Of a DNA stretch of 64,000 nucleotides, positions 1 to 64,000 are shown one piece after another. Under the pieces are notes generated by a model. That model was not told the DNA's origin, ran no database searches, and saw only the letters and a list, made by a program, of their open reading frames with translations. Source of the DNA: a virus (taxonomy: Duplodnaviria; Caudoviricetes). Each line of letters starts with the position of its first letter. Positions within the stretch are counted from its first letter, which is position 1. The translations under genes and the position numbers were made by a program. The stretch is taken from IMG/VR virus record IMGVR_UViG_2934965791_000001, positions 35,285-99,284 of that record; one strand, given 5' to 3'.

Positions 1-1330
1 ACGTCTGCTTGGCCCGGGCCATCTGGACGTTGAAGAGGCCTTGGGTGGTCTTCCAGCCCTCCACGCTGCTCGACGCGTGGTGAAACGATTCTCCAACCTT
101 GGTGACGCGTTCCTTGAAGCCGTCGGTGTTCTCCCCGGTGAGCATCAGGGTCGTGTTGAGACCCGTGGCACCGCCGGTCATTTTCTTGATCGCGTCGGTG
201 TACGTCGTCGCGGCCGGCCCGCCCCGCTTGAGGGCGTCGTTGAACCCGTGGGACCGCTCGTAGAGGGTCGCGAACTGCTGACCCATGGCGTACTGGTCGG
301 CCGGCAGGTTCTTGATCGACTTGCCGTACGACTTGACCGACACCGAGCCGTCTTGCAGGCCCGTCGCGAGCTTCTTCAGCCCGGGCGGCATCTTGCCGAG
401 CATCGTCGACAGGTCGGTGGCCGCCTGCTTGCTGTTGTTGAACGCCGACAGCAGGACCGTGCCGGACTTGCCCATCTTCCCCAGCACGGTCTGGGTGAGC
501 AGGTCCAGAGTCCCCGTCAGGCCGCGCTTACCCAGGTGCGTCTGCACGTCGGTCGCGGACAGCCCGAAGCGCTGCATCGTGTTGACCGCGACGTTGTTCG
601 GGGCGGCCAGGTTCCGGATGGTGTTCGCGAGTTCCTGCGTGCCCTCCCGGGCCGAGGTGCCGTGCTGGGTTAGGGTCGCGAGAGCGCCGGAGACCTGCTC
701 AAAGCTGATCTTGTTCGCCGAGGCGATCGGCAGGACCGTCGACAGGCTGGAGGCGTATTCCTCCATGGTCATCTTGCCCTCGCCGGCCGCGGTCTTCATG
801 CCGTTCATGACCCGCGTGGCGTCGACCGCCTTGAGGTGATACGACGCCATGACACTGGTCATGGCGTTGGTGACCGACTCCAGCGAGGCGTTCTCCTCGC
901 GGGCGCCCTGGGCGGCCGCGGTGAGCACCTTGACGCCGTCGCCGGCGCGGTACCCGGCCTTTTCGACCTGGTACATGCCGTCGGTGAGATTGTGAATCCC
1001 GGTGCCGGTGCCCTCGGAGATGTCGAGGATGCCCTTGCGGACGGTGGCCAGGCCCTTGGTGGACTCGCCGGCGGCGGTCTGGAGGACGGCCGTCGACGCC
1101 TGGAAGTCGCCGGCCATCTTCACCGAGGCGACCGCGGCGCCGGCCCCGAGCAGGGACACGGAGCGGCCCATCGTGGCGAGGCCGGTGTAGGCCGTCATGC
1201 CGGCCTTCTTGAAGCCGGCCGCGGTGCCGTCGACCTGCGTACGGGCCTGCGCGAGGGTGCCGCGCAGCTGGGTTATGTCGCCCATGAGGCGGACGACGAC
1301 GGGCGGCAGCAGCGTTCCGCCACCGGACAC
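1..1330 (-). CDS. Tail tape measure protein (N-terminal part, runs off the window)
   Basis: GTG at 1330 after a GAAAGGGGGG RBS; reads MSGGGTLLPPVVVRLMGDITQLRGTLAQART...; Ala-rich helical sequence downstream of the tail chaperone genes. Confidence 0.85.
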   Translation of the reverse strand, partial: MSGGGTLLPPVVVRLMGDITQLRGTLAQARTQVDGTAAGFKKAGMTAYTGLATMGRSVSLLGAGAAVASVKMAGDFQASTAVLQTAAGESTKGLATVRKGILDISEGTGTGIHNLTDGMYQVEKAGYRAGDGVKVLTAAAQGAREENASLESVTNAMTSVMASYHLKAVDATRVMNGMKTAAGEGKMTMEEYASSLSTVLPIASANKISFEQVSGALATLTQHGTSAREGTQELANTIRNLAAPNNVAVNTMQRFGLSATDVQTHLGKRGLTGTLDLLTQTVLGKMGKSGTVLLSAFNNSKQAATDLSTMLGKMPPGLKKLATGLQDGSVSVKSYGKSIKNLPADQYAMGQQFATLYERSHGFNDALKRGGPAATTYTDAIKKMTGGATGLNTTLMLTGENTDGFKERVTKVGESFHHASSSVEGWKTTQGLFNVQMARAKQT

Positions 1331-1372
1331 GGGCGCCCCCCCTTTCTCAGGGTTGGGCGCCCCCCGGGCGCG

Positions 1373-1834
1373 TCAGTGGTGACTCATGGCTGCACGCCAG
1401 GCGGAGTAGTAGAGATTCGCGAGCGCGCCGGAGGCGGCGAGCTTTTCGTAGGACGGGCGGACGTAGGGCCGAGGCGGTAGTTCCGTCGCCCCGCCGCGGC
1501 CGGTGATGCCGCCGAGTTCCTGGATCCGGCCATAGACGGCCGTGGGGCCGATCTGCGCCTCCCACCGGCCGCGACCCAGCGGGGTGGGGCCCTTGACGGT
1601 GATGGAGCGGCGCAGGGTGCCGGTGATGAGTGACGGGGGCTCGCCCGGGCGGGACGGTGTCGGCGTGCCGCGGGGGTGGCTGGACGTCGACAGCGTCTGT
1701 TTGATCTCCCGCTCTAGGAGGTGCGACGCCTGCGCGGTCGCCGTGCGGGTCGCCGCGTCGAACGTGCCGACCAAGCCCTCAAGGGCTGCGGTCAGTTGGT
1801 GTAGGCCGATGACCTCGACGGAACTGCCCGACAT
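1373..1834 (-). CDS. HK97 gp10-like tail completion protein
   Basis: Motifs 'TGTLRRSI', 'YGRIQELGG', 'PPRPYVRP'; ATG at 1834. Confidence 0.75.
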   Translation of the reverse strand: MSGSSVEVIGLHQLTAALEGLVGTFDAATRTATAQASHLLEREIKQTLSTSSHPRGTPTPSRPGEPPSLITGTLRRSITVKGPTPLGRGRWEAQIGPTAVYGRIQELGGITGRGGATELPPRPYVRPSYEKLAASGALANLYYSAWRAAMSHH

Positions 1835-1838
1835 GCCG

Positions 1839-2062
1839 TCACCCCCGCTCGGCGTCGCGCATGGCCCGGTCGTGGGCGGCTTCCTTGGCGGCGTCGACTT
1901 CCATCGCCATGAGTGGGAGCCGGGCATCCAGCCACGCCGGGATCTCGTCGACCTGGGCTGGCGTCCACCGGTACCGCTCGGCGTACCAGAGGTAGTCGTA
2001 CGCCTCGTCGACCGGGGTGATCGGGTGCCCGGCGGGGACGTCGTGCCCCTCCAGCCGCGCCC
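1839..2062 (-). CDS. Tail assembly chaperone, frameshift extension (gpT-like)
   Basis: Open -1 frame without an own N-terminal start, directly after the chaperone gene: ARLEGHDVPAGHPITPVDEAYDYLWYAERYRWTPAQVDEIPAWL... Confidence 0.65.
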
Positions 2063-2419
2063 TTAGTCGGCGGAGGGCGCGGTAGGGGACGCCGGGTCCG
2101 TGGCGTCCTTCGCGTCGGGCTTGGCCGGGAACAGGAGCTTCCGGGACTCCTCGACCGCCTCCGAAAGGGCGTCGTCGTCCTCCAGCGGGATCAGGTCCAG
2201 CGACGCCGGCGTCACGTCCGGGATGGGGAACTCGTACGACCAGTCGATGATCAGGACCCGCAGCAGGCCGTTGATGAGGTCGAGGGCCTGCGACAGGTCG
2301 CCGCCGTCGTCCTGGACGGCCCGCATGGCCTTCTGCTTGTCGCCGCGACGCAGGGTGTGGGGGTCGCGGAACTGGACCCAGGCGCCGGAGGGGAGGGTGA
2401 CGCGTTCGGTGGTGGACAT
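2063..2419 (-). CDS. Tail assembly chaperone (gpG-like)
   Basis: 118 aa acidic ORF directly downstream of the tail tube gene. Confidence 0.7.
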   Translation of the reverse strand: MSTTERVTLPSGAWVQFRDPHTLRRGDKQKAMRAVQDDGGDLSQALDLINGLLRVLIIDWSYEFPIPDVTPASLDLIPLEDDDALSEAVEESRKLLFPAKPDAKDATDPASPTAPSAD

Positions 2420-2432
2420 GGCTCTCCTGTCG

Positions 2433-2462
2433 AGGGGGTGAGGGGGTGAGGGGGTGAGGGGG
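2433..2462 (+). repeat. Tandem repeat (AGGGGGTG) x ~4
   Basis: agggggtgagggggtgagggggtgaggggg, intergenic. Confidence 0.9.
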
Positions 2463-3713
2463 TTAGAAGGTGCCGGGCGGCACGTTGTTGGTGATGGACA
2501 CCTTGATCGGGCTGTATCCGCCCGACCCGCCGGCGTTGCTCGTGTTGAACAGGGCCTGGAAGCTGTTGCCGTACTCGACGGCGTTCTTCGTTCCGTCGGC
2601 CTCGGAGTCGGTGAACGCGGCCAGCTGGCAATCCACCTGGAAAGTCAGCTTGTTGACGCCGGTCAGGCCGTTGTCGAGGAGGAGCTGAAGCTGCGGCTGC
2701 GTGTTGTTCAGCATCCAGAGCAGCGGCGACTCGTCGGCCGCGACGAAGTTGAGCTTGCCCTCGACGGACAGGCCGCCGCGCTGGATGACGTACGGGCCCT
2801 GGCTGCCGTTGACCGTGTAGTAAGGGGACAGCTCCCGCTTGATGGTCAGTTCGCCGTCGGTGACGGTGGGGATCAGCGTCGCGCCGGCGGCCGGCCCGCC
2901 GATGCCGACGAGCATGCGCCAGGAGGCGACGGGCAGCACCGTGGACGGGGACGCGACGGGGGCGACGCCGGCCGGGACGGACGGGAACGACGTCCCCTTG
3001 CCCGACCAGGTCAGAAGCTCGCTCTCCGCGTTCCACTTCAGGCCGAGTTCCGACAGGCACAGGCCCGGGTACTGGCGGGCGCCCGACGTCGCGGTCGGGC
3101 CGAGGAAGTGAGTCAGGGTGTGGCTGACGGGCTGCCCGCCACCGGAGTTGAGAAGGCCGTGCGCCTGGGTGAAGGGCGCGGTCACCGGCTGCACGGCCTG
3201 AGTGGCGGCGTGCGTGTAGGCGAGGCCGCCGGTCGGCGTGGCCAGCGGGATGGTGTAGGGGCCGGCGCCGGTCGGGGTACCGGTCACGAAGCACTCGGCG
3301 GTCGCACCGGATCCGATCTGCACGGTCGTGCCAGCGGGGATGGTCGCCGCCGTCTGGATCGAGGTTGCGCCAGCGGTCGCCTGGACGGACAGCGTGGTGC
3401 CGCCCGACCCGGTCGAGGTACCGGTGTACGCGAGGTCGCCGAGGATGTTCCGCAGGAAGAAGCCGATGCCGTCGCCGTAGGCGGGGCCGCCGAGCTCCAC
3501 TTCCGCGATCTTCGTACCGGCGATCTTCGCGAAGGCGTCGTTACCCATACTCCCCCTCCACGACTTGTCGTCGAGGAAGGTGGGGTTGTCCTTGGGCTTG
3601 ACCTCGTCGACGAGGACCGTCGACGTCATCGCGACCGCCGTTCCCTGGACGGCCTCCGTGGCTATGCCTACGAACTGCTTGGCGGGCGCGAAGGTCTGGG
3701 GGGTACCGGCCAC
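2463..3713 (-). CDS. Major tail (tube) protein
   Basis: 416 aa, Gly/Thr-rich; N-terminal 'FVGIATEAVQGTAV'; position in the operon. Confidence 0.75.
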   Translation of the reverse strand: MAGTPQTFAPAKQFVGIATEAVQGTAVAMTSTVLVDEVKPKDNPTFLDDKSWRGSMGNDAFAKIAGTKIAEVELGGPAYGDGIGFFLRNILGDLAYTGTSTGSGGTTLSVQATAGATSIQTAATIPAGTTVQIGSGATAECFVTGTPTGAGPYTIPLATPTGGLAYTHAATQAVQPVTAPFTQAHGLLNSGGGQPVSHTLTHFLGPTATSGARQYPGLCLSELGLKWNAESELLTWSGKGTSFPSVPAGVAPVASPSTVLPVASWRMLVGIGGPAAGATLIPTVTDGELTIKRELSPYYTVNGSQGPYVIQRGGLSVEGKLNFVAADESPLLWMLNNTQPQLQLLLDNGLTGVNKLTFQVDCQLAAFTDSEADGTKNAVEYGNSFQALFNTSNAGGSGGYSPIKVSITNNVPPGTF

Positions 3714-3716
3714 CGG

Positions 3717-4058
3717 TTACTCCTCGTGGGTGAGAGGCCCGGCGTTGTCCGCGGCCTGGTTCGGGGTTCTGGTGGTCTTGGTCCAGCGCCCGTCCGCCGG
3801 CGGCCCGAACGGCCAGTCGAAGACGGTCGCGGGGGCGTCCGGCGTCGCGGCACGGGCGGTGAGCGGGACGTGCGGGTACACGCAGTCGGCGAAGTGCGTG
3901 AACTCGTAGGCGCCGCCCGGCTCGACGCCGGCCGGTACGGGCTCGGCGGGGGCCGGGTCGGACACCACGTCCGGCACGGCCGGCGCGGGCTCGGGAGCCT
4001 CGACGGTCGCCACGTCCTGCGGCGCCGGCTCGTCCTTGGGGGTCTTGGAAATGGGCAT
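3717..4058 (-). CDS. Hypothetical virion-associated protein
   Basis: ATG at 4058 (MPISKTPKDEP); Pro/Ala-rich; in the structural operon. Confidence 0.55.
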   Translation of the reverse strand: MPISKTPKDEPAPQDVATVEAPEPAPAVPDVVSDPAPAEPVPAGVEPGGAYEFTHFADCVYPHVPLTARAATPDAPATVFDWPFGPPADGRWTKTTRTPNQAADNAGPLTHEE

Positions 4059-4101
4059 GCGGACTCCGCAGGCAGAGAGGGTGATCGGGGGGGACGGCCG
4101 G

Positions 4102-4638
4102 TCAGGCGTTGATGAACTCGATGGCTGCGAAGGTGATCTCGACGAAGCTCTTGGTGAGTTCGGCCTTGGTCTCCGGCTGGCTGTACTGGACGTCGATGCC
4201 GTCCATGCCTCCGTCGATGTGCTCGCCGGCCTGGAAGACCGCACCGCCGAGGGTGCGGCTGAGGCGCAGGTGTTCGAGGAGCGCGTCACGCAGGGCGTGC
4301 ACGTCGTCCTGGGCGTCCTCGGCGTAGGCGCAGTTCGAGCGGATGTAGCAGTTGAGGACGACCTCGTACACGACTTGCTTCATGCCGCCGTGCTCGCCGC
4401 CGAGGGCGACCCGGTGCTCGGAGTGCCGGGGGATGAACACGACGATCTGCGCCCCGGTGCGCGTGCCGGGCGGCATGCCCCAGAAGTAATCGCCGTGGTC
4501 GTCGCGCTTGGGCCACGCGCGGCGTACGACGCCGACGCCGGCCTTTGTCAGCGGCGACGATCGGTAGGTACGGCTCTGCTCGTCGTACGCGCCGCCGAGG
4601 TACCGGCAGATGCCGTCAAGTACGGCCTGGACGCTCAC
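4102..4638 (-). CDS. Putative tail terminator/completion protein
   Basis: GTG start overlaps the upstream stop (GTGA); 178 aa; synteny. Confidence 0.55.
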   Translation of the reverse strand: MSVQAVLDGICRYLGGAYDEQSRTYRSSPLTKAGVGVVRRAWPKRDDHGDYFWGMPPGTRTGAQIVVFIPRHSEHRVALGGEHGGMKQVVYEVVLNCYIRSNCAYAEDAQDDVHALRDALLEHLRLSRTLGGAVFQAGEHIDGGMDGIDVQYSQPETKAELTKSFVEITFAAIEFINA

Positions 4639-5483
4639 ATCTGCCTCGTGTAGGAGGTGAGGATGCGCTCGGCCTCGCGTACGAGCCCGGAGCCGTCCTT
4701 GCGGCTGTCCTCCTGCTGGGTGCCGGCGCTCAGCGCCGTGTCCGGGTAGGAGTCCTCGGCCGCGGTGTCGGGGCGCATGAGTTGGCTGATGGTGTAGTTG
4801 ACGACCGCCAGGCGCATTTCCGCGGGCATGCCCGACCAGCCGGAACCCTCGGTGTGGGGGTTCGCGATCGGGGCGGCGAGCGGTACGACGGTCGGGGCCG
4901 GCGAGGTCGTCACGTCCGGCGGTGTCCAGGTCGGGGACACCCGGACGGTCTCCTCGACGCCGGGCTCCCAGAGCCGGTACGTGGCACCGGGCATGACGCC
5001 CGTGGGGTCGGCGACGGTCAGCGACGTGTCGCCCGGGCCGGCGTCCTCGGCGAGGAGCGTGGACACCCAGCCGGCGGTGTACGTGATGTCGACCCACACC
5101 CGGCCACGGGTGGAGACCCGTCCGACGGGGATGAGGATCGTCTGGTTCTTGTCGACCCGGTACGCCGGCGCCGGCAGGTACGCCATGCGGGAGAACGTGG
5201 AGCCGTAGGACACCGCGGCGACGGACAGCACGGGCCGGTCCGACGGGAAGACGACGAGGTTGCCGTCCCGGTCGATACGGCCGTGGGTGCTCAGGTCGAC
5301 GCGGTGCGCGCCGAGGGTCTGGTTACAGATGTTGTCGGCCCACCCAGACGACGCCAGGAGCACGTTCGTCAACTCGGCGGTCTGCGCGGCCGGGTCCATG
5401 ATTCCGGGCCGCAGCGTCTCAACGTCGAGGTAGGTGGGATGGGCGGTGAACTCGGCGGCGGTCACGTACGGGGTGCCGTCCAT
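4635..5483 (-). CDS. Putative head-tail adaptor
   Basis: Starts 'PYVTAAEF'; position after the capsid gene. Confidence 0.6.
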   Translation of the reverse strand: MDGTPYVTAAEFTAHPTYLDVETLRPGIMDPAAQTAELTNVLLASSGWADNICNQTLGAHRVDLSTHGRIDRDGNLVVFPSDRPVLSVAAVSYGSTFSRMAYLPAPAYRVDKNQTILIPVGRVSTRGRVWVDITYTAGWVSTLLAEDAGPGDTSLTVADPTGVMPGATYRLWEPGVEETVRVSPTWTPPDVTTSPAPTVVPLAAPIANPHTEGSGWSGMPAEMRLAVVNYTISQLMRPDTAAEDSYPDTALSAGTQQEDSRKDGSGLVREAERILTSYTRQM

Positions 5484-5512
5484 GGGCGGTCACCTCCTCC
5501 AGTGCCGGCGGG

Positions 5513-5875
5513 TTACTGGTCGTCCGTGGCCTTCGCGGCGGTGGCCCGCTTCGCGGGCGCCTTCTTCGCCGGCGCGGGCTCGGGGGCCGGCGCGACGGGG
5601 GCGGTGAGGGCGGCGGTCGCGGACGCCGCCTTGACGAGCTGCTCGACCGCGCTGAGGAGGGTCGCCGGGTCCTTGCGGCGCTCCAGCTCCTCACCGATGA
5701 GGCGCTGCTGACGCTGAACGTCGTCCTCCCACATCGGCTTGCCACGGTGGTGGAAGCCGGCGAGCCGGTCGGAGACGTCGTCGGGGAAGTCGAAGCCGCC
5801 GGCGTCGTCGGCGTGGAAGGTTCCGAACTCGGGGTCGTCGAGGGTGGTGACGCCCAGGCGCGAGTACAGGCGCAT
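5513..5875 (-). CDS. Hypothetical head-associated protein
   Basis: ATG at 5875 after a GGAG RBS; AKK-rich tail. Confidence 0.6.
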   Translation of the reverse strand: MRLYSRLGVTTLDDPEFGTFHADDAGGFDFPDDVSDRLAGFHHRGKPMWEDDVQRQQRLIGEELERRKDPATLLSAVEQLVKAASATAALTAPVAPAPEPAPAKKAPAKRATAAKATDDQ

Positions 5876-5959
5876 GCCTGCTCCAATCAGGGGGTGAGGG
5901 AAGAGGGCCGACCGCGGGCCGGGGCCCCGCACCACGTGCGGGGCCCCGACGCGGGGCGG

Positions 5960-7456
5960 TTAGCCGACGTTGGAGAGCGTCGCCATGGCGACCGGGGCGC
6001 GGTTGATGAAGGCGCCCACCGACCGGATCTCGAACTCGCGGCGGGGGCCGCCGCCGGCGACGCCCGGGTTACGGCTGATGCCGTAGTCGAACTGCGCGCA
6101 GTCGCGCAGGTTCCGGTACTCCAACACGTTCGTGATGTTGGCCTGGGGAAAAGGCACGCGATCGGTCCTCGCGATGATCGTGCCCGGGGGCAGCGAGGTG
6201 TGGACCTCGATCGGGACGGTCACGCCGCCCGCGGGCGTGTTGACGATCTCGCCGACCCGGCCGCCCGCGGTCACGCTGATGCGGCCGGACTGGTCGGTGT
6301 TGAGGAACGTGGTCGCGCTGGTGGAGCCGAGGACCAGGTTCGCTATCTCCTGGGCCTGCGCGGCGTTCATCATGAGCGCGGTCGGGGACGCCTTGATGGC
6401 GTTCCACAGGTTCAGGAAGATGTAGTTCTCGATCTCCTGAACGCTGCCGCCGGCCAGGGTCAGCGCGGCGCCGTCGAGGCTCTTGAAGACCGACGGGTTC
6501 TGGGTGCCGGTGCCCGGGGTGACCCACTGGCCGTTGCCGTTGTAGTCGCCGGCGAGCGAGGCCATGAAGCCGTCGTAGTCGTTCGCGTTCGCGCTGCCGT
6601 TGTCGGCGGCCGCGTTGAACGTCGGCTTGGTGTTGGCCGCGCCCTTCCAGTTGCTGGACAGGTCCGGGACGGCGGTCCCGGCCGGCAGCGCCTGGTCGGC
6701 GGCGATGACCTTGTTGAAGCTGACCGTGTTGACCGTGGTGGTGGTGTAGTAGAACCACGTGGTCCCGTTCGCCGACTGGAACCAGTCGTAGGCGACGGCG
6801 CCGCGGACGGCCGGCACGGACGCGGTCAGGCTGTTCGTCGAGCCGGACGCGAAGACGGTCGAGCCGCTGTTGCCCTGGCTGTTGCCCGACCCGTAGTAGT
6901 AGCCGGAGCCGGTACGGGCCGCGACACCGACGTACACGGTGGTCGCGCCGATGGTGCCGCCGGTCGCCGCCTGGGCGATGGTCGGCGCGGACGGCCGGGC
7001 CAGCGCGAAGGACTGCGCGCCGAGCAGCTTCCTGTCGTCCCCGATGAGGACCTGGTTCAGGGTCTGGAACGTCGAAACCTGGAAAGGATCGGCGTAGCCC
7101 GTGGCGAGGTCGAAGGCGTCCTGGGTCGCCATGCCGGCGAGGCCCGTCGGCTTGTAACGAGCCTGAAAATCCTGCTCGTTGAAGATGACCTCGTTGGCCG
7201 CGAAGTCCCAGCCCATCGACGGGTCGGGCTGCGCCGCGGTCGTGTCGAGGATCGCGCGCCACACCGCGTACGGGTTACCGTCCGGGCTCTTGACGCGGGC
7301 GACGAGGTCACGGAACGGCGTGACGACCGGGATCATGGAGACGAGCCCGGACAGGTCGTAGCTGTAGAAGCCCGTGTTTTCGAGGATGCCGGTGGTCTGA
7401 GCCTTGGAGATGCTGTCCAGCGTCTCCGCGGTGAGGTTTTCGAGCGCAGCGCTCAA
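5960..7456 (-). CDS. Major capsid protein
   Basis: ~498 aa; likely TTG start at 7456 after AGGAGG; follows the protease/scaffold genes. Confidence 0.7.
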   Translation of the reverse strand: MSAALENLTAETLDSISKAQTTGILENTGFYSYDLSGLVSMIPVVTPFRDLVARVKSPDGNPYAVWRAILDTTAAQPDPSMGWDFAANEVIFNEQDFQARYKPTGLAGMATQDAFDLATGYADPFQVSTFQTLNQVLIGDDRKLLGAQSFALARPSAPTIAQAATGGTIGATTVYVGVAARTGSGYYYGSGNSQGNSGSTVFASGSTNSLTASVPAVRGAVAYDWFQSANGTTWFYYTTTTVNTVSFNKVIAADQALPAGTAVPDLSSNWKGAANTKPTFNAAADNGSANANDYDGFMASLAGDYNGNGQWVTPGTGTQNPSVFKSLDGAALTLAGGSVQEIENYIFLNLWNAIKASPTALMMNAAQAQEIANLVLGSTSATTFLNTDQSGRISVTAGGRVGEIVNTPAGGVTVPIEVHTSLPPGTIIARTDRVPFPQANITNVLEYRNLRDCAQFDYGISRNPGVAGGGPRREFEIRSVGAFINRAPVAMATLSNVG

Positions 7457-7474
7457 GGGGTGCCTCCTGGGCAT

Positions 7475-7510
7475 GAAAAACCCCCGGCGCGTCAGGCGCT
7501 CGGGGGTTCG
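7475..7510 (-). terminator. Intrinsic terminator-like hairpin before the capsid gene
   Basis: Minus strand AACCCCCGAGCGCCTGACGCGCCGGGGGTTTTT. Confidence 0.55.
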
Positions 7511-7534
7511 GGGGGTCTGGGAGGAAGAGAGGCG

Positions 7535-9130
7535 CTACTGGGGGCGCCGCTGGTGAATCGCCTGGAGCGCGGCGATGGCGCCCTTCTGCATCTCGACGGC
7601 GGCCGCGTTCTGGTCCGGCGCGGAGCCGGTGTAGAGCGTCTGCTTCAGCTCGCGGGCCTTGGCCATGTCGATGGGCGCGGCGCCGTTGTCCTGGCCGCGC
7701 ATCATGTGCGCGGGCGGGACGGCACCCTGGGCGAACACACGCGGCTCGGCGGGCTGCTCTTCCAGCGTCCTGACCTGGCCCTTGAGGGTCTCGACGATCT
7801 CCGCCAGTTCCACGATGGCCTCACCGGTCTTGGTGAGCTGTGCCGTGTGGCCGGCGCTGTGTTCGTCGAGCAGTCCCTTGACCATGTCGCGGATGTCGCT
7901 GCTCTTGAGTACGTCCGAGTCGGTGTCGGTGGTCTTGGTGACGTCGTCGGTGGTCGGCGCGACCTCGGCGGCCGCGGCCTCCTTGGTGACGCCTTCGTCG
8001 GCGGGGGTGCCGACCTCGGCGGCAGGCGCCGGCGCGAGGTCGTCGGCGGCCGGCGCGGGCTCGGCCGGGGCGGCCGGCTCGTCGGCGGCGTCGGCCCCCG
8101 AAATGGGGGTGATCTCGGTGGGGTCGACGATGCCCACGAGCTTGCCCTTGGCGTCGTAGACGGCGACCATCGGGGGCTTGCCCTCGCCGTCGGCCTTGCC
8201 GATCGGCTCGGCGGCCGCGGCCGGGGTCTCGACGGTCTCGGGGGCGGTGCCGGTCTCCGGCATGTCGGTCTCCTTCTTGGCGACCGGGCGGCCGCTCTCC
8301 TGGGTGTCGGGGGCGGCCGGCAGCGACGCGAGAACCTTTTGCAGGGACTCGACCGCGGTCCTGATGGCGTTCTCGTTCGCGGCCGACAGGGTCCGGCCCG
8401 CCTTCGCGACCTGGGTGAGGGACTCGATGACGTCGAGCGGGGCGGCGTCGAAGTCGCCGAGGGCCTTGCCGACGGCGTCGAGTTCGGCGGTGCCGCGGAT
8501 GACCTCGGCCTCCTCGTCGACGGCGAACGGCGCGAGGACCGAGATCGCGTAGTCGATGGCGCATGCGGCGTCGTCGAGGTTCATCGCCGAGTCGAAGTCG
8601 CTGCCGTCGCCGGCCGCGGCTTCGAGGAGTTCGCGGTCGGCCATAACGCCGAGCGCGGACTTGGCGCGGGAGAGGATCGAGGTCCACTTCCGGGCGGTCG
8701 CCGCGTCTACTGCCTCCCACGCCGGCGAGCCGGGGGTGTTGGCGTCGCCGGGGGCGTTGCCCTCGGGTTCGGCGAGTACGGCCGTCGGGTCGAGGTCGGC
8801 TTCGGTCGCCATGGTGTCCGCGTCCTTCGTGATGGGGGCGTCGTCGACCAGGCGGCCGCCGGCCTTGTGGATGAGCTGGGCCAGGGCGCCGGGGGTGCCG
8901 GTCATCGTGACCGTCTCCCCCACCGCCGCCTCCGAGGTCGGGGCGGGGTCGGCGGTCTTGCCGATGAGGTCGCGGACGAGGTCTGGCGGCATGAGGCCGG
9001 CCGGGCCGCCGTCGGCGGCGGCCTTGGCCATGAGGAACGGGAGACCGTTCGCCGCCTTGTCGACGAGGTCGACGCGGTCGATGTTGGCGTCGACGAGTTC
9101 GGTGAACTCGTCGTCGGGGGTGTGGGGCAT
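7535..9130 (-). CDS. Scaffold / prohead maturation-associated protein
   Basis: N-terminal 'DRVDLVDKAANG' resembles the prohead-protease SLVDxPAN segment; acidic, Ala-rich, coiled C-terminus. Confidence 0.6.
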   Translation of the reverse strand: MPHTPDDEFTELVDANIDRVDLVDKAANGLPFLMAKAAADGGPAGLMPPDLVRDLIGKTADPAPTSEAAVGETVTMTGTPGALAQLIHKAGGRLVDDAPITKDADTMATEADLDPTAVLAEPEGNAPGDANTPGSPAWEAVDAATARKWTSILSRAKSALGVMADRELLEAAAGDGSDFDSAMNLDDAACAIDYAISVLAPFAVDEEAEVIRGTAELDAVGKALGDFDAAPLDVIESLTQVAKAGRTLSAANENAIRTAVESLQKVLASLPAAPDTQESGRPVAKKETDMPETGTAPETVETPAAAAEPIGKADGEGKPPMVAVYDAKGKLVGIVDPTEITPISGADAADEPAAPAEPAPAADDLAPAPAAEVGTPADEGVTKEAAAAEVAPTTDDVTKTTDTDSDVLKSSDIRDMVKGLLDEHSAGHTAQLTKTGEAIVELAEIVETLKGQVRTLEEQPAEPRVFAQGAVPPAHMMRGQDNGAAPIDMAKARELKQTLYTGSAPDQNAAAVEMQKGAIAALQAIHQRRPQ

Positions 9131-9504
9131 CAGCTACTCCGTGGGGTGATACGGCGCGCCGAGCCCTGCGGCGACCAGCCGGTGACGCGCCCTGACTTGT
9201 AGAGCTGCCAGGCGTGTTCGTCGAGGACCGCGCCGATCAGCCAGTCGCCGGCCTTGACGACGACGTCGCCGAGGTTCCAGTCCGGGCCGCGGTAGATGTA
9301 CGACTCGACGACCTTCGCGGCGCCCTCGGTGCCGTCGGCGTGGAACAGCCCGGTCTCGGGGCCGTTCTGGAGGAACCGCCATGCGGCCTTCTCCAGCTCC
9401 GCGGCGGAGAAAAAGTCACGGCCGCCATCCGCACCCCGCTTGATCATGGGGTCGGGGCCGGCCTGGTAGGCGACGCCGAGCACGTAGCGCTGCTCGTCGG
9501 GCAT
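9130..9504 (-). CDS. XkdF-like putative prohead serine protease
   Basis: 'RYVLGVAY...ELEKAAWRFL...VVESYI...GDWLIG...VTGWSPQG'; ATG at 9504. Confidence 0.7.
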   Translation of the reverse strand: MPDEQRYVLGVAYQAGPDPMIKRGADGGRDFFSAAELEKAAWRFLQNGPETGLFHADGTEGAAKVVESYIYRGPDWNLGDVVVKAGDWLIGAVLDEHAWQLYKSGRVTGWSPQGSARRITPRSS

Positions 9505-12500
9505 CAGATGCCTCCTGTCACGGGCACGAGGGCGCAGCGGCACCAGGGGTGACCGGGCGGGGCGGACTGGCCGGAGGGGAAGAGGCTCCCGGGCCGACGC
9601 GGGCCTTCCTCGGCGTTGGTTTGGCAGATGTTGCAGACCCGGCCGTCGCCGGCGGAGATCCACTCGACGGACTCGATGCCGTTGATGAGGTACGTGGTGA
9701 GGGTGGCCGCGGATACCGCCCGGCACAGCTCCGTCGTCGCGATCATCTCGGCGCGGGTGACGTCGCTGAGCAGGCCCTCAATCGCCGCGGCGATCGTCGT
9801 CGGGCTGTCGCCGCGCTCGGCGCCCTCGGCGAGGAGTCGACCGAGGGCGTTGAGGCGGGTGTTGACGATGGACTTGATGGTGACGCCGGACTCGTTGAGC
9901 AGGGTCGCGAGTCCGTCACCGTTGCCGGTGCGCCCGAGGAGGAGCCGGGCGGCCGCAGCATCGCCGGGCGTCCAACTGCCCCAGTCGACGGCGGCCGCCG
10001 CGCCAGCGACGACCTCGGCGGACACAGCGCCGATGACGTAGCCGTCGAGGTAGACGCCACCAAGGGCTTCCTCAAGGGCCGTCGCGATGCCCGGGGCGTG
10101 CTGCTCCAACCATTCACGGGCCTCGTCGCCGAGTTCCCGGAGCCGGTCGGGCTTGCGTGACGCGCTCGACGACGCGCTCATGCCGAGCCACGCCTTCGCC
10201 AGCTGGCGGGGGTTGATGGCGCCGCGGAGGGCCGCAGCGATCCGAGGCGTCCAGTAGGCGATGGCCTTGAGGTCCATCTTCCAGCCGGGCCACCGGGCCG
10301 ACCCTTCGGCGCCGTCATCTTTTGGGTGGGCCGCCTTGACGATCCCGTCGTCGTCAGCCGGGAGCTGGCCGTCGAGGGCGCCAAGGACGGCGTCCAGGGA
10401 GGCGAGGAGTTCGGGCCTGACGGCAGGGTTGTCGCGGAGCTGCTCGGGGTCCCACCATGCGACGGCCTCCACGATGTCCCCGTCGGGGTCGTCGGGGTTG
10501 GTGACCTGGTCGCGCCGGCCGAGGTCCAGTACGGACTCCGAGGCGACGGTGTAGACGTAGCCGACGTATACGCCGGACCCCCACGCCGGCCTGGCGAACG
10601 CGAGTGCCGCCATGGCGTCGGGGTCGAACGGGAGGATGAAGCCCGTCTCCTCTGACCACTCGCGGATAGCGGCGCCCACCGGTGGCTCCTCGCCTTCGAG
10701 GTGACCACCGGGGAACTCCCACGTACCGCCGGCGGGGTCGCCGGGGTCGAGGGCCCGCTGAATCATGAGGACGCGGCCGGTGTCGGCGGCCCGCACGGCG
10801 AGGCCGGCGCACGCTATCTCCCCGGCGTCTTTCCGCACCTGGGCGCGGCCGGCCTGGTTGAGGCGCAGGCCGCGGGTCGGGGTGACGTATCGGAACTCGA
10901 AGTCGCGCCAAGTACCGGAGCGCCGACGGGCCTTGCGGAACGACCGGAACGCGGACAGTTCCCGCTTGGTGAGTTCCTCGTCGGCGTACGCGCCGTCGTC
11001 GAGGTCGTAGCCGTGCAGGCCGGTGTCGGCAGTGATGCCGACGTCGGCGGCCGGTGCGGCCGCGGCCTCCTTGGTCACGGCGTCGGCGTGCACCTGGGAC
11101 TGGTAGGTGTCCGCGGCTGCGGCCGATGCGGTGCCCTCGGCGGTACCGGGGGCCGGCAGGACACCGGGCGGCGGTACGAACGGTTGTGCCGGCAGTTCCT
11201 GCTGCTCGGCCGGCGCGTACGTCTCCGGGTCGATGTGCCCGCCGACGCCGTCGATGGACAGCAGCGGGACGGGGCCGAGGCGGGTGGTGTTGAAGAAGCG
11301 GGGGGTGGGCCGGCGGGGGTCGGCGGGCAGGCCGAGGAGTTCTTCGCGGCCCTCGTCCGACGAGGCCATGCCGGTCTCGATGTAGATCTGCCACGCCTGG
11401 GCGAGGGCGAGGCGGTCTTCCTTCTCCTGCCCGGTGTCGAAGGTGAACTCCAGCGGCAGGCCCATGTCGTGCTGGAGGAACGACGTGATGACGCCCTCGA
11501 TGTGCGCCACGAGGGGGAGGTCGCCAACGCGGTGCTGGACGTCTGCCTGCGTTTCCCCCGACGACTTGTTCACGGTCTCCGTGAACCCCAGGTCGCTGGG
11601 GACGATGTGGTAGGCAGCGCACGTCTTCCGCATGAGGAACAGGGAGAACGAGTCGCTGAAGTCTTTCTCGTTCGACCACTCGATCTTGCCGCCGCCCGGC
11701 ATCCACCGAATCTGGTGTTTGGCCTCCTGGTCGCCGTACATCGCGGCGTCCCAATAGCCCTGGAACTCCTCGATCTGTTGCGGGGTCCAGCCTTCCGGCG
11801 CCGACGCGAACGCCTCGGGGATGTTGCCCGCGGTGAATCGCTGGAGGAAGTACTGCTGAAACCGGAGGTCGGTGTTCGCGTTGAGGAGGATGCTTTCGAG
11901 CGGCGCGTACCCGTAGGGGCTGTTCGACCGGGGCCGGAACGGCACATAGACGAGGTCGCGGCGGGTGAGCCAGTTCCACGGGACACCGTTCGCGTACTGC
12001 ACGTACGCCTCGGCCGGCGGCTCCGGCGAGCGGCCCCAGTAGTCGAGGAGGGGGGCGATCGTCGTCCCGTCGACGACGCTCAGCCCGATCGCGCGGCCGG
12101 CCCGGTTCCGGCGCCGGTACAGGGCGCCGGCGTCGTAGGCGAGGATGTCGTACAGCCAGGTCGCGAGCCACGTCGGGAACGGCTTCTGTCCGTCGGGTTT
12201 GGCGAGGGCCGCCATGCCCTGGTCGATGGCGGCGTCGGCGTCGCCGCGGAAACCTCGGGCCGGCACGAGGGACCAGTCGAGGGCGCGGATCGAGTCAATC
12301 CGGTGCCAGATGCACATCTGCGCGACGTCGTAGGCGTCGATCATCCCGCGGAGCGTGTCGAAGGAGACGCGCTCGTTGGCCTTCGGCCGGGCGGAGATGT
12401 TGTAGCCGGGGGTGAAGTCGTGGCTGCGGGGGGTCCGGCTGTACCCGTCGTACGGGTTGATCGGCTGGCCCGGGGAGAACGGCCGCGTCTCGGACATGCC

Positions 12501-12578
12501 GGCGGCTTCCTCACCGGCCCGTATGTCGGCCGGGGTGCGGGATCCGAACGCCTTGACGATGCGGTCGCGGAGGCTCAT
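9504..12578 (-). CDS. Portal protein fused to Nudix hydrolase and MuF (gp7-like) domains
   Basis: Portal-like N-terminus (SPYGYAPLE); exact Nudix box GGHLEGEEPPVGAAIREWSEETGF; MuF C-terminus 'RAEMIATTE...VCNIC...PPGHPWCRC'. Confidence 0.85.
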   Translation of the reverse strand: MSLRDRIVKAFGSRTPADIRAGEEAAGMSETRPFSPGQPINPYDGYSRTPRSHDFTPGYNISARPKANERVSFDTLRGMIDAYDVAQMCIWHRIDSIRALDWSLVPARGFRGDADAAIDQGMAALAKPDGQKPFPTWLATWLYDILAYDAGALYRRRNRAGRAIGLSVVDGTTIAPLLDYWGRSPEPPAEAYVQYANGVPWNWLTRRDLVYVPFRPRSNSPYGYAPLESILLNANTDLRFQQYFLQRFTAGNIPEAFASAPEGWTPQQIEEFQGYWDAAMYGDQEAKHQIRWMPGGGKIEWSNEKDFSDSFSLFLMRKTCAAYHIVPSDLGFTETVNKSSGETQADVQHRVGDLPLVAHIEGVITSFLQHDMGLPLEFTFDTGQEKEDRLALAQAWQIYIETGMASSDEGREELLGLPADPRRPTPRFFNTTRLGPVPLLSIDGVGGHIDPETYAPAEQQELPAQPFVPPPGVLPAPGTAEGTASAAAADTYQSQVHADAVTKEAAAAPAADVGITADTGLHGYDLDDGAYADEELTKRELSAFRSFRKARRRSGTWRDFEFRYVTPTRGLRLNQAGRAQVRKDAGEIACAGLAVRAADTGRVLMIQRALDPGDPAGGTWEFPGGHLEGEEPPVGAAIREWSEETGFILPFDPDAMAALAFARPAWGSGVYVGYVYTVASESVLDLGRRDQVTNPDDPDGDIVEAVAWWDPEQLRDNPAVRPELLASLDAVLGALDGQLPADDDGIVKAAHPKDDGAEGSARWPGWKMDLKAIAYWTPRIAAALRGAINPRQLAKAWLGMSASSSASRKPDRLRELGDEAREWLEQHAPGIATALEEALGGVYLDGYVIGAVSAEVVAGAAAAVDWGSWTPGDAAAARLLLGRTGNGDGLATLLNESGVTIKSIVNTRLNALGRLLAEGAERGDSPTTIAAAIEGLLSDVTRAEMIATTELCRAVSAATLTTYLINGIESVEWISAGDGRVCNICQTNAEEGPRRPGSLFPSGQSAPPGHPWCRCALVPVTGGI

Positions 12579-12610
12579 GGGGGCAGCGCCTCCTATCTAC
12601 GGCTGGGCCA

Positions 12611-13045
12611 TCAGGCGCCGGTGGTCCAGTGGGCGGGGACCATGCGGGCCACGAGGGGGTCGTCCATCGGTTCCGGGTCCGGGACTTCGGGGGTGCAGTC
12701 GCAGTCCGGAAGGTCCGCGGGGTTCGGCGCCGTGCACGTGCAGGCGTGGATGAGGGATGCGCCGTCGAGGCTGATCGCGTGGTCGACGCAGGCGTAGACG
12801 GTGCGGGTCATGCCGTCGCCGGTGGGGAGCGGCCCGAAGTCGGGCGCCGGAAGCTGCGGGTCGGCCAGGAGGAGGAGCTGTTCGCGGCGCAGCAACTCGG
12901 TCTTGATGACCTCGGTGACCTCGTCCGCGGTGGGCCGGCGTGCCCAGTTCACGGCCGCCAGTTCGCCGCAGGCCGCGCAGAACGGGCCGGTCGAGACGAC
13001 CGGGGCCGGGGTGGGCGCCGGCGGGGCGTCCTCGTCCGTGGTCAT
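12611..13045 (-). CDS. Hypothetical Cys-rich protein
   Basis: ATG at 13045; CAAC, CVDH, CTC, CDC motifs. Confidence 0.55.
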   Translation of the reverse strand: MTTDEDAPPAPTPAPVVSTGPFCAACGELAAVNWARRPTADEVTEVIKTELLRREQLLLLADPQLPAPDFGPLPTGDGMTRTVYACVDHAISLDGASLIHACTCTAPNPADLPDCDCTPEVPDPEPMDDPLVARMVPAHWTTGA

Positions 13046-13098
13046 GGGGAACCGTGCGGGGACATGGGGCGGGAGGGACAGCACGCGCGGCTCCAGGG

Positions 13099-13419
13099 TC
13101 AAGTCACGGCGAGTTGCCCGACGTTCATGACGGGCTGCTCGGGGTTGTCGGTGATGCGGAGCCACACGGCGTACCGGCCGGCGGCGAGCACGGGCCCGTT
13201 GCTGCCGGGGCCGGCCAAGACCTGGGCGCGGTAGGAGTTGCTGCCGGGGATGGGGTCGATGCCGTCCCAGCCACCCGTGAACCAGGTGGTGGGACGGGCT
13301 CCGATCGCGGTGAACGCGAACTCGACGACGTCCGCAGTCGGGTTGTACGGCTGGCCGGCCACGGTGACGTCGACCATGGCCTGCACGTACTGCCGTGAGT
13401 CGCGGTCGATGCCCTGCAC
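13099..13419 (-). CDS. Small beta-rich virion protein (BppU/Ig-like, tentative)
   Basis: GTG at 13419; 'AGRYAVWLRITDNPEQPV'. Confidence 0.5.
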   Translation of the reverse strand: MQGIDRDSRQYVQAMVDVTVAGQPYNPTADVVEFAFTAIGARPTTWFTGGWDGIDPIPGSNSYRAQVLAGPGSNGPVLAAGRYAVWLRITDNPEQPVMNVGQLAVT

Positions 13420-13427
13420 GGGGCCCC

Positions 13428-15890
13428 CTATTCGTCGGTGTTCCAGCGGCCTCCGGTGAGCCACGCCCGCCAGGTGGCGCTCGGCTGGCTGGCCGTCCAG
13501 CGGGTGACCACGCCGACCGCGGCGAGGGCGATGTCTTGGAGCGCGCGGACAAGTTGGGTGCCGGTGGCGGCCGTGACGGCGACGCCGGCGGCGAGGAGGA
13601 GGGCGAAGACGCGGGCGATCCCCACGGATCCCGTGACGTGCGCTGTAGTGGCCGCGGACCGGCCGACGCCCCGACGGGTCATGGCGGCGGCGAGGGCGTC
13701 CGCGCGGGTTGTCAGGGCCGCCCCGCGGGTGAGGCTGCCGGTGGTGGTGGCCTGCGCGGTGTAGGTGTGTGCGGCCGCCCGCAGTATCGACACGGCAGAC
13801 GGGGCGGCGGCCGCGAGTGTCCGGGCGATGCCGGACCGTACCGCCGTGCCGGCCGTGGCCGTCGCGGTGAACGGGCGGGCCAGGCCGCGGCGGATGCTGC
13901 CGACGCCGGCCGCGGCGCCGGCCATGGTCAGGGCGGCCCAGCGGATGAGGTCGCCGTCGGCGGCGGCCGTCGCCGTGGTGGTGGTGCCGGCGGCGCGGGT
14001 GATGTCCGGGTCGGCGTTCGCCGATCCGGGCAGCAGGGTGCCGACGGCACGCTGTAGGGCGCCGGTACCGCGGCCGCCGACCGTGAAGGTGAGGAGCGCG
14101 GTTCGGGCCCAGGTGAGTGCGCGGGACGCGGTCGCTGCGACCGCCAGAACCATGGCGTACGCGGCGCGGACGGCCAGGCTGGCGGTTGTGGTCGCGGTCG
14201 CTGGCAGGGGTCGCGTGACGTCCCGGTAGAGGTCGCTGTCGGTGGTCGCTTCGGCCGGCAGTGGCGTAGCGATACCGCGGTTGAGGGCGCCGGTCCCCGT
14301 GGCCGTCCCGGTGGTGTGGGTGAGGTCGATGTCCCGCCGGATGGCACGGGTCGCGGCCGCGGTGACGGCGAAGGTGGCGGCCAGGGCGCGGAGGGCGGCC
14401 AGGGTGGATCCGACAGTGCCCGTCACGGCGTAGGTGACGTGCCGTGCCGTGTTGGCCGTCCAGGTCGCGGTGGCGGTGCCGGCCGCGTCCAGGCGCCGGA
14501 CGACCGCCCGGGCGATCGTGCCGGACGCAGTCGCCGTCGCCGTGTAGGCGCGGCCGAGTGTCGCCCGCACGGTGGCGACCGCCGCGGTGTTCGCGGCGGC
14601 CGCGTAGGTGCGGGATGCGGCCCGACCGATGACGCCGGCGACCGTGGCGGGCACCGCGACGACTTGGCCGAAGGTGCGCCGTAGGGTGCTGGCAGCGGTG
14701 GCGGCCGCGGCCAGGGGCCGGCCCAGTCCGCGGCCGGTCGACGCCGTGCCGGTGCCGGAGGCTAGGAAGTTGAGGCCGGGTATGTAGGTCAGGAGGCCGG
14801 CACCGTGCGCGGCCCGGGCGTGACTGAGGCCCAGACCGCGGGCGAGTGCCGCGCCGGCGGCGCGCGCGGTGGGGAATGCGGCCGTGACCGCTCGGGCCAT
14901 GCTCGTGTTGCCGGCGGCACCAGCGGGACAGGGCCGGCCGATGTCGCGGCGGATGCTGCCGGCGCCGCCGGCGGACCCGCGGAGTGCCCGGCTGATGCCG
15001 CGGCCGGTGGCGCCGATACCGACGGCGGCCGCGACGAACAGGAGCGCCCGCACGGTGGTGTTGACGACGCTCCGCGTGGCCGTCGCCGTCGCGGCCAGCC
15101 GAGTGGCGATGCCGCGGCCGACGGTGGCCGTCGCGGTGGCGGTGCCGGCGCGGACCAGGGCCGCGGCCCGGGTGATCCCCGTGGTGGCCGTCCCGGTCGT
15201 CGCCCAGATGGGTCCGGGCCCGCGACGTAGCGCGGTGGATGAGGAGGCCGCGCCGGCCAGGGTGACCATGCCGATGGCGCGGACGAGGACGCCGCACGTG
15301 GCGACGTTGCCCGACGGGCTCTGCGTGGCGGTCGGTGTCGCCGCGGCGGAGACGGCGGGGTTCCACACGAAACCGTTGCCGGCGGCCGTCACGGTGTACG
15401 TGAAGCCGGACGTCGAGCCGGCTACCACGGTGTTCGTGACGTACGCGTACCCGATGTAGAGCTCTGACCCGGCGGCCGGGGTGAGCGTGGGCCAGGTGAC
15501 GGCCGTGGTGGTGGGGGCGGAGGTGCTGCCGCCCGTTCCGTCGCTGACCCAGGCCGTGTTGGCGAGGCTGGAGGTGAACTGTTCGGCGCACAGCTCGATC
15601 GCGACGCCGGTCACGTCGGAGTTGAAGGTGACGGTGATGGTGGCCGGGGTCGTCGACGTGATCTGGCCGAGCCAGATCTCGATGGTGCCGTTGACGACGG
15701 CCTGCGACACCGTCGCAATCTTCGTCCAGGTCGCGGGGCCGCCGCCGGTGACGGACGAGGTGCCGATGTACTGGTCGGCGACACGGACGATGAGGACCCA
15801 GGCGTTGCCCACCACGGCGCCGGACACGCTCAGGGTGGAGATGCCGCTACCGCGGTTCTGCTGGAGGCTGCCGACGGCGGAGATCGTCAC
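13428..15890 (-). CDS. Ala/Thr/Arg-rich repetitive virion fibre-like protein
   Basis: 820 aa; beta-rich N-terminal ~200 aa, then degenerate ~19-20 aa repeats. Confidence 0.6.
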   Translation of the reverse strand: MTISAVGSLQQNRGSGISTLSVSGAVVGNAWVLIVRVADQYIGTSSVTGGGPATWTKIATVSQAVVNGTIEIWLGQITSTTPATITVTFNSDVTGVAIELCAEQFTSSLANTAWVSDGTGGSTSAPTTTAVTWPTLTPAAGSELYIGYAYVTNTVVAGSTSGFTYTVTAAGNGFVWNPAVSAAATPTATQSPSGNVATCGVLVRAIGMVTLAGAASSSTALRRGPGPIWATTGTATTGITRAAALVRAGTATATATVGRGIATRLAATATATRSVVNTTVRALLFVAAAVGIGATGRGISRALRGSAGGAGSIRRDIGRPCPAGAAGNTSMARAVTAAFPTARAAGAALARGLGLSHARAAHGAGLLTYIPGLNFLASGTGTASTGRGLGRPLAAAATAASTLRRTFGQVVAVPATVAGVIGRAASRTYAAAANTAAVATVRATLGRAYTATATASGTIARAVVRRLDAAGTATATWTANTARHVTYAVTGTVGSTLAALRALAATFAVTAAATRAIRRDIDLTHTTGTATGTGALNRGIATPLPAEATTDSDLYRDVTRPLPATATTTASLAVRAAYAMVLAVAATASRALTWARTALLTFTVGGRGTGALQRAVGTLLPGSANADPDITRAAGTTTTATAAADGDLIRWAALTMAGAAAGVGSIRRGLARPFTATATAGTAVRSGIARTLAAAAPSAVSILRAAAHTYTAQATTTGSLTRGAALTTRADALAAAMTRRGVGRSAATTAHVTGSVGIARVFALLLAAGVAVTAATGTQLVRALQDIALAAVGVVTRWTASQPSATWRAWLTGGRWNTDE

Positions 15891-15916
15891 GGCTCACCTC
15901 CCGCCGGCGGGGTCGG

Positions 15917-16555
15917 TCAGGAGAAGCTGAGCTTCGTGGTGGCCGTGAGGGTGTCGTTCGAGTTGAGGGCGAGGCCCGTGAACGACGAGTGGACGAGCAG
16001 CGACCCGTTCGACACGGCGGACGACCCGGGGGCGTTGCCGCCGGTGACCGTGGCGCCGCCGGAGTGGGTCGCCGCGGTGCTGCCGTTGACGCCGCGGGTC
16101 ACGGTCCACGTGGTGGTGCCCTGACCGGCGGTGACGGTCATGACCTCGGAGTCGATCTGGATGTTGTAGTTGCCCGAGCTGGGGAAACCGGCTGCCGAGG
16201 TCACGGTGATGGACGTGGCGCTGGTGGTCGAGATCGCGGCGGACAGCGTGGTCGCCGCCGGCTTCGACGCCGAGTCGGACAGGAACGTCTCGGTGATGGT
16301 CTGGCTGCTCGCGCTGGTCAGCGTGCCGGCGACCTGGTAGGTGTCGTTCGTGCTGCTGGTCGTCACCTGGCTGGACGTGCCGGCGACGCGGGCCTCGGCC
16401 GCCTCCTGGAAGGGGGCGATGTCCGTTGCCGCGGCGGTGCCGGCGCCGATGCCCCAGCCGACGTTCTTCGGTTCGGCCTGGGACGGGGTGGCGCCGATGA
16501 GTCGGCTGGCGACGATCTCGCGGCCCTTGCTGGTGAATGCGACCGTGGTGGCCAT
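15917..16555 (-). CDS. Putative virion structural protein
   Basis: 212 aa Thr/Ser-rich; 'FPSSGNYNIQIDSEVMTVT...TVTRGVNGSTAATH'. Confidence 0.6.
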   Translation of the reverse strand: MATTVAFTSKGREIVASRLIGATPSQAEPKNVGWGIGAGTAAATDIAPFQEAAEARVAGTSSQVTTSSTNDTYQVAGTLTSASSQTITETFLSDSASKPAATTLSAAISTTSATSITVTSAAGFPSSGNYNIQIDSEVMTVTAGQGTTTWTVTRGVNGSTAATHSGGATVTGGNAPGSSAVSNGSLLVHSSFTGLALNSNDTLTATTKLSFS

Positions 16556-16557
16556 TG

Positions 16558-16779
16558 CTACTCCTTGGCGGCCCGTGCCGCGTCTCGGTTAGCCGCTGCT
16601 GCGCGGCGGTTGAAGCGGGGCTGGCCCCAGAGGCGCCACCACAGGCGGCGGAGGGGGTTGCGGTGCCAGTAGACGCCGCGGCCGAGGTCGATGACCGTGC
16701 CGTCGGCGCGGGTGATGACGAAGTAGGTCTCGGCGACTCGGTGCGACGCCTTCGTGGTCGGCTCGGTCGTCTCGGTCAT
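16558..16779 (-). CDS. Hypothetical protein
   Basis: ATG at 16779 after GGAAGG; coupled to neighbouring genes. Confidence 0.55.
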   Translation of the reverse strand: MTETTEPTTKASHRVAETYFVITRADGTVIDLGRGVYWHRNPLRRLWWRLWGQPRFNRRAAAANRDAARAAKE

Positions 16780-16988
16780 GACGCCTTCCGGCTGGTCGCG
16801 GTGTGTGCGTCGGCGATGTGCCGACGCCATGAGGAGAGGTCGACCGAGATCGTGACGACGAGGTCGGGGATGGTGCCGGCCTCGGTCTCACCGGGGCCGA
16901 CGGCCGTCTCCCGGACGGGTACGTCGACGACGGTGTCTGGGCAGACCGGGCAGTCGATGGGCACGTGCGTGCCGAGTAGCGCCGCCAC
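16776..16988 (-). CDS. Hypothetical protein with CxxC
   Basis: 70 aa; AGGAG RBS; CPVC. Confidence 0.55.
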   Translation of the reverse strand: MAALLGTHVPIDCPVCPDTVVDVPVRETAVGPGETEAGTIPDLVVTISVDLSSWRRHIADAHTATSRKAS

Positions 16989-17008
16989 GGCGTGGACTCC
17001 TTGAGGGG

Positions 17009-18631
17009 TTAGGGCTGCTGGCCGCGGAAGCGGGCGTCACGCATGCGCTTGCGGATGGCGGCCGGGTCCTCCGTCAGGGCGTCCCACGGGTCGACGATCG
17101 GCGCGTCCGTGACCGCCTCCGGGGCGGCAGGCGGTTCGGGTACGGCCGTCCCTTCGGCCTTCGCCCGGTAGTGGTTGATCCACGCGTGCGCGCCGGTCTG
17201 GTCGAGGAGGAGGTACGCCAGGGCCTGGCTGGTCGCGTCGACCATGTCGTCATGTGCGGCGTTCGGGAACGCCGCCGCCTCGTCGATGAGTTCGTCGGGG
17301 TCGAACAGCGCGATATCCGTCTCCGGCACGAACGCGTTGCCAGCCTCCAGGACCGGGGAGACGGCGTTCGCCCGGGCGTACTTCGACTCGGTCGGCGTGA
17401 CCGCGATGATCCCGGGGATTTTGCTCTTGAGGGTCGAGATCACGGCGGTGCCGTTCGCCTTGTCCTCGACCAACTTCGCAGTGGCCTGCGGCCAGCGCCG
17501 CACCATCGCCTCGAACGCGGCGAGGGTGTCCGTGAAGCTGAGTCGCTTACGGATCTGGTCGAGGAGGTAGACGTTCGCACCCTTGCGGGCCCAGACCTGG
17601 CCGACGACGTAGTCACTCGACTTCGTGTCCTTGAAGGCCATGTCCCAGCTCATGATCAGCTGGTCGAACTCGTCGACGCGGTATGCCTCGGCGGCCGCGG
17701 CGGCCTGCGACCACAGCGGGACGCCGTAGCGGCGCCACCACTGCCGCTTCCAGACGTCACCGGCGGTCGGGGACGGCCGGCCCTGGTAGAGGCTGGTCCA
17801 GGTGCGACTACCGACGTCCTGCCGCGTGTCTTCCCAGTCCTTCGGCGTACGGCCGCGGGACGAGACGAGGTATTCGCCGGGGGCACGACCGAGGGCGTCG
17901 GTCTGCCCCTTGTTCGGGTCGTGGTCGGCCTGTGCCGGCACGTTGATGTGTCGCCACTCGCCGCGCACGTCTTGGGCAAGGAGCCGGCCGGCGAGGTCGT
18001 CTTCGTGCCATCGGGTGAGTACGACGATGACGACGGTGTCCGGGCCGAAGCGGGTACGGGCGGTGTCGGTCCAGAAGTCCCACACCCGCTCGCGGAACAC
18101 GAGCGACTCGGCCTGGGCGCGGTCCTTGATCGGGTCGTCGATGATGAGGATGTCGACGGGCCGGCCGGTCAGGGCGCCCTGGACGCCGACGGAGTAGACG
18201 CCGCCGGCGTGGTCCTGGATCTGCCACTCGGCCGCCGACGCGGTGTCCCGGCTGATCCGCAGCCCGAACTTGTCGGGGTTCGATGCGATGTCGTTTCGGA
18301 TCGCGCGGCCCCACCGTCGGGCGGTGCCGAGTTCGTACGACGCGATAGCGATTCGCTTGTCTGGGTCGCGTGCGAGCACCCAGGCCGGGAAGGTGCGTGA
18401 TACCCGCTGGCTCTTGCCCTCCTGCGGGGGCATGGTCCAGATGAGGCGCCTGGTGCGGCCCTCTGCGGCGTCGATGAGGTTCTGGTCGAGGAGCGCGAGC
18501 GCCGGCGTCAGGACGATGCGGGGGTCGAGTTCCCGGGCGAGGTCGTGTGGGGTCGGGTAGCGGTCGACGGCGTCGCTACGTCCTTCGAGCCGGTCGGCGG
18601 CGAGTGCGAGCGCGTCCATGTCGCTGGACAC
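17009..18631 (-). CDS. terL: Terminase large subunit
   Basis: Walker A 'MPPQEGKS', Walker B 'ILIIDDPIKD', 'TRWHEDDL', nuclease 'SWDMAF...EDKANG...HDDMVDA'. Confidence 0.95.
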   Translation of the reverse strand: MSSDMDALALAADRLEGRSDAVDRYPTPHDLARELDPRIVLTPALALLDQNLIDAAEGRTRRLIWTMPPQEGKSQRVSRTFPAWVLARDPDKRIAIASYELGTARRWGRAIRNDIASNPDKFGLRISRDTASAAEWQIQDHAGGVYSVGVQGALTGRPVDILIIDDPIKDRAQAESLVFRERVWDFWTDTARTRFGPDTVVIVVLTRWHEDDLAGRLLAQDVRGEWRHINVPAQADHDPNKGQTDALGRAPGEYLVSSRGRTPKDWEDTRQDVGSRTWTSLYQGRPSPTAGDVWKRQWWRRYGVPLWSQAAAAAEAYRVDEFDQLIMSWDMAFKDTKSSDYVVGQVWARKGANVYLLDQIRKRLSFTDTLAAFEAMVRRWPQATAKLVEDKANGTAVISTLKSKIPGIIAVTPTESKYARANAVSPVLEAGNAFVPETDIALFDPDELIDEAAAFPNAAHDDMVDATSQALAYLLLDQTGAHAWINHYRAKAEGTAVPEPPAAPEAVTDAPIVDPWDALTEDPAAIRKRMRDARFRGQQP

Positions 18632-18655
18632 CTCGGGCGCCTCCTCCCCGGGGTG

Positions 18656-19123
18656 TTACTCGCCGATGAGGGCGGTGTGGAGGGTGTCGAGGACACCGAT
18701 CACGTCGGGGATGCGCATGAAGTCCATGGACATGTCCACGAGGTCGCCTTCGACGACCTTGACCTCCCACTCGCCGCCGAAGTCCTCGTCGCACCAGTAG
18801 TAGGTGCCTGCGCCGGCGGCGGCGATGCCGTCGGGGGCGTGGTCGAACCAGCCCTTCCCCATCAACGTGTCGAGGGCATCGGCGACCGGCTGCTTCGGCA
18901 TGCCGCGGAACTCAAGGGTTCCGCGGGCCTGGTCGTCGACGCACACGGTGCCCTCGCCGAGGCCGTCTTGCTCCCAGTTCATCCGGAGGTCGCAGCACCC
19001 GGTGGGGTACGGCATCCGTTGGAGGGGTGGGAACGCCGCGGTGGCGGCGCTGACGGCCGCCTCCTGCTGGGTCCGGAAGGCGTGTTCCCACTCGTCGAGG
19101 GCGAGTTCGGCTTCGAGTTGCAA
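18656..19123 (-). CDS. Hypothetical protein
   Basis: 155 aa ORF between the terminase genes. Confidence 0.55.
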   Translation of the reverse strand: MQLEAELALDEWEHAFRTQQEAAVSAATAAFPPLQRMPYPTGCCDLRMNWEQDGLGEGTVCVDDQARGTLEFRGMPKQPVADALDTLMGKGWFDHAPDGIAAAGAGTYYWCDEDFGGEWEVKVVEGDLVDMSMDFMRIPDVIGVLDTLHTALIGE

Positions 19124-19153
19124 GGTGGTGCTCCGAGGGGTGGTGCGGGTGTT

Positions 19154-19744
19154 CTAGACGGCGCGCAGGTGCCGGGCGGCGGCCTTGCGGGCGTCGTCCG
19201 CTTGCTGGCCGGTGACGCCGGCCGCGGCGAGTGCCGCCTCAATAGCGGAGACGAGGGCGTCGGCCTGGCGTTCGGTGACGCGGGCCATCCGGTCCTCGAT
19301 GTTGAGCTTGGCGATCATGCCGAGGACGTGTCCGGTGCGGTCCATCGCCCGCTCGTACAGGGCGATCTCGGCGCGCAGTTGCTCGGACCCCGACGCGCCC
19401 TCGTAGCGGAGGCGGTCGCCGAGGTCGTTGACGATGCTGCTGATGGCCTCCTGCCAGGCGAGCACCTGGCCAGCGAGCCGGGACAGCGCGGCGAACGGGT
19501 CGGCGACCGGGGCGACGTCGAGGGTGGCGAGTACCTGCCGGGCCTCGGCGTCGGCCATCTCCGCGCGGGCGCTGGTGCGTTGTGTGCGGGTGTTGCCGCC
19601 GTGGAGCCGGCAGTGGCCGAAGCCGACGTGGTCGGTGCCCCAGCCGGCGACGAACGTGCACGTCTCGCCAGGCTTGCCCTGCCTCTTCTGCGCGCCGCAC
19701 TTCGGGCCGTCGCCGCTGGCGTGCTGCGGCCGCATGCTGGTCAC
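19154..19744 (-). CDS. Terminase small subunit-like protein (HGGx motif)
   Basis: 'CGAQKR...C...CRLHGGNT'; upstream of TerL. Confidence 0.65.
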   Translation of the reverse strand: MTSMRPQHASGDGPKCGAQKRQGKPGETCTFVAGWGTDHVGFGHCRLHGGNTRTQRTSARAEMADAEARQVLATLDVAPVADPFAALSRLAGQVLAWQEAISSIVNDLGDRLRYEGASGSEQLRAEIALYERAMDRTGHVLGMIAKLNIEDRMARVTERQADALVSAIEAALAAAGVTGQQADDARKAAARHLRAV

Positions 19745-20052
19745 TCTCGGCTCCGCTGGTTGAGGCGGAGCATGCGAACCCGGCGGTCACCGATGTTCAG
19801 GGCCGTCGAGACGGCGCCGAGGTCGCCCTTCATCGCGGCGCCCCACACAGCGGCTTGGAGCCGGTCGAGGCGTAGCACCTCAAGGACCCGGAGCGGGTCC
19901 ATGGGCATCCCGTCGAACTGGGTGTCGGCGGCCGCGGTGGCGGCGTCGAGGGCATCGGCGGCGTCGGCGTAGTCGAGCTTGTCGGCGATGGTCTGCCAGT
20001 CGACGCCGGCGAGGCGGAGGGTGAGGGCCTGGACGGCGCGCTCGTCGGACAC
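19741..20052 (-). CDS. HTH DNA-binding protein
   Basis: 'ALTLRLAGVDWQTIADKLDY'. Confidence 0.6.
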   Translation of the reverse strand: MSDERAVQALTLRLAGVDWQTIADKLDYADAADALDAATAAADTQFDGMPMDPLRVLEVLRLDRLQAAVWGAAMKGDLGAVSTALNIGDRRVRMLRLNQRSRE

Positions 20053-20069
20053 GGCGGGCCTCCGTGATG

Positions 20070-20125
20070 GGGAAACGCCCGCGGCCCGCTCCCCCGGTGT
20101 CGGGGGGCGGGCCGCGCGGGCGGGG
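20070..20125 (-). terminator. Intrinsic terminator
   Basis: Long GC hairpin followed by TTT on the minus strand after the 86-aa ORF. Confidence 0.55.
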
Positions 20126-20136
20126 CTGTTCGGTTG

Positions 20137-20397
20137 TCAGTAGGTGCCGAGGCGGGGTCCGTAGTCCTCGCCGGTCAGCTCCCGGTACCGCTTGCACGCC
20201 TCGATGTAGATCGCGCCCTCTTTGAAGCGCATCCGGGCCGGGCTGCCGCCGACGCGGTCGAGGACCGTGCGGAACGTGTCGAGGTCGGGGGCGTCGGCGG
20301 CGGTCATACGGCGCAGGGCGGCATAGTCGGGGTTCGCGGCGATGCCGTTACGGCTCGGCCGACGGGTCCCCATCGTCAGTTCGCGGGCGCGTCCCAT
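20137..20397 (-). CDS. Hypothetical protein (outlying member of the TGTAGCTACA regulon)
   Basis: 86 aa; GGGAG RBS; own promoter and terminator. Confidence 0.6.
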   Translation of the reverse strand: MGRARELTMGTRRPSRNGIAANPDYAALRRMTAADAPDLDTFRTVLDRVGGSPARMRFKEGAIYIEACKRYRELTGEDYGPRLGTY

Positions 20398-20425
20398 CGC
20401 AATTCTCCCTGTTCAAGCTGCTGTC

Positions 20426-20465
20426 GTGTAGCTACAGCTTGGGGGAGGATCGGGCGGCTTCTCAA
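20426..20465 (-). promoter_or_regulatory. Promoter with a single TGTAGCTACA box
   Basis: Minus strand TTGAGA-N18-CAAGCT-GTAGCTACAC. Confidence 0.65.
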
Positions 20466-22030
20466 GCCGCTTCGGGGAGTTCTTCGGCCTCGGAAAACGC
20501 CTCGTCGACGCCGTCGGGAAGGTGCACGTCGACCTCGCCGCATGCCTTCGTGGCCTCGGCCCGGTTGCCCTTGCAGAACACGATGAAGTCCTGGTGGGTA
20601 CGGGCGAGACCGCGGGTGCCGGCGAAGGTGCGGCCGGCCATGACGGCGGCCGTACCGACGGGGCTGACGAGGACGGCACCGGAGGCGTAGGTGAGGCCAG
20701 CCGCGACGCCGGCCCGGATGGTGGAGCCGCGGAGGTCGTGGAGGGCGCCGCGGTTGTCGCGGGCGTCGCCGGTGACGAACACGGCGAACCGGTTCGGCTT
20801 CAGCGCCCGGGTGACGCCGGCGATGATCCGCGCGTACACCTCGTCGAACCCGTCGTACGACATGGAGGACAGGTCAGCGGGGTTCTCGCTGTACTCCTCA
20901 AGGTCGTAGTACGGCGGGCACGTGAACACCATGTCGGCACTGTTCGGTTCGAGGGTCTTCACCCACTCCGCGCTGTCGCCGATCGTCCAGGAGGGGTCGG
21001 CGGCCAGCATCCGGCGGTTCGTGAACTCGTCGCGCTGCTCACGGTTGCTCTCGACCTGCTCGGGGCGGAGGTCGTTGCCGCGGTACGGACGGCCGAGGAT
21101 GCCGGCGACGATGCCGCGGACGGATCCGCCAGCGAACGGGTCGAGGATCGTGCCACCGGCCGGGGAGAACCAGCGGTACGCCAACTCGCACAGGACGGGA
21201 TCGAACACGGACGTTCCGGAGGCAACCGCGTCGTCCGGGCGAACGTAGTGGTCGGCCTCGAACTCCGCCGACGTCAGCGGCCGGCCGAGCGCCTGCTCGA
21301 CGGCCCGCTTCTTGTCGTAGTACTTCGGGTCGGCCTTCGCCATGCCCTCGAAGACGAGGTTGTCGCCGCGTCCGACTTCGGACCGCATGCCGAGGGACAG
21401 CCACTGTCGCTTGCGGGTGCGCCACCATCCCTGGCGGGCGTCGAGGACGTCGAACGGCGGGATGAGGAACCGGTCCGCGAGGGTGGGGTTCTCGGCCGGC
21501 TCGTCGTCGGCGGCGCCGTCGCCGCTGGAGTCGTCGCCGAGGTCGTCGAGGTCGGGCGGGGTGATGAGCGCCATGACCTCGTCGTCGCTGTAGCCGGTGC
21601 CCTCGTGGTCGCCGTCGAGGTAGGAGAGGAGTTCGGCAAGCGCGTCGTTGTCGTACCCGCCGAGTTCGGCCAGCCGGTTGTCGGCGATGTTAATACGCCG
21701 GGCCTCGTCGTCGTCGCAGACGATGATCTCGCAGCGGGCGGTCGTACCGTCCCACGCGCCGCCGGCACACATCGCGCACGGGTGCTTTTCGTCGTCGGCG
21801 TACTGGCACCGGTCAGGGCCATGCAGTTGCAGGGCCTGCATGGTGTGGTTGCCGGCGAGGACGATGAGCGGGCCGCCGGGGATCTTCCGGACGACGAGGC
21901 CGCGGTACTGGCCGTTCCGGCGGAGGCTCTTGAGGATCTCGGGCGGGTTGCCGCGCTTGGCGTTACCCGGGAACGGGGTCAGTTCGTCGAGGGGGACGTC
22001 TCGGGTCTCAACGTAGACGGCGCCGGGCAT
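20462..22030 (-). CDS. ParB-like domain fused to an amino-DNA methyltransferase
   Basis: 'PFPGNAK...VLAGNHT...IADNRLAE' ParB/Srx; 'ILDPFAGGSVRG' SAM motif; 'TCPPYY' catalytic motif. Confidence 0.85.
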   Translation of the reverse strand: MPGAVYVETRDVPLDELTPFPGNAKRGNPPEILKSLRRNGQYRGLVVRKIPGGPLIVLAGNHTMQALQLHGPDRCQYADDEKHPCAMCAGGAWDGTTARCEIIVCDDDEARRINIADNRLAELGGYDNDALAELLSYLDGDHEGTGYSDDEVMALITPPDLDDLGDDSSGDGAADDEPAENPTLADRFLIPPFDVLDARQGWWRTRKRQWLSLGMRSEVGRGDNLVFEGMAKADPKYYDKKRAVEQALGRPLTSAEFEADHYVRPDDAVASGTSVFDPVLCELAYRWFSPAGGTILDPFAGGSVRGIVAGILGRPYRGNDLRPEQVESNREQRDEFTNRRMLAADPSWTIGDSAEWVKTLEPNSADMVFTCPPYYDLEEYSENPADLSSMSYDGFDEVYARIIAGVTRALKPNRFAVFVTGDARDNRGALHDLRGSTIRAGVAAGLTYASGAVLVSPVGTAAVMAGRTFAGTRGLARTHQDFIVFCKGNRAEATKACGEVDVHLPDGVDEAFSEAEELPEAA

Positions 22031-22060
22031 GCGTGGGTCTCCCGTGAGGGGTCGGGGAAC

Positions 22061-22090
22061 GAAGAAGCCCCGGCCACAAGGGCCGGGGCG
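22061..22090 (-). terminator. Terminator after the tRNA
   Basis: Minus strand GCCCCGGCCCTTGTGGCCGGGGC-TTCTTC. Confidence 0.6.
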
Positions 22091-22097
22091 GATTCTG

Positions 22098-22168
22098 CAG
22101 GATCGGCAGGAATCGAACCTGCACTTGCGGTTTTGGAGACCGCTGCTATCCCGTTGAGCTACGACCCC
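22098..22168 (-). tRNA. trnW: tRNA-Trp (CCA)
   Basis: Acceptor GGGGTCG/CGATCCT; anticodon arm GCGGT-CTCCAAA-ACCGC; T arm GCAGG-TTCGATT-CCTGC; no encoded CCA end. Confidence 0.9.
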
Positions 22169-22215
22169 ATGAGGGCGGGCCCCGGCCGAGGAGTCGGCGG
22201 CCGGGGCCCGCGGGG

Positions 22216-22545
22216 TCAGCCCTGGGCGGGAGCCGTGGACGGCTCGACCTGCTCCGGGGCCGGGGTCGGGTCGGCGGCGTCGACGGCAGCCTTGATCTCC
22301 CCGACGACCTTGCCGAGTTCGGCGATGACCGCGGTGACGACCTCGTCCTTCACCTTGTCCAGCTCGGGGACGAGCGTGGCGACCAGGCTCTTGACGAACG
22401 CGTCGAGTTCATCGCGGCCGCCGCCGATCAGGTGGCCGAACTTGTCCTTGACCTCGTCGACCAGGTCGCGGAACCGGCCAGCGAGGTTGTGTCCCTCGTC
22501 CTCCAGGTCGGTGACGACGTGCTCGAACTCGTCGATGAGCGACAT
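22216..22545 (-). CDS. Hypothetical protein
   Basis: ATG at 22545 after GGAGG; acidic helical sequence. Confidence 0.65.
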   Translation of the reverse strand: MSLIDEFEHVVTDLEDEGHNLAGRFRDLVDEVKDKFGHLIGGGRDELDAFVKSLVATLVPELDKVKDEVVTAVIAELGKVVGEIKAAVDAADPTPAPEQVEPSTAPAQG

Positions 22546-22592
22546 GCGGGTGCCTCCGGTGGCGATACGGGGTGGGGTGGTGGGGAGGGGTC

Positions 22593-22784
22593 CTACGCGC
22601 ACCGGGCGCAGGGGAGCTTGCGGTGATGCCGCTCGCAGCTGTCGTCACGGGCCGGCTCGTACCGCGGGGCGGTGCCGAGGAAGCCGTGCATGGCCGCGGT
22701 CTGTTGACGGGCGGTGCGACGGGATACGGCGCGACGCTCGGCGCGGGTTCCGCGCGGCTTGTATCCGACGGGAAGGGACGGCAT
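22593..22784 (-). CDS. Small basic Cys/His protein
   Basis: ATG at 22784 after GGAG; 'CERHHRKLPCARC'. Confidence 0.45.
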   Translation of the reverse strand: MPSLPVGYKPRGTRAERRAVSRRTARQQTAAMHGFLGTAPRYEPARDDSCERHHRKLPCARCA

Positions 22785-22909
22785 GAGTAGCTCCCGGGGA
22801 GGGGTGAGGGGATGCCGGCCGCCGCGCACCCCTCAATGCGTGACGGCCGGCAGCAGAAGACCCCGCCGGAAACGTTCGTCCGCGCGGGGTCTGTTCGGGG
22901 GGCCGGCGG

Positions 22910-23110
22910 TCAGACGCCGGCGAGGAGGGGGGTGCGCTTCGGGGGCACCTTCACGGCGCCGGTGGCGACGTCGCGCACTTCGAGGTAGTCGTATCGGCCG
23001 CCGTAGGAGGTGATGCGGCCCTCGGCCGCCCAGCGGGTAACCGTGCCCTTCGGCTTGCCGATGAGGTGGGCGATGTCCGACGGGGAAAGAAGGACGGGGC
23101 GGTACGTCAT
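22910..23110 (-). CDS. Small HTH (excisionase/MerR-like) protein
   Basis: 'LSPSDIAHLIGKPKGTVTRWAAEGRI'; GGGAGG RBS. Confidence 0.7.
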   Translation of the reverse strand: MTYRPVLLSPSDIAHLIGKPKGTVTRWAAEGRITSYGGRYDYLEVRDVATGAVKVPPKRTPLLAGV

Positions 23111-23230
23111 CGGCGGTGCTGCCTCCCAGAAACGCCGAAGGGCCGCCCGGCGGGGGCGGCCCTTTCGACAACATTCTCAAGACTGGCAGGACTATGACTC
23201 ACTCAGGCCGGTGAAGTCAAATCGGTGTCG

Positions 23231-23896
23231 CTACACGGCGACGGGGGCGCCGTCAGCCGGGGCGTGGCAGCCATGGCCGTGGCCGTGGTGCTGGCCCTGG
23301 TGGTTCCTATCGTGGTCGTGGTGGTGCCGGCCTCCGCCATCGTGCCCGTGACCGGCGCCCGGCGTGCCCGGCCTGCGGTGCCGGCCGTCCGGGCGCTTCC
23401 ACTCGTCGCGGTCGCCCTTGTCCTCCGCCGCCGGCTTGTCCGGCCTGCGGTGCTTGCCAGTGCCCGGGTCCGCCGGCGTGACGGTGAAAGTGTGCACCTG
23501 GACCGGCTTGACGGCCGGCTCCCAGCTGCCGGCGGCCGTCCGGGTCTTCGGCTCGTCCGCCGTCGTGGTGAGGGTGTCCACGGCGGCCGGCGGCTCCGGG
23601 TCAGCCTCGGTGGGGTCGCGGGACTTGTCGGGGCTCCCGTACACGGCCTCCGCCCGGCCCGTGCACAGACCCAAGATGGCCGCGAGGGCGCCGAGGGCCA
23701 GGAGGGCGCGCATGGTCACGCTGCCGGTGACCGGGAGCGGCCTGGGCGCGGCATGCCTACCCGCCGCCGGCTCGGCCGGCAGTTCGACGTCCGCGACTCG
23801 GATCGTCAGAGTCGACGCGTCGTCAGTGACGAGCGTCAGATGGGAGGCGCCGCGGCGGCTGTTGCGGAGTCGCGGGGTTGCTCCGTCGGTAGACAT
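23231..23896 (-). CDS. Hypothetical membrane-anchored protein with His-rich tail
   Basis: Hydrophobic 'ALLALGALAAILGL'; His/Gly-rich C-terminus. Confidence 0.5.
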   Translation of the reverse strand: MSTDGATPRLRNSRRGASHLTLVTDDASTLTIRVADVELPAEPAAGRHAAPRPLPVTGSVTMRALLALGALAAILGLCTGRAEAVYGSPDKSRDPTEADPEPPAAVDTLTTTADEPKTRTAAGSWEPAVKPVQVHTFTVTPADPGTGKHRRPDKPAAEDKGDRDEWKRPDGRHRRPGTPGAGHGHDGGGRHHHDHDRNHQGQHHGHGHGCHAPADGAPVAV

Positions 23897-23950
23897 CGGA
23901 GAGCGGTCCTCACGGGCCAGGCGCCTGCGCGCGGTTGAGAGGGGAGGGTG

Positions 23951-25021
23951 TTAGATCCAGGCGCCGTAGACGCCAGCGGCCGTGAATCCGGGGCCGAAGG
24001 CGATGAGGGCGCCGGGCGATCCGGGGGCGGGAGGATCGTCGTGGGTACGGGCAAGCACGTCCAGGACTGCGGTGCCGCCAAGGTTGCCGTTCTCTGCGAG
24101 TGAGGCGTGCGAGTACCGGCCGGCTTTCTCCGCGAGGCCGATGCTGGTTACGACGTCGTCGATGATGCGCGGGCCGCCGGGGTGGACGATCGCCCACTCG
24201 GGCCGGCGTTTGCCGAGCCAGTCGGTGATGTAGGGGACGGCGTCGGTAGCCGCGGCGGCCGCCTTCCGGGTCGAGTCGAAGTGCAGGCCCTCGTCGTCGA
24301 TGGTGCCCCAGTAGCGGTCACGCGAGTTGGGCATGACAAGTTCGAGTGGGTCGAGGGCGACGAACCCCGTCGGCAGGTCGGCGGAGGTCTCGTCGGTGAG
24401 GCCGGTGACGACGGCCGCGCCGGCGGAGTCACCGAACAGCGCGCGGTACATCATCGACTGCGGCGTGGTCTCCGACTCGTGGTAGATGGTCGACAGGGTC
24501 TCAGCGACGACGACGAGGACGCGGGCGCCGGGCCGGGCAAGGGTGTGCCACAGAGCGTGGACGAGGCTCTGGGCGCCGCCGACGCAGGCGAGGGTGGACA
24601 GCCCTATGCGGGTCACGGTCGGGCGGAGACCGAGACGCTCGATGAGGTGCACGTCCATGCCGGGCACGGTCCAGCTTGTGGTGTGGCTGGTGACGATGGC
24701 GTCGACGTCGCCGGGGTCGAGACCGGCGACGTCGAGCGCGTCGCGGGCGGCGGACTCGGCGAGGTCGAGAGCGTCGCCGAACGCCACCCCCGCGCGGTGT
24801 CCCACGCTCGACGGGGCGGTGGCCTCCTGAAGGGGCCGGGTCCAGTACCGCTGTTCCACGCCGGTGTTGCGGATGAGGCGTTTCCACAGGCCGAGGCGCG
24901 GGTGCGGCTTCGTCGGGTCGTCGGCGTCCCGGCAGGTGGCGGCGATGTGGTCGAGGAGGGCATCGGTGGTGACGCGGTGGGCGGCGAGCCGTATGACGGG
25001 TCTACCGATGTGCGCAGGCAC
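23951..25021 (-). CDS. Type III polyketide synthase (chalcone synthase-like)
   Basis: Cys-His-Asn triad motifs 'LACVGG', 'VHPGG', 'GNLGG'; also 'ALFGDSAGA' and 'AFGPGFT'. Confidence 0.9.
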   Translation of the reverse strand: MPAHIGRPVIRLAAHRVTTDALLDHIAATCRDADDPTKPHPRLGLWKRLIRNTGVEQRYWTRPLQEATAPSSVGHRAGVAFGDALDLAESAARDALDVAGLDPGDVDAIVTSHTTSWTVPGMDVHLIERLGLRPTVTRIGLSTLACVGGAQSLVHALWHTLARPGARVLVVVAETLSTIYHESETTPQSMMYRALFGDSAGAAVVTGLTDETSADLPTGFVALDPLELVMPNSRDRYWGTIDDEGLHFDSTRKAAAAATDAVPYITDWLGKRRPEWAIVHPGGPRIIDDVVTSIGLAEKAGRYSHASLAENGNLGGTAVLDVLARTHDDPPAPGSPGALIAFGPGFTAAGVYGAWI

Positions 25022-25113
25022 GGGTACCTCCAGCGGGCGTGTGTGGTGGGGCGTAGAGATCAGAGGGCCGCGGGCAGAATCGGGGGCTGCCCGGCGGCTG
25101 GTGTCGCGGCGGG

Positions 25114-25959
25114 TTACGAACCGCCGTAGCGGGCGCGGAGCGGCGGGCGAGTGTCCGGCCGTTCAGGGCCCGGGTCGAAGATCATGAGCATGGTCACGAA
25201 CCGGGGGGACGACCTCGGTATCGAGGTGTGCAGGGTCATCCACCCGGGGCCCTCCTCCGGGTGATTGAACGGCCGGGTGGCGCCGTCGGGGTGTACGAAG
25301 ATCGGCCCGAAGTCCTGGTAGATGGGGCCGGCCTCCTCGTCGGCGAGGATCTGCCGCTCCAGGTTGATGAGGTATTCGTCATCCGGGTGCGCGGCCCGGG
25401 CGGCCCAGACGTGCGGGGCGACGAACGGCGCCCACGAGTTCTTCCAGTCGCCGAGGATGTACCGGGCGTCCGGGGAGAGCAGCATCCACTCCATCGTGTT
25501 CGGGGGGACCCGATGGCCGGGGAAGATGCGCGGGAGGTGGACGTTGTGGGCGACGACCTCCCAGCGGTGGTTGGTGAGGTAGGCAGGGTGCGGCTGGCCG
25601 TCGAGGACCCGGGACCAGGATGCGGGGATCTCCTCGTCGGTGTCCGGGCGGAGCGGGTACGGAGGGTCGCGGCGCCAGGTCATGTTCCACAGCCACACCC
25701 ACTCGTGCGGGTTGAGGTCGAACAGCTCACCGACGCCCTTGAGGACGTGTTCGGGGGCGTTGGGCAGGCGTCCGTTCTCCAGGCGCTCGTACGTGCCGCG
25801 GCCCACGCTGAGGATGTCGTCGACCTGGGTCTGCGACAGGCCTCCGCCGGCCGGGCGGCGCCCCGCGCTGCGCGTGAAGCCGTAGTCGCTGGGATTGAGT
25901 TCGGCCCTGCGCCGCTGGAGCAGGATCCGAAGCCCCTCCTTGAGGGCACCCTGTTGCAC
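25114..25959 (-). CDS. XRE-family HTH plus MmyB-like ligand-binding regulator
   Basis: 'LQRRRAELNP...GLSQ...YERLENGR' HTH; 'PAYLTNHRWEVVAHN' MmyB-type PAS-like domain. Confidence 0.85.
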   Translation of the reverse strand: MQQGALKEGLRILLQRRRAELNPSDYGFTRSAGRRPAGGGLSQTQVDDILSVGRGTYERLENGRLPNAPEHVLKGVGELFDLNPHEWVWLWNMTWRRDPPYPLRPDTDEEIPASWSRVLDGQPHPAYLTNHRWEVVAHNVHLPRIFPGHRVPPNTMEWMLLSPDARYILGDWKNSWAPFVAPHVWAARAAHPDDEYLINLERQILADEEAGPIYQDFGPIFVHPDGATRPFNHPEEGPGWMTLHTSIPRSSPRFVTMLMIFDPGPERPDTRPPLRARYGGS

Positions 25960-26356
25960 TGTCGTTCTCCCGAGATCAATCTGAGCCGAGGCTCATCATC
26001 ACTGATTTCCGGCTGGCATATGCCTGCGAGATTTGCAGGCAAATACCGTCGAGGGCCTGCGGTCAGCTCTGTGTGATCGCTACGACTCCGCTCCGCGCGG
26101 TGTTCACGCAGGCCCGGGAGCCACTTTCGGGCAACCCGGGCGAGAGCTGGGCTCTCGGATATCGCGGCGGTCGATAGCGGCACCCGGCAAGGGCGTCCAC
26201 TTCGCCGATCATTGCGATTTGAACAGTCTACGCGCGTTGCTAGTGATCATTTACTGACGCCTTTTTAGGTGTCCTTTACATTCGCCGCTCCCATAAGTGC
26301 GACGGGCGCCTAGAAGGACCCCCGAAAAGTGAGCGTTTCTCACGTCCCGGGGACTG

Positions 26357-26806
26357 TCACCGCTGCACCTTCGCCGTCGCGGCCGTGGTGATCGTGGGGT
26401 TCACCTGAACGTCGACACGGATGCTGCCCCCTCCTCCCCCACGACCGCCGCGGCCGCGCGCCAGTACGCCGCCGACGACCATGCAGCCGAGGAGCAGACC
26501 GAGCCCGGTCTCCGCCGCGGCAAGGGCATCGAGGAGAAACGATCCGCCTACCCCGAGGCCGACGGCGAGGACGCCGCCGGCCGCCATCTTCTGCGCGGTC
26601 GGGTCGATGCCGCGCCGCTCGACGACGGCCGGCGCCGGCGCGTCGGGGGCGGCCGCCATCGCGTACCCGGTCACGACGCGGCCGTCGGGCAGCAAGACGG
26701 ACTGAACCGCCGGTACGCCGGCGGCGGCGTACGGGACGACGGCGCCGGCGGCCGGCGCCGAGTAGACGACGGCCGGCACGGCGGCCTGCTGCTGCTCGGG
26801 GATCAC
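26357..26806 (-). CDS. Spd-like membrane protein
   Basis: Two hydrophobic helices; GTGA-coupled to the TraB stop. Confidence 0.55.
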   Translation of the reverse strand: MIPEQQQAAVPAVVYSAPAAGAVVPYAAAGVPAVQSVLLPDGRVVTGYAMAAAPDAPAPAVVERRGIDPTAQKMAAGGVLAVGLGVGGSFLLDALAAAETGLGLLLGCMVVGGVLARGRGGRGGGGGSIRVDVQVNPTITTAATAKVQR

Positions 26807-28752
26807 TGGTGCTCCTTGGGGTCGTTCGCGTAGTACCGGGTGGAGCGGCCGTCACGGCGGCCGGCGACGCCGTGCTTCTCCCACTCCTCGATCGCGCGCG
26901 TGGCCGTGTCGCGGGAGATCCCGCAGGCCGCGGCGAGTTCCTTCTTCGTGGCCGATCCGAGTGCCTGGAACTGCTCCCACAGGTCCGGCCACTGCCCGGG
27001 CTGGACGTGGTCGCCGTTCGGGAACCGCAGGGGTGCGAACTGCTCCACCCACGGCTCATCCGTGATGGCCGGCTGCTGCTCGGTGTCCGCCTTCTCCGAG
27101 TAGTAGAAGCCGACGTCGTCAGCGATATCGAGGTCGGAGACGTACTCGGCCCGGTACACCTTCGGCTCGGTCAGCTCCGGCGTCTGGAGCATGAACTTGC
27201 CGGGCAGGTCAAGCGTCTCCGGCCGCCAGCCCTTCGTCTGGCAGCCGGCCCCGAACACGAACGGGGCGTGGCCGGACTCGCCGGCGCGGGTGGACAGGCG
27301 GTTGGCGTAGTTACCCCGTGCGTCGGTCGACCCGCCGAAGACCTTCCGCGACGGCTGCTGGGTGGCACTGACGAAGTGGATGGCCAGGAACCGGGCGATG
27401 GCCAACAGGGACTCGTACAGGGCGGCAAGCTCGGGATCCTGACGGACGAGTTCGCCCAGCTCGTCGCAGAACACGAAGATGGCCTTGCCGTGGACGCCCG
27501 GCACCCACTTGCGGACCGGGCCCTTACCCTCCGCCATGCGTTTGCGGGTCAGCTCGGCGAGGATCTCGCCGCGCCGGTCGCACTCGCTGCGGATCCACAT
27601 CAGCAGCGCGCGGGCCTGCTCCGGGGTCTTAGCCACGGGGGCGGCCATGACCGGCTCCCACGGGCCCAGCTCGGGCGCGCCGGGCTTCATGTCGATGCCG
27701 TACAGGTCGGCGTCGAGGCACCGGTTCAGCCGCTTGATGATCAGGTTGACGATGCCGGACTTCCCCCAGTCCGAGGCGCCGGCGATCAGGGTGTGCCGGT
27801 ACATGAGGGTGAGGTGGACCGGCTTGCCATCCTCGTCGGCGCCGAGGAGCACGGGCTCCCGGCAGGTGGTCACCCCGGTCTCGGTCAGCGGCAGCGTGCC
27901 GGCGAGCGCGTCCACGGTGGACAGCTTCACGACCAGCTGATTGTCGGCCGGGCCCTGGGCGAGGGTGAGTTTGCCCGGCATGCCGAGGTTCGCGGCCAGC
28001 TGGACCCGCCGGGCGATGATCGCGGCCGGCGCGGTGGTCTTACCCGGGGGCATGGCCACGATCGCGGACCAGCCGTGTTCGTTGCGGTGGAACGCCATGA
28101 CGTCCTGCGGGGCCGCGCCGGTGAGGGCGTGGATGGCGCGGCGGAGCGCGGTCTCCTCCGGGGACGCTCCGATCAGGCCCGGGTCAGCAGCCTCCAGCCC
28201 GAGGGCGTTGGGCAGGGCGCCCTTCGCCTTGACGGTGTCGATGTTCAGCTTCATGCGGGCGTTGCGCTGCGCGGTCAGCCATGGCCCGTAGATCCAGTAC
28301 GTCAGGCCGGTGGTCAGGGCCCACGCGGTCGCCGACTCGGGACCGGGGCCGAACGCGGTCGCGGTGGCTATGTCGCCCAGAGCCACGGTGAGGCCGGCCG
28401 CGGCCTGCGTGACCGGGGCGTTCTTGTGCTTGAGGCCGAGCACGGCCGCGGTCGCGGCGACGCCGGCGAGCGCCCCGTACGACAAGGTCGGGCCGATGCC
28501 CTCCTGCCACCAGCCGAGCAGGGACAGAGTGGAGGTGCCGGCCACGGGTGCCAGTTCGTAGCGGCGGCGGGAGACCCAGTCACGGGTGTGCACCAGCCAG
28601 CCGACGCAGCGCACCACGAGGGGCCTAGATGACGACGACGATGACGACGACGACGCAAAACCCCTGGTCAGACGGTACGTCGTCGCGTCGGCCGTCTTCG
28701 TCGTCATCGGCTCGGGGACATAGACGCGGGGCTCGGTAGGGGTCTGCGTCAT
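26803..28752 (-). CDS. traB: TraB-like FtsK/SpoIIIE conjugative DNA translocase
   Basis: N-terminal TM helices; Walker A 'GASDWGKS'; Walker B 'VFCDELGEL'; 'ATQQPS'; C-terminal wHTH. Confidence 0.85.
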   Translation of the reverse strand: MTQTPTEPRVYVPEPMTTKTADATTYRLTRGFASSSSSSSSSRPLVVRCVGWLVHTRDWVSRRRYELAPVAGTSTLSLLGWWQEGIGPTLSYGALAGVAATAAVLGLKHKNAPVTQAAAGLTVALGDIATATAFGPGPESATAWALTTGLTYWIYGPWLTAQRNARMKLNIDTVKAKGALPNALGLEAADPGLIGASPEETALRRAIHALTGAAPQDVMAFHRNEHGWSAIVAMPPGKTTAPAAIIARRVQLAANLGMPGKLTLAQGPADNQLVVKLSTVDALAGTLPLTETGVTTCREPVLLGADEDGKPVHLTLMYRHTLIAGASDWGKSGIVNLIIKRLNRCLDADLYGIDMKPGAPELGPWEPVMAAPVAKTPEQARALLMWIRSECDRRGEILAELTRKRMAEGKGPVRKWVPGVHGKAIFVFCDELGELVRQDPELAALYESLLAIARFLAIHFVSATQQPSRKVFGGSTDARGNYANRLSTRAGESGHAPFVFGAGCQTKGWRPETLDLPGKFMLQTPELTEPKVYRAEYVSDLDIADDVGFYYSEKADTEQQPAITDEPWVEQFAPLRFPNGDHVQPGQWPDLWEQFQALGSATKKELAAACGISRDTATRAIEEWEKHGVAGRRDGRSTRYYANDPKEHQ

Positions 28753-28755
28753 GGT

Positions 28756-29097
28756 TCAGGCCGCCTTCGCGGGGGTGTTGAGCATGGTGAGGCCGGCGTC
28801 GCTGAGCCGGTCGAGGACGCGCAGGGCGCCCTCGATGGCGTGTCCGATGCCGGCCAGGAGGATCCGGGTGGTGGCGGCGACCACGAGGGTGGCGGCCACC
28901 AGCGTGCGCGCCGGCGGGAGGTCCAGGGCCCGGGCCAGACCGAGGACGCCGGCGGTGTAGGTGACGGCCCAGGTGAGGACCACCGGGGGCGCGAGCGGTC
29001 CGGGGATGCAGGCGACGGCGTGTGCGAAGAGGAAGGCCGCCAGCACAGCGGCCGTGGTGATCGCGGCGAGGGTGAACCGGTCGTCGGTGCTGCGCAT
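28756..29097 (-). CDS. Spd-like membrane protein
   Basis: 113 aa, hydrophobic; in the traB operon. Confidence 0.55.
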   Translation of the reverse strand: MRSTDDRFTLAAITTAAVLAAFLFAHAVACIPGPLAPPVVLTWAVTYTAGVLGLARALDLPPARTLVAATLVVAATTRILLAGIGHAIEGALRVLDRLSDAGLTMLNTPAKAA

Positions 29098-29128
29098 GGC
29101 GGGTCTCCTTCTGGTCAGTTGGGGCGGG

Positions 29129-30265
29129 TCAGGAACCGGTGAGGGCGGTCACGTTGGTCGAGCCGAGGGCCGCCAGATTCGGCTTCTTCGCCTCCAGTTC
29201 GCCGCGCAGCTTGTTCGCGTGCTGCCGGGACGTGAACCGGTACTTGATCTCCTTGAGGCGGTCGACCATCTCGGACTCCAGGGGGCGGCGTCCGAGTTCG
29301 CCGTAGAGCGCCTCGATAGCGGTCTTCGCGTCGGCGCGGGTGACCTTCCCGGGGCGCTTCGGGAGCGTCTTGCGGGGCGCCTTCACCGTGCTGGTCGGGG
29401 CGCTCTGGGGCGCCGTCGGGGCGGGGGCCTGGGGCGCTCCGGGAGCGCCGGTCGGAGCGCTCTGGGGCGCTCCGGGAGCGGGCGCCGGGGCGCTCTGGGG
29501 TGCCTTGGTCAGCGACACCGGAGCGGGGTTCGGGGCGCTCTGGGGCGCCGCTGAAGCATGGGTTGGGGGCGCCTTCGGAGCGGGCACCGGAGCGCTCTGG
29601 GGCGTCGCCGGGGACGTCGCGGGAGCGGCGGCCGGGGCGCTCTGGGAGCGGGTGTCGGAGCGCTCCGAAGGCGCTCCCGCAGCGGCGTTCTGGGCGGCCT
29701 GCTGGAGCGGTTCCGGGAGTTCCAGGCCGAGCACGTACGCCCGCAGGATGGCCCAGGTGCCCTTCCGGTCGAACACCCACCGGAGCGGGTGGAGCCGGGG
29801 TGCGGTCCGTCCGTTGCGGCGGGCGGCTGCGGCGCGGGCCTCGGACATCAGACCCTCGAAGAGGATCACCGCCGACGGCGGCATGCACGACGCCACGATC
29901 CGGCCGAGGTCGTCGTCGATGTGCTCGTAGTTGATCCACGAGGACAGGCCCGTGAAGGCGACGATGAGGAGGCGCCACACCGTGGCGGGCCGGCCGTGGG
30001 TCGCGGCCCGGGCCACGACGATGGACAGGCCGGCGGGGGCGCCATCGAACGTGATGGGCACCAGCCACGCCGTGGAGCGGCTGAGGTCCATGTGTTCCAT
30101 GCCGAACTGGTGCAGGCCGATGAAGGACGCTGCCCAGCCGGAGGCGGCGACGACCAGGACGAGGGCGAAGCCGAAGCCGCCGAGGCCGGTGTCCCGGGCC
30201 CAGAGGGCCGCGTCGCGGACACGTTCGGTCCACCGGGCGCGGGTACTGGGCATGTTCGCGGGCAA
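29129..30265 (-). CDS. DUF2637/SpdB-like membrane protein with PQSAP repeats
   Basis: Four TM helices ('AWLVPITFDG'); 'PRLHPLRW'; repeated APQSAP linker. Family name is tentative. Confidence 0.65.
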   Translation of the reverse strand: MPANMPSTRARWTERVRDAALWARDTGLGGFGFALVLVVAASGWAASFIGLHQFGMEHMDLSRSTAWLVPITFDGAPAGLSIVVARAATHGRPATVWRLLIVAFTGLSSWINYEHIDDDLGRIVASCMPPSAVILFEGLMSEARAAAARRNGRTAPRLHPLRWVFDRKGTWAILRAYVLGLELPEPLQQAAQNAAAGAPSERSDTRSQSAPAAAPATSPATPQSAPVPAPKAPPTHASAAPQSAPNPAPVSLTKAPQSAPAPAPGAPQSAPTGAPGAPQAPAPTAPQSAPTSTVKAPRKTLPKRPGKVTRADAKTAIEALYGELGRRPLESEMVDRLKEIKYRFTSRQHANKLRGELEAKKPNLAALGSTNVTALTGS

Positions 30266-30303
30266 GGTGGGCGCTCCTTCGGTGAGGGGGGTCGACGGGG
30301 CGG

Positions 30304-30480
30304 TCAGTCGAGTGGGCGGACGGTGACGTCGAGGTTCCGCGGGTCGGTTTTCGCGGCCTCCACGCGCTGGTTGAGGTCGGTGCGGCTGTAGACCGTCACG
30401 GCGTCGTGGTCGGCGCCCGTGATCTGGTTAACGGGGTCGCCGGTGCGGGACCGGGCGGACAGTTCCCACTTGCTCGTCAT
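30304..30480 (-). CDS. Small hypothetical protein, first gene of the transfer operon
   Basis: ATG at 30480 after GAGGAG; 58 aa MTSKWELSARSRTGD...; below the ORF-track cutoff. Confidence 0.55.
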   Translation of the reverse strand: MTSKWELSARSRTGDPVNQITGADHDAVTVYSRTDLNQRVEAAKTDPRNLDVTVRPLD

Positions 30481-30500
30481 GCCGGGCTCCTCAGAGTTGA

Positions 30501-30571
30501 GGTTGTACTACTCAGAAGTACAACCCTGGGTAAAAAAAGAGGGAGTCAGTTGTACGACTCAGTTGTACAAC
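30501..30571. promoter_or_regulatory. Two GTTGTAC-N9-GTACAAC operators upstream of the transfer operon
   Basis: 30502-30524 and 30549-30571, separated by an A-tract. Confidence 0.75.
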
Positions 30572-30618
30572 GTACTCCGGGTCCGATGAACCGTCAACCG
30601 TTGCGACAATCGGGGGAG

Positions 30619-30873
30619 TTACTCAGCCGGCGGCACGTCGCGCACGTTCGGCTGGTCGGCGCGGGCGCGCCGCCACTGTTCGATCTTCGACTTTCGCCAG
30701 CTTGGGGTACGCCCGAAGCTCTTGTCGGGCTCGGGTAGATCGGCATCGGTAGCGATGCCGGCCGCACGGCGCTGGTTCGCCCGGCTGTTGTAGGTACGCA
30801 GGGTTCCGGGCCGCACGCCGATCAGTTCCGCCACCTCGTCCATGTCGAGCAGCGGGTCATCCTGGTCGGTCAC
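30619..30873 (-). CDS. AlpA/MerR-like HTH regulator (Kor-like candidate)
   Basis: 'LLDMDEVAELIGVRPGTLRTY...LPEPD...GRTPSW'. Confidence 0.75.
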   Translation of the reverse strand: MTDQDDPLLDMDEVAELIGVRPGTLRTYNSRANQRRAAGIATDADLPEPDKSFGRTPSWRKSKIEQWRRARADQPNVRDVPPAE

Positions 30874-31001
30874 GTTGCGCCCTTTCCGTCGTCGTCCACC
30901 TGAATGGGACAACCGTAGCGCCGGGCGGTCGACGGAGAGTAGCGAGTCGAGTCTCATCACACCTCCTTTCGATCAGTGGAACAGGGCTACACCTCTGGAG
31001 C

Positions 31002-31024
31002 GTTGTACATCTGAGTTGTACAAT
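31002..31024. promoter_or_regulatory. Third GTTGTAC-N9-GTACAA operator
   Basis: gttgtacatctgagttgtacaat between the HTH gene and the replication gene. Confidence 0.7.
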
Positions 31025-31199
31025 CCCGCAAGCGTCGCAGGTCAGAAGGCCGGGCGCGAGAAAACGAAAGGCCGCCGGGGTGGAGCCCGACGGCCGATCG
31101 AAGTAGCGGCGGGGTGGTGCCCGCCATGACGTCCCTGCGAAGGAACACGAAGATGGTACTGAACTACGCCGCCGGCGCGCACCCATCGACGGTGACCCG

Positions 31200-32246
31200 G
31201 TGAGCCTGGACCCGATGCTGTGGGCCCTCAAGGACGCCCCCGTCGCCGACACCCTTGAGCGGGTCGTTCTGGTCACGCTCGCCGAGCGGTGCGCCCGGGC
31301 CGACGGCTGCACGGCGTTCCCGTCGCGCGACACGATCGCGGAGACCGCCCTCGCCGACCCGAAGACCGTGCAGCGCGTGCTGCGCCGGCTGGAGACCCGG
31401 GGCCTTATCGGCAAGGGCGACCAGTCCGCGGCCCGCTACCTCCGCGCCGACCGCCGGCCGACCGTCTGGGACCTCCTGATCCCGTACTCGTGGTTCCCGA
31501 ACCCGGAGCGGATGAACGCCGAGCGCGCCCAGGCGGGCCTGCCTCCGCTGACGCGGGCCGACCGCCCCGACATCGAGTCGGCGCCGGAGCGGAAGAAGCG
31601 CGCCGACGCGGGAAAGACCAGGTCAAAGGCACGGGGGGATTCACAGTCCCCTCGTGACGAGGGGGACGGGGGGACTACCAGTCCCGAACGGGGGGACTAT
31701 GAGTCCCACACGGGGGGACTTGAAGCCCCCCGAACCTCCCCTAAGAACCTCCCCTCTGATTCCCCCCTCCTGGACGCCGCGCCGACGCCGGCCACGCCAG
31801 CCGCCGCGGTGGTGCCGGACGAGGTAGGGGGAGAAGACCCTTCAACGACAGACGACCCCGCTACCGCCTTCGTCGACGCCCTCCCCTACGGCCGCCAGGT
31901 GCCGAACCGTTCCACCCGGGAACGCCTCATCACCCGGACCCGGGACGCGTACGCCGCCGGCTGGACCCCGCTCGCCTTGAAGCGCCACCTCACCGACGAC
32001 ACCCGCAGCGCGAAGTCTCTGGTGGCCGTGTACCTGCACCGCCTCGCCGAACTCCCGGACCCGAAGGCCGTGGTCGCGTCCGTCGCCGCCGATGCGACGT
32101 ACACGCCGCCGACGTACAACGCACCGGCCGCGCCCGACGCCGTCCCGCCGAACGTCGCGCTGGCGGCCGCCCGGGCCGCGATGCGTGAGGCCCGCGACGG
32201 TCGGGCGCGCGGCCGGGATCACCGCCCGTGGATGCCGACCGACTGA
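31200..32246 (+). CDS. wHTH replication initiator (replisome organiser-like)
   Basis: 'RVVLVTLAE...AFPSRDTIAE...TVQRVLRRLETRGLI'; internal iterons. Confidence 0.7.
   Translation: MSLDPMLWALKDAPVADTLERVVLVTLAERCARADGCTAFPSRDTIAETALADPKTVQRVLRRLETRGLIGKGDQSAARYLRADRRPTVWDLLIPYSWFPNPERMNAERAQAGLPPLTRADRPDIESAPERKKRADAGKTRSKARGDSQSPRDEGDGGTTSPERGDYESHTGGLEAPRTSPKNLPSDSPLLDAAPTPATPAAAVVPDEVGGEDPSTTDDPATAFVDALPYGRQVPNRSTRERLITRTRDAYAAGWTPLALKRHLTDDTRSAKSLVAVYLHRLAELPDPKAVVASVAADATYTPPTYNAPAAPDAVPPNVALAAARAAMREARDGRARGRDHRPWMPTD
31632..31730 (+). repeat. Four iterons CGGGGGGA(C/T)T-N3-AG(T/C)CCC, putative origin
   Basis: Copies at 31632, 31667, 31689, 31711; the last three have a 22-bp period. Confidence 0.75.
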
Positions 32247-32252
32247 ACCGAC

Positions 32253-32295
32253 CAGCTGACGGCCCCAATCGGTGAGCGATCGGGGCCGTCAGCTG
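32253..32295. terminator. Hairpin after the replication gene
   Basis: cagctgacggcccc...ggggccgtcagctg. Confidence 0.5.
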
Positions 32296-32321
32296 TCGCA
32301 CCCCCCTCTTAGCCTGGGGAG

Positions 32322-32507
32322 ATGACGATGCCCGCCCCCACCACGCTCAGCGACGCCGAGCGCAAGATGTTGACCTTCGCCCTCGACCAGGCCCAGGAAC
32401 GGATCTGGCTGGAGGACGGGTTCACCGACGGAGACCAGGCCGCTATCGACTCGCTGCGCCGCCTGACCGAATCAGCGGCCGACCCGGGACGCGAGGACGT
32501 GCAGTAG
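32322..32507 (+). CDS. Hypothetical protein
   Basis: 61 aa; GGGAG RBS. Confidence 0.5.
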   Translation: MTMPAPTTLSDAERKMLTFALDQAQERIWLEDGFTDGDQAAIDSLRRLTESAADPGREDVQ

Positions 32508-32592
32508 CGCGACGAGGGTCCCGGAGCCGGCCAGTTCACCGCGGGCCATGAGGCCGGGCACGTCAGCCAGGGGAACCCAGACGACGCGGGAA
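32472..32592 (-). pseudogene. Probable C-terminal remnant of a Nudix-hydrolase gene
   Basis: 'RVVWVPLADVPGLMARGELAGSGTLVALLHVLA' resembles actinobacterial Nudix C-termini; no Nudix box or plausible N-terminus. Confidence 0.45.
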
Positions 32593-32713
32593 CGACGACG
32601 GGCCCCGACCGGTGCGGTCGGGGCCCGTAATGGGGTGGGAGTGCTGGCTAGTTGGCGGCTTCCGGGATGGCGCCGGCGGCGGGGGCGTCGAAGGGCATGG
32701 GGTGGTCTCGTGG

Positions 32714-33010
32714 TCACACCTTCTTCCGGGCGCGATCCTTGGCCTTCTTCTCGGCCTCCTTCTTGAGCTCGGCGCCGCGCTTGACGATCTGCTCACGCAT
32801 CTCGGCCGGCGGCCGCTTCGGCATGGTGGCGCCGGGCTCACGGTTGAACCAGGCGATGTACTCGCGCAGGTTCTCGGCGCGCTCGGAGCCGCCGCCGACG
32901 GCGCCGCCGCCCATCAGCTCAAGCGCGGCTTGGAACTCGTACCACTCGTCGCCGATACGGACCTGGCGGGGCGGGGTGTGCGTGTCCTTCAGGTAGCCGG
33001 GTGTCATCAT
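32714..33010 (-). CDS. Ribbon-helix-helix-like repressor (candidate regulon master regulator)
   Basis: 'TPPRQVRIGDEWYEF...ERAENLREYIAWF' fits a beta-alpha-alpha pattern; divergent from the array; operator in its own promoter. Confidence 0.65.
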   Translation of the reverse strand: MMTPGYLKDTHTPPRQVRIGDEWYEFQAALELMGGGAVGGGSERAENLREYIAWFNREPGATMPKRPPAEMREQIVKRGAELKKEAEKKAKDRARKKV

Positions 33011-33048
33011 GCCGGCCACCGTACAGGTCATGTAGCTACATGCGCAAG
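33011..33048 (-). promoter_or_regulatory. Promoter of the RHH-like gene with an internal TGTAGCTACA box (probably leaderless)
   Basis: Minus strand TTGCGC-N18-TACGGT, 7 nt before ATG; box at 33031-33040. Confidence 0.7.
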
Positions 33049-33094
33049 CGGCACACGCATTCGGCGTGTAGGTACACACTCCCAGACACAGCGC

Positions 33095-33135
33095 TTGACG
33101 CGTAGCTACACGATGCCCTTACTATGTAGCTACAC
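33095..33135 (+). promoter_or_regulatory. Twin-operator promoter P1
   Basis: TTGACG cgtagctaca ... TACTAT gtagctacac (19-bp spacer); extra variant box at 33067. Confidence 0.75.
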
Positions 33136-33175
33136 GGGCCGCCGGGGAGCGGCCCCGACCGAAGGAGCATCGACC

Positions 33176-34738
33176 ATGAGCACCACTTCCGAAATGCGGG
33201 CTGTGATGCGGCAGTACGACCTCACGGAGCCGATGGTGCGCGCCGTCTTCAGCGGCGCCGACGACGCCGTCATCGACTGCAACTGGCGCACCGAAGCCGC
33301 TCTCGTCGAGCGCCGGCTGATGCACCGCACCATGTCGAACCTGACCCCGGAGGGCCGAGATGTCCTCGTCGCCCTCAAGGCCGCCGAAGGCGTCATCGAA
33401 CTGGCCGCGCCGGCCCCGGTCCAGGCGCCGGCCCCGAAGGTCGTCGAGGGCGTCATCGTCTCCCACGCCGGCACGGCGAAGGGCTGCCTCCCGAAGCACG
33501 TCGACGACTCCGACACCCGCGCCGCGATCGAGGCCCTGGACAACCTCAAGCTTGCCGAACTCGCCGACCACTTCGAGCCCGACGAGGGCACCGACGTGCG
33601 CGGCTTCATGGTCGAGCCCCGCGGTAACGGCCGGGTCGCCCTGTACTGGGTGTTCGGCGGCAGCATCCGCGACCACAACCGCGAGCCCTGGAAGGTAGAG
33701 CTGGAGATCGGCGCCGACAAGCTCCGGAAGGCCGGATGGCGGATCGAGCCGAAGTCGGTGTTCTGCGTGTTCGCCTGGCGCCCCATCGCCGAGACGATGC
33801 ACGAGGACGCCGTCCGGATGGAGAACGACGCCGCCGCTCGCCTGCCCCAGCTCAAGAACGGCGACTACGTCGAAGCCGAGACCGTCTCCGACATGCCGCA
33901 GACCATCAAGGTCACGGTCACCGGTCCAGCGGAGCACGCCCCTGGGGAGTTCGGGACCGTCCTCCGCGACGTGTGGGGCCCGGTTACGGTGAAGACCGAC
34001 AGCGTCCGTGTCATCAACGAGGCGGCGACCGCCCCGGTGCCGCCGATGTCCGCCGCGATGCAGCGGAACATCGACGCCGCCAACGACCTCCTCGCCGGCG
34101 TCGACTTCGGGGAGGACGAGCCCACCGACGCGCCGCTGGCACGGTTCGCGGTCGCCGTCGGCCCCGACGAGCGGATGTGGATCGGGTTCCACGAGTACGA
34201 CCGTGCCCTCCGCTGCGCCACCGAATACGGGCTCGGCGCCGACGCCATCCGCGACCGGCGCGCCCCGGAACGCCTGCGTGACGACCGGTCGTACGCCATC
34301 CAGTGGGGCACGGATGACGGGCAGTGGCACGGCAGCATCGTTTCGTCGGCGATCACCGGTGACGAGATCGGCGCGTACGTCGCGGACGTGCAGGCCCTCG
34401 CCAACCCCGGTGTCACGGTCCGGGCGGTCGAGATCCGGCTGACGCATACCGTCCTCCCGGCGGCCAGCGCGGCGGTGCCGTCCGACGTCGACCACGGCCC
34501 GGTCACCGCCCACACGGTGCGCTCCGGGTGCCGCGTCGACCTGTACGGCGCCGAACGCCTCGTCTACCGGGTCGAGTACCTGCACGCCGGTAACTACCTG
34601 CGGCTCCACACCGTCCCGCCGGCCGGCGAGCACCCCGGCTACTTCACCTTCACCAAGTCGCCCAGCGACCTGGTCGAACTGATCTCCCGCGGCCCGGCGG
34701 TCGACGTCACCGGCCGGCCCGTCGACGACGCCCGCTGA
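33176..34738 (+). CDS. Multi-domain hypothetical protein
   Basis: ATG at 33176 after GAAGGAG; 520 aa. Confidence 0.75.
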   Translation: MSTTSEMRAVMRQYDLTEPMVRAVFSGADDAVIDCNWRTEAALVERRLMHRTMSNLTPEGRDVLVALKAAEGVIELAAPAPVQAPAPKVVEGVIVSHAGTAKGCLPKHVDDSDTRAAIEALDNLKLAELADHFEPDEGTDVRGFMVEPRGNGRVALYWVFGGSIRDHNREPWKVELEIGADKLRKAGWRIEPKSVFCVFAWRPIAETMHEDAVRMENDAAARLPQLKNGDYVEAETVSDMPQTIKVTVTGPAEHAPGEFGTVLRDVWGPVTVKTDSVRVINEAATAPVPPMSAAMQRNIDAANDLLAGVDFGEDEPTDAPLARFAVAVGPDERMWIGFHEYDRALRCATEYGLGADAIRDRRAPERLRDDRSYAIQWGTDDGQWHGSIVSSAITGDEIGAYVADVQALANPGVTVRAVEIRLTHTVLPAASAAVPSDVDHGPVTAHTVRSGCRVDLYGAERLVYRVEYLHAGNYLRLHTVPPAGEHPGYFTFTKSPSDLVELISRGPAVDVTGRPVDDAR

Positions 34739-34742
34739 CCCC

Positions 34743-34771
34743 GGCACGGGCCGCTCGACCCGGTCCGTGCC
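34743..34771 (+). repeat. CTCGAC-loop hairpin
   Basis: ggcacgggccg-ctcgacc-cggtccgtgcc. Confidence 0.7.
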
Positions 34772-34823
34772 CCTCACCGGCCGGCCGCACACCGCGGCCG
34801 GCCCCCACCGAAGGGAACACGAG

Positions 34824-35042
34824 ATGTCTGCTGCTGCCCTGCGGCCCCCGGCCGCCGAGTCGGTCGTCATGCCCACCGACTACGCCGAGTACATGGCGAT
34901 GCGGCGGGAGAACCCGCGCCCGGGCCCGTGCTGCACCACCGCCGGCCCCGTCGAGCACTGGCCGATGTTCCACCGCTGCGGCGGCGGGAACGGCCCCGGC
35001 CGCACGATCCGCCCGCACTGCACGTGTGACCGCTGCTTCTGA
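34824..35042 (+). CDS. Small Cys/His-rich protein
   Basis: AAGGGA RBS; 'HCTCDRCF'. Confidence 0.6.
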   Translation: MSAAALRPPAAESVVMPTDYAEYMAMRRENPRPGPCCTTAGPVEHWPMFHRCGGGNGPGRTIRPHCTCDRCF

Positions 35043-35106
35043 CCTCACCCATCCGGCCGGCCGCCGACACCGGCGGCCGGCCCCGTCCCCGGAAGGGACA
35101 CGCATC

Positions 35107-35502
35107 ATGACCCAGGCACTGGCCGAGATTCCCACCGACGAGGTCGGGCTCATCCGCCTTTTGGAGGCCACGCCGGCCGGCGAGCGCTACGCGATATGCG
35201 AGAGGCTCGAAACGCAGATCGGCGACCAGGCCCGCGCGCACCGGCTGTACGAGCGCGCCGAGGCCGAGGTGCTGCACGGCGAGGCGTGCGAGCGGCTGCG
35301 CCGGCAGCTCACCGCGGCGCTGGACGCGGCCGCCGCCGAACTCCGCAAGGCCGAGGGCCTGATCGTCGACCTGTGCAGCCCGTCGGTGTACGACGTCGAG
35401 TACGCCGAGGGCGCCGGCGCCGACGACCTCCTCCACATGGTCACCACCGCGCACCGTTCGGCCCGTATCGCCGTCACGCTGCAGAAAGCCATCGCGGCAT
35501 GA
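35107..35502 (+). CDS. Hypothetical protein
   Basis: ATG at 35107 after GGAAGGG. Confidence 0.65.
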   Translation: MTQALAEIPTDEVGLIRLLEATPAGERYAICERLETQIGDQARAHRLYERAEAEVLHGEACERLRRQLTAALDAAAAELRKAEGLIVDLCSPSVYDVEYAEGAGADDLLHMVTTAHRSARIAVTLQKAIAA

Positions 35503-35975
35503 GGTGCCGCCTGTTCACCCACTGGTCCGTCGGGCTGGAATCGTGGGTGAACAGCACCGGCTACGCCCCGGACCGCGGGCCGTGGGAGTTCACCGCGTAC
35601 CTGTCGTGCGTGTGGGAGTCCATTCCGGGCGTCGAGGAGTGCGAGGTCTGGTTCTACGACCTCCCGACCGCGCCGGCCCGGGTCGTCGGCGGTCGGATCG
35701 AGGCCCGCATGCATTGGAGCGTCGACGTCCCCACCGAGGCTTGGAGGGCGTGGCGGGCCGAATGGGACCGGGGCGTGCCCGTCGTTCCCGGGGTCCGGCG
35801 TGACGCCCTGCGGTTCCTCGCCCGTGAGCTGTTCGTGTCCGGGGCGATCGCGCCGACGGATGCCGTCCTGACCGTGACCCGGGCCCGTGAGGGGCGCCGG
35901 CCGGCCTGGCAGGCGCTCACCGACCCCGTCCGCGTCTACCGGCCCGAGGATCGCGTCCCCGCCGGCCACCGCTAA
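35499..35975 (+). CDS. Hypothetical protein
   Basis: ATGA coupling to the upstream gene; Trp-rich. Confidence 0.6.
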   Translation: MRCRLFTHWSVGLESWVNSTGYAPDRGPWEFTAYLSCVWESIPGVEECEVWFYDLPTAPARVVGGRIEARMHWSVDVPTEAWRAWRAEWDRGVPVVPGVRRDALRFLARELFVSGAIAPTDAVLTVTRAREGRRPAWQALTDPVRVYRPEDRVPAGHR

Positions 35976-36004
35976 CTGTCACACCCCCCAGGAGAATTGA
36001 CACC

Positions 36005-36277
36005 GTGACCAGTAACAATCTCGTCCTCACGGCCGCCGGCGCCGCCGTCGCCTTCGTCGGCGTCATGGCCGCGGCATGCGGCCCGAGCCCGGTCGGTGCG
36101 CCGTCGTCCGTCGTCGTCGTGCACGACCACCACCACCACGACACCGTGATCGTGCAGCACGGCGGGGCGTCGTCGCGGAAGACGACCAAGTCGACGACGA
36201 CCACGACCAGGCGCAAGGGCCTGTTCGGATCGTCGACAACGACCCGGCGGTCTACGACCACCACCCGGCACCGCTGA
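36005..36277 (+). CDS. Putative lipoprotein
   Basis: Hydrophobic signal ending AAAC; AGGAG RBS. Confidence 0.55.
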   Translation: MTSNNLVLTAAGAAVAFVGVMAAACGPSPVGAPSSVVVVHDHHHHDTVIVQHGGASSRKTTKSTTTTTRRKGLFGSSTTTRRSTTTTRHR

Positions 36278-36342
36278 CCGCACCGCCCCTCCCCTGGAAC
36301 GCCCCGGCCTCCCCGCCGGGGCGTTTCCGTTTCCCCACAGGC

Positions 36343-36381
36343 TTGCGTGTAGCTACACGACGCCTTAGAGTGTAGCTACAC
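36343..36381 (+). promoter_or_regulatory. Twin-operator promoter P2
   Basis: TTGCGT gtagctacac gacgcct TAGAGT gtagctacac. Confidence 0.85.
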
Positions 36382-36414
36382 GGGGTCGCACGGGGCGGCC
36401 GGAAGGAGAACACG

Positions 36415-37110
36415 GTGAACACCACCCACAAGTACGACGAGGAACTGCCGGCCGAGGTCACCGAGGCGGCCGCCGGCGTCGTCGTCATCACCCAGGACGG
36501 CGACCGCCCGCACCACGACGTGTGGATGAACCAGCAGCACATCGGGAGCCTCTTCGACGAGACCGCCGCCAACCTGGCCCGCGGGAACTTCGCCGCCTGG
36601 TCCCCGAAGGGCAGCGGCAAGAACGGCATGGTCGGCTTCTTCGACACCAAGGAGGAGGCCGGCGAGGCCATCGCCCTCCCGTACCGGCCCGTCGGCCCGC
36701 GCGGGATGACCGAGCCCAGCAACCGGAACGACCGCTACAACTACAGCAAGCTGCCCGCCGACCGTCAGGCCGCCGTCGCCGAGCACGCTGCCCGCATGCA
36801 CGCCGAGGGTCGCCTCACCGCCGCCCGCGCCTGGCGGGAGGCCCTGAACGTCGACTGGCGCGACAACATCGCCACCCCCGACGAGGACACCCTCTTCATG
36901 TGCATCGCCGTCAACGGCGGCGAGATCCACACCACGGCAGGCCAGGACGACGACGGCCGCCACGTCTACCCGCTGTGCCGGACCATGGGCCAGAACAGCC
37001 GCCTGACGAAGTACCGGTTCATCACCGGCCGTGACCTCACTTGCCGGACGTGCATCAGGTACCGCGAGAACCGCGCGGCCGCCCGGGCCCGCAAGGTCGC
37101 CGGCGTCTGA
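36415..37110 (+). CDS. Hypothetical protein
   Basis: GAAGGAG RBS; C-terminal CxxC. Confidence 0.75.
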   Translation: MNTTHKYDEELPAEVTEAAAGVVVITQDGDRPHHDVWMNQQHIGSLFDETAANLARGNFAAWSPKGSGKNGMVGFFDTKEEAGEAIALPYRPVGPRGMTEPSNRNDRYNYSKLPADRQAAVAEHAARMHAEGRLTAARAWREALNVDWRDNIATPDEDTLFMCIAVNGGEIHTTAGQDDDGRHVYPLCRTMGQNSRLTKYRFITGRDLTCRTCIRYRENRAAARARKVAGV

Positions 37111-37125
37111 TCCGTCACCCCACGA

Positions 37126-37158
37126 CGCGCCCCGGCCACTCGACCAGGCCGGGGCGCG
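37126..37158 (+). repeat. CTCGAC-loop hairpin
   Basis: cgcgccccggcc-actcgacca-ggccggggcgcg. Confidence 0.85.
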
Positions 37159-37181
37159 CCCGACCTCACGGAAGGATCCGC

Positions 37182-37502
37182 ATAAGTAGCGGCAACCCCT
37201 GCAAGGACCGCCGGGCGCACCGCCCGCACTGGGTCGTCGCCCAGCGCCGGTACAACCAGTCGGCGTTCAACGGCTACCGGGTCACCCCGTCCGACTACTC
37301 CGAGGTCCGCTGCACCGCCCCCGGCTGCCTCGGAGTGTGGCGCACGAAGGCTGCGTTCGTCGACGCGCTCCCCGACGCCTGTGCCGGCTGCGGTCGGCCG
37401 GCCGAGACCCGGTGCCGGGTGTGCCGGCGGCCGCGGTGCCACGGGTGCCAGGCCGACCACCACCACGAGGGCTACGGCACGCCGGCGACGGACAGTCGCT
37501 GA
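37182..37502 (+). CDS. Cys-rich Zn-finger-like protein with apparent ATA start (or start-codon mutant)
   Basis: GGAAGGA RBS then in-frame ATA; multiple CxxC. Confidence 0.45.
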   Translation: MSSGNPCKDRRAHRPHWVVAQRRYNQSAFNGYRVTPSDYSEVRCTAPGCLGVWRTKAAFVDALPDACAGCGRPAETRCRVCRRPRCHGCQADHHHEGYGTPATDSR

Positions 37503-37561
37503 CCCTCGCACCGCCCCGGCGCCGGCCGCCGGGGCGGTCTCGTTTTCCTGCACGACCAGGC

Positions 37562-37601
37562 TTGCGTGTAGCTACACATGCGGGGCAAGCTGTAGCTACA
37601 C
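37562..37601 (+). promoter_or_regulatory. Twin-operator promoter P3
   Basis: TTGCGT gtagctacac atgcgggg CAAGCT gtagctacac. Confidence 0.85.
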
Positions 37602-37635
37602 GCCGGGGCGGCAGCCCCCGACCGAAGGAGACACC

Positions 37636-37980
37636 ATGCCCCGCGCCGTCGCCCCCGCCAAGACCCCCACCGTCGCCATCGCCCGCATCCTGCGCGGCCT
37701 GGGCCTCACCCAGGGGCGCGGCGGCAAGGACTTCTCCGTGACCGGCTTCTACGTCAACGGCGAGCGCCGGCATACCTACGTCGTCGCCTACAGCCGGCAC
37801 GCCGAAGAGGTCATCGCCGCGCACGCCGACGAGATCGAGGCTGCCGCCAACGCAGCCGGCTGGTGCTTCTACGTCTCGGTCCGCTACAGCGCGTCCGGCC
37901 GGGTCCACACCTCCGTGCAGAACGCCGGCGCCCGCGTCCGCGAGGCCCAGCCGGCCGTCCTGGCCGTGACCGCCGCCTGA
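37636..37980 (+). CDS. Hypothetical protein
   Basis: ATG at 37636 after GAAGGAG. Confidence 0.7.
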   Translation: MPRAVAPAKTPTVAIARILRGLGLTQGRGGKDFSVTGFYVNGERRHTYVVAYSRHAEEVIAAHADEIEAAANAAGWCFYVSVRYSASGRVHTSVQNAGARVREAQPAVLAVTAA

Positions 37981-38016
37981 CCGCCACACACGCCCCGCAC
38001 CCTGGAAGGCCCTGCC

Positions 38017-39255
38017 ATGTCCGACACCCCGATACCCGTCCTCGTCAGCTGGGGTCTCGGCGCCGACTCCACCGCGATCCTCACCCAGTTCCTCGACGAC
38101 CCCGCCGGGCACGGCCTCACCCCCGACCTGTCCGAGTGCACGGTCATCGTCGCCCTGACCGGCGAGGAGTGGCCCGACACCATGGACCTGGCCGAACGGC
38201 ACATCCTGCCGTTGCTCGCCCGCCGGCGCGTCCGCCTGGTCCAGGTCGCGCGCGGCGGCCCGTCCGACACTGACGGCATCGTCGTCCTGTCCGACACTCG
38301 CACCCCCGACCGGCTGCACCGGCGCGGCCCGTGGGCCCTCACCGACGAACTCGGACCCACCGGCACCGTGCCGCAGTTCGCGGCGAAGCGGCGGCTGTGC
38401 TCCATCAAATTCAAGGGCTGGGTGATGGACCAGTGGGCGGCCGCCGAGTACGGGGCGCAGGCGTACCGGCACGTGATCGGGTACGAGGCGAATGAGGCCG
38501 GCCGCGCCGAGCGCGACTACACGTACGCCTCCCCGACTCGCCGCCCCTGGTATCCCCTCATCGACTGGGACTGGGCTCGGCCGCGGATCCTGGACCACCT
38601 CCTGGAACGGTTCGGCGTGGTGTGGCCCAAGTCGTACTGCACCATGTGCCCGTACCCCGTGGCCCGGGCGTCCCTGAACGCGCACCTCGCCCGCTGTCGC
38701 ACCTTCCCCGAACTCGCCGCCGCCGTGCTCCGCCTGGAGTCCAACGCGGTCGCCCTGAACCCCCGGTCGACGCTGTACCGCGACGGCTCCCTCATGGGGC
38801 ACATCCGGGCCGACGGGAACACCGCCGCCCTCGACGCGTACGAGCGGGACCAGGCCGCGACCGATTGGGCCGCATACGAGGTCCGCCGGGTCTTCTTCGC
38901 CGGGCGCTCCGACCACTGCCGCACCGTGCACGGCACGTCGTGCAGGAGGCCGGGCCCGTGGTGCCGCGACCCGTTCCGGAAGGGGCCGGCCTGGCGCTCG
39001 GTGCGCACCGTGCACCGCGGCGACCGTGACGCCGTGCTGGCGCACCTGGAGGCGGAGGCCGCGGAGATGGACGCGCCGACGATCTCGGTAAACGGCATCA
39101 CGCGGGTCCCGTTCCATGAGCGGGGCGAGACCTACCCCGGCGCGGAGGGGTACCTCGTCGCCGCACCGGCCGGGGTCGTCGACAAGGCGCGCGACGGCTT
39201 CGATGCCATGTGGGACAAGGTCACCTCCTTCGGGGCGCTGGATCTGATCGCGTAA
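38017..39255 (+). CDS. PAPS-reductase-like (PP-loop) protein
   Basis: 'VSWGLGADST' PP-loop variant; 'ALTGEEWP', 'CSIKFK', 'YPLIDW', 'KSYCTMCP'. Confidence 0.75.
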   Translation: MSDTPIPVLVSWGLGADSTAILTQFLDDPAGHGLTPDLSECTVIVALTGEEWPDTMDLAERHILPLLARRRVRLVQVARGGPSDTDGIVVLSDTRTPDRLHRRGPWALTDELGPTGTVPQFAAKRRLCSIKFKGWVMDQWAAAEYGAQAYRHVIGYEANEAGRAERDYTYASPTRRPWYPLIDWDWARPRILDHLLERFGVVWPKSYCTMCPYPVARASLNAHLARCRTFPELAAAVLRLESNAVALNPRSTLYRDGSLMGHIRADGNTAALDAYERDQAATDWAAYEVRRVFFAGRSDHCRTVHGTSCRRPGPWCRDPFRKGPAWRSVRTVHRGDRDAVLAHLEAEAAEMDAPTISVNGITRVPFHERGETYPGAEGYLVAAPAGVVDKARDGFDAMWDKVTSFGALDLIA

Positions 39256-39287
39256 CTCGGCGGCGTGCTTTTCTCTGCCCACCAAGC

Positions 39288-39327
39288 TTGCGTGTAGCTA
39301 CACACCTAGGTCAAGCTGTAGCTACAC
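39288..39327 (+). promoter_or_regulatory. Twin-operator promoter P4
   Basis: TTGCGT...CAAGCT with two boxes. Confidence 0.85.
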
Positions 39328-39368
39328 GGAGCGGGACGGACCCGCCCCACCACCCCTCGGAGGCCACC

Positions 39369-39524
39369 ATGACGAACACCACCACCGCCGCCGCCCGCTT
39401 CGTCGCCCGCAAGGGCAACGGCCACTGGTACGTCCTCGACACCGAGACCGGCGCCGTCCGCACCGGCATGGTCCGGGTTGGCGCAATCCAGGTCGCCGAC
39501 CACCTCAACCGCACCACCCCCTGA
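39369..39524 (+). CDS. Small hypothetical protein
   Basis: ATG at 39369 after GGAGG; 51 aa. Confidence 0.65.
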   Translation: MTNTTTAAARFVARKGNGHWYVLDTETGAVRTGMVRVGAIQVADHLNRTTP

Positions 39525-39628
39525 CCGGGGGCGGTCGGCGGGCACTCGCCCGTCGGCCGCCACCTGGCCGCGCAGCCGCGCCCCGCGCCGACCAGCCGGG
39601 GCGCGGCTTTTTTCTCTCCGGACTGGGC

Positions 39629-39667
39629 TTGCGTGTAGCTACACGACGGGGCAAGCTGTAGCTACAC
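39629..39667 (+). promoter_or_regulatory. Twin-operator promoter P5
   Basis: TTGCGT...CAAGCT with two boxes; preceded by a U-tailed terminator hairpin. Confidence 0.85.
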
Positions 39668-39710
39668 GGAGCGGGACGGACCCGCCCCACCAACCTCCCC
39701 GGAGGCCACC

Positions 39711-40316
39711 ATGCAGAACACCACCACCGAGGCCCGCTGCTCCTCCTGCCTGATGCCGGCGGAGGTCACGGCCGAGGGCGTCGCGGCCGCCCACGACTAC
39801 CCGTACGCCGCGAGCAACTACGGCCAGTGCAAGGGATCCGGGAAGCCGGCCCTGGCCGGCCCGTCGACCCCGCCGGCCGTCTGGGGCGCCAACTTCGGGA
39901 CGTTCGTGGAGATCGGCGTCCTGCCGTCCCCGATGCCGCAGGTCCAGCGCAACGAGTGGACGGTCACCATCACCGGTGTCCGCTTCACCCACGCCGGCCG
40001 CTGCTGGAAGTGCCGCGAGTGCGTGTACGTCGCCACCGAGGGCGGCGTCATCCAGCTCGGGTTCGACCACAAGGGCAAGGGCTTCGAGAAGGAGCGCGCG
40101 GGCTCCGCACCGTCCTACGACGGCCCGTGCCCGAACGGGTCGTGTGACAACCGGGTCGTCTTCGGTGGCCAGAGCTGGGACAAGCCCAGCGCGATGCCCC
40201 TGTCCGAGGGTCGCACCGTGCAGTACCGCGAGTGGGAGCAGCTGCGCCGCGACCTCGGCGTGATCACCCCGGACATGACGCCGGCCGATCTGAAGCGGCT
40301 CCGCCGCACGCGCTGA
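39711..40316 (+). CDS. Cys-rich hypothetical protein
   Basis: GGAGG RBS; CSSC, CWKCREC. Confidence 0.7.
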   Translation: MQNTTTEARCSSCLMPAEVTAEGVAAAHDYPYAASNYGQCKGSGKPALAGPSTPPAVWGANFGTFVEIGVLPSPMPQVQRNEWTVTITGVRFTHAGRCWKCRECVYVATEGGVIQLGFDHKGKGFEKERAGSAPSYDGPCPNGSCDNRVVFGGQSWDKPSAMPLSEGRTVQYREWEQLRRDLGVITPDMTPADLKRLRRTR

Positions 40317-40327
40317 CCGCGCCCCAG

Positions 40328-40360
40328 GGGGCGCCGGCGACTCGACCACGCCGGCGCCCC
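40328..40360 (+). repeat. CTCGAC-loop hairpin
   Basis: ggggcgccggcg-actcgacca-cgccggcgcccc. Confidence 0.85.
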
Positions 40361-40371
40361 TTTCGCTCGCC

Positions 40372-40410
40372 TTGCATGTAGCTACACAGGCACTTAGTCT
40401 GTAGCTACAC
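40372..40410 (+). promoter_or_regulatory. Twin-operator promoter P6
   Basis: TTGCAT...TAGTCT with two boxes. Confidence 0.85.
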
Positions 40411-40448
40411 GCCAACGAACATCCCTGATCAGATAGGAACCACCCGCG

Positions 40449-41135
40449 ATGACCACCGCCACCGCCACCGAGACCCGGACCCGGATCACCGACGCGAAGA
40501 AGGCGCCGAAGGACCGGACCATGAAGAGGGTCTGGCTGCTGGAGAACCTGGTCTTCCACGCGCGCACCAGCACGGAGGAGCGCGCGGCCGCCGAGCGCAT
40601 GCTGGACCGCGCCATCAAGACGGCGAAGGAGGCCGGCCAGGTCTCCACGGCCGACGACGGCGCCGGCGTCTGGCACGGCTACCGGCTGCCCGAGGTCTGG
40701 CACGGCGCCCGGTACGAGGAGGTCAAGCACCTGTCGGTCGTCGAGATCGCGAAGCGGATCCGCGCGGACATCAAGCTCGCCCGCAAGGTCGACGACAAGC
40801 TCGCGGCCGGCGCGGCCGTCGCCATCGTCGACGGGCTCGCCCCGCTCGCCTCCATGCCCAAGGGGATGAAGGTCTCCGTCCGCGCCCGGCACGGCAACGC
40901 CATCGACGTGCGCATCTACAACCTGCCGGAGAAGGGTTGGGGGTACGTCGAGCAGGAGGACCCGTACCGCCCGAACGTGACGCGCTGGGTGCCCGGCGTC
41001 GAGCTGCGCGGGATCATCAGCGCCCTCGAAGACCTCCACCGTCAGTACAACTTCGACGGCTCCGACCCGATGGTCGACTACTTCCACGTCAACTACTACG
41101 GGCACGTCGAGGTGGACTACTACGAGCGCCCCTGA
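40449..41135 (+). CDS. Hypothetical protein, large-polyvalent-protein-domain-like (tentative)
   Basis: 'EIAKRIRADIK...KVSVR...YNFDGSDPMVDYFHVNYY'. Confidence 0.65.
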   Translation: MTTATATETRTRITDAKKAPKDRTMKRVWLLENLVFHARTSTEERAAAERMLDRAIKTAKEAGQVSTADDGAGVWHGYRLPEVWHGARYEEVKHLSVVEIAKRIRADIKLARKVDDKLAAGAAVAIVDGLAPLASMPKGMKVSVRARHGNAIDVRIYNLPEKGWGYVEQEDPYRPNVTRWVPGVELRGIISALEDLHRQYNFDGSDPMVDYFHVNYYGHVEVDYYERP

Positions 41136-41150
41136 CCGGCCCCGCCGGCC

Positions 41151-41187
41151 GCCGCGCCCCGGTCACTCGACCGGACCGGGGCGCGGC
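41151..41187 (+). repeat. CTCGAC-loop hairpin
   Basis: gccgcgccccggtc-actcgaccg-gaccggggcgcggc. Confidence 0.85.
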
Positions 41188-41263
41188 CCCCGCACCCCCC
41201 GTACACCGCCGGCCCCGCACGCCCGGGGCCGGCAACCCCCACCAACCCGCGAAAGGGCCCCAC

Positions 41264-41572
41264 ATGACCGAGCAGACCACCGCAGCGCCCGCCCCGGACG
41301 ACGCCGTCACCGCCGCACTCCCGCCCCTGCCGCCGCTCGCCGACGAGGGATACGGCTGGATGGAGTCGCTGACCGGTACCGGTTGGTACCCGCTGGTCGG
41401 GTTCCTGGGCCGCATGATCGGCGACTGGCCCCACGTGTGCGTCGCGTTCCACACGGACCGCGAGAACGGCCGCTACGGGCTCGCCGTGTACTCGGAGGGC
41501 ACGGTCACCGTGGATGGGTACGCCGACGAGGCCGACCGCACCAAGGCGGCCGAGGCGTACTGCGAGGACTGA
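41264..41572 (+). CDS. Hypothetical protein
   Basis: ATG at 41264 after GAAAGGG. Confidence 0.65.
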   Translation: MTEQTTAAPAPDDAVTAALPPLPPLADEGYGWMESLTGTGWYPLVGFLGRMIGDWPHVCVAFHTDRENGRYGLAVYSEGTVTVDGYADEADRTKAAEAYCED

Positions 41573-41646
41573 CCGCCAGCCGCCCGACCGCGCCCCGACA
41601 CCCCTCCATGTCGGGGCGCCCGTGCTTCTAGACAGGGAAAACACCC

Positions 41647-41686
41647 TTGCCTGTAGCTACACGCTGCACTTAGTCTGTAGCTACAC
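41647..41686 (+). promoter_or_regulatory. Twin-operator promoter P7
   Basis: TTGCCT...TAGTCT with two boxes. Confidence 0.85.
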
Positions 41687-41723
41687 GGGCGGAACGGCCG
41701 CCCCAACCTCCCCGGAGGTCCCC

Positions 41724-42272
41724 ATGTTCGGAGCGCACCAGGCAGAGCTCCAGATGGCCCACTGGCAGCGGGCGCTGCCCGCCGAGGTCACCGTCGAGGG
41801 CCGGGAGCGCCCGGTCACCCGCACGGCCCTGGTCGCCGTGATCCGCGCCGAGCTGCTGCCGTTCATCACCTACGGCCCCACCTACGCGCGCGCCGTCGCC
41901 GAGGAGCTGCACCGCGCCCTCGACATGTACATCAGGGGCCGCGGCGAGGAGTTCACGTACTGGCTCAACGAGGCCCTGCGCGCCGGCATCAAGGCCCGCC
42001 GCGTCGAACCGTTCTCCACGGACTTCGTGCACGTCACCGCGACGGCCTGGGGCATCTCCCACGCGACCGGAACGGACATCGAGGGCGCCCGCCTCAACGT
42101 CCACGGCTGCGACGAGACCGCCCCGAACGAGATGGGCGGCGTCGGCGTCGTCTACCGGCACCCGGTCTACGACGGCCTCACCTTCCACTCCGTCGACGAG
42201 TCCTCGGAGTTCGCGTACAACGCCGGCCTCCTCAAGCGGCACGCCCGCCGTTGGGCCACCACCCGCGCGTAA
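41724..42272 (+). CDS. Hypothetical protein
   Basis: ATG at 41724 after GGAGG. Confidence 0.7.
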   Translation: MFGAHQAELQMAHWQRALPAEVTVEGRERPVTRTALVAVIRAELLPFITYGPTYARAVAEELHRALDMYIRGRGEEFTYWLNEALRAGIKARRVEPFSTDFVHVTATAWGISHATGTDIEGARLNVHGCDETAPNEMGGVGVVYRHPVYDGLTFHSVDESSEFAYNAGLLKRHARRWATTRA

Positions 42273-42283
42273 CCCCGCCGGCC

Positions 42284-42320
42284 GCCGCGCCCCGGGTCCT
42301 CGACCTGCCCGGGGCGCGGC
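42284..42320 (+). repeat. CTCGAC-loop hairpin
   Basis: gccgcgccccggg-tcctcgacctg-cccggggcgcggc. Confidence 0.8.
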
Positions 42321-42357
42321 CCCCCGACCACACCCCACCCCGAGCAAGGAGCCCCAC

Positions 42358-43095
42358 ATGTTCACCGAGACCGTCACCGCGACCGACGGCACCACCGAGA
42401 CCGGCACCGCGACCGAGGCGCACGCCCTGGCCACGCTGCGCCGCGCCGTCGGGCGCCGCGGCGTCACCATCGAGGCGACCCGTACCGGCGGCGTCATCAT
42501 CGAACGGGAGATCTGGGACGGCGGCGTCATACCGAAGCGGCGCACGATCGTGTTTGAGCCGGCCGTGCCGGTCGGGAACATCACGGCGCGCATGCGGGAA
42601 GACCTGGACGCCATCGACGGCCGCGCGGGCGCCTACCTGGTCACCAAGGCCGAGCCGGAGTTCCGCGTGAACGTGGGCCGCATCGCCGCCGGCCTGTGGG
42701 GCGTTGCGCCGGGCGGGACGAAGCGGCTCATTGACCGGGGCCTGGTCGGCGTCGGCGCGGAGTACTCGGCGACGTCGAACGGGTTCCTCCCCGAGACGCG
42801 CGCCGCGGTGCGGGTGTCCCTCGCCGCTCGGCTGGCGATGTTCGCGGCCGGCCACCGGACGCGGACCTCGTCGCCGGCCGGCTACGTGCGGCCGGCGGAC
42901 ATCGGCATGGAGGGCGCGGTGGGGCTGAACAAGCCCGGGAAGCGCGCAGGCATGGTCTACGACCGGCGGAGCCCGTCAAGCTGCACGTGCCGCGGCTGGA
43001 CGTACCACGGGGTGGACGGCCCCGAGGACGCCCGCCGGCGCGCCCGGCAGCACCGGCAGGAGGTCACCGCGGCGTTCGTGCGGACGCTTCCGTAA
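42358..43095 (+). CDS. Hypothetical protein
   Basis: AAGGAG RBS; C-terminal 'CTCRGW...H' Zn-like motif. Confidence 0.7.
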   Translation: MFTETVTATDGTTETGTATEAHALATLRRAVGRRGVTIEATRTGGVIIEREIWDGGVIPKRRTIVFEPAVPVGNITARMREDLDAIDGRAGAYLVTKAEPEFRVNVGRIAAGLWGVAPGGTKRLIDRGLVGVGAEYSATSNGFLPETRAAVRVSLAARLAMFAAGHRTRTSSPAGYVRPADIGMEGAVGLNKPGKRAGMVYDRRSPSSCTCRGWTYHGVDGPEDARRRARQHRQEVTAAFVRTLP

Positions 43096-43101
43096 CCCGC
43101 C

Positions 43102-43140
43102 TTGCATGTAGCTACACACCACCTTAGAGTGTAGCTACAC
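43102..43140 (+). promoter_or_regulatory. Twin-operator promoter P8
   Basis: TTGCAT...TAGAGT with two boxes. Confidence 0.85.
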
Positions 43141-43176
43141 GGAGCGGACGGGCCGCCCCACGCGGAAGGACCCCCA

Positions 43177-43542
43177 ATGCACGCCACCATCGAGTTCCTG
43201 CCGGTCATCGTCACCGAGGTCCCCGTCGACGAGGACCACGCGCCGCTGCTCGTCGACCCCGCGGCCGCGCGCATCGTCCGCGCCGACCAGATCGCCGCCG
43301 GCGACACCATCCTCGCCTCGTTCCCCAGCTACGGGCAGCGCGGCATGCTGACCGCCGAGTACTTCAACGACCAGTACCAGGCGCACCCCATGACCTACGA
43401 CCGCACCCACGGCTGCGGCTCCTGCGCCACGATGGCCGACCACGACGGGCCGGTCGTCAACCTCGGCGACATGAACCCCTGGGACGTGTGCGACCCCTGG
43501 CCTGCCGGCGACCTCGCGCTGATCGTCCCCGCGGCCGCCTGA
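43177..43542 (+). CDS. Hypothetical protein
   Basis: GGAAGGA RBS; CGSC. Confidence 0.7.
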   Translation: MHATIEFLPVIVTEVPVDEDHAPLLVDPAAARIVRADQIAAGDTILASFPSYGQRGMLTAEYFNDQYQAHPMTYDRTHGCGSCATMADHDGPVVNLGDMNPWDVCDPWPAGDLALIVPAAA

Positions 43543-43551
43543 CACCCCCGC

Positions 43552-43582
43552 GGCGCCCGGCCACTCGACCTGGCCGGGCGCC
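43552..43582 (+). repeat. CTCGAC-loop hairpin
   Basis: ggcgcccggcc-actcgacct-ggccgggcgcc. Confidence 0.85.
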
Positions 43583-43584
43583 CC

Positions 43585-43623
43585 TTGCTTGTAGCTACAC
43601 CTCCACTTAGCGTGTAGCTACAC
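43585..43623 (+). promoter_or_regulatory. Twin-operator promoter P9
   Basis: TTGCTT...TAGCGT with two boxes. Confidence 0.85.
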
Positions 43624-43661
43624 GGACGGAGCGGCCGCCCGGCACACGATCGGAGAACCCC

Positions 43662-43883
43662 ATGGAAGCCCAGGCCACTACCAAGGTCACCACCCAGCGC
43701 GCCGGCCGCGGCCGCCTCGACGTCCTCGTCTCCGGCGTCCGCAAGGGCTACGTCGTCAGCTACCTCGGCGCACACCGCGCGTTCGACACGGACGGCCGGC
43801 TCATCGAGGACTACAACCGCGGCTTCCTCGGCTGGGGCTACGACCTCCGCCGCGAGGCCGTCGCCGCCGTCGCCGCCCACTGA
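43662..43883 (+). CDS. Small hypothetical protein
   Basis: GGAG RBS; 73 aa. Confidence 0.7.
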   Translation: MEAQATTKVTTQRAGRGRLDVLVSGVRKGYVVSYLGAHRAFDTDGRLIEDYNRGFLGWGYDLRREAVAAVAAH

Positions 43884-43894
43884 CCGCCCCGGCT

Positions 43895-43923
43895 GCGCCC
43901 GGCCACTCGACCGGGCCGGGCGC
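43895..43923 (+). repeat. CTCGAC-loop hairpin
   Basis: gcgcccggcc-actcgaccg-ggccgggcgc. Confidence 0.85.
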
Positions 43924-43967
43924 GCCCCCCTTGCCACAACCCTCCCGACACCAGGAGAGAACACGCA

Positions 43968-44888
43968 ATGCAGTACAGCGCCGACAGCACCATCCTGCCC
44001 ACGAACGCCCGCGACCTCCTCGAATGGGCGGCCGCGCACGTCGACGCCCGCGGCTTCCACGACGGCCGCGACGGCCGCCGGTTCGGCAGCAACGGCACGA
44101 CAACCCGGCACCTCACGCCCGGCATGCTCGGCGCCCTCGACGTTGCCGGCGGCGACGGCCGGCAGGCGTCCGCCCGTACGTACGACTACGACGCGCTGCA
44201 CGCCGCGCAGCGCCTGGCGCTCGACACCGTCGCCGACCTCGCGTCCGGCGGCGCCGTCGTCCACGACGACGACTGGGCCGACGAGTACCGGTACCGCCGC
44301 GCCACCGTGCACCTGTGGGGCATGGAGGACGGGCGTACGGGCGCCGAAGTGGCCGCGCTGTTCCGGGAGGCCGCCGGGCACGTCGAACGGGCCGCAGCGG
44401 CCGCCACACGGCCGGGACGGCCCCCGCTGCGCCTGCCCGTGCCGACCGTGGACGGCGTCCTCGCGTGGGCGGCCCTGCACATCGAGGACACCGGGCACCG
44501 CCCCGACCTCGCCACGCACGCCCCCGCCGGGTACGCGGACAGCGCCGCGTGCACGATGCTGCACGCCCTGGACCGGGCGCTCGTCGCGGCGAAGCCGTAC
44601 CCGAACTCGTCACGCGACTGGTGGGCGGCGTACGGGGAGGCCGGTCCCGAGGCGCTGCGCCTCATCGCCGATCACGTCGCCGGCCGCCCGGTCGTCGACA
44701 ACGGCGACGCCTGGGAGACGAAGAAGCGCCGGCGCTCGTTCGTCCTCGACTGGGGAAACCAGCCGGGGCGCAGCACGGCGGACGTCGCCGCGGCGTTCCG
44801 TGCGGCCGCACAGGTCGCGATCGTCGACGACGCGCTCGCCGGCGCGCTCGAGGTGCCGGCGGAGCCGGGGCAGGCGGCGTTCTTCTGA
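43968..44888 (+). CDS. Internally duplicated protein (DUF6197-like, tentative)
   Basis: Two related halves: 'LLEWAAAHVD...GRTGAEVAALFREAA' and 'VLAWAALHIE...GRSTADVAAAFRAAA'. Confidence 0.7.
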   Translation: MQYSADSTILPTNARDLLEWAAAHVDARGFHDGRDGRRFGSNGTTTRHLTPGMLGALDVAGGDGRQASARTYDYDALHAAQRLALDTVADLASGGAVVHDDDWADEYRYRRATVHLWGMEDGRTGAEVAALFREAAGHVERAAAAATRPGRPPLRLPVPTVDGVLAWAALHIEDTGHRPDLATHAPAGYADSAACTMLHALDRALVAAKPYPNSSRDWWAAYGEAGPEALRLIADHVAGRPVVDNGDAWETKKRRRSFVLDWGNQPGRSTADVAAAFRAAAQVAIVDDALAGALEVPAEPGQAAFF

Positions 44889-44895
44889 TCGAGCC

Positions 44896-44935
44896 TTGCG
44901 TGTAGCTACATGACACACTTAGTCTGTAGCTACAC
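44896..44935 (+). promoter_or_regulatory. Twin-operator promoter P10
   Basis: TTGCGT...TAGTCT with two boxes. Confidence 0.85.
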
Positions 44936-44973
44936 GCCAGGGAACACCCCAGGTCAGACGGAAGGAACCCCCG

Positions 44974-45327
44974 ATGGACACCGTCACCAACACCGTCTTC
45001 ATCTCCCCCGCGCTCGTCCGCGCCGCCCGCGAGGCCGCCGCCCTGGACCAGCGCATCGGCGGCGAGGGCTTCGCCTCCCTCACCATCAAGGTCGGCCTCT
45101 ACGGCAAGGGCTGGTCCCTCGACGACAACGCCGACGCGATCCTCCGCCGCGCCGACGGCAGCGTCCTCTACTGCTCCCCGTTCCGCCCGGCCGCCGAGCG
45201 CATGCCGGCCAGCATCAAGGCCATGGCCGAGCGCCGCTACGCCGCCGCCCAGGAGCTGCGCCGCCTCGTCGCCGGACTCCCCTTCACCGGCGAGGGCCTG
45301 CGCATCCCGCTGCACGCCGCGCACTGA
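44974..45327 (+). CDS. Hypothetical protein
   Basis: GAAGGA RBS. Confidence 0.7.
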   Translation: MDTVTNTVFISPALVRAAREAAALDQRIGGEGFASLTIKVGLYGKGWSLDDNADAILRRADGSVLYCSPFRPAAERMPASIKAMAERRYAAAQELRRLVAGLPFTGEGLRIPLHAAH

Positions 45328-45339
45328 CCGCAACACCAC

Positions 45340-45376
45340 GGGCCGCCCCCGCTCCTCGACCTGGCGGGGGCGGCCC
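45340..45376 (+). repeat. CTCGAC-loop hairpin
   Basis: gggccgcccccgc-tcctcgacctg-gcgggggcggccc. Confidence 0.8.
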
Positions 45377-45416
45377 CCTGCATCCCGTACACCGCACCAC
45401 AGAAAGGCACCACACC

Positions 45417-46601
45417 ATGACCGACACCACGACCACGACGGCCGACGCCCCCAACTGCCGGCAGCACGGCCCGATGACCCCGGGCACCGAGGCCGCGCCC
45501 ACCTGGCACTGCCCGGACCCCGTGTGCCACAACACGGTCCTGCGGCCGGCGGACGGCGTCACCGGGCGCGGCACCATCGAGATCACGCACACCCGCGCCG
45601 ACGGCACCCTCCTGGAGGGCTCCAGCAAGGGTGACGGGGTCTGGGAACTGGTCCGCCCGTACCGGTTCACCTGGGGCCGGTCCCTGCCCGGCGTGCTGTT
45701 CGTCCGCCAGTCCCGCGACAAGGCCGCCGACCGGTGGAGCATCGGCCGGGCGTCGGAGGCCCTGCGCGGCGCCGGGTGGGAGGTCGTCGTCGACATCGAC
45801 GAGGGCACCCGCCGCTCGTTCGCCGACGCCGAGGCCAACCGGGTCGGGCGCGCCAAGGAGCGCACGGAGCGCTTCACCGAGTACGCCGGCAACGCGGCCG
45901 GCCGGGCCGCCGCGCGCCGGGCGACGGCCGACAACATCTCGCGCCGGTTCGAGATGGGGCAGCCGATCCTCCTGGGCCACCACTCGCAGCGGAAGGCAGA
46001 GCGGGACGCCGAACGCATAGACACGAACATGCGCGCGAGCTTCCGGGAGTCGGACAAGGCCGCGCACTACGCGCACCGGGCGGAGGCGTCCGGGTCGTAT
46101 GAGGAGTTCCGGAACAACGCCCCGCGGACGCTGCGCCGGCTGGAGAAGCTGCGGGCCGACCTCCGGGGTATCGAGCGGTGGCAGGCCGGCGAGTCGAACA
46201 ACGGCTACACCCGGGCGCTGACGCCGGCCACGGTCGCCGAGCTCGGGATCCGGCACGAGGAGCTGACCGAGGAGATCGGCTACTGGGAGCACGTCATCGC
46301 CGAGGCCGAGAAGAACGGCTTCAAGGTGTGGGGGCCGGCCGACTTCAAGAAGGGCGACTTCGCGCGCATGCGCGGGCACTGGTACGAGGTGCTGCGCGTG
46401 AACAAGAAGACGCTGACCGTGCCGGGCGGCCCGGACATTCAGAAGGTGATCTCGCTGGAGACGCACGCGTACCCGGGGATGCGCGGAACGCGCCCGTACG
46501 ACGAGGTCTCGGGGCACATGACGGCGGAGAAGATGGCCGCGGTGCTGGTGGAGGCCCGGAGGATCCGGGCGGAGCGGGAGGCCGCGGCAGCGTCGTCGTG
46601 A
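45417..46601 (+). CDS. DUF3560-domain protein
   Basis: 'GQPILLGHHSQRKAERD', 'RRLEKLRADLR', 'WYEVLRVNKKTLTV'. Confidence 0.8.
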   Translation: MTDTTTTTADAPNCRQHGPMTPGTEAAPTWHCPDPVCHNTVLRPADGVTGRGTIEITHTRADGTLLEGSSKGDGVWELVRPYRFTWGRSLPGVLFVRQSRDKAADRWSIGRASEALRGAGWEVVVDIDEGTRRSFADAEANRVGRAKERTERFTEYAGNAAGRAAARRATADNISRRFEMGQPILLGHHSQRKAERDAERIDTNMRASFRESDKAAHYAHRAEASGSYEEFRNNAPRTLRRLEKLRADLRGIERWQAGESNNGYTRALTPATVAELGIRHEELTEEIGYWEHVIAEAEKNGFKVWGPADFKKGDFARMRGHWYEVLRVNKKTLTVPGGPDIQKVISLETHAYPGMRGTRPYDEVSGHMTAEKMAAVLVEARRIRAEREAAAASS

Positions 46602-46643
46602 CGTCCGGCCGGCGGCGGGTTCGTGCCCGTCGCCGGCACCCGC

Positions 46644-46681
46644 TTGCGTGTAGCTACACACCCCCTTAGTCTGTAGCTACA
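46644..46681 (+). promoter_or_regulatory. Twin-operator promoter P11
   Basis: TTGCGT...TAGTCT with two boxes. Confidence 0.85.
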
Positions 46682-46717
46682 TGGGCGGACGGAGCGCCCC
46701 GACGGACGGAGCCGGAC

Positions 46718-46885
46718 ATGACGCAGTACACCGCAGGCCAGGAGGTCACCGACCTCGTCACCGGCAGCACGGGCATCGTCAACGCCGACAACGGCGGCGA
46801 CACGGTGAACGTGAGCTGGGAGCCCAACGAGCACGGCGGATACATCGACGACCACGCCCGGAACCTGCTGGAGCCCAAGGGCTGA
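46718..46885 (+). CDS. Small hypothetical protein (SH3-like, tentative)
   Basis: 55 aa MTQYTAGQEVTDLVTGSTGIV...; GGAG RBS; below the ORF-track cutoff. Confidence 0.6.
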   Translation: MTQYTAGQEVTDLVTGSTGIVNADNGGDTVNVSWEPNEHGGYIDDHARNLLEPKG

Positions 46886-46993
46886 ACGACCACCCGACGA
46901 CCCCCGACGCGATCCGGCGCCGGGGGTCGTCGCCGTATGTCGGTGCGACCAGCCGGGGCGCGGCCGGCGTCCAGATTCCTTCCCGGACTGGGC

Positions 46994-47033
46994 TTGCGTG
47001 TAGCTACACACCTAGGGCAAGCTGTAGCTACAC
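46994..47033 (+). promoter_or_regulatory. Twin-operator promoter P12
   Basis: TTGCGT...CAAGCT with two boxes. Confidence 0.85.
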
Positions 47034-47072
47034 GGGGACGACGGAGCGCCCCACCACACGAAGGAGCCCGAC

Positions 47073-47438
47073 ATGACGAACACCAACACCACCGACCTGG
47101 CCGACACCATCACCTGGACCGCCGGCCTGGCCGCCCGCCGCGACGAGAGCGCCCGCAAGGACCTGACCGACGCCATCACCGCCGGCCGCCACATCGACTC
47201 CTACCTCCTCAAGCCGGTCATGGAGGCCCAGGCCAAGGCGCAGCTGTGGCAGCAGGTCGTCCGCCGCATGGAGAAGGCCGGCACCGCCAAGGCCCTGGAG
47301 AGCGTCCGCGAGGAGTGCACGGACCTGCTCCTCGACCTCGGCGAGTCGCAGAGCACGTGCGCCATCACGAACGAGACCGACCGCCTGGCGCGCGACGCCG
47401 CCCGCACCTTCCTCAAGGAAACCCGCCGCATGGGCTGA
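47073..47438 (+). CDS. Hypothetical protein
   Basis: GAAGGAG RBS; helical sequence. Confidence 0.7.
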   Translation: MTNTNTTDLADTITWTAGLAARRDESARKDLTDAITAGRHIDSYLLKPVMEAQAKAQLWQQVVRRMEKAGTAKALESVREECTDLLLDLGESQSTCAITNETDRLARDAARTFLKETRRMG

Positions 47439-47448
47439 CCGCCCCACA

Positions 47449-47478
47449 CCGGCCCCGCCACTCGACCTGGCGGGGCCG
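47449..47478 (+). repeat. CTCGAC-loop hairpin
   Basis: ccggccccgcc-actcgacct-ggcggggccgg. Confidence 0.85.
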
Positions 47479-47585
47479 GCCACCCCCGGACCGTTCGCCA
47501 CGCCCCCAGCCGCCCCCTGCTGGTGGCGTCGCAATCCGCCCGGGAACGCCCCCAGACCGCCCCACACCGCACGAAGGGAACCACC

Positions 47586-47912
47586 GTGAACAAGACCACT
47601 TGCCCCTCCGCGTACGCCCACGAGACGGACGGCGTCACGTACACCTGCAACCGGGAGGCCGGCCACCCCGGCGTTCACCGGTCCGACGTCACCCGAACGT
47701 ACGCGACGTGCGACGTCTACACGGGTCGGCCGACCGGCGGCACCCACGAGGAGGCCGTCATGTGGACGGACTGGGAGGCGTTCCTCGGGGTCCAGCGGAC
47801 CGGGTCCGACGCGGAGGTCGTCGCGGCCGGCGCCGCGCTGGTCGCCGGCGCGGAGTGGTACGCGGACATGCTGACCCGGCAGCCCCGGTACGCGACGCTG
47901 GTCGGCGCCTGA
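47586..47912 (+). CDS. Hypothetical protein
   Basis: GTG at 47586 after AAGGGA; C/H motif 'CNREAGHPGVH'. Confidence 0.6.
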   Translation: MNKTTCPSAYAHETDGVTYTCNREAGHPGVHRSDVTRTYATCDVYTGRPTGGTHEEAVMWTDWEAFLGVQRTGSDAEVVAAGAALVAGAEWYADMLTRQPRYATLVGA

Positions 47913-47930
47913 TTCCTCCCCCGTGATGCC

Positions 47931-47970
47931 TTGCGTGTAGCTACACACTCCACTTAGAGTGTAGCTACAC
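47931..47970 (+). promoter_or_regulatory. Twin-operator promoter P13
   Basis: TTGCGT...TAGAGT with two boxes. Confidence 0.85.
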
Positions 47971-48010
47971 GGACGGGAACGGCCCGGCCGGAAAGCCCAG
48001 GAGGCACACG

Positions 48011-48358
48011 ATGATCAAGTCCAGCCGCGACCGCCGCAACGTCACCCGCGAGCGCGCCGCCGCCACCCGCCTCGCCGCCTCCATCCGCCGGGGCCGCGCC
48101 CGCTCGATCGCCACCCACGCGATCGCCGCCGGTATCCCGGCCGAGACCGCGAAGGGCGTAGCGGGCGGCCTCCGCACCGTCGCGAAGCGCCTCGGCGTCC
48201 AGCCGGTCCGGGTCGTCAACAACCGCCGCAACGACCGCAACCCGGGCGAGGTCCGCCACCACTACACCCCGGCACAGGTCGCCGTGCTCCGCGCGAACTA
48301 CAAGCCGCGCAAGGCCGAGTACGTCGACGCCGTCGCCCGCATGGCGCTCGCCGCCTGA
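48011..48358 (+). CDS. Basic hypothetical protein
   Basis: AGGAGG RBS; 'YKPRKAEY'. Confidence 0.7.
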   Translation: MIKSSRDRRNVTRERAAATRLAASIRRGRARSIATHAIAAGIPAETAKGVAGGLRTVAKRLGVQPVRVVNNRRNDRNPGEVRHHYTPAQVAVLRANYKPRKAEYVDAVARMALAA

Positions 48359-48369
48359 CCAACCATCCC

Positions 48370-48404
48370 GCGCGGCCCGGCCACTCGACCGGGCCGGGCC
48401 GCGC
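48370..48404 (+). repeat. CTCGAC-loop hairpin
   Basis: gcgcggcccggcc-actcgaccg-ggccgggccgcgc. Confidence 0.85.
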
Positions 48405-48431
48405 ACCCCACACACCCAAGGAGTCACGACC

Positions 48432-48725
48432 ATGCACCAGCACACCCCCGACACCGCCCCGGCCGCCGCCGACGCCGAGCCGGCCGCCGCCGAGGGCTTC
48501 TACGTGAGCGCCCGCTACCGGGACCGCGCCCGGCTGCTGCTCGGCCCGTACGCGACGCACCAGGAGGCGAAGGACAACGTGGCGCGGGCGCGCCGGTACG
48601 TCGTGGAGTACGACCTCCTCGGCTGGCTGTACGCGTACGGCACGCTGCGCGGCGAGATGAAGGCCGGCCGTCCGCTGCCGGCAGGCCGGCTCAACGACGT
48701 GCTCGGGCTGACCGAGGCCGGCTGA
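48432..48725 (+). CDS. Hypothetical protein
   Basis: AAGGAG RBS; 'LLLGPYATHQEA'. Confidence 0.7.
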   Translation: MHQHTPDTAPAAADAEPAAAEGFYVSARYRDRARLLLGPYATHQEAKDNVARARRYVVEYDLLGWLYAYGTLRGEMKAGRPLPAGRLNDVLGLTEAG

Positions 48726-48787
48726 CCGGGCCGGCAGTGCGCCGGCGGGCTCCTGCCGGCGCACCCGGCCGGGCCGGAAACCCCCGC

Positions 48788-48826
48788 TTGCGTGTAGCTA
48801 CACACTCCCGTATTCTGTAGCTACAC
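48788..48826 (+). promoter_or_regulatory. Twin-operator promoter P14
   Basis: TTGCGT...TATTCT with two boxes. Confidence 0.85.
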
Positions 48827-48866
48827 GGAACGGGAACGGCCCGACCGACCAGCCGAAAGGCACACG

Positions 48867-49103
48867 ATGATCACCGAGACCATCACCCCCGAACTCGCCA
48901 CCGCCCTCAACAAGTTCATCAAGGCGTTCGGGGAGGTTGACACAGTCGGCGACCTCGCCCCCGCCCTCTCCTGCGTCGAGGTCGACTACATGGCGGACCT
49001 GTTCCGCGCGGCCGGACAGCCGGAGGCGGCCGACGCATGGAAGGCCGACCACGAGGCGGCGGAAGGCCCGTGCGACTGCACCGACACGGACGACGACGAG
49101 TAA
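48867..49103 (+). CDS. Small acidic protein
   Basis: GAAAGG RBS; 78 aa, D/E-rich. Confidence 0.7.
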   Translation: MITETITPELATALNKFIKAFGEVDTVGDLAPALSCVEVDYMADLFRAAGQPEAADAWKADHEAAEGPCDCTDTDDDE

Positions 49104-49111
49104 CACCCCCT

Positions 49112-49144
49112 GCGCCCCCGGTCACTCGACCTGACCGGGGGCGC
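49112..49144 (+). repeat. CTCGAC-loop hairpin
   Basis: gcgcccccggtc-actcgacct-gaccgggggcgc. Confidence 0.85.
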
Positions 49145-49188
49145 GCCCCCAGATCGCCCGCTACGCCCCGCAGGAAGGTTCCGCCCCC

Positions 49189-49335
49189 GTGAGCACCCCG
49201 CCCACCCCGCGCGTCCCCCAGATCCCGCGTGCGCCCCGCGACGACCGCGCAACGGCCATGCGCCGCCCGTGCGAGTGCTGCGGCGCCGCGCCCGGCGAGG
49301 AGTGCAGCCCGTTCGAGATGTGCAGCGCGGAATAG
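49189..49335 (+). CDS. Small Zn-finger-like protein
   Basis: GTG after GGAAGG; 'CECCGAAPGEEC'. Confidence 0.45.
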   Translation: MSTPPTPRVPQIPRAPRDDRATAMRRPCECCGAAPGEECSPFEMCSAE

Positions 49336-49339
49336 CCCC

Positions 49340-49378
49340 TTGCGTGTAGCTACACGACACCTTAGTCTGTAGCTACAC
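49340..49378 (+). promoter_or_regulatory. Twin-operator promoter P15
   Basis: TTGCGT...TAGTCT with two boxes. Confidence 0.85.
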
Positions 49379-49418
49379 GCCACGGGGAAACGCCCCAGGC
49401 CAGCGAAGGGAACACCGA

Positions 49419-49634
49419 ATGTTCGAGCCGACCGCCGCCCGCGCCGCCCTCAACACCTACGCCGCGCGCGTCCCCGGCGAGCGCGCCGAGGACCGCCAGG
49501 TGCAGGCGACCGACCTCCTGGTCGACCTCCTGCTGATGTTCGAGGACGACACCGCGCACGCGATCCTCGCCGCCGCCGAGCGCCGCATGACGGAGGAGCG
49601 CCCGGGCGTCACGCCGCGGTTCGTGGGCGTCTGA
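49419..49634 (+). CDS. Small hypothetical protein
   Basis: AAGGGA RBS; 'TDLLVDLLL'. Confidence 0.7.
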   Translation: MFEPTAARAALNTYAARVPGERAEDRQVQATDLLVDLLLMFEDDTAHAILAAAERRMTEERPGVTPRFVGV

Positions 49635-49646
49635 CCGCCCCGGGGC

Positions 49647-49673
49647 GCCCCGGTCACTCGACTGGACCGGGGC
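49647..49673 (+). repeat. CTCGAC-loop hairpin
   Basis: gccccggtc-actcgactg-gaccggggc. Confidence 0.8.
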
Positions 49674-49723
49674 CCCCGCGGCCGCCACAACCCCCGCCAC
49701 GCCCCGAGAAAGGGCCACGCGCG

Positions 49724-50107
49724 ATGACCACCACTGCCGACGCCGTGACGTTCACGTTCCCCTCCGGCGCGACCGTCGACCTGCCTGCCGGCATGACCCC
49801 GTGCCGCACTGCCGGCGACTCCGTCACCGAGGACGTCAGCCGGTTCGTCACGGTCGGCGTCACCCCTGCCGGCCGCGAGGTGCGGTCGCACTTCTCCTGC
49901 GCCGCGTACACCCGGGCCGCGCACCTGTACTCGATGCGGGAGGCCGTCGCGAAGGTGCGCGCCCGGGCGGCCGGCCTCGATGCGCGCGGCCTCACGATCA
50001 AGGCCGCGAACCTCCGGGGACACCTCGCCGCGACCGAGGCCGAGCACGCCGCGGCGATAGCCGACTGGACGGCCGACCCCGCGCCGTGCACCTGCCCGGA
50101 GGACTGA
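49724..50107 (+). CDS. Hypothetical protein (paralog of 50231-50602)
   Basis: Shared 'LPAGMTPCR', 'TPAG', 'DPAPCTCP'. Confidence 0.7.
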   Translation: MTTTADAVTFTFPSGATVDLPAGMTPCRTAGDSVTEDVSRFVTVGVTPAGREVRSHFSCAAYTRAAHLYSMREAVAKVRARAAGLDARGLTIKAANLRGHLAATEAEHAAAIADWTADPAPCTCPED

Positions 50108-50123
50108 CCGCCCCCCGGCTGCT

Positions 50124-50154
50124 GCGCCCCCGCCACTCGACCGGGCGGGGGCGC
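50124..50154 (+). repeat. CTCGAC-loop hairpin
   Basis: gcgcccccgcc-actcgaccg-ggcgggggcgc. Confidence 0.85.
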
Positions 50155-50193
50155 TTGCGTGTAGCTACATGACCGGGCAAGCTGTAGCTACAC
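50155..50193 (+). promoter_or_regulatory. Twin-operator promoter P16
   Basis: TTGCGT...CAAGCT with two boxes. Confidence 0.85.
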
Positions 50194-50230
50194 GGACGGA
50201 CGGGACCGCCCCCGACGGAAGGATCACCCG

Positions 50231-50602
50231 ATGCACAACATGACGCAGGCCCTGCGCGACGGGGGGCAGGTGGAACTCCCCGCCGGCATGACCCCGTGCC
50301 GCCGGCCGCTGCGCGTCCTCTACTCCGGTGAGGAGGGCGGCCGGGTGCGCGGATACACGCCGGCCGGCGCCTCCATCTACACCGCGTGGTCGTGCCCGGC
50401 GTACGCCCGGGCGGCCGAGATCGCAGGGGAGCGGGTCCTGATCGCCCGTCTGCGGGACCGGGCCGGCCAGTTCGACGCGGCGCGCGTTCCGGCCGCTGCG
50501 GCGAAGCTGCGGGCCCTGGCGGACCGGCAGGCGGCCGCGCTGGCGCTGACGCTCGCGGCGTACGCCGACGACCCGGCGCCGTGCACCTGCCCGACGGACT
50601 GA
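50231..50602 (+). CDS. Hypothetical protein (paralog of 49724-50107)
   Basis: GGAAGGA RBS; shared motifs. Confidence 0.7.
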   Translation: MHNMTQALRDGGQVELPAGMTPCRRPLRVLYSGEEGGRVRGYTPAGASIYTAWSCPAYARAAEIAGERVLIARLRDRAGQFDAARVPAAAAKLRALADRQAAALALTLAAYADDPAPCTCPTD

Positions 50603-50614
50603 CGCACGCCCCCT

Positions 50615-50649
50615 ACGCCCCCCGGCACCTCGACCACGCCGGGGGGCGT
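50615..50649 (+). repeat. CTCGAC-loop hairpin
   Basis: acgccccccggc-acctcgaccac-gccggggggcgt. Confidence 0.8.
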
Positions 50650-50668
50650 TCCCGTGCCCGGACAGGGC

Positions 50669-50707
50669 TTGCGTGTAGCTACACGACCGCATAATCTGTA
50701 GCTACAC
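50669..50707 (+). promoter_or_regulatory. Twin-operator promoter P17
   Basis: TTGCGT...TAATCT with two boxes. Confidence 0.85.
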
Positions 50708-50748
50708 GCCACGACAACACACCGCCCATCTATCGAAGGAGGCCCACC

Positions 50749-51000
50749 ATGGCCCGCCGCTCCCCCGCCCAGCTCGCCGTCCTCGCGATCGTCGCCAACG
50801 GAAACGTCAAGGTCTACCGGGCCGGGAGCAAGAACCCCCGCGTCATCGACCACACCACCGGCGCCCGCATCAATCTCAACACCCACCGCGCCCTCCAGTC
50901 CGCCGGTCTCGTGGAGCGCGACCGCAGCACCAGCCTCTACCAGGGGCAGGCCGTGAACCTCACCGACGCCGGGCGCGCCGAACTGGACGCCGCCCGCTGA
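50749..51000 (+). CDS. Small winged-helix-like protein
   Basis: AAGGAGG RBS; 'ALQSAGLVER...LTDAGRAEL'. Confidence 0.7.
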   Translation: MARRSPAQLAVLAIVANGNVKVYRAGSKNPRVIDHTTGARINLNTHRALQSAGLVERDRSTSLYQGQAVNLTDAGRAELDAAR

Positions 51001-51013
51001 CCACCCCTCCGCC

Positions 51014-51044
51014 GCGCCCCGGTCACTCGACCCGACCGGGGCGC
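51014..51044 (+). repeat. CTCGAC-loop hairpin
   Basis: gcgccccggtc-actcgaccc-gaccggggcgc. Confidence 0.85.
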
Positions 51045-51064
51045 AGCCAGCCCACCCCAAGAGC

Positions 51065-51103
51065 TTGCGTGTAGCTACACAGTCGCATAGTCTGTAGCTA
51101 CAC
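51065..51103 (+). promoter_or_regulatory. Twin-operator promoter P18
   Basis: TTGCGT...TAGTCT with two boxes. Confidence 0.85.
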
Positions 51104-51124
51104 GATGACGACACGGAGGACACC

Positions 51125-51478
51125 ATGAAGACCACGACCGCGGCCCCCAGGTACTGGCGCACCGGCAAGGGCCAGAAGCGCCACGCCTCCGAGTTCTGCG
51201 CGAACGGCCGACGCTCGGTCTTCACCGGTGACGTCACCGTCATCCCGGCCGGCCAGGTCAAGGACTGGGCGCCGTGCAAGTTCTGCTGCACCACCGAGGA
51301 GATCGCGGCGTTCGGCCAGGAGGCGCCGGCCGCGGCCACGCCGGCCAAGACGTACTGCGCGAACACCGGCGTGGAGAACGCCCGCAAGGTCTACAGCCGC
51401 TGCACGGACTGCGGCAAAGGCGGCTCGGTGAACCGGCGCACCGGCACCCTCCGGGCCCACGAGCCCGCGAAGCAGTAG
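51125..51478 (+). CDS. Cys/His Zn-binding hypothetical protein
   Basis: GGAGGA RBS; 'H..EFC', 'CKFCC', 'CTDC...LRAH'. Confidence 0.7.
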   Translation: MKTTTAAPRYWRTGKGQKRHASEFCANGRRSVFTGDVTVIPAGQVKDWAPCKFCCTTEEIAAFGQEAPAAATPAKTYCANTGVENARKVYSRCTDCGKGGSVNRRTGTLRAHEPAKQ

Positions 51479-51484
51479 AGCGCA

Positions 51485-51521
51485 GCCGCGCCCCGGTCAC
51501 TCGACCGGACCGGGGCGCGGC
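51485..51521 (+). repeat. CTCGAC-loop hairpin
   Basis: gccgcgccccggtc-actcgaccg-gaccggggcgcggc (identical to the copy at 41151). Confidence 0.85.
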
Positions 51522-51558
51522 ACCCGAACCGACACACCGAACGCCAACGGAGGACACC

Positions 51559-51963
51559 GTGGCTGGCTTCACCATCAAGGGCATCACCGACGACACCGAC
51601 CGGTGCGAGCACTGCGGGACCCGCATCAGGCGGGCCGTTGCCCTCATGCCCCTCGACGCCGACGGCAGCGAGGACGGCGACGTCGTGTACTACGGCACGA
51701 CGTGCGCCAGCCGCGCCCTCGGCCGTAAGACCGCCTGGGTCACCAACCAGGCCCGCGCCGCCCAGGCCAAGTGGGAGCAGCAGGCCGAACGCGCCCGGGA
51801 ATGGCTCGCCGCCTACGAGCCCGTGGAGTTCGCGCCCGTCCGCGAGAAGTTCCGGGTGTTCGTCGTCGAGCGGAACAACACGGTGCGCCCCGGCGAGACC
51901 GTGACGGACGCCGTGGCCGGCCTCTTGGCGAGCGCCCGCGCAATCCTCGCCGCCCGCATCTGA
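51559..51963 (+). CDS. Zn-finger hypothetical protein
   Basis: GTG at 51559 after GGAGGA; 'CEHCG...YYGTTCA'. Confidence 0.7.
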   Translation: MAGFTIKGITDDTDRCEHCGTRIRRAVALMPLDADGSEDGDVVYYGTTCASRALGRKTAWVTNQARAAQAKWEQQAERAREWLAAYEPVEFAPVREKFRVFVVERNNTVRPGETVTDAVAGLLASARAILAARI

Positions 51964-52056
51964 CCCGCCCTGTACCCGCGCCGACAGTCACCCCCGGCCG
52001 GCGGCGCGCCCCCGTCGTCCATGCCCGACCGACACGCCCCGGAAGGACCACCCGAG

Positions 52057-52605
52057 ATGACCGACACCCTCGACGACGACCACCCGCACCGGTACCGGTA
52101 CTTCGGCTCGCGCGCCGGCGCCCGGTGCGTGGCGTGCAACGACCCCGAGCCCGCGCCGGCGGACGCCCCGCCGGCCGTCGTCCGCGTGACCGCCGCGGTG
52201 CTCGCCGGCCACCACACCGCCGACACCCGCAACGAGTACGGGTCGTGCATCGCCTCCGGGTTCCGCGTCGCCCTCGGTGCCGACGACCGTGCACGTGTCC
52301 ACCACCAGCTTCGGCCTGCAGACTTGACCGACCCCGACCGGCCGTCCATCCACGAGCGCTGGGAGGAGATGCGCGCCCGGGTCGCCGCGTACGCGAAGAC
52401 GCTTGAGGACGACGGCTTCACCGTGGACTGCCGCGAGCGGCCCACGGGCCCGTATCTCCTCGCCACGCCGGCCGCGCCGCACTGCGACTGCTACGCCGCG
52501 GCCGGCCGCATCGGCTCCCGCGGGCACGGGACGACGACGGAGCACGACCCGGAGTGCCACAGCATCACCTCGGCCGACGGTGCGTCGGCAGGGGTCGGCC
52601 GGTAG
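52057..52605 (+). CDS. Hypothetical protein
   Basis: ATG at 52057 after GGAAGGA. Confidence 0.6.
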   Translation: MTDTLDDDHPHRYRYFGSRAGARCVACNDPEPAPADAPPAVVRVTAAVLAGHHTADTRNEYGSCIASGFRVALGADDRARVHHQLRPADLTDPDRPSIHERWEEMRARVAAYAKTLEDDGFTVDCRERPTGPYLLATPAAPHCDCYAAAGRIGSRGHGTTTEHDPECHSITSADGASAGVGR

Positions 52606-52691
52606 CTGGCGCGCGGCCGGCGGTGACTCGCTGCGCCGGTCGCCTCCCGGTCGAGGAGAGACGGCTGGCGCAGCGCTTTTCCCGCCCCCCC

Positions 52692-52730
52692 TTGCGTGTA
52701 GCTACACATACGGGCAAGCTGTAGCTACAC
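52692..52730 (+). promoter_or_regulatory. Twin-operator promoter P19
   Basis: TTGCGT...CAAGCT with two boxes. Confidence 0.85.
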
Positions 52731-52761
52731 GACGACGCAACGATCCAGGGAGCCACCGGAC

Positions 52762-53211
52762 ATGACCACCGCCACGAAGCCCGCAGCCATCACCCCCGCC
52801 CAGCGCAAGGCGCTGCTCCTGGTCGCCGGCGGCAACGTCGTCGCCTGGCTCCGCGGCGAGGCCGGCTTCGCCACCATCAACGGCAACGCCGAGCGCAAGC
52901 TCAACGACCTCGGGCTGATCGAGGACGTCAAGGTCATGACCCGCACCCGCACCGCGTACGGGACGGCCATGACGTACGACGTGAAGGTGTGGGTCCTCAC
53001 CCCGGCCGGCCGGAACGCGCTGGGCGTCGTCTCGTCGACGACCGCGACCGCGAACACCCGGGCGCACCAGGTGCGGGCGATCGGCCGGCAGCACGTTGAC
53101 GACGCGGCCCCCATGGGCGAGTGCGCGGTGTGCGAGACGGTCGGCGAGTGGAACGCGCTGGTGGACCTCGCGCCGAACGCGTACGGGTGCCCGGGGCGCG
53201 CCCGGTACTGA
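52762..53211 (+). CDS. Winged-helix-like hypothetical protein
   Basis: GGGAG RBS; 'ITPAQRKAL...LNDLGLI...LTPAGRNAL'. Confidence 0.7.
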   Translation: MTTATKPAAITPAQRKALLLVAGGNVVAWLRGEAGFATINGNAERKLNDLGLIEDVKVMTRTRTAYGTAMTYDVKVWVLTPAGRNALGVVSSTTATANTRAHQVRAIGRQHVDDAAPMGECAVCETVGEWNALVDLAPNAYGCPGRARY

Positions 53212-53228
53212 CCCCGGCGCCGGCACGC

Positions 53229-53263
53229 GGCCGGCCCTGCCACTCGACCGGGCAGGGCCGGCC
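53229..53263 (+). repeat. CTCGAC-loop hairpin
   Basis: ggccggccctgcc-actcgaccg-ggcagggccggcc. Confidence 0.85.
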
Positions 53264-53285
53264 TTGAAGTCGTGCCGGACTGGGC

Positions 53286-53325
53286 TTGCGTGTAGCTACA
53301 CACATGGGGCAAGCTGTAGCTACAC
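53286..53325 (+). promoter_or_regulatory. Twin-operator promoter P20
   Basis: TTGCGT...CAAGCT with two boxes. Confidence 0.85.
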
Positions 53326-53344
53326 GACGACGAAGGGAAACACA

Positions 53345-54154
53345 ATGAACGCCACCGCCACCAACGACCTGACCGGCTACTACTACCCCTCCGCCCCCGG
53401 CGCCCGCACCTGGCGCGAGGCCCGCGACCTCTACATCAACGGCAAGCGCGTCTCCGCCCACGTCGCCGGCGACCGCCACGCCACCGTCTTCATCGGCGGC
53501 GAGATCGTCTTCGAAGGCGCCCTCCCCACCGAGATCATCACCTCCGGCCAGGCGCAGACCTGGGCCCGTGACACCGCCCTGGACGCCGCCGCCAACGAGG
53601 CCGCCGCGGTCGACGCCGCCGAGGCCATCGTCGCCGAGGCCGCCGGCACCATCGCCGCCGAACTGTCCGCGACCGCCACCACCGCCGCCGAGCACCGCGC
53701 CGCGGCCGCCGCCTTCACCAAGGCGCAGCACGTGTCCGCCGAGCGGGCCGACGAGGCCGACGGCGCACTCAGCCAGTGGGCGCACGGCCTAAACGCCGCG
53801 GAGCACCACCTCGCCGCCGAGATCGCCGAGGACGGCGGCAAGGCCGAGTTCGCCGGGCTGTTCGACCTGAACGGCAACCTCGTCCCCGCGGTCCGCGTCG
53901 ACGGCCGGTACGGCTGGTACTGGAAGCTCCTCGACGGCCGCGGCCGCACCGCCGGCCTGTTCAACGAGTCCAAGGCCAAGACCGCCGACCGCCGGCGCGC
54001 CGCGGACGCCCGCAAGGGCTACTACGTCGGCCGGGTCCGGGTCGCGGCCCGCGCGGTCCTCGCCGGCGGCGGCATCGGCACCGTGATGCCCCGCGCCGAG
54101 CGCATCGACGGCGGGTACTCCGCCGCGGCGATCGTCGTCGACAACGGCCAGTAA
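53345..54154 (+). CDS. Hypothetical protein
   Basis: ATG at 53345 after AAGGGA; 'DGALSQWA...LFDLNGNLV...GRYG'. Confidence 0.7.
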   Translation: MNATATNDLTGYYYPSAPGARTWREARDLYINGKRVSAHVAGDRHATVFIGGEIVFEGALPTEIITSGQAQTWARDTALDAAANEAAAVDAAEAIVAEAAGTIAAELSATATTAAEHRAAAAAFTKAQHVSAERADEADGALSQWAHGLNAAEHHLAAEIAEDGGKAEFAGLFDLNGNLVPAVRVDGRYGWYWKLLDGRGRTAGLFNESKAKTADRRRAADARKGYYVGRVRVAARAVLAGGGIGTVMPRAERIDGGYSAAAIVVDNGQ

Positions 54155-54163
54155 CCGGCCCCA

Positions 54164-54192
54164 CGGCCCCGCCCACCGACCGGGCGGGGCCG
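54164..54192 (+). repeat. Degenerate loop hairpin
   Basis: cggccccgccc-accgacc-gggcggggccg. Confidence 0.65.
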
Positions 54193-54214
54193 ACCCACTC
54201 CCCGGAGGCACAAC

Positions 54215-54514
54215 ATGCCCGAGACCCCCGACGTCATCGTCAGCATCACCCGCTACACCGTGTCCGTCTTCCCGGCCGACAGCAAGGATCACCGGTACTA
54301 CGCGCTCCAGGTCGAGCTGAAGCCCCGCGGCTGGGTCGTCACCGACGGCGCCACGTACTACGGGCCCGACGGCGCCGAGGAATTCAGCGTGTCCACCGCG
54401 CACCACTTCGCCGACCACGAGGAGGCGCTGACCCTGGCCGAGGGACTGGCGCCGCACCTCACCATCAACAGGAACACGGCCGCCGAGGTCTACCGCCACA
54501 CCCGCAACGCCTGA
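54215..54514 (+). CDS. Hypothetical protein
   Basis: GGAGG RBS; last gene of the array. Confidence 0.7.
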   Translation: MPETPDVIVSITRYTVSVFPADSKDHRYYALQVELKPRGWVVTDGATYYGPDGAEEFSVSTAHHFADHEEALTLAEGLAPHLTINRNTAAEVYRHTRNA

Positions 54515-54530
54515 CCCCAGAAACACGTGA

Positions 54531-54560
54531 AGGCCCCCGAGCGACGATGCTCGGGGGCTT
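54531..54560. terminator. Hairpin at the convergence of the array and the early operon
   Basis: aggcccccgagc-gacgat-gctcgggggctt. Confidence 0.6.
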
Positions 54561-54621
54561 ACGCGCGTGAAGCGTCATGACCTGCTGCGGCCGGCACGAC
54601 CCTCATGACCATCGTGTTCTG

Positions 54622-54643
54622 TGTCGCTACAGGTGTAGCTACA
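54622..54643. promoter_or_regulatory. Closely spaced operator-like boxes without a promoter
   Basis: tgtcgctaca-gg-tgtagctaca. Confidence 0.55.
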
Positions 54644-54793
54644 GCGGGTCGCGGTCGGGTCGGGTGGGTGCGGCGTGTCGGCGGATGGTTCGGGTGAGTG
54701 CGACGGTCCCGGTGGCAATGAAGCCGACGAGGCACACGAGAGCGATCACAGCGCACCCCAGGGCGGCTATCACGTAGTCGCCGGGCTCTATGA

Positions 54794-55609
54794 TCATCGG
54801 ATGCCTTCCGGGGCCGTAGGTGGCCGTTCTGGCGCGTTCATGACCTCACGGAGGATGGCGAGGGTGTCGCGGGCCTGTTCGGCGGCCTGCACGCGTGTGG
54901 AGAAGTCGGCAACCGTGGTGTTGTACCGGGTAACGGCGGAGATGGCCTTCCGGTGACGGTCGAGTTCTGCACGGAGCCTGTCGAGTTCGTCGTCCCGTTC
55001 GTCGAGGACCACGTCCGCCAGGTCGTACTCCGTTGCCCCGTACCGCGGTGCACCTCCCGGGTAGGGCGCGGGCCAGGTGAGTTCCTTGATGCGGTTGCGG
55101 ATGGTCTCGGCATACCGGTTGCGGCGTACCCGCCGTTCCTCGTCCGTGTCGGTGCGCCGGCTGGCCCGTCGTGACGAGTCAGCGAGTATCCGCCGGATGT
55201 TCTGCATGATCTCGGGGCCGAGGATCTTCGGCGTGGTGGTGATGGACACGTGGTAGCCGTAGGGTGCCGGGCGTTCCGGGGCGGGTTCCTCAAGGAGCTT
55301 CCCGCAGTCCCCGGGGCACGGGTCGAAGATGGAGTGGACGCCGGCCGGGCATGCCTTGGGCCGGTTCGCTTCGGCCGCTGCCTTCTGTTCCTCGTCGTAC
55401 CGCTTCCAGCGCTCGCCGCACGATACGGAGGCGGCGGTGCCGTCCCAGCGTCGACACGGTCGGTGCGCCGGCACCTTGCACCTGCGGCAGCCCACGGTCC
55501 AGGAGGTGTCGGCTACGCCCCCGTGGATCTCCTTGCAGGAGAGGCCGCACTCGTTGAGCCGGTACGTGTGCCCGGTGGTGCACTGCGCGCCGCAGGTGAC
55601 GTCAGGCAT
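54794..55609 (-). CDS. Cys-rich hypothetical protein
   Basis: ATG at 55609; several Cys clusters; C-terminal coiled coil. Confidence 0.55.
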   Translation of the reverse strand: MPDVTCGAQCTTGHTYRLNECGLSCKEIHGGVADTSWTVGCRRCKVPAHRPCRRWDGTAASVSCGERWKRYDEEQKAAAEANRPKACPAGVHSIFDPCPGDCGKLLEEPAPERPAPYGYHVSITTTPKILGPEIMQNIRRILADSSRRASRRTDTDEERRVRRNRYAETIRNRIKELTWPAPYPGGAPRYGATEYDLADVVLDERDDELDRLRAELDRHRKAISAVTRYNTTVADFSTRVQAAEQARDTLAILREVMNAPERPPTAPEGIR

Positions 55610-55976
55610 GGGCGCTCTCCGGGGTGTCGTCGACGGCCTTCGTGGGCGGGATGACGTCGGGCCGGTCGGGCCGGCAGTCGTTGAAGCCCCACGGGATGCC
55701 GGGGGCTGCGTCGAGGCGGGCGGTGTCGACGTCGATGAGGCCGAGTTCCATGAGGTGGAGGAGGGCCGCGCTGACGGCACCGCGGATCGTCTGGGCCATG
55801 GTCTGCTCGCGGCGGTTGTACGGGCCTTCGGGGCCGAGGACCCAGTCGGTAGCGACGCGCCGGCCGATGCTGGTCATCTGGTCGTGGCGGCTGCCTTCGG
55901 CCGTGTTGACGGGTATGCGGGGCCAGTCGTGGAACTGGGCGACGGGCAGGGGAGGTTTGCGCGACTTGCTGGTCAT
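55602..55976 (-). CDS. Hypothetical protein
   Basis: Coupled ORF in the minus-strand operon. Confidence 0.6.
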   Translation of the reverse strand: MTSKSRKPPLPVAQFHDWPRIPVNTAEGSRHDQMTSIGRRVATDWVLGPEGPYNRREQTMAQTIRGAVSAALLHLMELGLIDVDTARLDAAPGIPWGFNDCRPDRPDVIPPTKAVDDTPESAHA

Positions 55977-56440
55977 TCGTCCTTGTTCCGTATCACGGTG
56001 AGGATGGATTGGGCGGCGCGGCGCTTGCTGGGGATGTACGTCCAGCGGTGGGCGAGGCCGATGACGCGGCGGAGGGCTTCACGGGCGTCGGTGTCGACGG
56101 CGTTGGGGGTCGCGGCCGGCACGGTCGCGGGCTCGGGGGCCGGCGGGAGTTCCGGGGTCGGCGTCGGTTCGGGCTCCGGGGCCGGGGCGATGACCGCGGT
56201 CGGCGTGATGGCGTCGGCGAGGGAGCCGGCCTTGCGCTTCCAGTACGACACCGACCGGGTCAGGTTGAAGTTCCGCCGGCGGAGTTCGACGACCTCAAGC
56301 GACTCGGCCGGGTTCACGATGAGGCGCTCGATGCCGGCGCGGAGTCGGTCGCCCTCGTCGACCGTGAGCCCGCCCTTGCGTTCGGCGCGCTCGATGAGGT
56401 TCTGCATCTGGTCGAGGGTGGGTGTCGTGGTCCTGGGCAT
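55973..56440 (-). CDS. Hypothetical protein
   Basis: ATGA overlap with the downstream gene. Confidence 0.6.
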   Translation of the reverse strand: MPRTTTPTLDQMQNLIERAERKGGLTVDEGDRLRAGIERLIVNPAESLEVVELRRRNFNLTRSVSYWKRKAGSLADAITPTAVIAPAPEPEPTPTPELPPAPEPATVPAATPNAVDTDAREALRRVIGLAHRWTYIPSKRRAAQSILTVIRNKDE

Positions 56441-56505
56441 GGGGGCGGGTCCCGGTGGTACGGGGGCCGCCCCGACGGTCGAGAGTCGGGGCGGCCCGGG
56501 CGGAG

Positions 56506-56952
56506 CTACTTGGTGGGGGTCGTCTGCGACGTACCGGCGACGCCGGACACGAGCGGGACGCCACCGTTGCCGGTCGGGATGTAGACCACCGAGTTGTTCT
56601 TGCCGGACTTGGCGATGGACTCCAGTGCCTTGGCGTACTCGAACTGCACGTACAACGGGGTCAGGGTCTTCGCGACCTCGTCCTGTGCCTCACGGAGACC
56701 GACGGCCTCCTGGTAGCGGATCTGCGCCTGCTGCTTCGTGACCTGGATCCGCTGGTTCTGGTTCTTGATCTCGATCTCGGTCACGGCCACCTTGTTCCGG
56801 GCGTGCACGAGGGCTATCTGCGCCTGGTTCCGTGCGTCCGCCATGGCCTGGTTGCGGAAGAACGCCTTGCCGCCGGCGATGAGGCCGACGAAGAGGGCGA
56901 CGACGGCGACCGAGGAGACCGCGATGACGGCGATACGGGTACGGAGGGACAC
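56506..56952 (-). CDS. Membrane-anchored coiled-coil protein (SPFH C-terminal-like)
   Basis: N-terminal TM; 'LTPLYVQFE...VVYIPT'. Confidence 0.65.
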   Translation of the reverse strand: MSLRTRIAVIAVSSVAVVALFVGLIAGGKAFFRNQAMADARNQAQIALVHARNKVAVTEIEIKNQNQRIQVTKQQAQIRYQEAVGLREAQDEVAKTLTPLYVQFEYAKALESIAKSGKNNSVVYIPTGNGGVPLVSGVAGTSQTTPTK

Positions 56953-57036
56953 GCGTGTGCTCGCTTTCAGGTGAGGGGGTTTTGCTGGGTGGTGGGGCCG
57001 GACGGCGGGCGGCCCCGGGTTCGTGTGCGACGGCCG

Positions 57037-57573
57037 CTAGAACGGGGGCTCGTCGCTGTAGTTGGCGGCGCCGCCCTGGGGGCTCCAGCCGCCGCCGGCG
57101 GGCGCGCTCGACGCCCACGGGTCGTCACCGCCGGCCGCCTGCTGCTGCCCGCCGCCGTTCCAGCCGCCGCCCTGGGCCTGGCCGCCGCCGCTGTAGCCCT
57201 CGCTGTTCCGGCGGACCTTGTCGACCTTGGCGGTGGCGTTCCGGAGGGACGGCCCGACCTCGTCGACGTCGAGTTCGTACACGGTGCGTCGGACGCCCTC
57301 GTTGTCCTCGTAGGACCGCTGCTTGAGGCGGCCCTGCACGATGACTCGCGTGCCGCGCTGCAACGACTCGGCGGCGTTCTCGGCGGCCTGCCGCCACACG
57401 GAGCAGGTGAGGAACAGCGAGTCGCCGTCCTTCCACTCGTTGGTCTGCCGGTCGAAGGTGCGCGGGGTCGACGCGATACGGAACTTGGCGACCGCGGCCC
57501 CGGACGGGGTGAAGCGGAGTTCGGGGTCGTCGACGAGGTTTCCGATGACGGTGATGACGGTTTCGCCGGCCAT
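57037..57573 (-). CDS. ssb: Single-stranded DNA-binding protein
   Basis: '[31 protein letters not shown]...DEPPF'. Confidence 0.97.
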
Positions 57574-57595
57574 GGCGTGTGTGCTCCTGTGGTGT

Positions 57596-57937
57596 TCAGG
57601 CCGCGGTGTCGCGGCTGGTGGTGTACGGGGCGCCCGGGTCGTAGTCGGGCGTGGGGGGCGCGGTGTCGTCGGTGGTGACCGGGGCGCGGCCGCGGCCCAC
57701 GGGGGCCGCGGTGTCGCCGCCGGCGGTGTATGGGGATCCGGGGCGCCGGTAGGTCTGGTGGCCGAACGGGTTACCGATGTGCCAGTTGGGGCAGTGCCGG
57801 CACTCGTAGATCACGAGGTGCTGCCGGCCGGGCTGCTTGCGGAGGTGCTTCCAGTGCCGCTTCGCCTCGGAGTGCGACACGTACGGGACCTTCGTGCGGC
57901 AGCTGACGTCCTCGTCGCTCGCGGACGCCGGTGTCAT
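57596..57937 (-). CDS. Small Zn-finger protein
   Basis: 'CRTKVPY...[12 protein letters not shown]'. Confidence 0.6.
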
Positions 57938-58794
57938 GCCGCGGTCCGGTGCTTGTTGAGGGCGGAGATGAACGCGTCGTCGGTGAAGCGGGGCTCGTCC
58001 ACCCAAGTCTTCGCGCCGCGGGCGTCGGACCGGACGCGTGCCTTGATCCGCTCCCATGACCGGCGCAACGATTCTTCGTCCATGCCGAGGCGTTCGGCCA
58101 TAACGTCCCAGGGCATGTCGAGGTACCGGGCGCCGTAGGCGATGGCGAGGGTGCGGGTCCGGCCGGACAGGGCGACGTTGTCGCCGTCGAGACGGCGGAG
58201 TGCGGCCGCGGGGTCGGCGGCGCCGAAGCTCTTGTCGGTCGGGCCGGTGCGCGGCCGGGCCTTCGGGTCGTCGAGGGCTTCGTCATCCCAGGCGAGCGGG
58301 GACGCGCACTGCCCGATCTCGGCGGCCAGGCGGGCCTGTTCGGCCTCACCGGCGGGGATGCCGTGGTCCTCGGGGACCCACGTCCAGCGCTGGTCGTAGA
58401 GGGCGCACACGGCGAGGTAGTCGATGACGGGCACCGGGTACTCGGCGAGGACGTTGCCAGCTTTGTGGACGGCCCAGCCGAGGGCGGCGGCGAGGTCGGG
58501 CGTCGGCCAGCCGAGGGCGTGCAGGGCGCGGAGCCGGCGGCGGGCGCCGAGGCTGCGCATGGTCGCGTACAGCGTCTCCTCGCGCGGGATGGGCAGGGCG
58601 AGGGTGCGACGCTCGACGTCCCAGCCGATCATCTCGCCGCGGAACACCCGGCGCAGCTGCGCGGCGTTGATGAGGCGGGCGTGGACGATGATCTCGCGGT
58701 CGGTGACGCCGACGTAGCGCAGGGCGCGGACGTGCACGGCGGCCGGCAGGCTACGGACCATGCGGGTGACCGGGGCGTCGACGGCGGTCGTCAT
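57934..58794 (-). CDS. Phage HTH-containing protein
   Basis: 'GARRRLRALHALGW', 'PLAWDDEALDDP'; C-terminal HTH. Confidence 0.65.
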   Translation of the reverse strand: MTTAVDAPVTRMVRSLPAAVHVRALRYVGVTDREIIVHARLINAAQLRRVFRGEMIGWDVERRTLALPIPREETLYATMRSLGARRRLRALHALGWPTPDLAAALGWAVHKAGNVLAEYPVPVIDYLAVCALYDQRWTWVPEDHGIPAGEAEQARLAAEIGQCASPLAWDDEALDDPKARPRTGPTDKSFGAADPAAALRRLDGDNVALSGRTRTLAIAYGARYLDMPWDVMAERLGMDEESLRRSWERIKARVRSDARGAKTWVDEPRFTDDAFISALNKHRTAA

Positions 58795-59261
58795 GCTGCT
58801 CGTGCTCCTTCCAGGGGCTTGGTGCGCCGGCGGGCGTTGTCGCAGCCGCGGCACTCGGTGACGCCGGTCGGGCGGACGTAGCCGTACTCGGCGAGTTCGT
58901 GGGTGCCGGCGGGGCAGGGGCCGGCGAGGGTGACGCCGTGCAGCGCGGCGTAGAGGACGCGTTCGCGCTGCCGGGTGACGTCGTCGGTGAGGTGCGGGCC
59001 GTGCATGCACAGCCGGATGCCGCAGCCGGCCTTGACGAGGCCGACGGGGGCGGTGCCGTGGTGGAGGATCCAGGCGACGCGGCGGGCCGGGTACACGGTG
59101 TCGTCGTGGAAGAGGACCGGGGTGGTGCCCTTCGATGCGGTGCCGGACCAGATGCGGTGGTCTCCGACGCGGTCGAGGCGGTCACGGAACGCCCAGATGG
59201 CGGCGGTGGGGACCGCGCCCGGGGTGACGGGCGCGGTCCGGACGATGCGGCCGCTGGTCAC
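58791..59261 (-). CDS. HNH-like (degenerate) endonuclease domain protein
   Basis: 'ARRVAWILHHG...CGIRLCMHGPHL', 'CPAGTH...CRGC'. Confidence 0.55.
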   Translation of the reverse strand: MTSGRIVRTAPVTPGAVPTAAIWAFRDRLDRVGDHRIWSGTASKGTTPVLFHDDTVYPARRVAWILHHGTAPVGLVKAGCGIRLCMHGPHLTDDVTRQRERVLYAALHGVTLAGPCPAGTHELAEYGYVRPTGVTECRGCDNARRRTKPLEGARAA

Positions 59262-59803
59262 GGCGTCGGCACCAGCAGGGCGTATCCCCCGAGGCCCGGC
59301 TGGTCCCGCCAGATGCGGATGATGGCACCGGGTACGGGCAGGGAGCGGGGGCCGAGGTTCGGGTAGGTCTTCGACAGGTCGCGGTAGCGGATGACGCGGG
59401 CGTCGTCGGCCCAGACGCCGGCCGTGGTCAGCGCGTCCTCGGTACTGCGGAGGAGCTTGGACAGGTCCGGGTAGACGGTGTGGGCCACCCGGTCCTTCGG
59501 CATCCGGGCGGGCGCCGGCAGCGTGAAGTGCATCTCGGCGACGAGGGGGCCGTCGAGCTTGACGTACCCGGTACGGCCGGTGATGAGGCGTTCGGCGGCG
59601 TAGTGGACGGCCTCTCGCCACGGCTTCACCTTCGCCGACGACTCGACGAGGATCGGGACGACGTTGCCCTTCTTCGACCGGCGGGTGCCGACGGGCTTCT
59701 TGCTGCCCTGCGGGCCGGGCGTGCCGAAGACGACGAGGGAGAACGCGGGGGCCGGGATGACTGGTCTGGGGTCGTCGGTCGCGGTGGGCAGGGTGACGGT
59801 CAC
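59258..59803 (-). CDS. rusA: RusA-family Holliday junction resolvase
   Basis: 'GTPGPQGSK', 'PDLSKLLRSTEDALT...WADDARV'. Confidence 0.85.
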   Translation of the reverse strand: MTVTLPTATDDPRPVIPAPAFSLVVFGTPGPQGSKKPVGTRRSKKGNVVPILVESSAKVKPWREAVHYAAERLITGRTGYVKLDGPLVAEMHFTLPAPARMPKDRVAHTVYPDLSKLLRSTEDALTTAGVWADDARVIRYRDLSKTYPNLGPRSLPVPGAIIRIWRDQPGLGGYALLVPTP

Positions 59804-59823
59804 GGTGTTCTCCGGGTCGTGTG

Positions 59824-60210
59824 TCAGGCGGGCTGGCGGGCCTCGCCGACGCGGGTGATGAGCCAGATCTCGGCGGCTCGGCGCGTCAGGCGGGGCGTGG
59901 TGGCCGGCGCGAGTGCGCTGCAGGCGGCCGTGTCGTCGCGGACCTTGTCCAGGTCGGCCGGCCAGGTGACGCCGACGCGGTGCTGGCGGTGTCGGGCGCA
60001 GGGCACGACGGCGTCGAACGGGTGGGCCTCGCCCCCGGTGTGGATGAGGGTGGTGCCCTCGGCGTCGGTCGTGGTCGCGGTGGTGTCGTCGAGGCCGACC
60101 CAGTCGTTGATGTCGAGCCCGAAGCCGTAGGCGATGCCGGCGAGGTAGGCGCGGGCCTTCCCCTCCTGCTCCGGCGTCACGGCGGAGGAGGGGATGGTGC
60201 CGGCGGTCAC
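59824..60210 (-). CDS. Hypothetical protein
   Basis: Coupled ORF in the operon. Confidence 0.6.
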   Translation of the reverse strand: MTAGTIPSSAVTPEQEGKARAYLAGIAYGFGLDINDWVGLDDTTATTTDAEGTTLIHTGGEAHPFDAVVPCARHRQHRVGVTWPADLDKVRDDTAACSALAPATTPRLTRRAAEIWLITRVGEARQPA

Positions 60211-60743
60211 TCCGCGCCGCCGGCGGTGAGTTCACCGAGGCCGGTGAGGTGGGCGAACTGCTTCGCGGCCCAGGCCGCGGCGACCTGGTCGCGGCCGGCG
60301 TCGCCGCCCTCGAACCGGATGGAGTGGGTACGGGTGCCCGCCCGCAGCTTGATGCCGGGCACCTCGACGATCTCGCCGCCCTCGGTGACGACCTCGGCGG
60401 CCTTCCGCTGGTTCATCGCGTCGAGGAGCGTCTTGCGGAACGCCGGCTGGACCTCGGTGACGATGACCGTGCGGGTGATGACCTCGCTCGGGTGGTGCTG
60501 GGCGACCCACTCGACGAACGCGTCCTCGTCGTCGACGTCGGCCTTCGGGTCCGGGTCGACGAGGCTGATGGCGGCGACCTTCTCACCGTTGGGCAGGCGA
60601 ACGGCCTGCCGCTCGGTGTCGGCGTCCTCAAGGGCCTTCTGCACCTTCGTGCGCTGCGTCTTGAGGGCGTCGGAGACCTTCTTCTCCAGGACGTTGAGGA
60701 CGGCTTCCTCAAGGGCGAGGGTCTTCAGGGGCGTGCTGGTCAC
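60207..60743 (-). CDS. Hypothetical phage protein
   Basis: 'DEDAFVEWV...GEIVEVPGI'; AAGGAG RBS. Confidence 0.65.
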   Translation of the reverse strand: MTSTPLKTLALEEAVLNVLEKKVSDALKTQRTKVQKALEDADTERQAVRLPNGEKVAAISLVDPDPKADVDDEDAFVEWVAQHHPSEVITRTVIVTEVQPAFRKTLLDAMNQRKAAEVVTEGGEIVEVPGIKLRAGTRTHSIRFEGGDAGRDQVAAAWAAKQFAHLTGLGELTAGGAE

Positions 60744-60819
60744 GTGCGCTTCTCCTTGCGTGTGTCGGGGGCCGGGCCGCCGCCGGTCGAGGGGCGGCGG
60801 CCCGTAGGCAGACCGAGGG

Positions 60820-61713
60820 TTACTTGGGCTCGATGACCTGGTGGACCTTGCCGTCGGCCTCGGTGGGGACCTTGATGACGGCGAGCGCGGTCTTGCCGGC
60901 GCGGAGGGCGTTCCAGGCGGTCAGCACCTGGGCCATGTGGAGGCCGTCGGTGACGGCCTTCTGGCTGTCCTTGTCGGTCATGACCCGCTTGCGGAGGGTC
61001 AGGATCGGGTGCCGGAGGGAGAGTTCGGCGCCCGTGCCCAGGGCCTCGTAGAACCAGGCGGCCTCGTCGGCGGCTATGCGGCTGCAAAGGTGGTGAGCGG
61101 CGCCGACGATGGACGGCGGGATGTAACGGAAGTTGTGGTAAACGCGGACCGCGATGTCCGCCGAGCGGCGCAGGCCCGGGTTGTTGTCGACCAGGGTGTA
61201 GAGCTCCGGCGTGGTCGGGGCTTCCTTCGCGGAGAACCGCTTGTCGCCCTGCTCCCACAGCCACACCTTGCGGGCGACCGATCCGAGCATCGTGGCGTTC
61301 TGCTCGTCGCGCAGGGTGAAGACGTCACCCGGGTTGCGCTTGGCGCCGCCGTCCATCGTGCTCTGGGTCTCCGGGGGCAGGTTGGAGACGACCAGGGTGG
61401 TGATGGTGACGCCGGACTTCACGACGGCGTGCAGCCGGTGCTGGCCGTCCAGGATCGTGCCGTCGATGGCGACCTTGATCGCCTCGCCGTTGTTGTGCCA
61501 CAGGCCGGCGGTCATGATGCGGGCCCAGCCGTTGACGCGGGCCGCGCGAACGTTCCGGTTGCGGGTGTTACGGCGGAGCATGTCTTTGGCGACGGCCGGC
61601 GTGATGACGAGGAACTCGGCCTTGACGTCGGTGACGGCTACCTCGGGGAGCAGCGTGGGGTGGACGAACGGGTCGGCGGCCGGGCGGATCGGGCGGACGG
61701 GGGCAGTGGTCAT
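60820..61713 (-). CDS. ParB/Srx-fold protein with a DGQHR motif
   Basis: 'ITPAVAKDML..NTRNR...ILDGQHRLHAV'; ATG at 61713. Confidence 0.75.
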   Translation of the reverse strand: MTTAPVRPIRPAADPFVHPTLLPEVAVTDVKAEFLVITPAVAKDMLRRNTRNRNVRAARVNGWARIMTAGLWHNNGEAIKVAIDGTILDGQHRLHAVVKSGVTITTLVVSNLPPETQSTMDGGAKRNPGDVFTLRDEQNATMLGSVARKVWLWEQGDKRFSAKEAPTTPELYTLVDNNPGLRRSADIAVRVYHNFRYIPPSIVGAAHHLCSRIAADEAAWFYEALGTGAELSLRHPILTLRKRVMTDKDSQKAVTDGLHMAQVLTAWNALRAGKTALAVIKVPTEADGKVHQVIEPK

Positions 61714-61736
61714 TGCGGTTGTGCTCCTTGTTGGTG

Positions 61737-62174
61737 TTACGCGGCGGCCGGCGCGGGTGCGGCGGTCGTGACGGAGTGCGCGAAGTCGCGCAGGGTCTGC
61801 GGGATGCCGGCGGGGTCGACGCCCAGGAGGTGCGGCCAGTTGGCGAGGCGGTCGATGGGGTCGTCGGTCCAGTCGGCGTCGGGCCGGACGGTCGCCATGT
61901 AGGCGGCCAGGGCGCCGAGCGTGTCCATCGCGGCCGGCGCGTCCTCGATGTAGGAGCGGGCGACGTCGGCGGCGTCGTGGTCGGGGATGGCGAAGATGAA
62001 CGGGAGGGCGCCGGTCGTCGCCTTGTAGGCGGCGGCGGGGACGTCGAGGCGCTCGCTGGCCGGGTCGATGAAGTTCGGGCCGGACGTCCAGAGGCCGAAC
62101 CGCTCGATGTCGGCGGCCATTTCGAGGGCGTAGTCCGCGATGTAGGCGGGCGGCGTCGTGTCGGTTCCGGGCAT
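61737..62174 (-). CDS. Hypothetical protein (DUF6197-like, tentative)
   Basis: 'ALEMAADIERFGLWT' resembles the repeat unit of 43968-44888. Confidence 0.55.
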   Translation of the reverse strand: MPGTDTTPPAYIADYALEMAADIERFGLWTSGPNFIDPASERLDVPAAAYKATTGALPFIFAIPDHDAADVARSYIEDAPAAMDTLGALAAYMATVRPDADWTDDPIDRLANWPHLLGVDPAGIPQTLRDFAHSVTTAAPAPAAA

Positions 62175-62431
62175 GGCAAGTACTCCCTTCGACGGGTGTG
62201 GTCTGGGGCTGTGCAGGCCGGGCGGGCGGGAGTTCGGGGCTCGACCGCTCCGCCCGGCCTGGTGCCGGGTGGGGGGTGTGCGGGTCAGGCGCCCTGGGCT
62301 CCGGGGCTGTTCGGCCCCGTTTCCCTGCGGCACTGACCAAGCTAAGGAGTTTCTAATGCGCGCGCAATAGAGAATGTGAGAAGTTTTCCCAGGTCACGAC
62401 TGATCCGTGTGTGGACACGCCCGGACATGAC

Positions 62432-62468
62432 GAAGGCCCCGCCCCCGGGGGTACGGGGCGGGGCCTTC
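62432..62468. terminator. Hairpin terminator
   Basis: gaaggccccgcccc...ggggcgggggccttc. Confidence 0.55.
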
Positions 62469-62479
62469 GGGTCTTCGGG

Positions 62480-62758
62480 TTACGCGGTGCGCCGGCCGTT
62501 GGCGGCGAGCCAGCCGCGGGCGAGGTCGCGGTGGAACTCAAGGAGTACGGACCGGCTGACGTGCTCGCCGCGCTGACCGTACACGCGGTACACCGGGCGG
62601 TCGGCGGCCTTGTACTTGCGGCGCAGGTCGCGTGCACTCATCGGATGCGGGCTCGTGGCGACCGCGGCTTCGGCTTCGTTCCAGGTGATGAGGTCGGGCG
62701 GGCGGTGACGGAAGAAGTCGGCGGTCACGCATCCCGCACGATCGGAGAGGTCGGGCAC
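62480..62758 (-). CDS. Hypothetical DNA-binding-like protein
   Basis: 92 aa ORF in the operon. Confidence 0.5.
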   Translation of the reverse strand: MPDLSDRAGCVTADFFRHRPPDLITWNEAEAAVATSPHPMSARDLRRKYKAADRPVYRVYGQRGEHVSRSVLLEFHRDLARGWLAANGRRTA

Positions 62759-62774
62759 GGTTGTTCCGGATCGT

Positions 62775-63329
62775 TCAGGCGGCGGCGACGTCGCGGTGGG
62801 TTATGTGGTGGCGGGCGACCTCGGCGAGGGTGAACACCCGCGGCACGCCGGGCGCGGTCGCACACCGCACGATGCGGCAGGTGGCGGCCCAGCCGCCGGC
62901 CGGCATCCGGGTGCCGACCAGCGACCAGGACTGGCACGTGGGGCACGTGAGCTTGCCGAGGATTTCGTCCGCGTCGCCGATGGTGAGCGCGGCCCGCAGG
63001 TCGTGGACCAGGCGGAGCCGGCCGTAGTCGACGCGGGCGACGTCGCTGCCCTCGGCGAGGCAAGCGGCGTAGTCGGCGACCGCGGTACGGCCGGCGGGGA
63101 CCTCGTCGCCGTGTCGGCGGGTGAACGCCTCAAGGGCCCGGTCCAGGTCGAGGGCGAGGTCGTAGACGTTCAGGTTGTAGGGCGTGCCGGCGTGGGAGCG
63201 GGTGGCCCGCCGCTCAGGGAGAGCGAGGGCGCCAGCAAGCCGAGTCGCGCCAGCCGTCGACCAGTGGGGGTCAGCGGCGACGGCGTAGGTGAGGGCGGAG
63301 CGCGACGGCTCGGACTCCTGGTTACTCAT
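62775..63329 (-). CDS. Zn-ribbon hypothetical protein
   Basis: 'CPTCQSWSL...CRIVRC'. Confidence 0.6.
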   Translation of the reverse strand: MSNQESEPSRSALTYAVAADPHWSTAGATRLAGALALPERRATRSHAGTPYNLNVYDLALDLDRALEAFTRRHGDEVPAGRTAVADYAACLAEGSDVARVDYGRLRLVHDLRAALTIGDADEILGKLTCPTCQSWSLVGTRMPAGGWAATCRIVRCATAPGVPRVFTLAEVARHHITHRDVAAA

Positions 63330-63607
63330 GTGACGCCCCCGGGGTTTCGTTGATTTGTGCTGGCCAGACGCCCAGACCTACTGACCGGATGGTCGGGTTC
63401 TGGCGGCTCGGTCGACATCTTGCCTGATGTGTAGAACGAGTGAAGAGGTGGGTGGTGCAGCGTTCAATGCTTTACCGAACGCATGCACGGATTTTGCATA
63501 TGGCGGTAGAGAAAACAGCGCCGCCCGTACAACCCTCTCCGATCTGCCCGTTTTTGACAGGTTGGGAGGTTGTACGGGCGGCGACGCCGGCGCGGTGCCG
63601 GCGGACG

Positions 63608-63958
63608 TCAGTGCTTGGCTTTGACGGCCTCCGCTGCGGCGTGTGCCAGGTCGCGGAACATGCCCGTCATCTGCACGGCGGAGGTGAAGTCGACGCCGGC
63701 CTCGGGGTTCGGGGGAAGGTGGCCCTGCCCCTCACGGAGGACGAGGAGACCACTCACGAGGCGCTCGAACTCCTTCGTCACCACTGCGACGGTCGCGGCC
63801 GTGGCCTTGTCGCCGAGTTCGATGCCGGCAGCCTCGAAGACGCCGGCCCAGTGCCGGGCGGCCTCCGTGGCGAGCTGCTCATCCGACGCGCCCGCGAGGG
63901 AATCGACGGGCTTGGTGTCACGGTGGTCGGCAAGGGAGACGACCGGGGCGAGCTGCAT
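63608..63958 (-). CDS. Hypothetical protein
   Basis: ATG at 63958 after AGGA. Confidence 0.55.
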   Translation of the reverse strand: MQLAPVVSLADHRDTKPVDSLAGASDEQLATEAARHWAGVFEAAGIELGDKATAATVAVVTKEFERLVSGLLVLREGQGHLPPNPEAGVDFTSAVQMTGMFRDLAHAAAEAVKAKH

Positions 63959-64000
63959 GTGCTCGTCCTGGGAGTCCGGCTGATGTGCCGACGCTGGCAT

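Follow-up and report, generated by a model that had tools for sequence, protein, structure and literature searches.

A probable vioAB-type regulator and type III polyketide synthase cassette on a large temperate Streptomyces phage

[quoted passage not shown] We analyzed the window, a stretch of 64,000 nucleotides from a 99,284-bp IMG/VR record. The reading we consider probable, judging from sequence and from characterized homologues, is that the pair is a vioAB-type two-gene accessory cassette on a large temperate Streptomyces phage, with a local circuit and an alkyl-pyrone product. The features that the argument draws on are as follows.

1–1330, strand not given: tape measure, downstream of the cassette
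9504–12578, strand not given: portal, downstream of the cassette
17009–18631, strand not given: TerL, downstream of the cassette
20462–22030, strand not given: ParB-methylase, downstream of the cassette
23951–25021, minus strand: type III polyketide synthase, 356 aa, homologue of VioA/Cpz6/Gcs-like alkyl-pyrone synthases (from Pfam, the catalytic triad and identity to pCQ3.110c)
25022–25113, minus strand: regulator–PKS spacer, 92 bp, containing the GGAGG ribosome-binding site of the PKS gene
25114–25959, minus strand: XRE/MmyB-family transcription regulator, VioB homologue, 281 aa (from Pfam, identity to the pCQ3 protein and a fold model)
25994–25999, minus strand: ATGATG block, conserved in a 7-locus alignment, 19 nt downstream of the palindrome
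26019–26043, strand not given: candidate operator palindrome, TTTGCCTGC-N7-GCAGGCA(T/A)A, ~60–85 nt upstream of the regulator start codon
26803–28752, strand not given: FtsK/SpoIIIE (TraB-like) gene, Pfam 33.2 bits, upstream of the cassette
29129–30265, strand not given: DUF2637 gene (Pfam), upstream of the cassette
38017–39255, strand not given: PAPS-reductase-like gene

Both cassette open reading frames were recovered with exactly the coordinates reported in the first-pass annotation. The PKS matches the two halves of its family in Pfam (Chal_sti_synt_N, 72.8 bits, and Chal_sti_synt_C, 34.9 bits; both cut-offs 27) and carries no additional Pfam domains in its 356 residues. Its C146/H280/N313 triad is invariant across a 31-sequence family alignment, and Gcs (3v7i) and THNS (1u0m) have their catalytic motifs at the aligned positions, so the Cys-His-Asn motifs are intact, as had been claimed. 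The nearest solved structures are, in order, Gcs 3v7i, THNS 1u0m and Pks11, with Gcs matched at 138.7 bits by the single sequence and at E 2.3e-77 with the family profile. pCQ3.110c is 50% identical over its full length (E 2e-114), and we used this protein, reported as 95% identical to VioA, as a stand-in for VioA itself; the available text of the vio paper gives the pCQ3 proteins as ~95% identical to VioA and VioB (PMC4924298). By way of this stand-in, the VioA residues probed by mutagenesis, I174, L190, Y229 and S242, correspond to I179, L195, Y237 and S250 of the window PKS; all four are conserved, and the family alignment shows no variation at Y237, L195 or S250.

The regulator consists of an N-terminal XRE helix-turn-helix (HTH_31, 27.9 bits, cut-off 27, 3e-6) and a C-terminal MLTR ligand-binding domain (MLTR_LBD, 51.6 bits, cut-off 26.3, 1.5e-13), and it is 41% identical to the HTH protein adjoining pCQ3.110c (E 4e-71). 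Its AlphaFold model has a mean pLDDT of 88.8, and the top Foldseek match is full-length to MltR 3pxp (E 6e-8, 283 aligned columns, TM 0.44, 16–17% identity, rmsd 16 Å), with PAS domains ranking after it. The modest TM-score and the 16-Å rmsd suggest that the two domains are differently set in the model. MmyB and MltR combine an XRE-type helix-turn-helix with a PAS-like ligand domain, as the window regulator does, and in the available part of PMC3406030 MltR was crystallized with a bound fatty acid, family DNA sites are palindromic, and ligands have a polar head and an alkyl tail. The Pfam match, the MltR-like model and the fatty-acid-bound family member bear out the earlier placement of the regulator in the MmyB family, whose proteins have a PAS-like ligand pocket. 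VioB is termed only an XRE-family regulator in PMC4924298, where the word MmyB does not appear, and a literature search that paired MmyB with type III PKSs turned up no publication; the present comparison places VioB-type regulators in the MmyB family, with a lipid-binding-type pocket.

This kind of cassette has already been characterized in print as vioAB, of which the window copy is a more diverged relative. In the accessible sections of the vio papers, the two vioAB genes make up the entire cluster, which lies on an ~85-kb plasmid of Streptomyces somaliensis SCSIO ZH66 (PMC4924298; PMC5898002). It consists, like the window pair, of an XRE-family regulator and a type III PKS of the same family without tailoring genes, and it too is carried on a mobile replicon, whose closest relatives, pCQ3 and pCQ4, are pZL12-like and have capsid, tail and TraB genes. 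Since the pCQ3 proteins show 50% (PKS) and 41% (regulator) identity to those of the window in the same layout, we take the window pair to be a diverged homologue of the vioB–vioA cassette. Deletion of vioB raised violapyrone B ~8-fold, and VioB represses alkyl-alpha-pyrone output, according to the part of PMC4924298 available. The same text equates violapyrone B with presulficidin A, a sulfate shuttle in the caprazamycin pathway that holds Cpz6, and puts VioA and Cpz6 at only 53% identity, so ~50% identity does not conflict with shared chemistry. The vio cassette differs from the window's in its upstream motif and in its host phage lineage (TerL 38–43% identical over part of its length), and the gap between regulator and PKS is ~340 bp on pCQ3 vs 92 bp in the window, so transcription architecture may differ.

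The same regulator and type III PKS pair is present as pZL12.99–pZL12.100 of phage ZL12 (GQ919031) and on pSLE1 and pCQ3, which are 85- to 90-kb Streptomyces elements with virion and TraB-type genes. The pZL12-type PKS proteins are 46.5–50% identical to the window PKS, but the neighbourhood differs, with no flanking genes in common at E 1e-8, and, as a further difference, the window element encodes an integrase and carries a provirus classification. In the portions of the literature available, the pZL12-type PKS is described as an orphan without a surrounding cluster, and the plasmid and lytic cycle of pZL12 come from the title of a paper cited in PMC4487206 and from GenBank annotation. The other relatives are less alike in setting. 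Germicidin is a germination inhibitor. Gcs has the same catalytic triad as the window PKS but an N-terminal extension and a chromosomal gene, whereas Cpz6 lies inside a large antibiotic cluster rather than in a two-gene cassette. The vio papers, as far as their text is available, group Gcs in the same subclade as pyrone-forming enzymes that take fatty-acid-derived starters (PMC4924298; PMC5898002), and the accessible part of the literature consulted describes no MmyB-type regulator partner for Gcs or Cpz6.

Next, we considered whether the regulator and the PKS stay together in other genomes. A single-protein search gave only 3 loci, and an alignment-based search was used instead. The regulator lies directly upstream of the PKS on a common strand in 97 of the 105 related loci with readable upstream sequence, a set in which the genome loci are the best 80 of 480 matches in order of similarity to the window protein, and hence a biased sample, and in which some genome and virus loci are one record (e.g., L022 and L094). 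The identity matrices of the two proteins correlate with a Mantel r of 0.845, and none of 999 permutations reached this value. Together with the effect of vioB deletion in the homologue, given in the available text of PMC4924298, these results support the view, in line with the synthase–receptor pair of the first-pass annotation, that the regulator and PKS are one functional and evolutionary unit. That annotation had also called for a survey of the pair on mobile elements; neighbour genes of either phage-plasmid lineage were found in only ~11 of those best 80 of 480 genome loci, the label "chromosomal/other" being used where pCQ3/pZL12 neighbour genes were absent within 10 kb at E 1e-8. The cassette occurs in two phage lineages whose TerL proteins share 38–43% identity over part of their length, and in six related records it sits ~6 kb upstream of TerL, heading a co-directional block into the virion operon. 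The cassette travels in one piece among chromosomes and two or more phage lineages. A megablast of window positions 20000–32000 against phage and plasmid collections gave no match. A PKS tree, searched quickly and rooted at its midpoint, places the window clade (8 rows, support 100) inside the family to which pCQ3 and pZL12 belong, with 7 regulator-less copies as its sister group (95% SH-aLRT). Because its stem is long (0.53) and its sister group lacks the regulator, the window PKS is at most a possible vioA orthologue, and its product may be a different one.

The surroundings of the cassette matched the layout described earlier, with the PKS directly downstream of the regulator, between the FtsK/TraB-like block and the virion operon, and with no adjoining tailoring enzymes. 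Below it, just ahead of the late operon, are co-directional genes for a secreted protein rich in His, a BldC-like DNA-binding protein and tRNA-Trp, the last at 22097–22168. The virion genes in the window form a complete set (TerL, portal, protease, adaptor, tail and tape-measure matches), and a GH25 lysin is present in the record outside the window. Possible plasmid-type genes of the element include those for Rep-like HTH_36 proteins and DUF2637; its FtsK/SpoIIIE gene is just 23% identical to the pCQ3 TraB (E 6e-7), and a ParA-type partition gene was not found at the thresholds used. The record is classed as a provirus in IMG/VR, its left end carries a tyrosine integrase together with a fragment of a host-like TPP enzyme, and the PKS protein is recorded from a 922-kb contig. 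The element had been called a phage-plasmid, and for the present record these three observations speak against an extrachromosomal state. Relatives do appear as free replicons, namely a record of 97,787 bp that has direct repeats at its termini, whole contigs of 95–99 kb, and one entry labelled a plasmid. A comparison of the first 4.2 kb of the window element's record with its last 6 kb brought up no att-type direct repeats of at least 14 bp, and neither end carries a tRNA. The best explanation is that the host element is a large temperate Streptomyces phage related to 97- to 99-kb phage-plasmid-like replicons.

Within the cassette, the 92 bp from the regulator stop to the PKS start lie on the common strand, ribosome-binding sites (GGAGG and GGGAG) precede the two starts, and the spacer is weakly conserved in the 7-locus alignment except for the ribosome-binding site and start region. 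No promoter-like or terminator-like sites were called in the spacer, and we infer that the two genes are co-transcribed. Neither gene contains an in-frame TTA codon, which rules out bldA control. A 25-bp palindrome is the sole strongly conserved block upstream of the regulator, in 7 of 7 loci of the window lineage, so that a candidate operator is now defined; the ATGATG block downstream of it is possibly part of the promoter. The palindrome occurs once in the window and once in the 99-kb record, once in each of two related genomes (9.8 and 8.4 Mb) and likewise a single time per record in three related virus records, counts that refer to the full, non-degenerate 21–25-mer; a looser scan with the GC-rich half-sites alone was dropped because of many chance matches. 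Provided that the regulator does bind this palindrome, such a single site per element or genome would argue for a self-contained circuit rather than for control of lysis or transfer. The palindrome was absent from vio/pZL12-type upstream regions, where a different AT-rich block is conserved, so regulatory details are not simply transferable. Downstream, no terminator was called after the PKS, and the fold of 23700–23960 (z -1.83, without a clear hairpin) is uninformative on this point.

The cassette would most likely work as follows. The PKS, whose identity and whose intact catalytic and mutagenesis-defined residues are observed directly, would load a fatty-acid-derived beta-ketoacyl starter and condense it with (methyl)malonyl-CoA, which should give 4-hydroxy-6-alkyl-alpha-pyrones of the violapyrone/presulficidin/germicidin kind, a product class taken over from the vio papers. 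A regulator dimer most likely binds the candidate palindrome before its own gene and controls the regulator–PKS unit, probably by repression, as reported for VioB. A lipid-like ligand with a head and a tail, either the pyrone or an acyl precursor, may fill the PAS-like pocket and release the regulator. The circuit would be local, as the observed pairing and the uniqueness of the palindrome suggest, and the product would be a metabolite that benefits or marks the host, with no demonstrated phage switch.

How does this compare with an autoinducer that tunes lysis–lysogeny, conjugal transfer or host development through the MmyB-type receptor? We regard such a role as improbable, although the tight conservation of the synthase and ligand-sensor pair, its fixed position ahead of TerL in the six records and its retention in two lineages with such different terminases all speak for it. 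PpyS of Photorhabdus is not a type III PKS, and the PluR-type receptor is a LuxR solo. The PpyS–PluR photopyrone system uses an alkyl-chain alpha-pyrone as a cell–cell signal, and in the available text of PMC12113368 the vio authors cite this analogy, violapyrones are proposed as possible signals, and a low-producing VioA variant turned on silent clusters in other strains. However, the exact palindrome (21–25-mer), taken as the regulator's site, gave no candidate receptor sites before lysis–lysogeny, late or transfer genes, since its one copy per 99-kb element and per genome is the one already described, most of the best 80 of 480 genome loci lack phage-plasmid neighbours, and the PKS is absent from five records with related terminases, only one of which is complete (100%). 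The vio papers, in the sections available, report only production phenotypes (PMC4924298; PMC5898002). Between the PKS and the BldC-like HTH gene no terminator-like site was called, which would allow read-through, but a promoter-like site precedes that gene. The fullest version of the signalling idea, an autoinducing pyrone circuit kept by two distant phage lineages, in which the pyrone diffuses between hyphae and releases the repressor, and read-through into the downstream block couples element density or host lipid state to phage development, is more improbable still. Feedback of a pyrone on phage decisions, if true, would give phage communication systems a non-peptide counterpart based on a small molecule, and the evidence leans against it. 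The proposed control of lysis, transfer or host development is thus not supported by the single palindrome, the few phage-plasmid neighbours and the PKS-less records, and the same observations are a better fit to the accessory cargo that the first-pass annotation had named as its alternative.

Two further possibilities leave the cassette as it is and change how it works or what it makes. The regulator could be a ligand-dependent activator, as MmyB is for the methylenomycin genes, with the palindrome as an activator site beside the -35 region. MmyB is an activator that recognizes pseudo-palindromic boxes, according to the available part of PMC3406030, the spacing of 19 nt between the palindrome and the ATGATG block is compatible with a block of the -35 region as well as with activation alongside it, and the window regulator is only 41% identical to the VioB-type protein. 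MmyB acts on a multi-operon cluster through several boxes, whereas the window has one candidate site and one target unit. VioB, the nearest characterized homologue, acts as a repressor (PMC4924298, text available in part), and we think activation rather unlikely, though less so than the signalling role. We find it doubtful, to about the same degree as that role, that the PKS yields a different product or serves another purpose, be it a scaffold of the resorcinol or naphthol type or a carrier pyrone for sulfate like the Cpz6 presulficidin. The ~50% divergence from the VioA stand-ins, the long stem branch, THNS as second-best solved relative, the shuttle role of presulficidin A (PMC4924298, in the text available) and the PAPS-reductase-like gene of the element speak for it. 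Against these, the residues linked to VioA substrate binding and cyclization are conserved, pyrone-forming Gcs is the best solved relative, with Pks11 third, and the element showed neither a sulfotransferase nor an acceptor pathway. According to the parts of the vio papers available, their supplements list 21 further vioAB genomes, and these lists and that of PMC10023795 may already include relatives of this element.

[quoted passage not shown]

25114-25959, minus strand: regulator, 281 aa, XRE-type helix-turn-helix plus MmyB-like ligand-binding domain
23951-25021, minus strand: type III PKS, 356 aa, identified by Pfam and alignment

The regulator is upstream, 92 bp separate its stop codon from the PKS start, and Shine-Dalgarno-like sequences are found at the starts of both genes. 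The PKS scores above the cut-off of 27 bits for both chalcone/stilbene synthase Pfam halves (72.8 and 34.9 bits) but far under the cut-off of 425 for the NCBIfam DpgA model (85), so we regard it as a diverged type III PKS. Across 31 aligned family members, residues C146, H280 and N313 never vary. They coincide with the catalytic motifs of the PKS's best and second-best solved relatives, the germicidin synthase Gcs (3v7i) and THN synthase (1u0m); Pks11 ranks third. For the regulator, a structure model built from a 26-sequence alignment has a mean pLDDT of 88.8, and the top structural match of this predicted fold is MltR (3pxp) over its full length, followed by PAS domains.

The window has a G+C content of ~71%, typical of Streptomyces, and all genes from about 30480 down to 1 lie on the minus strand. 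This block begins with a DUF2637 gene, an FtsK/SpoIIIE (TraB-like) gene, a 397-bp gap, the regulator and the PKS, and continues with a His-rich secreted-looking protein, a small BldC-like/HTH_17 protein, a tRNA-Trp and a hairpin, after which come a ParB-methylase, the large terminase (TerL), a portal fusion, head and tail genes and the tape measure. From this gene order, the cassette (regulator plus PKS) does lie between a transfer-like block and the virion operon, as annotated.

A characterized counterpart exists in the vio cluster, which consists of vioA and vioB alone on an ~85 kb circular plasmid (PMC4924298). VioA (350 aa) shares 95% identity with pCQ3.110c, whereas for VioB (272 aa), described as an "XRE-family regulator," the figure is 94-95% against the regulators of pCQ3 and pCQ4; knockout of vioA abolishes violapyrone B, while knockout of vioB raises it about eightfold (PMC4924298). 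Using the pCQ3 proteins as stand-ins, we find that the window PKS is 50% identical to pCQ3.110c over the full length (E 2e-114) and that the window regulator is 41% identical to its pCQ3 equivalent (E 4e-71). Four VioA residues have been substituted; I174A and Y229A severely cut production, S242A abolished it and L190I left it unchanged (PMC5898002). All four are kept in the window PKS, as I179, Y237, S250 and L195. pCQ3 also carries traA, traB, a major capsid gene and tail genes. In Streptomyces phage ZL12, pZL12.100 ("type III polyketide synthase") is 46.5% identical to the window PKS by tblastn and is preceded by pZL12.99, a "transcriptional regulator," and 50 Streptomyces plasmid records, many of 85-95 kb, carry a PKS at 44-52% identity. 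The orphan type III PKS genes of pSLE1 and pZL12 were already remarked on in the pSLE1 paper, and a prophage survey found type III PKS genes solely in plasmid-borne prophages. Given this homology and these earlier reports, we conclude from sequence comparison that the window pair is a diverged member of a known, characterized cassette, here carried by a second phage lineage.

To see how consistently the two genes travel together, we used an alignment-based scan of one-genome-per-species contigs, keeping the best 80 of 480 relatives, together with 29 in viral contigs. Upstream sequence is readable in 105 of these 109 PKS-matched loci, and in 97 of them (including those from the best 80 of 480 genome relatives) an MmyB-type gene immediately precedes the PKS in the same orientation, at a gap of 70-567 bp (median 132); it is absent upstream in the other 8. 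Five loci (L007, L027, L028, L040 and L046) have a second MmyB-type paralogue downstream on the opposite strand in addition to the upstream same-strand copy. Among the 50 PKS-bearing plasmid records, compared by hand from two match tables, the regulator is ≤1.3 kb from the PKS in 32 and 3.6 kb away in one, and the remaining 17 have no regulator match at E 1e-30. Those 17 are mostly large plasmids of S. anulatus, globisporus and cyaneofuscatus, and in 2 of them an overlapping ScbR-family gene takes the regulator's place; in NZ_CP109342.1 (L151), this autoregulator-binding gene is convergent with the PKS and overlaps its 3′ end. With an ScbR-family neighbor, the same PKS would have another type of ligand-sensing partner. 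In a Streptomyces netropsis locus (L019), the regulator copy adjoining the PKS (about 9076-9930) contains an in-frame stop codon, which may mark a pseudogene or stem from an error in sequencing.

Over 96 pairs, the identity matrix of the PKS correlates with that of the regulator (Mantel r 0.845, with 0 of 999 permutations as high), a correlation to which shared host ancestry contributes. Judged by neighboring genes, about 8 of the best 80 of 480 genome loci are pCQ3/pZL12-type and 3 belong to the window lineage, while the rest are neither. A tree of 110 PKS sequences, built by a quick maximum-likelihood search, places the window lineage in a single clade (support 100) on a long stem; its sister (95) is a group of seven regulator-less copies, and the pZL12-type copies are scattered among others, so that at least 9-11 label changes are needed. 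The conserved pairing, the mixed neighborhoods and the scattered tree together indicate that the two genes of the cassette are exchanged jointly between chromosomes and mobile elements.

The window TerL shares 38-43% identity, over partial length, with the terminases of pZL12, pCQ3 and three pSLE1-like records. Because this is below the PKS identity, the comparison indicates that two distantly related phage lineages carry the cassette. Gene order is shared by six records with a TerL 81-90% identical to that of the window: the PKS precedes TerL by about 6 kb (by 8.9 kb in L130), and the regulator is visible in all three that extend far enough. The PKS is absent from the available sequence of five records with a TerL 52-86% identical, of which one is complete and the others are 37-86% complete. 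Within this broader terminase group, the cassette is accessory. The description of the element as a phage-plasmid fits some close relatives but is not supported for the window copy itself. The 99,284-bp IMG/VR record, of which the window is the right 64 kb, is classed as a provirus with a TPP-enzyme fragment and a tyrosine integrase at its left end, and the window PKS protein is recorded from a 922-kb contig. Some close relatives do exist as free replicons of the same size, including a 97,787-bp record with direct terminal repeats (estimated completeness 100%), whole contigs of 95-99 kb and one labeled a plasmid.

We then considered the proposal that the pair forms a small-molecule signaling module controlling lysis, transfer or host development. 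When the region upstream of the regulator was aligned between the window and six lineage relatives, it was unalignable except for one block, the palindrome TTTGCCTGC-AAATCTC-GCAGGCAAA at 26019-26043, with one arm mismatch and a conserved ATGATG 19 nt downstream. Palindromes of this sort are the expected targets of an XRE/MmyB dimer (PMC3406030). A regulator that additionally governed lysis, lysogeny or transfer should have more such sites ahead of the genes concerned, and we find none: the window contains one match at ≤3 mismatches of 23 (zero expected by chance, 0/100 shuffles), and the whole 99-kb record one at ≤7 mismatches of 25. Two related genomes (9.8 and 8.4 Mb) and three related virus records likewise have exactly one each at ≤3 mismatches of 21, with no matches for reversed-pattern controls. 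This palindrome is absent from vio/pZL12-type loci, which have in common another, AT-rich block. A single candidate site per element and genome searched argues, at the level of direct control by the regulator rather than of indirect effects of the metabolite, for a self-contained circuit, if the palindrome is the regulator's site and allowing that more degenerate sites would escape the search. The proposal holds as far as a real synthase-regulator unit is concerned, but we found no connection to the phage life cycle, and the evidence speaks rather against a direct one.

In the mechanism we propose, the regulator would bind the single candidate palindrome beside its own promoter and so control the regulator-PKS unit. 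The two genes are probably co-transcribed, since the 92-bp spacer is unconserved and has no promoter or terminator calls. By analogy with VioB the regulator would be a repressor, and by analogy with MltR, crystallized with a fatty acid, and MmyB, whose inducers are furans (PMC3406030), a compound that combines a polar head with an alkyl tail would release it. Cpz6, DpyA and Gcs group with VioA and use fatty-acid-derived starters (PMC4924298, PMC5898002), and the PKS product would by analogy be 6-alkyl-4-hydroxy-alpha-pyrones resembling violapyrone, presulficidin or germicidin; such a product and its acyl precursors would both fit the ligand description. The metabolite could serve the element through weak antibacterial activity, elicitation of other clusters or signaling, all of which the vio authors discuss for violapyrones (PMC4924298, PMC12113368). 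Violapyrone B is identical to presulficidin A, a sulfate carrier (PMC4924298), and for this reason alone we mention a gene at 38017-39255 (+) that lacks a Pfam match but hits a PHROG family with the annotation PAPS reductase (E 2.4e-14); the connection is probably coincidental.

Several neighboring features were also recorded:

23231-23896, minus strand: gene immediately following the PKS; its product has a signal-peptide-like segment in its interior (MRALLALGALAAILG...) and a His-rich tail, 13 of the final 62 residues being His
23220-23191: promoter-like site ahead of the BldC-like gene
22910-23110, minus strand: HTH_17/BldC-like DNA-binding protein, 66 aa (HTH_17 19.6 bits, BldC 25.3 bits, both sub-cut-off)
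22097-22168, minus strand: tRNA-Trp, anticodon CCA, between the cassette block and the ParB-methylase/terminase genes
22089-22067: G+C-rich hairpin with a T-rich tail, directly after this phage-borne tRNA
9504-12578, minus strand: 1024-aa ORF with portal, NUDIX-hydrolase and head-morphogenesis (minor head protein) matches in a single frame

The BldC-like protein is the best conserved cassette neighbor within the lineage (identity 70-95%). The His-rich protein keeps its position at merely 32-51% identity, and profile and family searches found no family match for it. No ParA-type partition gene was seen in the element, which has two HTH_36 proteins, one at window 31200-32246 (+) that also matches a phage replication-initiation family and one at 4007-6148 (+) of the whole record (G000:C1). 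Outside the window, the same provirus record carries a WhiB gene at 9780-10142 and, at G000:C1:12690-15039 (L149), a small RiPP-like set of a PCMT-type methyltransferase, an MvdD-like ATP-grasp enzyme and an 'Actino_peptide' precursor, adjoined by a JmjC-domain protein.

Follow-up and report, generated by a model that had tools for sequence, protein, structure and literature searches.

A candidate master-repressor regulon of twenty twin-box promoters in a putative Streptomyces phage-plasmid

Introduction

Can a single small repressor govern a 21-kb block of genes in which the same short palindrome recurs in front of one gene group after another? We addressed this question in a 64,000-nucleotide stretch of an IMG/VR virus record (IMGVR_UViG_2934965791_000001, positions 35,285 to 99,284), referred to here as the window. 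The window encodes a portal-NUDIX-MuF protein, a terminase and an FtsK/TraB-like protein with a wHTH, as well as DUF2637, an HTH_36 protein and a type III PKS. A type III PKS together with phage particle genes has been described for pSLE1 and pZL12 (PMC4487206). The element can be likened by gene content to the pZL12-like phage-plasmids, with which it shares virion and plasmid transfer/replication genes on one element of ~90-100 kb, and it thus appears to be a pZL12-like Streptomyces phage-plasmid.

Twin-box promoters of the array

We found 42 exact copies of the box TGTAGCTACA in the window against 0.02 expected, a count that was reached in 0 of 100 shuffles, and allowing one mismatch gave 46 box matches. 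Forty of the 42 exact boxes fall within 33095-54643, and 0 of these 40 lie inside called coding regions of a stretch that is 81% coding. The preliminary description of this DNA had listed 20 starts, and each of them proved to be a composite of -35, box 1, -10 and box 2 on the plus strand, with box 1 in the -35/-10 spacer and box 2 over the expected start, as had been noted. The promoters are as follows, P2 to P20 being identified by box search and composite layout:

P1, 33095..33134, plus strand: TTGACG, variant box 1 CGTAGCTACA, TACTAT, box 2; heads 5 genes
P2, 36343..36380, plus strand: twin-box promoter, -10 TAGAGT
P3, 37562..37600, plus strand: twin-box promoter, -10 CAAGCT
P4, 39288..39326, plus strand: twin-box promoter, -10 CAAGCT
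P5, 39629..39666, plus strand: twin-box promoter, -10 CAAGCT
P6, 40372..40409, plus strand: twin-box promoter, -10 TAGTCT
P7, 41647..41685, plus strand: twin-box promoter, -10 TAGTCT
P8, 43102..43139, plus strand: twin-box promoter, -10 TAGAGT
P9, 43585..43622, plus strand: twin-box promoter, -10 TAGCGT
P10, 44896..44934, plus strand: twin-box promoter, -10 TAGTCT
P11, 46644..46681, plus strand: twin-box promoter, -10 TAGTCT
P12, 46994..47032, plus strand: twin-box promoter, -10 CAAGCT
P13, 47931..47969, plus strand: twin-box promoter, -10 TAGAGT
P14, 48788..48825, plus strand: twin-box promoter, -10 TATTCT
P15, 49340..49377, plus strand: twin-box promoter, -10 TAGTCT
P16, 50155..50192, plus strand: twin-box promoter, -10 CAAGCT
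P17, 50669..50706, plus strand: twin-box promoter, -10 TAATCT
P18, 51065..51102, plus strand: twin-box promoter, -10 TAGTCT
P19, 52692..52729, plus strand: twin-box promoter, -10 CAAGCT
P20, 53286..53324, plus strand: twin-box promoter, -10 CAAGCT

Fifteen of the 20 cargo promoters have TTGCGT as their -35, and the -10 is of the type TAnnnT in 13 and CAAGCT in seven. The spacer was counted by script as 17 nt in 12 promoters and 18 nt in eight, and P1 reaches the 19 given earlier when TTGACG is taken as its -35. The distance from box to box is likewise narrow (23 nt in 12 promoters, 24 nt in eight), and box 1 of P1 is a one-mismatch variant. An RBS-like purine run and an ATG or GTG follow 20-44 nt past box 2 in all 20, which bears out the RBS-bearing gene noted behind each promoter. 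A scan with a simple sigma-70 consensus scored 0 of the 20.

The endpoint previously given for the array, 54643, turned out to belong to a terminal box with no promoter, which has a one-mismatch partner box at 54622:

54622..54643, no strand assigned: end-of-cassette boxes, TGTCGCTACA and TGTAGCTACA, 12 nt apart (54622/54634)

These two boxes occupy a 279-bp gap between convergent genes, and the relative G001 likewise has a terminal box.

Cargo genes, hairpins and mosaicism

The array contains the following features:

33176..54514, plus strand: 35 cargo genes in 20 units
34726..53277, plus strand: 16 hairpins rich in G+C, with stems of about 11-14 bp and a loop around ACTCGACC

Each of the 20 units contains 1-5 genes, as reported before, while the total came to 35 genes and not the ~38 claimed. 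Only two cargo proteins passed the Pfam cut-offs, a DUF6197 protein (43968-44888) and a DUF3560 protein (45417-46601), leaving 33 of 35 without a family. The gene at 38017-39255 resembles a PAPS-reductase-like phage family, and in a PHROGs scan of 20 cargo proteins eight matched a family, one of them labelled, as PAPS-reductase-like. Pfam families of anti-restriction or other anti-defence proteins were matched by 0 of the 35. Nothing shows these genes to be the establishment/anti-defence cargo proposed in the preliminary description, and an anti-defence role is unproven.

The hairpins lie 16-32 nt past stop codons, both between units and within units. G000, G001, G002 and the Streptomyces plasmid CP108999.1 have a mosaic gene content, and the same gene was found behind different promoters or at other unit positions across relatives. 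Many shared blocks have their start 0-5 nt away from a promoter and their end at a distance of about 20-30 nt from the loop of a hairpin, a pattern that is confounded by the mutual similarity of the promoters.

The candidate repressor and its operator

Next to P1 lies the gene of the presumed regulator:

32714..33010, minus strand: candidate repressor, 98 aa, charged C-terminal helix, divergent from P1

Pfam assigned no family to this protein, its 18 close homologues are all named hypothetical, and tblastn gave no match in 50,697 phage records. The AF2 model comprises an extended segment (14-20) and helices at 22-32, 43-55 and 69-97, and thus contains the N-terminal strand followed by two helices that a ribbon-helix-helix (RHH) fold requires. 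A natural three-domain relative, P0020, was modelled with strands at 17-19 and 136-138 and two helices after each (pLDDT 83.6). RHH_1 was the sole recurrent Pfam match, obtained with 5 of 105 relatives at E values down to 8.2e-05 and with 1 of 25 in a smaller set, and the best matches in a PDB profile search were weak ones to RHH-containing MatP, NikR and a CopG-family protein (E 0.07-0.3). Foldseek against the PDB gave no match at E <= 0.001 with the 98-aa model or the P0020 model, and the best hits of a wide structural search (Z 4.2) were to non-RHH chains, with no RHH protein among the matches listed; a monomer model is a poor structural query in this case because the RHH fold exists only as a dimer. 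Taken together, these results make an RHH fold probable but fall short of proof. Neither a sensor domain nor an antirepressor was identified.

The repressor gene adjoins boxes in G001, G002, G005, G009, CP108999.1 and S. nogalater, and in G003, G004, G006, G008 and G010 the box cluster has beside it a short ORF, likewise divergent, whose product shares the N-terminal motif. We then compared protein and operator at 18 viral loci selected by protein homology alone. All nine loci with the strand motif RQxR had exact boxes within 150 nt upstream. The exact box occurred at 0 of the other nine, seven of which had variant boxes placed at the same four sites; one of the 18 loci, L068, had no box. Strand residues KN pair with TGT[AG]GGTACA boxes, RP with TGTAGATACA, RK with TGTGGCCACA and HRP with TGTATATCCA. 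The central operator bases thus covary with the strand residues except in the G006 type, in which the strand reads TPIRV, without RQ, and the standard box is kept, so that the residue-to-base reading is not strict. The adjacency in all relatives examined and this covariation indicate that the element-encoded 32714-33010 protein most probably reads all boxes, in line with the single repressor postulated earlier.

Single-box promoters outside the array

Two further promoters in the window have a single exact box each:

33011..33094, minus strand: candidate repressor's own promoter, TTGCGC, 18-nt spacer with box 33031-33040, TACGGT
20398..20475, minus strand: packaging-operon promoter, TTGAGA, 18 nt, CAAGCT, box 20427-20436, RBS, ATG 20397

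In the former, TACGGT is followed after 7 nt by the ATG at 33010, a leaderless arrangement, and the region also has a variant box, TGTAGGTACA, at 33067-33076. This layout recurs in G001, G002, CP108999.1 and distant phage loci. Since every one of the 20 cargo promoters has two boxes and the repressor's own promoter has one, the arrangement looks autoregulated. In the packaging-operon promoter the box covers the expected start, and the operon extends to the terminase large subunit (18631-17009). The single box is kept in G002 (L026 position 13461), and in S. nogalater a box lies 1.8 kb upstream of the terminase gene, its conservation being judged by position. A third single-box promoter was found at record position 24656. 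The regulon therefore appears, from the placement of boxes, to extend past the cassette onto the terminase-operon promoter and record position 24656.

Distribution in relatives and hosts

Multi-promoter arrays were found in close relatives and in CP108999.1, a plasmid that has conjugation-type genes and in which the query used matched no terminase. Seven cargo families, the DUF3560 protein among them, are common to CP108999.1 and the window. Shared cargo proteins are 45-85% identical between relatives; the boxes are identical. In ordinary actinophages this repressor and its operator make up a switch of four boxes, and in ordinary prophages they stand at the immunity-switch position without the cassette.

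The preliminary description had named a common regulator site of the host chromosome as the finding that would speak against its reading, and on checking, boxes were essentially absent from host chromosomes. In the 8.4-Mb S. nogalater genome all 32 boxes lie in one 61-kb stretch with a 90%-identical terminase, in a second genome all 12 are confined to one 36-kb contig, and no box occurs in 30 of 40 other Streptomyces genomes.

Interpretation

We consider the locus to be probably the master-repressor regulon of a temperate element with derepression at entry, the 21-kb block being its accessory or early region of 20 units. The single boxes on the repressor's own and packaging promoters lead to this reading, and since boxes occur beyond the cassette and the repressor family stands at prophage immunity switches, 'master repressor' fits better than 'establishment regulon' alone. 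In the proposed mechanism, each unit would be headed by a host-type (HrdB-like) promoter with two 10-bp palindromic operators, and the repressor would act as an RHH dimer whose two-stranded ribbon is inserted into each palindrome. One dimer per palindrome would place two dimers on each cargo promoter. The repressor gene would hold the position of a phage CI gene, divergent from P1, with a leaderless mRNA and a single box of its own, and one box against two predicts weaker repression of itself than of the cargo. In a carrier, every unit would be kept silent, and so would the packaging/late operon with its one-box promoter. When a repressor-free cell is entered by infection or TraB-type transfer, or likewise when repressor is lost, all promoters would fire together until repressor accumulates again. 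The promoter-gene-hairpin units may be exchangeable modules, with relatives sharing modules and differing in gene sets. One small repressor next door can thus probably silence or release 20 gene groups at once.

The cassette might instead be a plasmid establishment/anti-defence regulon tuned to conjugative entry (TraB, double-stranded DNA), like the control of ardC and its neighbours by Reg576. We regard this as possible, if rather unlikely: the same repressor, operator and seven cargo families, DUF3560 included, occur on CP108999.1 with its conjugation-type genes, the window encodes a TraB-like FtsK protein, and the asymmetry of two operators against one is that described for Reg576 (PMC6294495). 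However, 0 of 35 cargo proteins match anti-defence Pfam families, members of the repressor family occupy the switch position in ordinary prophages, where no cassette is seen, and packaging, whose promoter has a box, is not an establishment function. It is improbable, though less strikingly so than the readings below, that the repeats serve chiefly for recombination, in the manner of the PeSL (promoter-early stem-loop) cassettes found in T4-type phages (PMC2839356), with co-regulation secondary. Such modules would account for the promoter-gene-hairpin units, the mosaic content with genes behind different promoters, and the ends of shared blocks at 0-5 nt from promoters and ~20-30 nt from hairpin loops, but need neither perfect twin palindromes at fixed promoter positions nor covariation with a protein. 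This explanation is also compatible with a master-repressor regulon rather than opposed to it.

That the boxes are read by another factor (a host protein, or another regulator of the element such as the MmyB-like or HTH_36 proteins), with the 98-aa gene a mere neighbour, is very unlikely. The 98-aa protein belongs to no assigned family and its binding to the box is a prediction; yet the operator covaries with its strand residues across independent loci, host chromosomes are essentially free of boxes, and the other regulators are not conserved beside the box clusters of small phages. We give least credence to the 98-aa protein being an activator or anti-terminator, with boxes recruiting RNA polymerase to weak promoters. 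In its favour, the -10 of seven promoters is poor (CAAGCT), and none of the 20 obtained a score in the consensus scan. However, the boxes fill the spacer and cover the expected start, positions that normally exclude polymerase; the repressor gene's own promoter has its box in the spacer too; and 13 promoters combine a TAnnnT -10 with a TTGCGT-type -35 at 17-18 nt.

Comparison with known systems

Reg576 of the Bacillus pumilus plasmid p576 is described as a small autoregulated RHH repressor (PMC6294495), and the analogy drawn to it in the preliminary description holds for the layout, with two operators on cargo promoters and one on the repressor's own. As described, the two systems share several two-operator cargo promoters of host type, hairpins in 5' leaders and a proposed zygotic-induction-like transient expression after entry. 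They differ in scale, with four promoters for Reg576 against 20 twin-box and three single-box promoters here, and in the operators, which in p576 are pairs of 7-bp direct repeats beside the -35 and here are 10-bp palindromes, one within the spacer and one across the start. The p576 cargo also has an ArdC-like gene (PMC6294495), none being found among the 35 cargo proteins here, and its plasmid is from Bacillus whereas ours is a phage-plasmid of an actinomycete. Profile searches of PDB chains with the candidate repressor (E <= 10 and E <= 1) returned no Reg576 entry, the presence of a Reg576 chain among those searched being unconfirmed.

In the CUP/ArdK/ArdR system of the IncN plasmid pKM101, several leading-region units similarly each open with a conserved repeat that holds a repressor site, and the repressor also controls itself. 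The CUPs are described as exceeding 400 bp and preceding seven units of a plasmid transferred as single strands (PMC6289460, PMC6294495), whereas the repeats here are ~40 bp with twin palindromes. The PeSLs of T4-type phages likewise separate small, non-essential genes of unknown function by a strong promoter and a stem-loop, with mosaic gene content between relatives; a similar arrangement is seen here, with hairpins after genes and before promoters. PeSLs as described (PMC2839356) have no repressor operator, and their host and phage type are unrelated.

Stoperators, too, are numerous immunity-repressor sites scattered over a temperate actinophage genome. They are 13-bp, asymmetric and act on elongation, whereas the boxes here are palindromic and lie in promoters, the terminal pair at 54622/54634 being the sole candidates for a role like that of stoperators.

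The preliminary description knew of no account of such an array in a Streptomyces phage-plasmid. The design has a precedent in the temperate Streptomyces phage phiC31, which shows repeated intergenic palindromes and repeated promoters. In 24-41.5 kb of its genome (AJ006589.3) we found eight intergenic copies of TACTCACGTGAGTA and five of CCGGGTTGCCGACT. The palindromes of this phage go by the name CIR, and its repressor is called c. Its early region is thus also split by a repeated palindrome and a promoter-like element. The palindrome of phiC31 is single, longer (14-18 bp) and separate from the promoter-like repeat, which is not of the TTGxxx/TAnnnT type. A phiC31-type CIR/early-promoter system was therefore rejected for our locus, where twin short palindromes are embedded in a host-type TTGCGT/TAnnnT promoter. 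By analogy with these systems, the design of the twin-box promoter array appears to be precedented rather than without parallel.

Twin copies of a 10-bp palindrome are built into 20 promoters

The 64-kb window contains 42 copies of the 10-bp palindrome TGTAGCTACA (the box), where 0.02 would be expected; none of 100 shuffles came close to this number, and allowing up to one mismatch raises the count to 46. Forty of the 42 exact copies fall within the cargo block at 33095-54643 (the cassette), and all 40 lie in non-coding DNA, which makes up only 19% of this stretch. We found that each of the 20 promoters listed in the preliminary description (P1-P20) carries, in plus-strand order, a -35 element, box 1, 7-8 nt, a -10 hexamer and box 2. 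The -35 element is TTGCGT in 15 of the 20, and the -10 hexamer is of the TAnnnT type in 13 and CAAGCT in 7. The -35/-10 spacer measures 17 nt in 12 promoters and 18 nt in 8, or 19 nt at P1 when TTGACG is counted as its -35. Given this spacing and the order of the boxes, box 1 fills the spacer; box 2 starts on the final base of the -10 and overlies the expected start site. At every promoter, box 2 is followed after 20-44 nt by a purine-rich RBS and a start codon (ATG or GTG) of a frame with high GC3. A simple sigma-70 scan detected none of the 20 twin-box promoters. The repeats described earlier were thus recovered in every particular, while the gene count had to be lowered from about 38 to 35, arranged in 20 units of 1-5 genes each.

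The box belongs to mobile elements and not to the host chromosome

We considered whether the box might be a site of a host regulator, in which case it should be common on host chromosomes, as the preliminary description had pointed out. This is not so. In the S. nogalater genome, all 32 boxes lie in one 61-kb stretch that also holds a terminase 90% identical to that of the window, and in a second genome all 12 boxes lie on a single 36-kb contig. Among 40 other Streptomyces genomes sampled, 10 had 1-4 boxes, several of them in tight switch-like clusters, and 30 had none. Since boxes are confined to one stretch or contig in these two genomes and missing from 30 of the 40 sampled ones, the host-regulator reading was rejected. 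In the same 40 genomes the box was also rarer than its reversed control word, of which each genome had 0-22 copies; avoidance or just composition may account for this.

In 185,579 species genomes, the twin-box pattern was found in 28 stretches. Fifteen of these are actinomycete (Streptomyces, Nocardiopsis, Streptosporangiaceae, Actinosynnema and an actinomycete MAG), and 13 come from low-GC Clostridia and related Firmicutes. In the Clostridia-type MAGs (extracted loci L029, L031, L034, L042, L044, L048 and others), twin copies of TGTAGCTACA stand 26 nt apart at TTGACA/TATACT-like promoters and precede genes for 123-aa BlaI/MecI-like repressors. We rejected these as part of the system, given their low-GC DNA and BlaI/MecI-like genes, and regard them as an unrelated protein family with the same 10-mer.

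A 98-aa protein is the candidate reader of the box

The gene at 32714-33010, on the minus strand and divergent from P1, encodes a product of 98 residues without a Pfam family. Its own promoter reads as leaderless with one operator:

Box at 33031, minus strand: candidate repressor's own promoter, consisting of TTGCGC, an 18-nt spacer with the box, TACGGT, 7 nt and ATG, no RBS

This leaderless one-box arrangement is kept in two relatives with cassettes (G001 and G002) and in the Streptomyces plasmid CP108999.1, and in distant phage loci the repressor promoter takes the form TACCCT, 7 nt, ATG.

A twin-box scan of IMG/VR returned 10 contigs. Two of them, each about 98 kb long, are closely related to the element and contain 32 and 21 boxes; the remaining eight each contain a single cluster of 3-5 boxes. 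In all 10, a small gene whose product shows the N-terminal pattern (T/K)PRQ(I/V/F)R-x-D-x-W directly adjoins the boxes. Because this search was seeded by the box, we also performed the reverse test, in which 18 viral loci were retrieved from the family alignment by protein similarity alone. All nine loci with the predicted strand RQxR had exact boxes within 150 nt upstream, while none of the nine with other strand residues had an exact box. Seven of the latter nine showed four variant palindrome-like sites at the same positions as the standard boxes: strand KN pairs with TGT(A/G)GGTACA, RP with TGTAGATACA/TGTATCTACA, RK with TGTGGCCACA and HRP with TGTATATCCA. One of the 18 loci (L068) had neither box nor variant. 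The covariation between protein and operator is thus strong, yet it is not a strict code, because a locus type with strand TPIRV (G006) retains the standard box without RQ. Since operator and strand residues covary across loci, there is good comparative evidence that the 98-aa protein is the box reader.

The profile search, run against 1.84 billion representatives, identified 201 relatives at E <= 0.001, mostly of 55-110 aa. A tblastn search of 50,697 phage records with the 98-aa protein and one distant relative gave no match, and no relative was returned when species genomes were scanned for the pattern of the 98-aa protein alone. Several relatives have three tandem domains in a single chain of 200-250 aa (P0020-P0025, P0041). 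In the AF2 monomer of the 98-aa protein (pLDDT 80.5), two helices come after an extended segment, and the C terminus forms a long charged helix; this last helix is present in the phage-plasmid clade and missing from short phage forms. In the model of P0020 (pLDDT 83.6), two short strands are each followed by two helices, which is what an internally paired ribbon-helix-helix (RHH) would look like, and P0020 is therefore possibly a single-chain pseudo-dimer. RHH_1 was the sole Pfam family with more than three matches among 105 relatives (five matches), and the top PDB profile matches, all weak (E 0.07-0.3), were RHH-containing MatP, NikR and a CopG-family protein. Foldseek with both models gave nothing significant, nor did a VIA wide structural search (best Z 4.2). 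Taken together, a ribbon-helix-helix is the probable fold of the candidate repressor.

The boxes reach beyond the cassette to the promoter of the late operon

The window forms the final 64 kb of an IMG/VR record that is 99,284 bp long and classified as a provirus. Its left arm, on the minus strand, encodes a portal-NUDIX-MuF fusion, a large terminase, a DNA methylase-like protein and a DUF2637 protein. It also encodes a type III polyketide synthase accompanied by an MmyB-like regulator, as well as a TraB-like FtsK/SpoIIIE protein that ends in a winged helix; next comes an HTH_36 protein encoded on the plus strand, and the right arm carries SSB and RusA. Among near-identical DNA in named records there was no phage match, and plasmid matches were partial only. 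Two left-arm features are:

9504-12578, minus strand: portal-NUDIX-MuF triple fusion of 1024 aa
23951-25959, minus strand: type III polyketide synthase adjoining the MmyB-like regulator, with the transfer genes on one side and the late operon on the other

This gene mix, including the orphan type III polyketide synthase, matches that described for the plasmid-phages pZL12 and pSLE1 (PMC4487206).

The part of the record upstream of the window carries genes for tail and lysis functions, along with two integrase-like genes and a graspetide-type cluster. Record positions 1-24 kb (loci L001 and L002) contain the two integrase-like genes, an HTH_36 protein and an ATP-grasp and PCMT-type methyltransferase pair (graspetide-like). 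Boxes are absent from the first 24.6 kb of the record, for which reason record positions 1-24 kb may be a separate island or host flank.

Beyond the 20 twin-box promoters and the repressor's own, we identified three further sites:

20398-20475, box at 20427, minus strand: single-box promoter of the CAAGCT class (TTGAGA, 18 nt, CAAGCT, box over the start, RBS, ATG 20397)
Record 24656 (L002 4650-5118, equal to record C1:24650-25118): box-1-only promoter with CAAGAT as the -10, driving a 134-aa gene without a Pfam family
54622/54634, cassette end, in a 279-bp convergent gap: terminal boxes, one perfect and one with one mismatch, 12 nt apart

The promoter at 20427 heads an operon running into the terminase, an arrangement kept in G002, and in S. 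nogalater a box lies 1.8 kb upstream of the terminase gene. The position of this box, with its counterparts, suggests that the same repressor may gate virion production. The 134-aa gene adjoins a convergent lysis/tail block, and the terminal box is present in G001 as well. Between the repressor gene and P1, four boxes (33031, 33067 and 33101, the latter two variant, and 33125) are spaced as in the four-box switch of small phages; on this ground P1 looks like the ancestral early promoter, with P2-P20 as its putative copies.

Cargo gene content is mosaic among relatives

Thirty-three of the 35 cargo proteins lack a Pfam family, the exceptions being DUF6197 and DUF3560. Eight of the 20 largest match a PHROG, only one of them labelled (PAPS-reductase-like, E 2.4e-14). 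An ESM Atlas search with the first cargo protein (520 aa) yielded no usable match, and a literature search on DUF3560 found no functional lead. Because no anti-restriction or other counter-defence family was recognised among the 35 proteins, the establishment/anti-defence role proposed earlier for the cargo stays a guess.

Sixteen G+C-rich hairpins lie between 34726 and 53277 (e.g. 37139, 41166, 51500), with variable stems of about 11-14 bp and a loop conserved around ACTCGACC. They stand 16-32 nt past stop codons, at unit ends as well as between genes within a unit, and strong hairpins stand before most promoters. Most of the ACTCGACC-loop hairpins have no T tail, and the number of terminator-like sites did not exceed that in shuffled sequence (7 found, 5.4 expected). 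The hairpins could be terminators, RNA stabilisers, or a target of a protein or RNase.

Of the 36 ORFs called in the stretch of element G000, G001 has a match for 18, G002 for 8 and CP108999.1 for 7, with protein identities of 45-85%. The frame is thus retained in relatives while the gene content differs, and the boxes are identical throughout. Some cargo genes have a different promoter or a different place in the unit among relatives. Blocks of shared DNA often have their start within 0-5 nt of a promoter and their end 20-30 nt away from a hairpin loop, a pattern that is confounded because all promoters resemble one another.

CP108999.1 is a 155-kb linear plasmid with annotated conjugal-transfer, relaxase-family and pilus/secretion genes, and the window's terminase has no match on it. 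Its repressor is 73% identical, and its 15 boxes include six twin pairs. A twin-box promoter divergent from the repressor faces an operon toward a replication-relaxation family gene. A second repeat, GTCCGCTTCGCT, occurs there in nine copies at 110-155 kb (L017).

Within the window, P4 and P5 (39288-39400 and 39629-39740) have in common the promoter and a 5′ leader, and the genes downstream differ (51 versus 201 aa). As the leader is nearly identical besides the promoter, the pair suggests that the module was duplicated recently.

Proposed mechanism and significance

We propose that one dimer would bind each 10-bp palindrome, and that two dimers per cargo promoter, perhaps bridged via the C-terminal helix, would stop polymerase binding and open-complex formation. 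With just one operator on its leaderless promoter, the repressor would control itself more mildly, and a low level of it would then be enough to hold the cargo. Such an asymmetry of two operators versus one has been demonstrated experimentally for Reg576 (PMC6294495). On entry into a cell without repressor all promoters would fire, and the box at the packaging promoter would couple virion production to the same switch.

On a broader scale, it is possible, although we hold it rather unlikely, that a portable kit (a small RHH repressor, a palindromic operator placed twice in a host-type promoter, and a conserved-loop hairpin) moves between Streptomyces temperate phages, phage-plasmids and conjugative plasmids. 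Multiplication of promoter and hairpin would then have produced an integrase-free, integron-like array that captures and swaps accessory, possibly counter-defence, genes as ready-regulated cassettes, all switched on in a single burst when a naive cell is entered, while operator specificity would diversify with two or three strand residues into separate immunity groups.

To our knowledge, Streptomyces phage-plasmids have barely been studied, and we know of no account of how they choose between silent carriage, transfer and lysis. The locus offers a compact testable switch, with a 98-aa protein, a 10-bp site and more than 20 target promoters in two predicted strength classes. The regulon flags 35 genes of no known role as candidates for entry-time functions such as counter-defence. 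The repressor family comprises about 200 sequence clusters without a Pfam model; its variants in strand residues and operator centre are useful for studying how DNA is read, and are a route to orthogonal repressor/promoter pairs in actinomycetes.

Comparison with known systems

Literature searches on the motif and on Streptomyces phage-plasmids did not find the system among the matches listed; a search on RHH prophage operators in Streptomyces likewise gave no description of it, with Reg576 the sole relevant match. New here, as far as these searches reach, are the twin-operator promoter, the spread of repressor and operator over phages, phage-plasmids and a conjugative-type plasmid, and the predicted link of this system to the late operon. 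Also new is a well-supported candidate repressor, which comes from an undescribed family with natural variants in specificity.

Reg576 comes nearest in its logic; its operator type, scale and host are different, and searches detected no similarity in sequence. The nearest in organism and layout is phiC31, in whose early region we counted eight intergenic copies of a palindrome and five of a separate promoter-like repeat. There, the operator is not part of the promoter, which is of a non-host type, whereas here the operators are built into a host-type promoter. The PeSL cassettes of T4-type phages share the promoter/stem-loop framing and the mosaicism and, in the account cited, are described without an operator (PMC2839356), whereas operators are present here. 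If the modules truly shuffle, the cassette would be an actinomycete counterpart to these T4 promoter/stem-loop cassettes.
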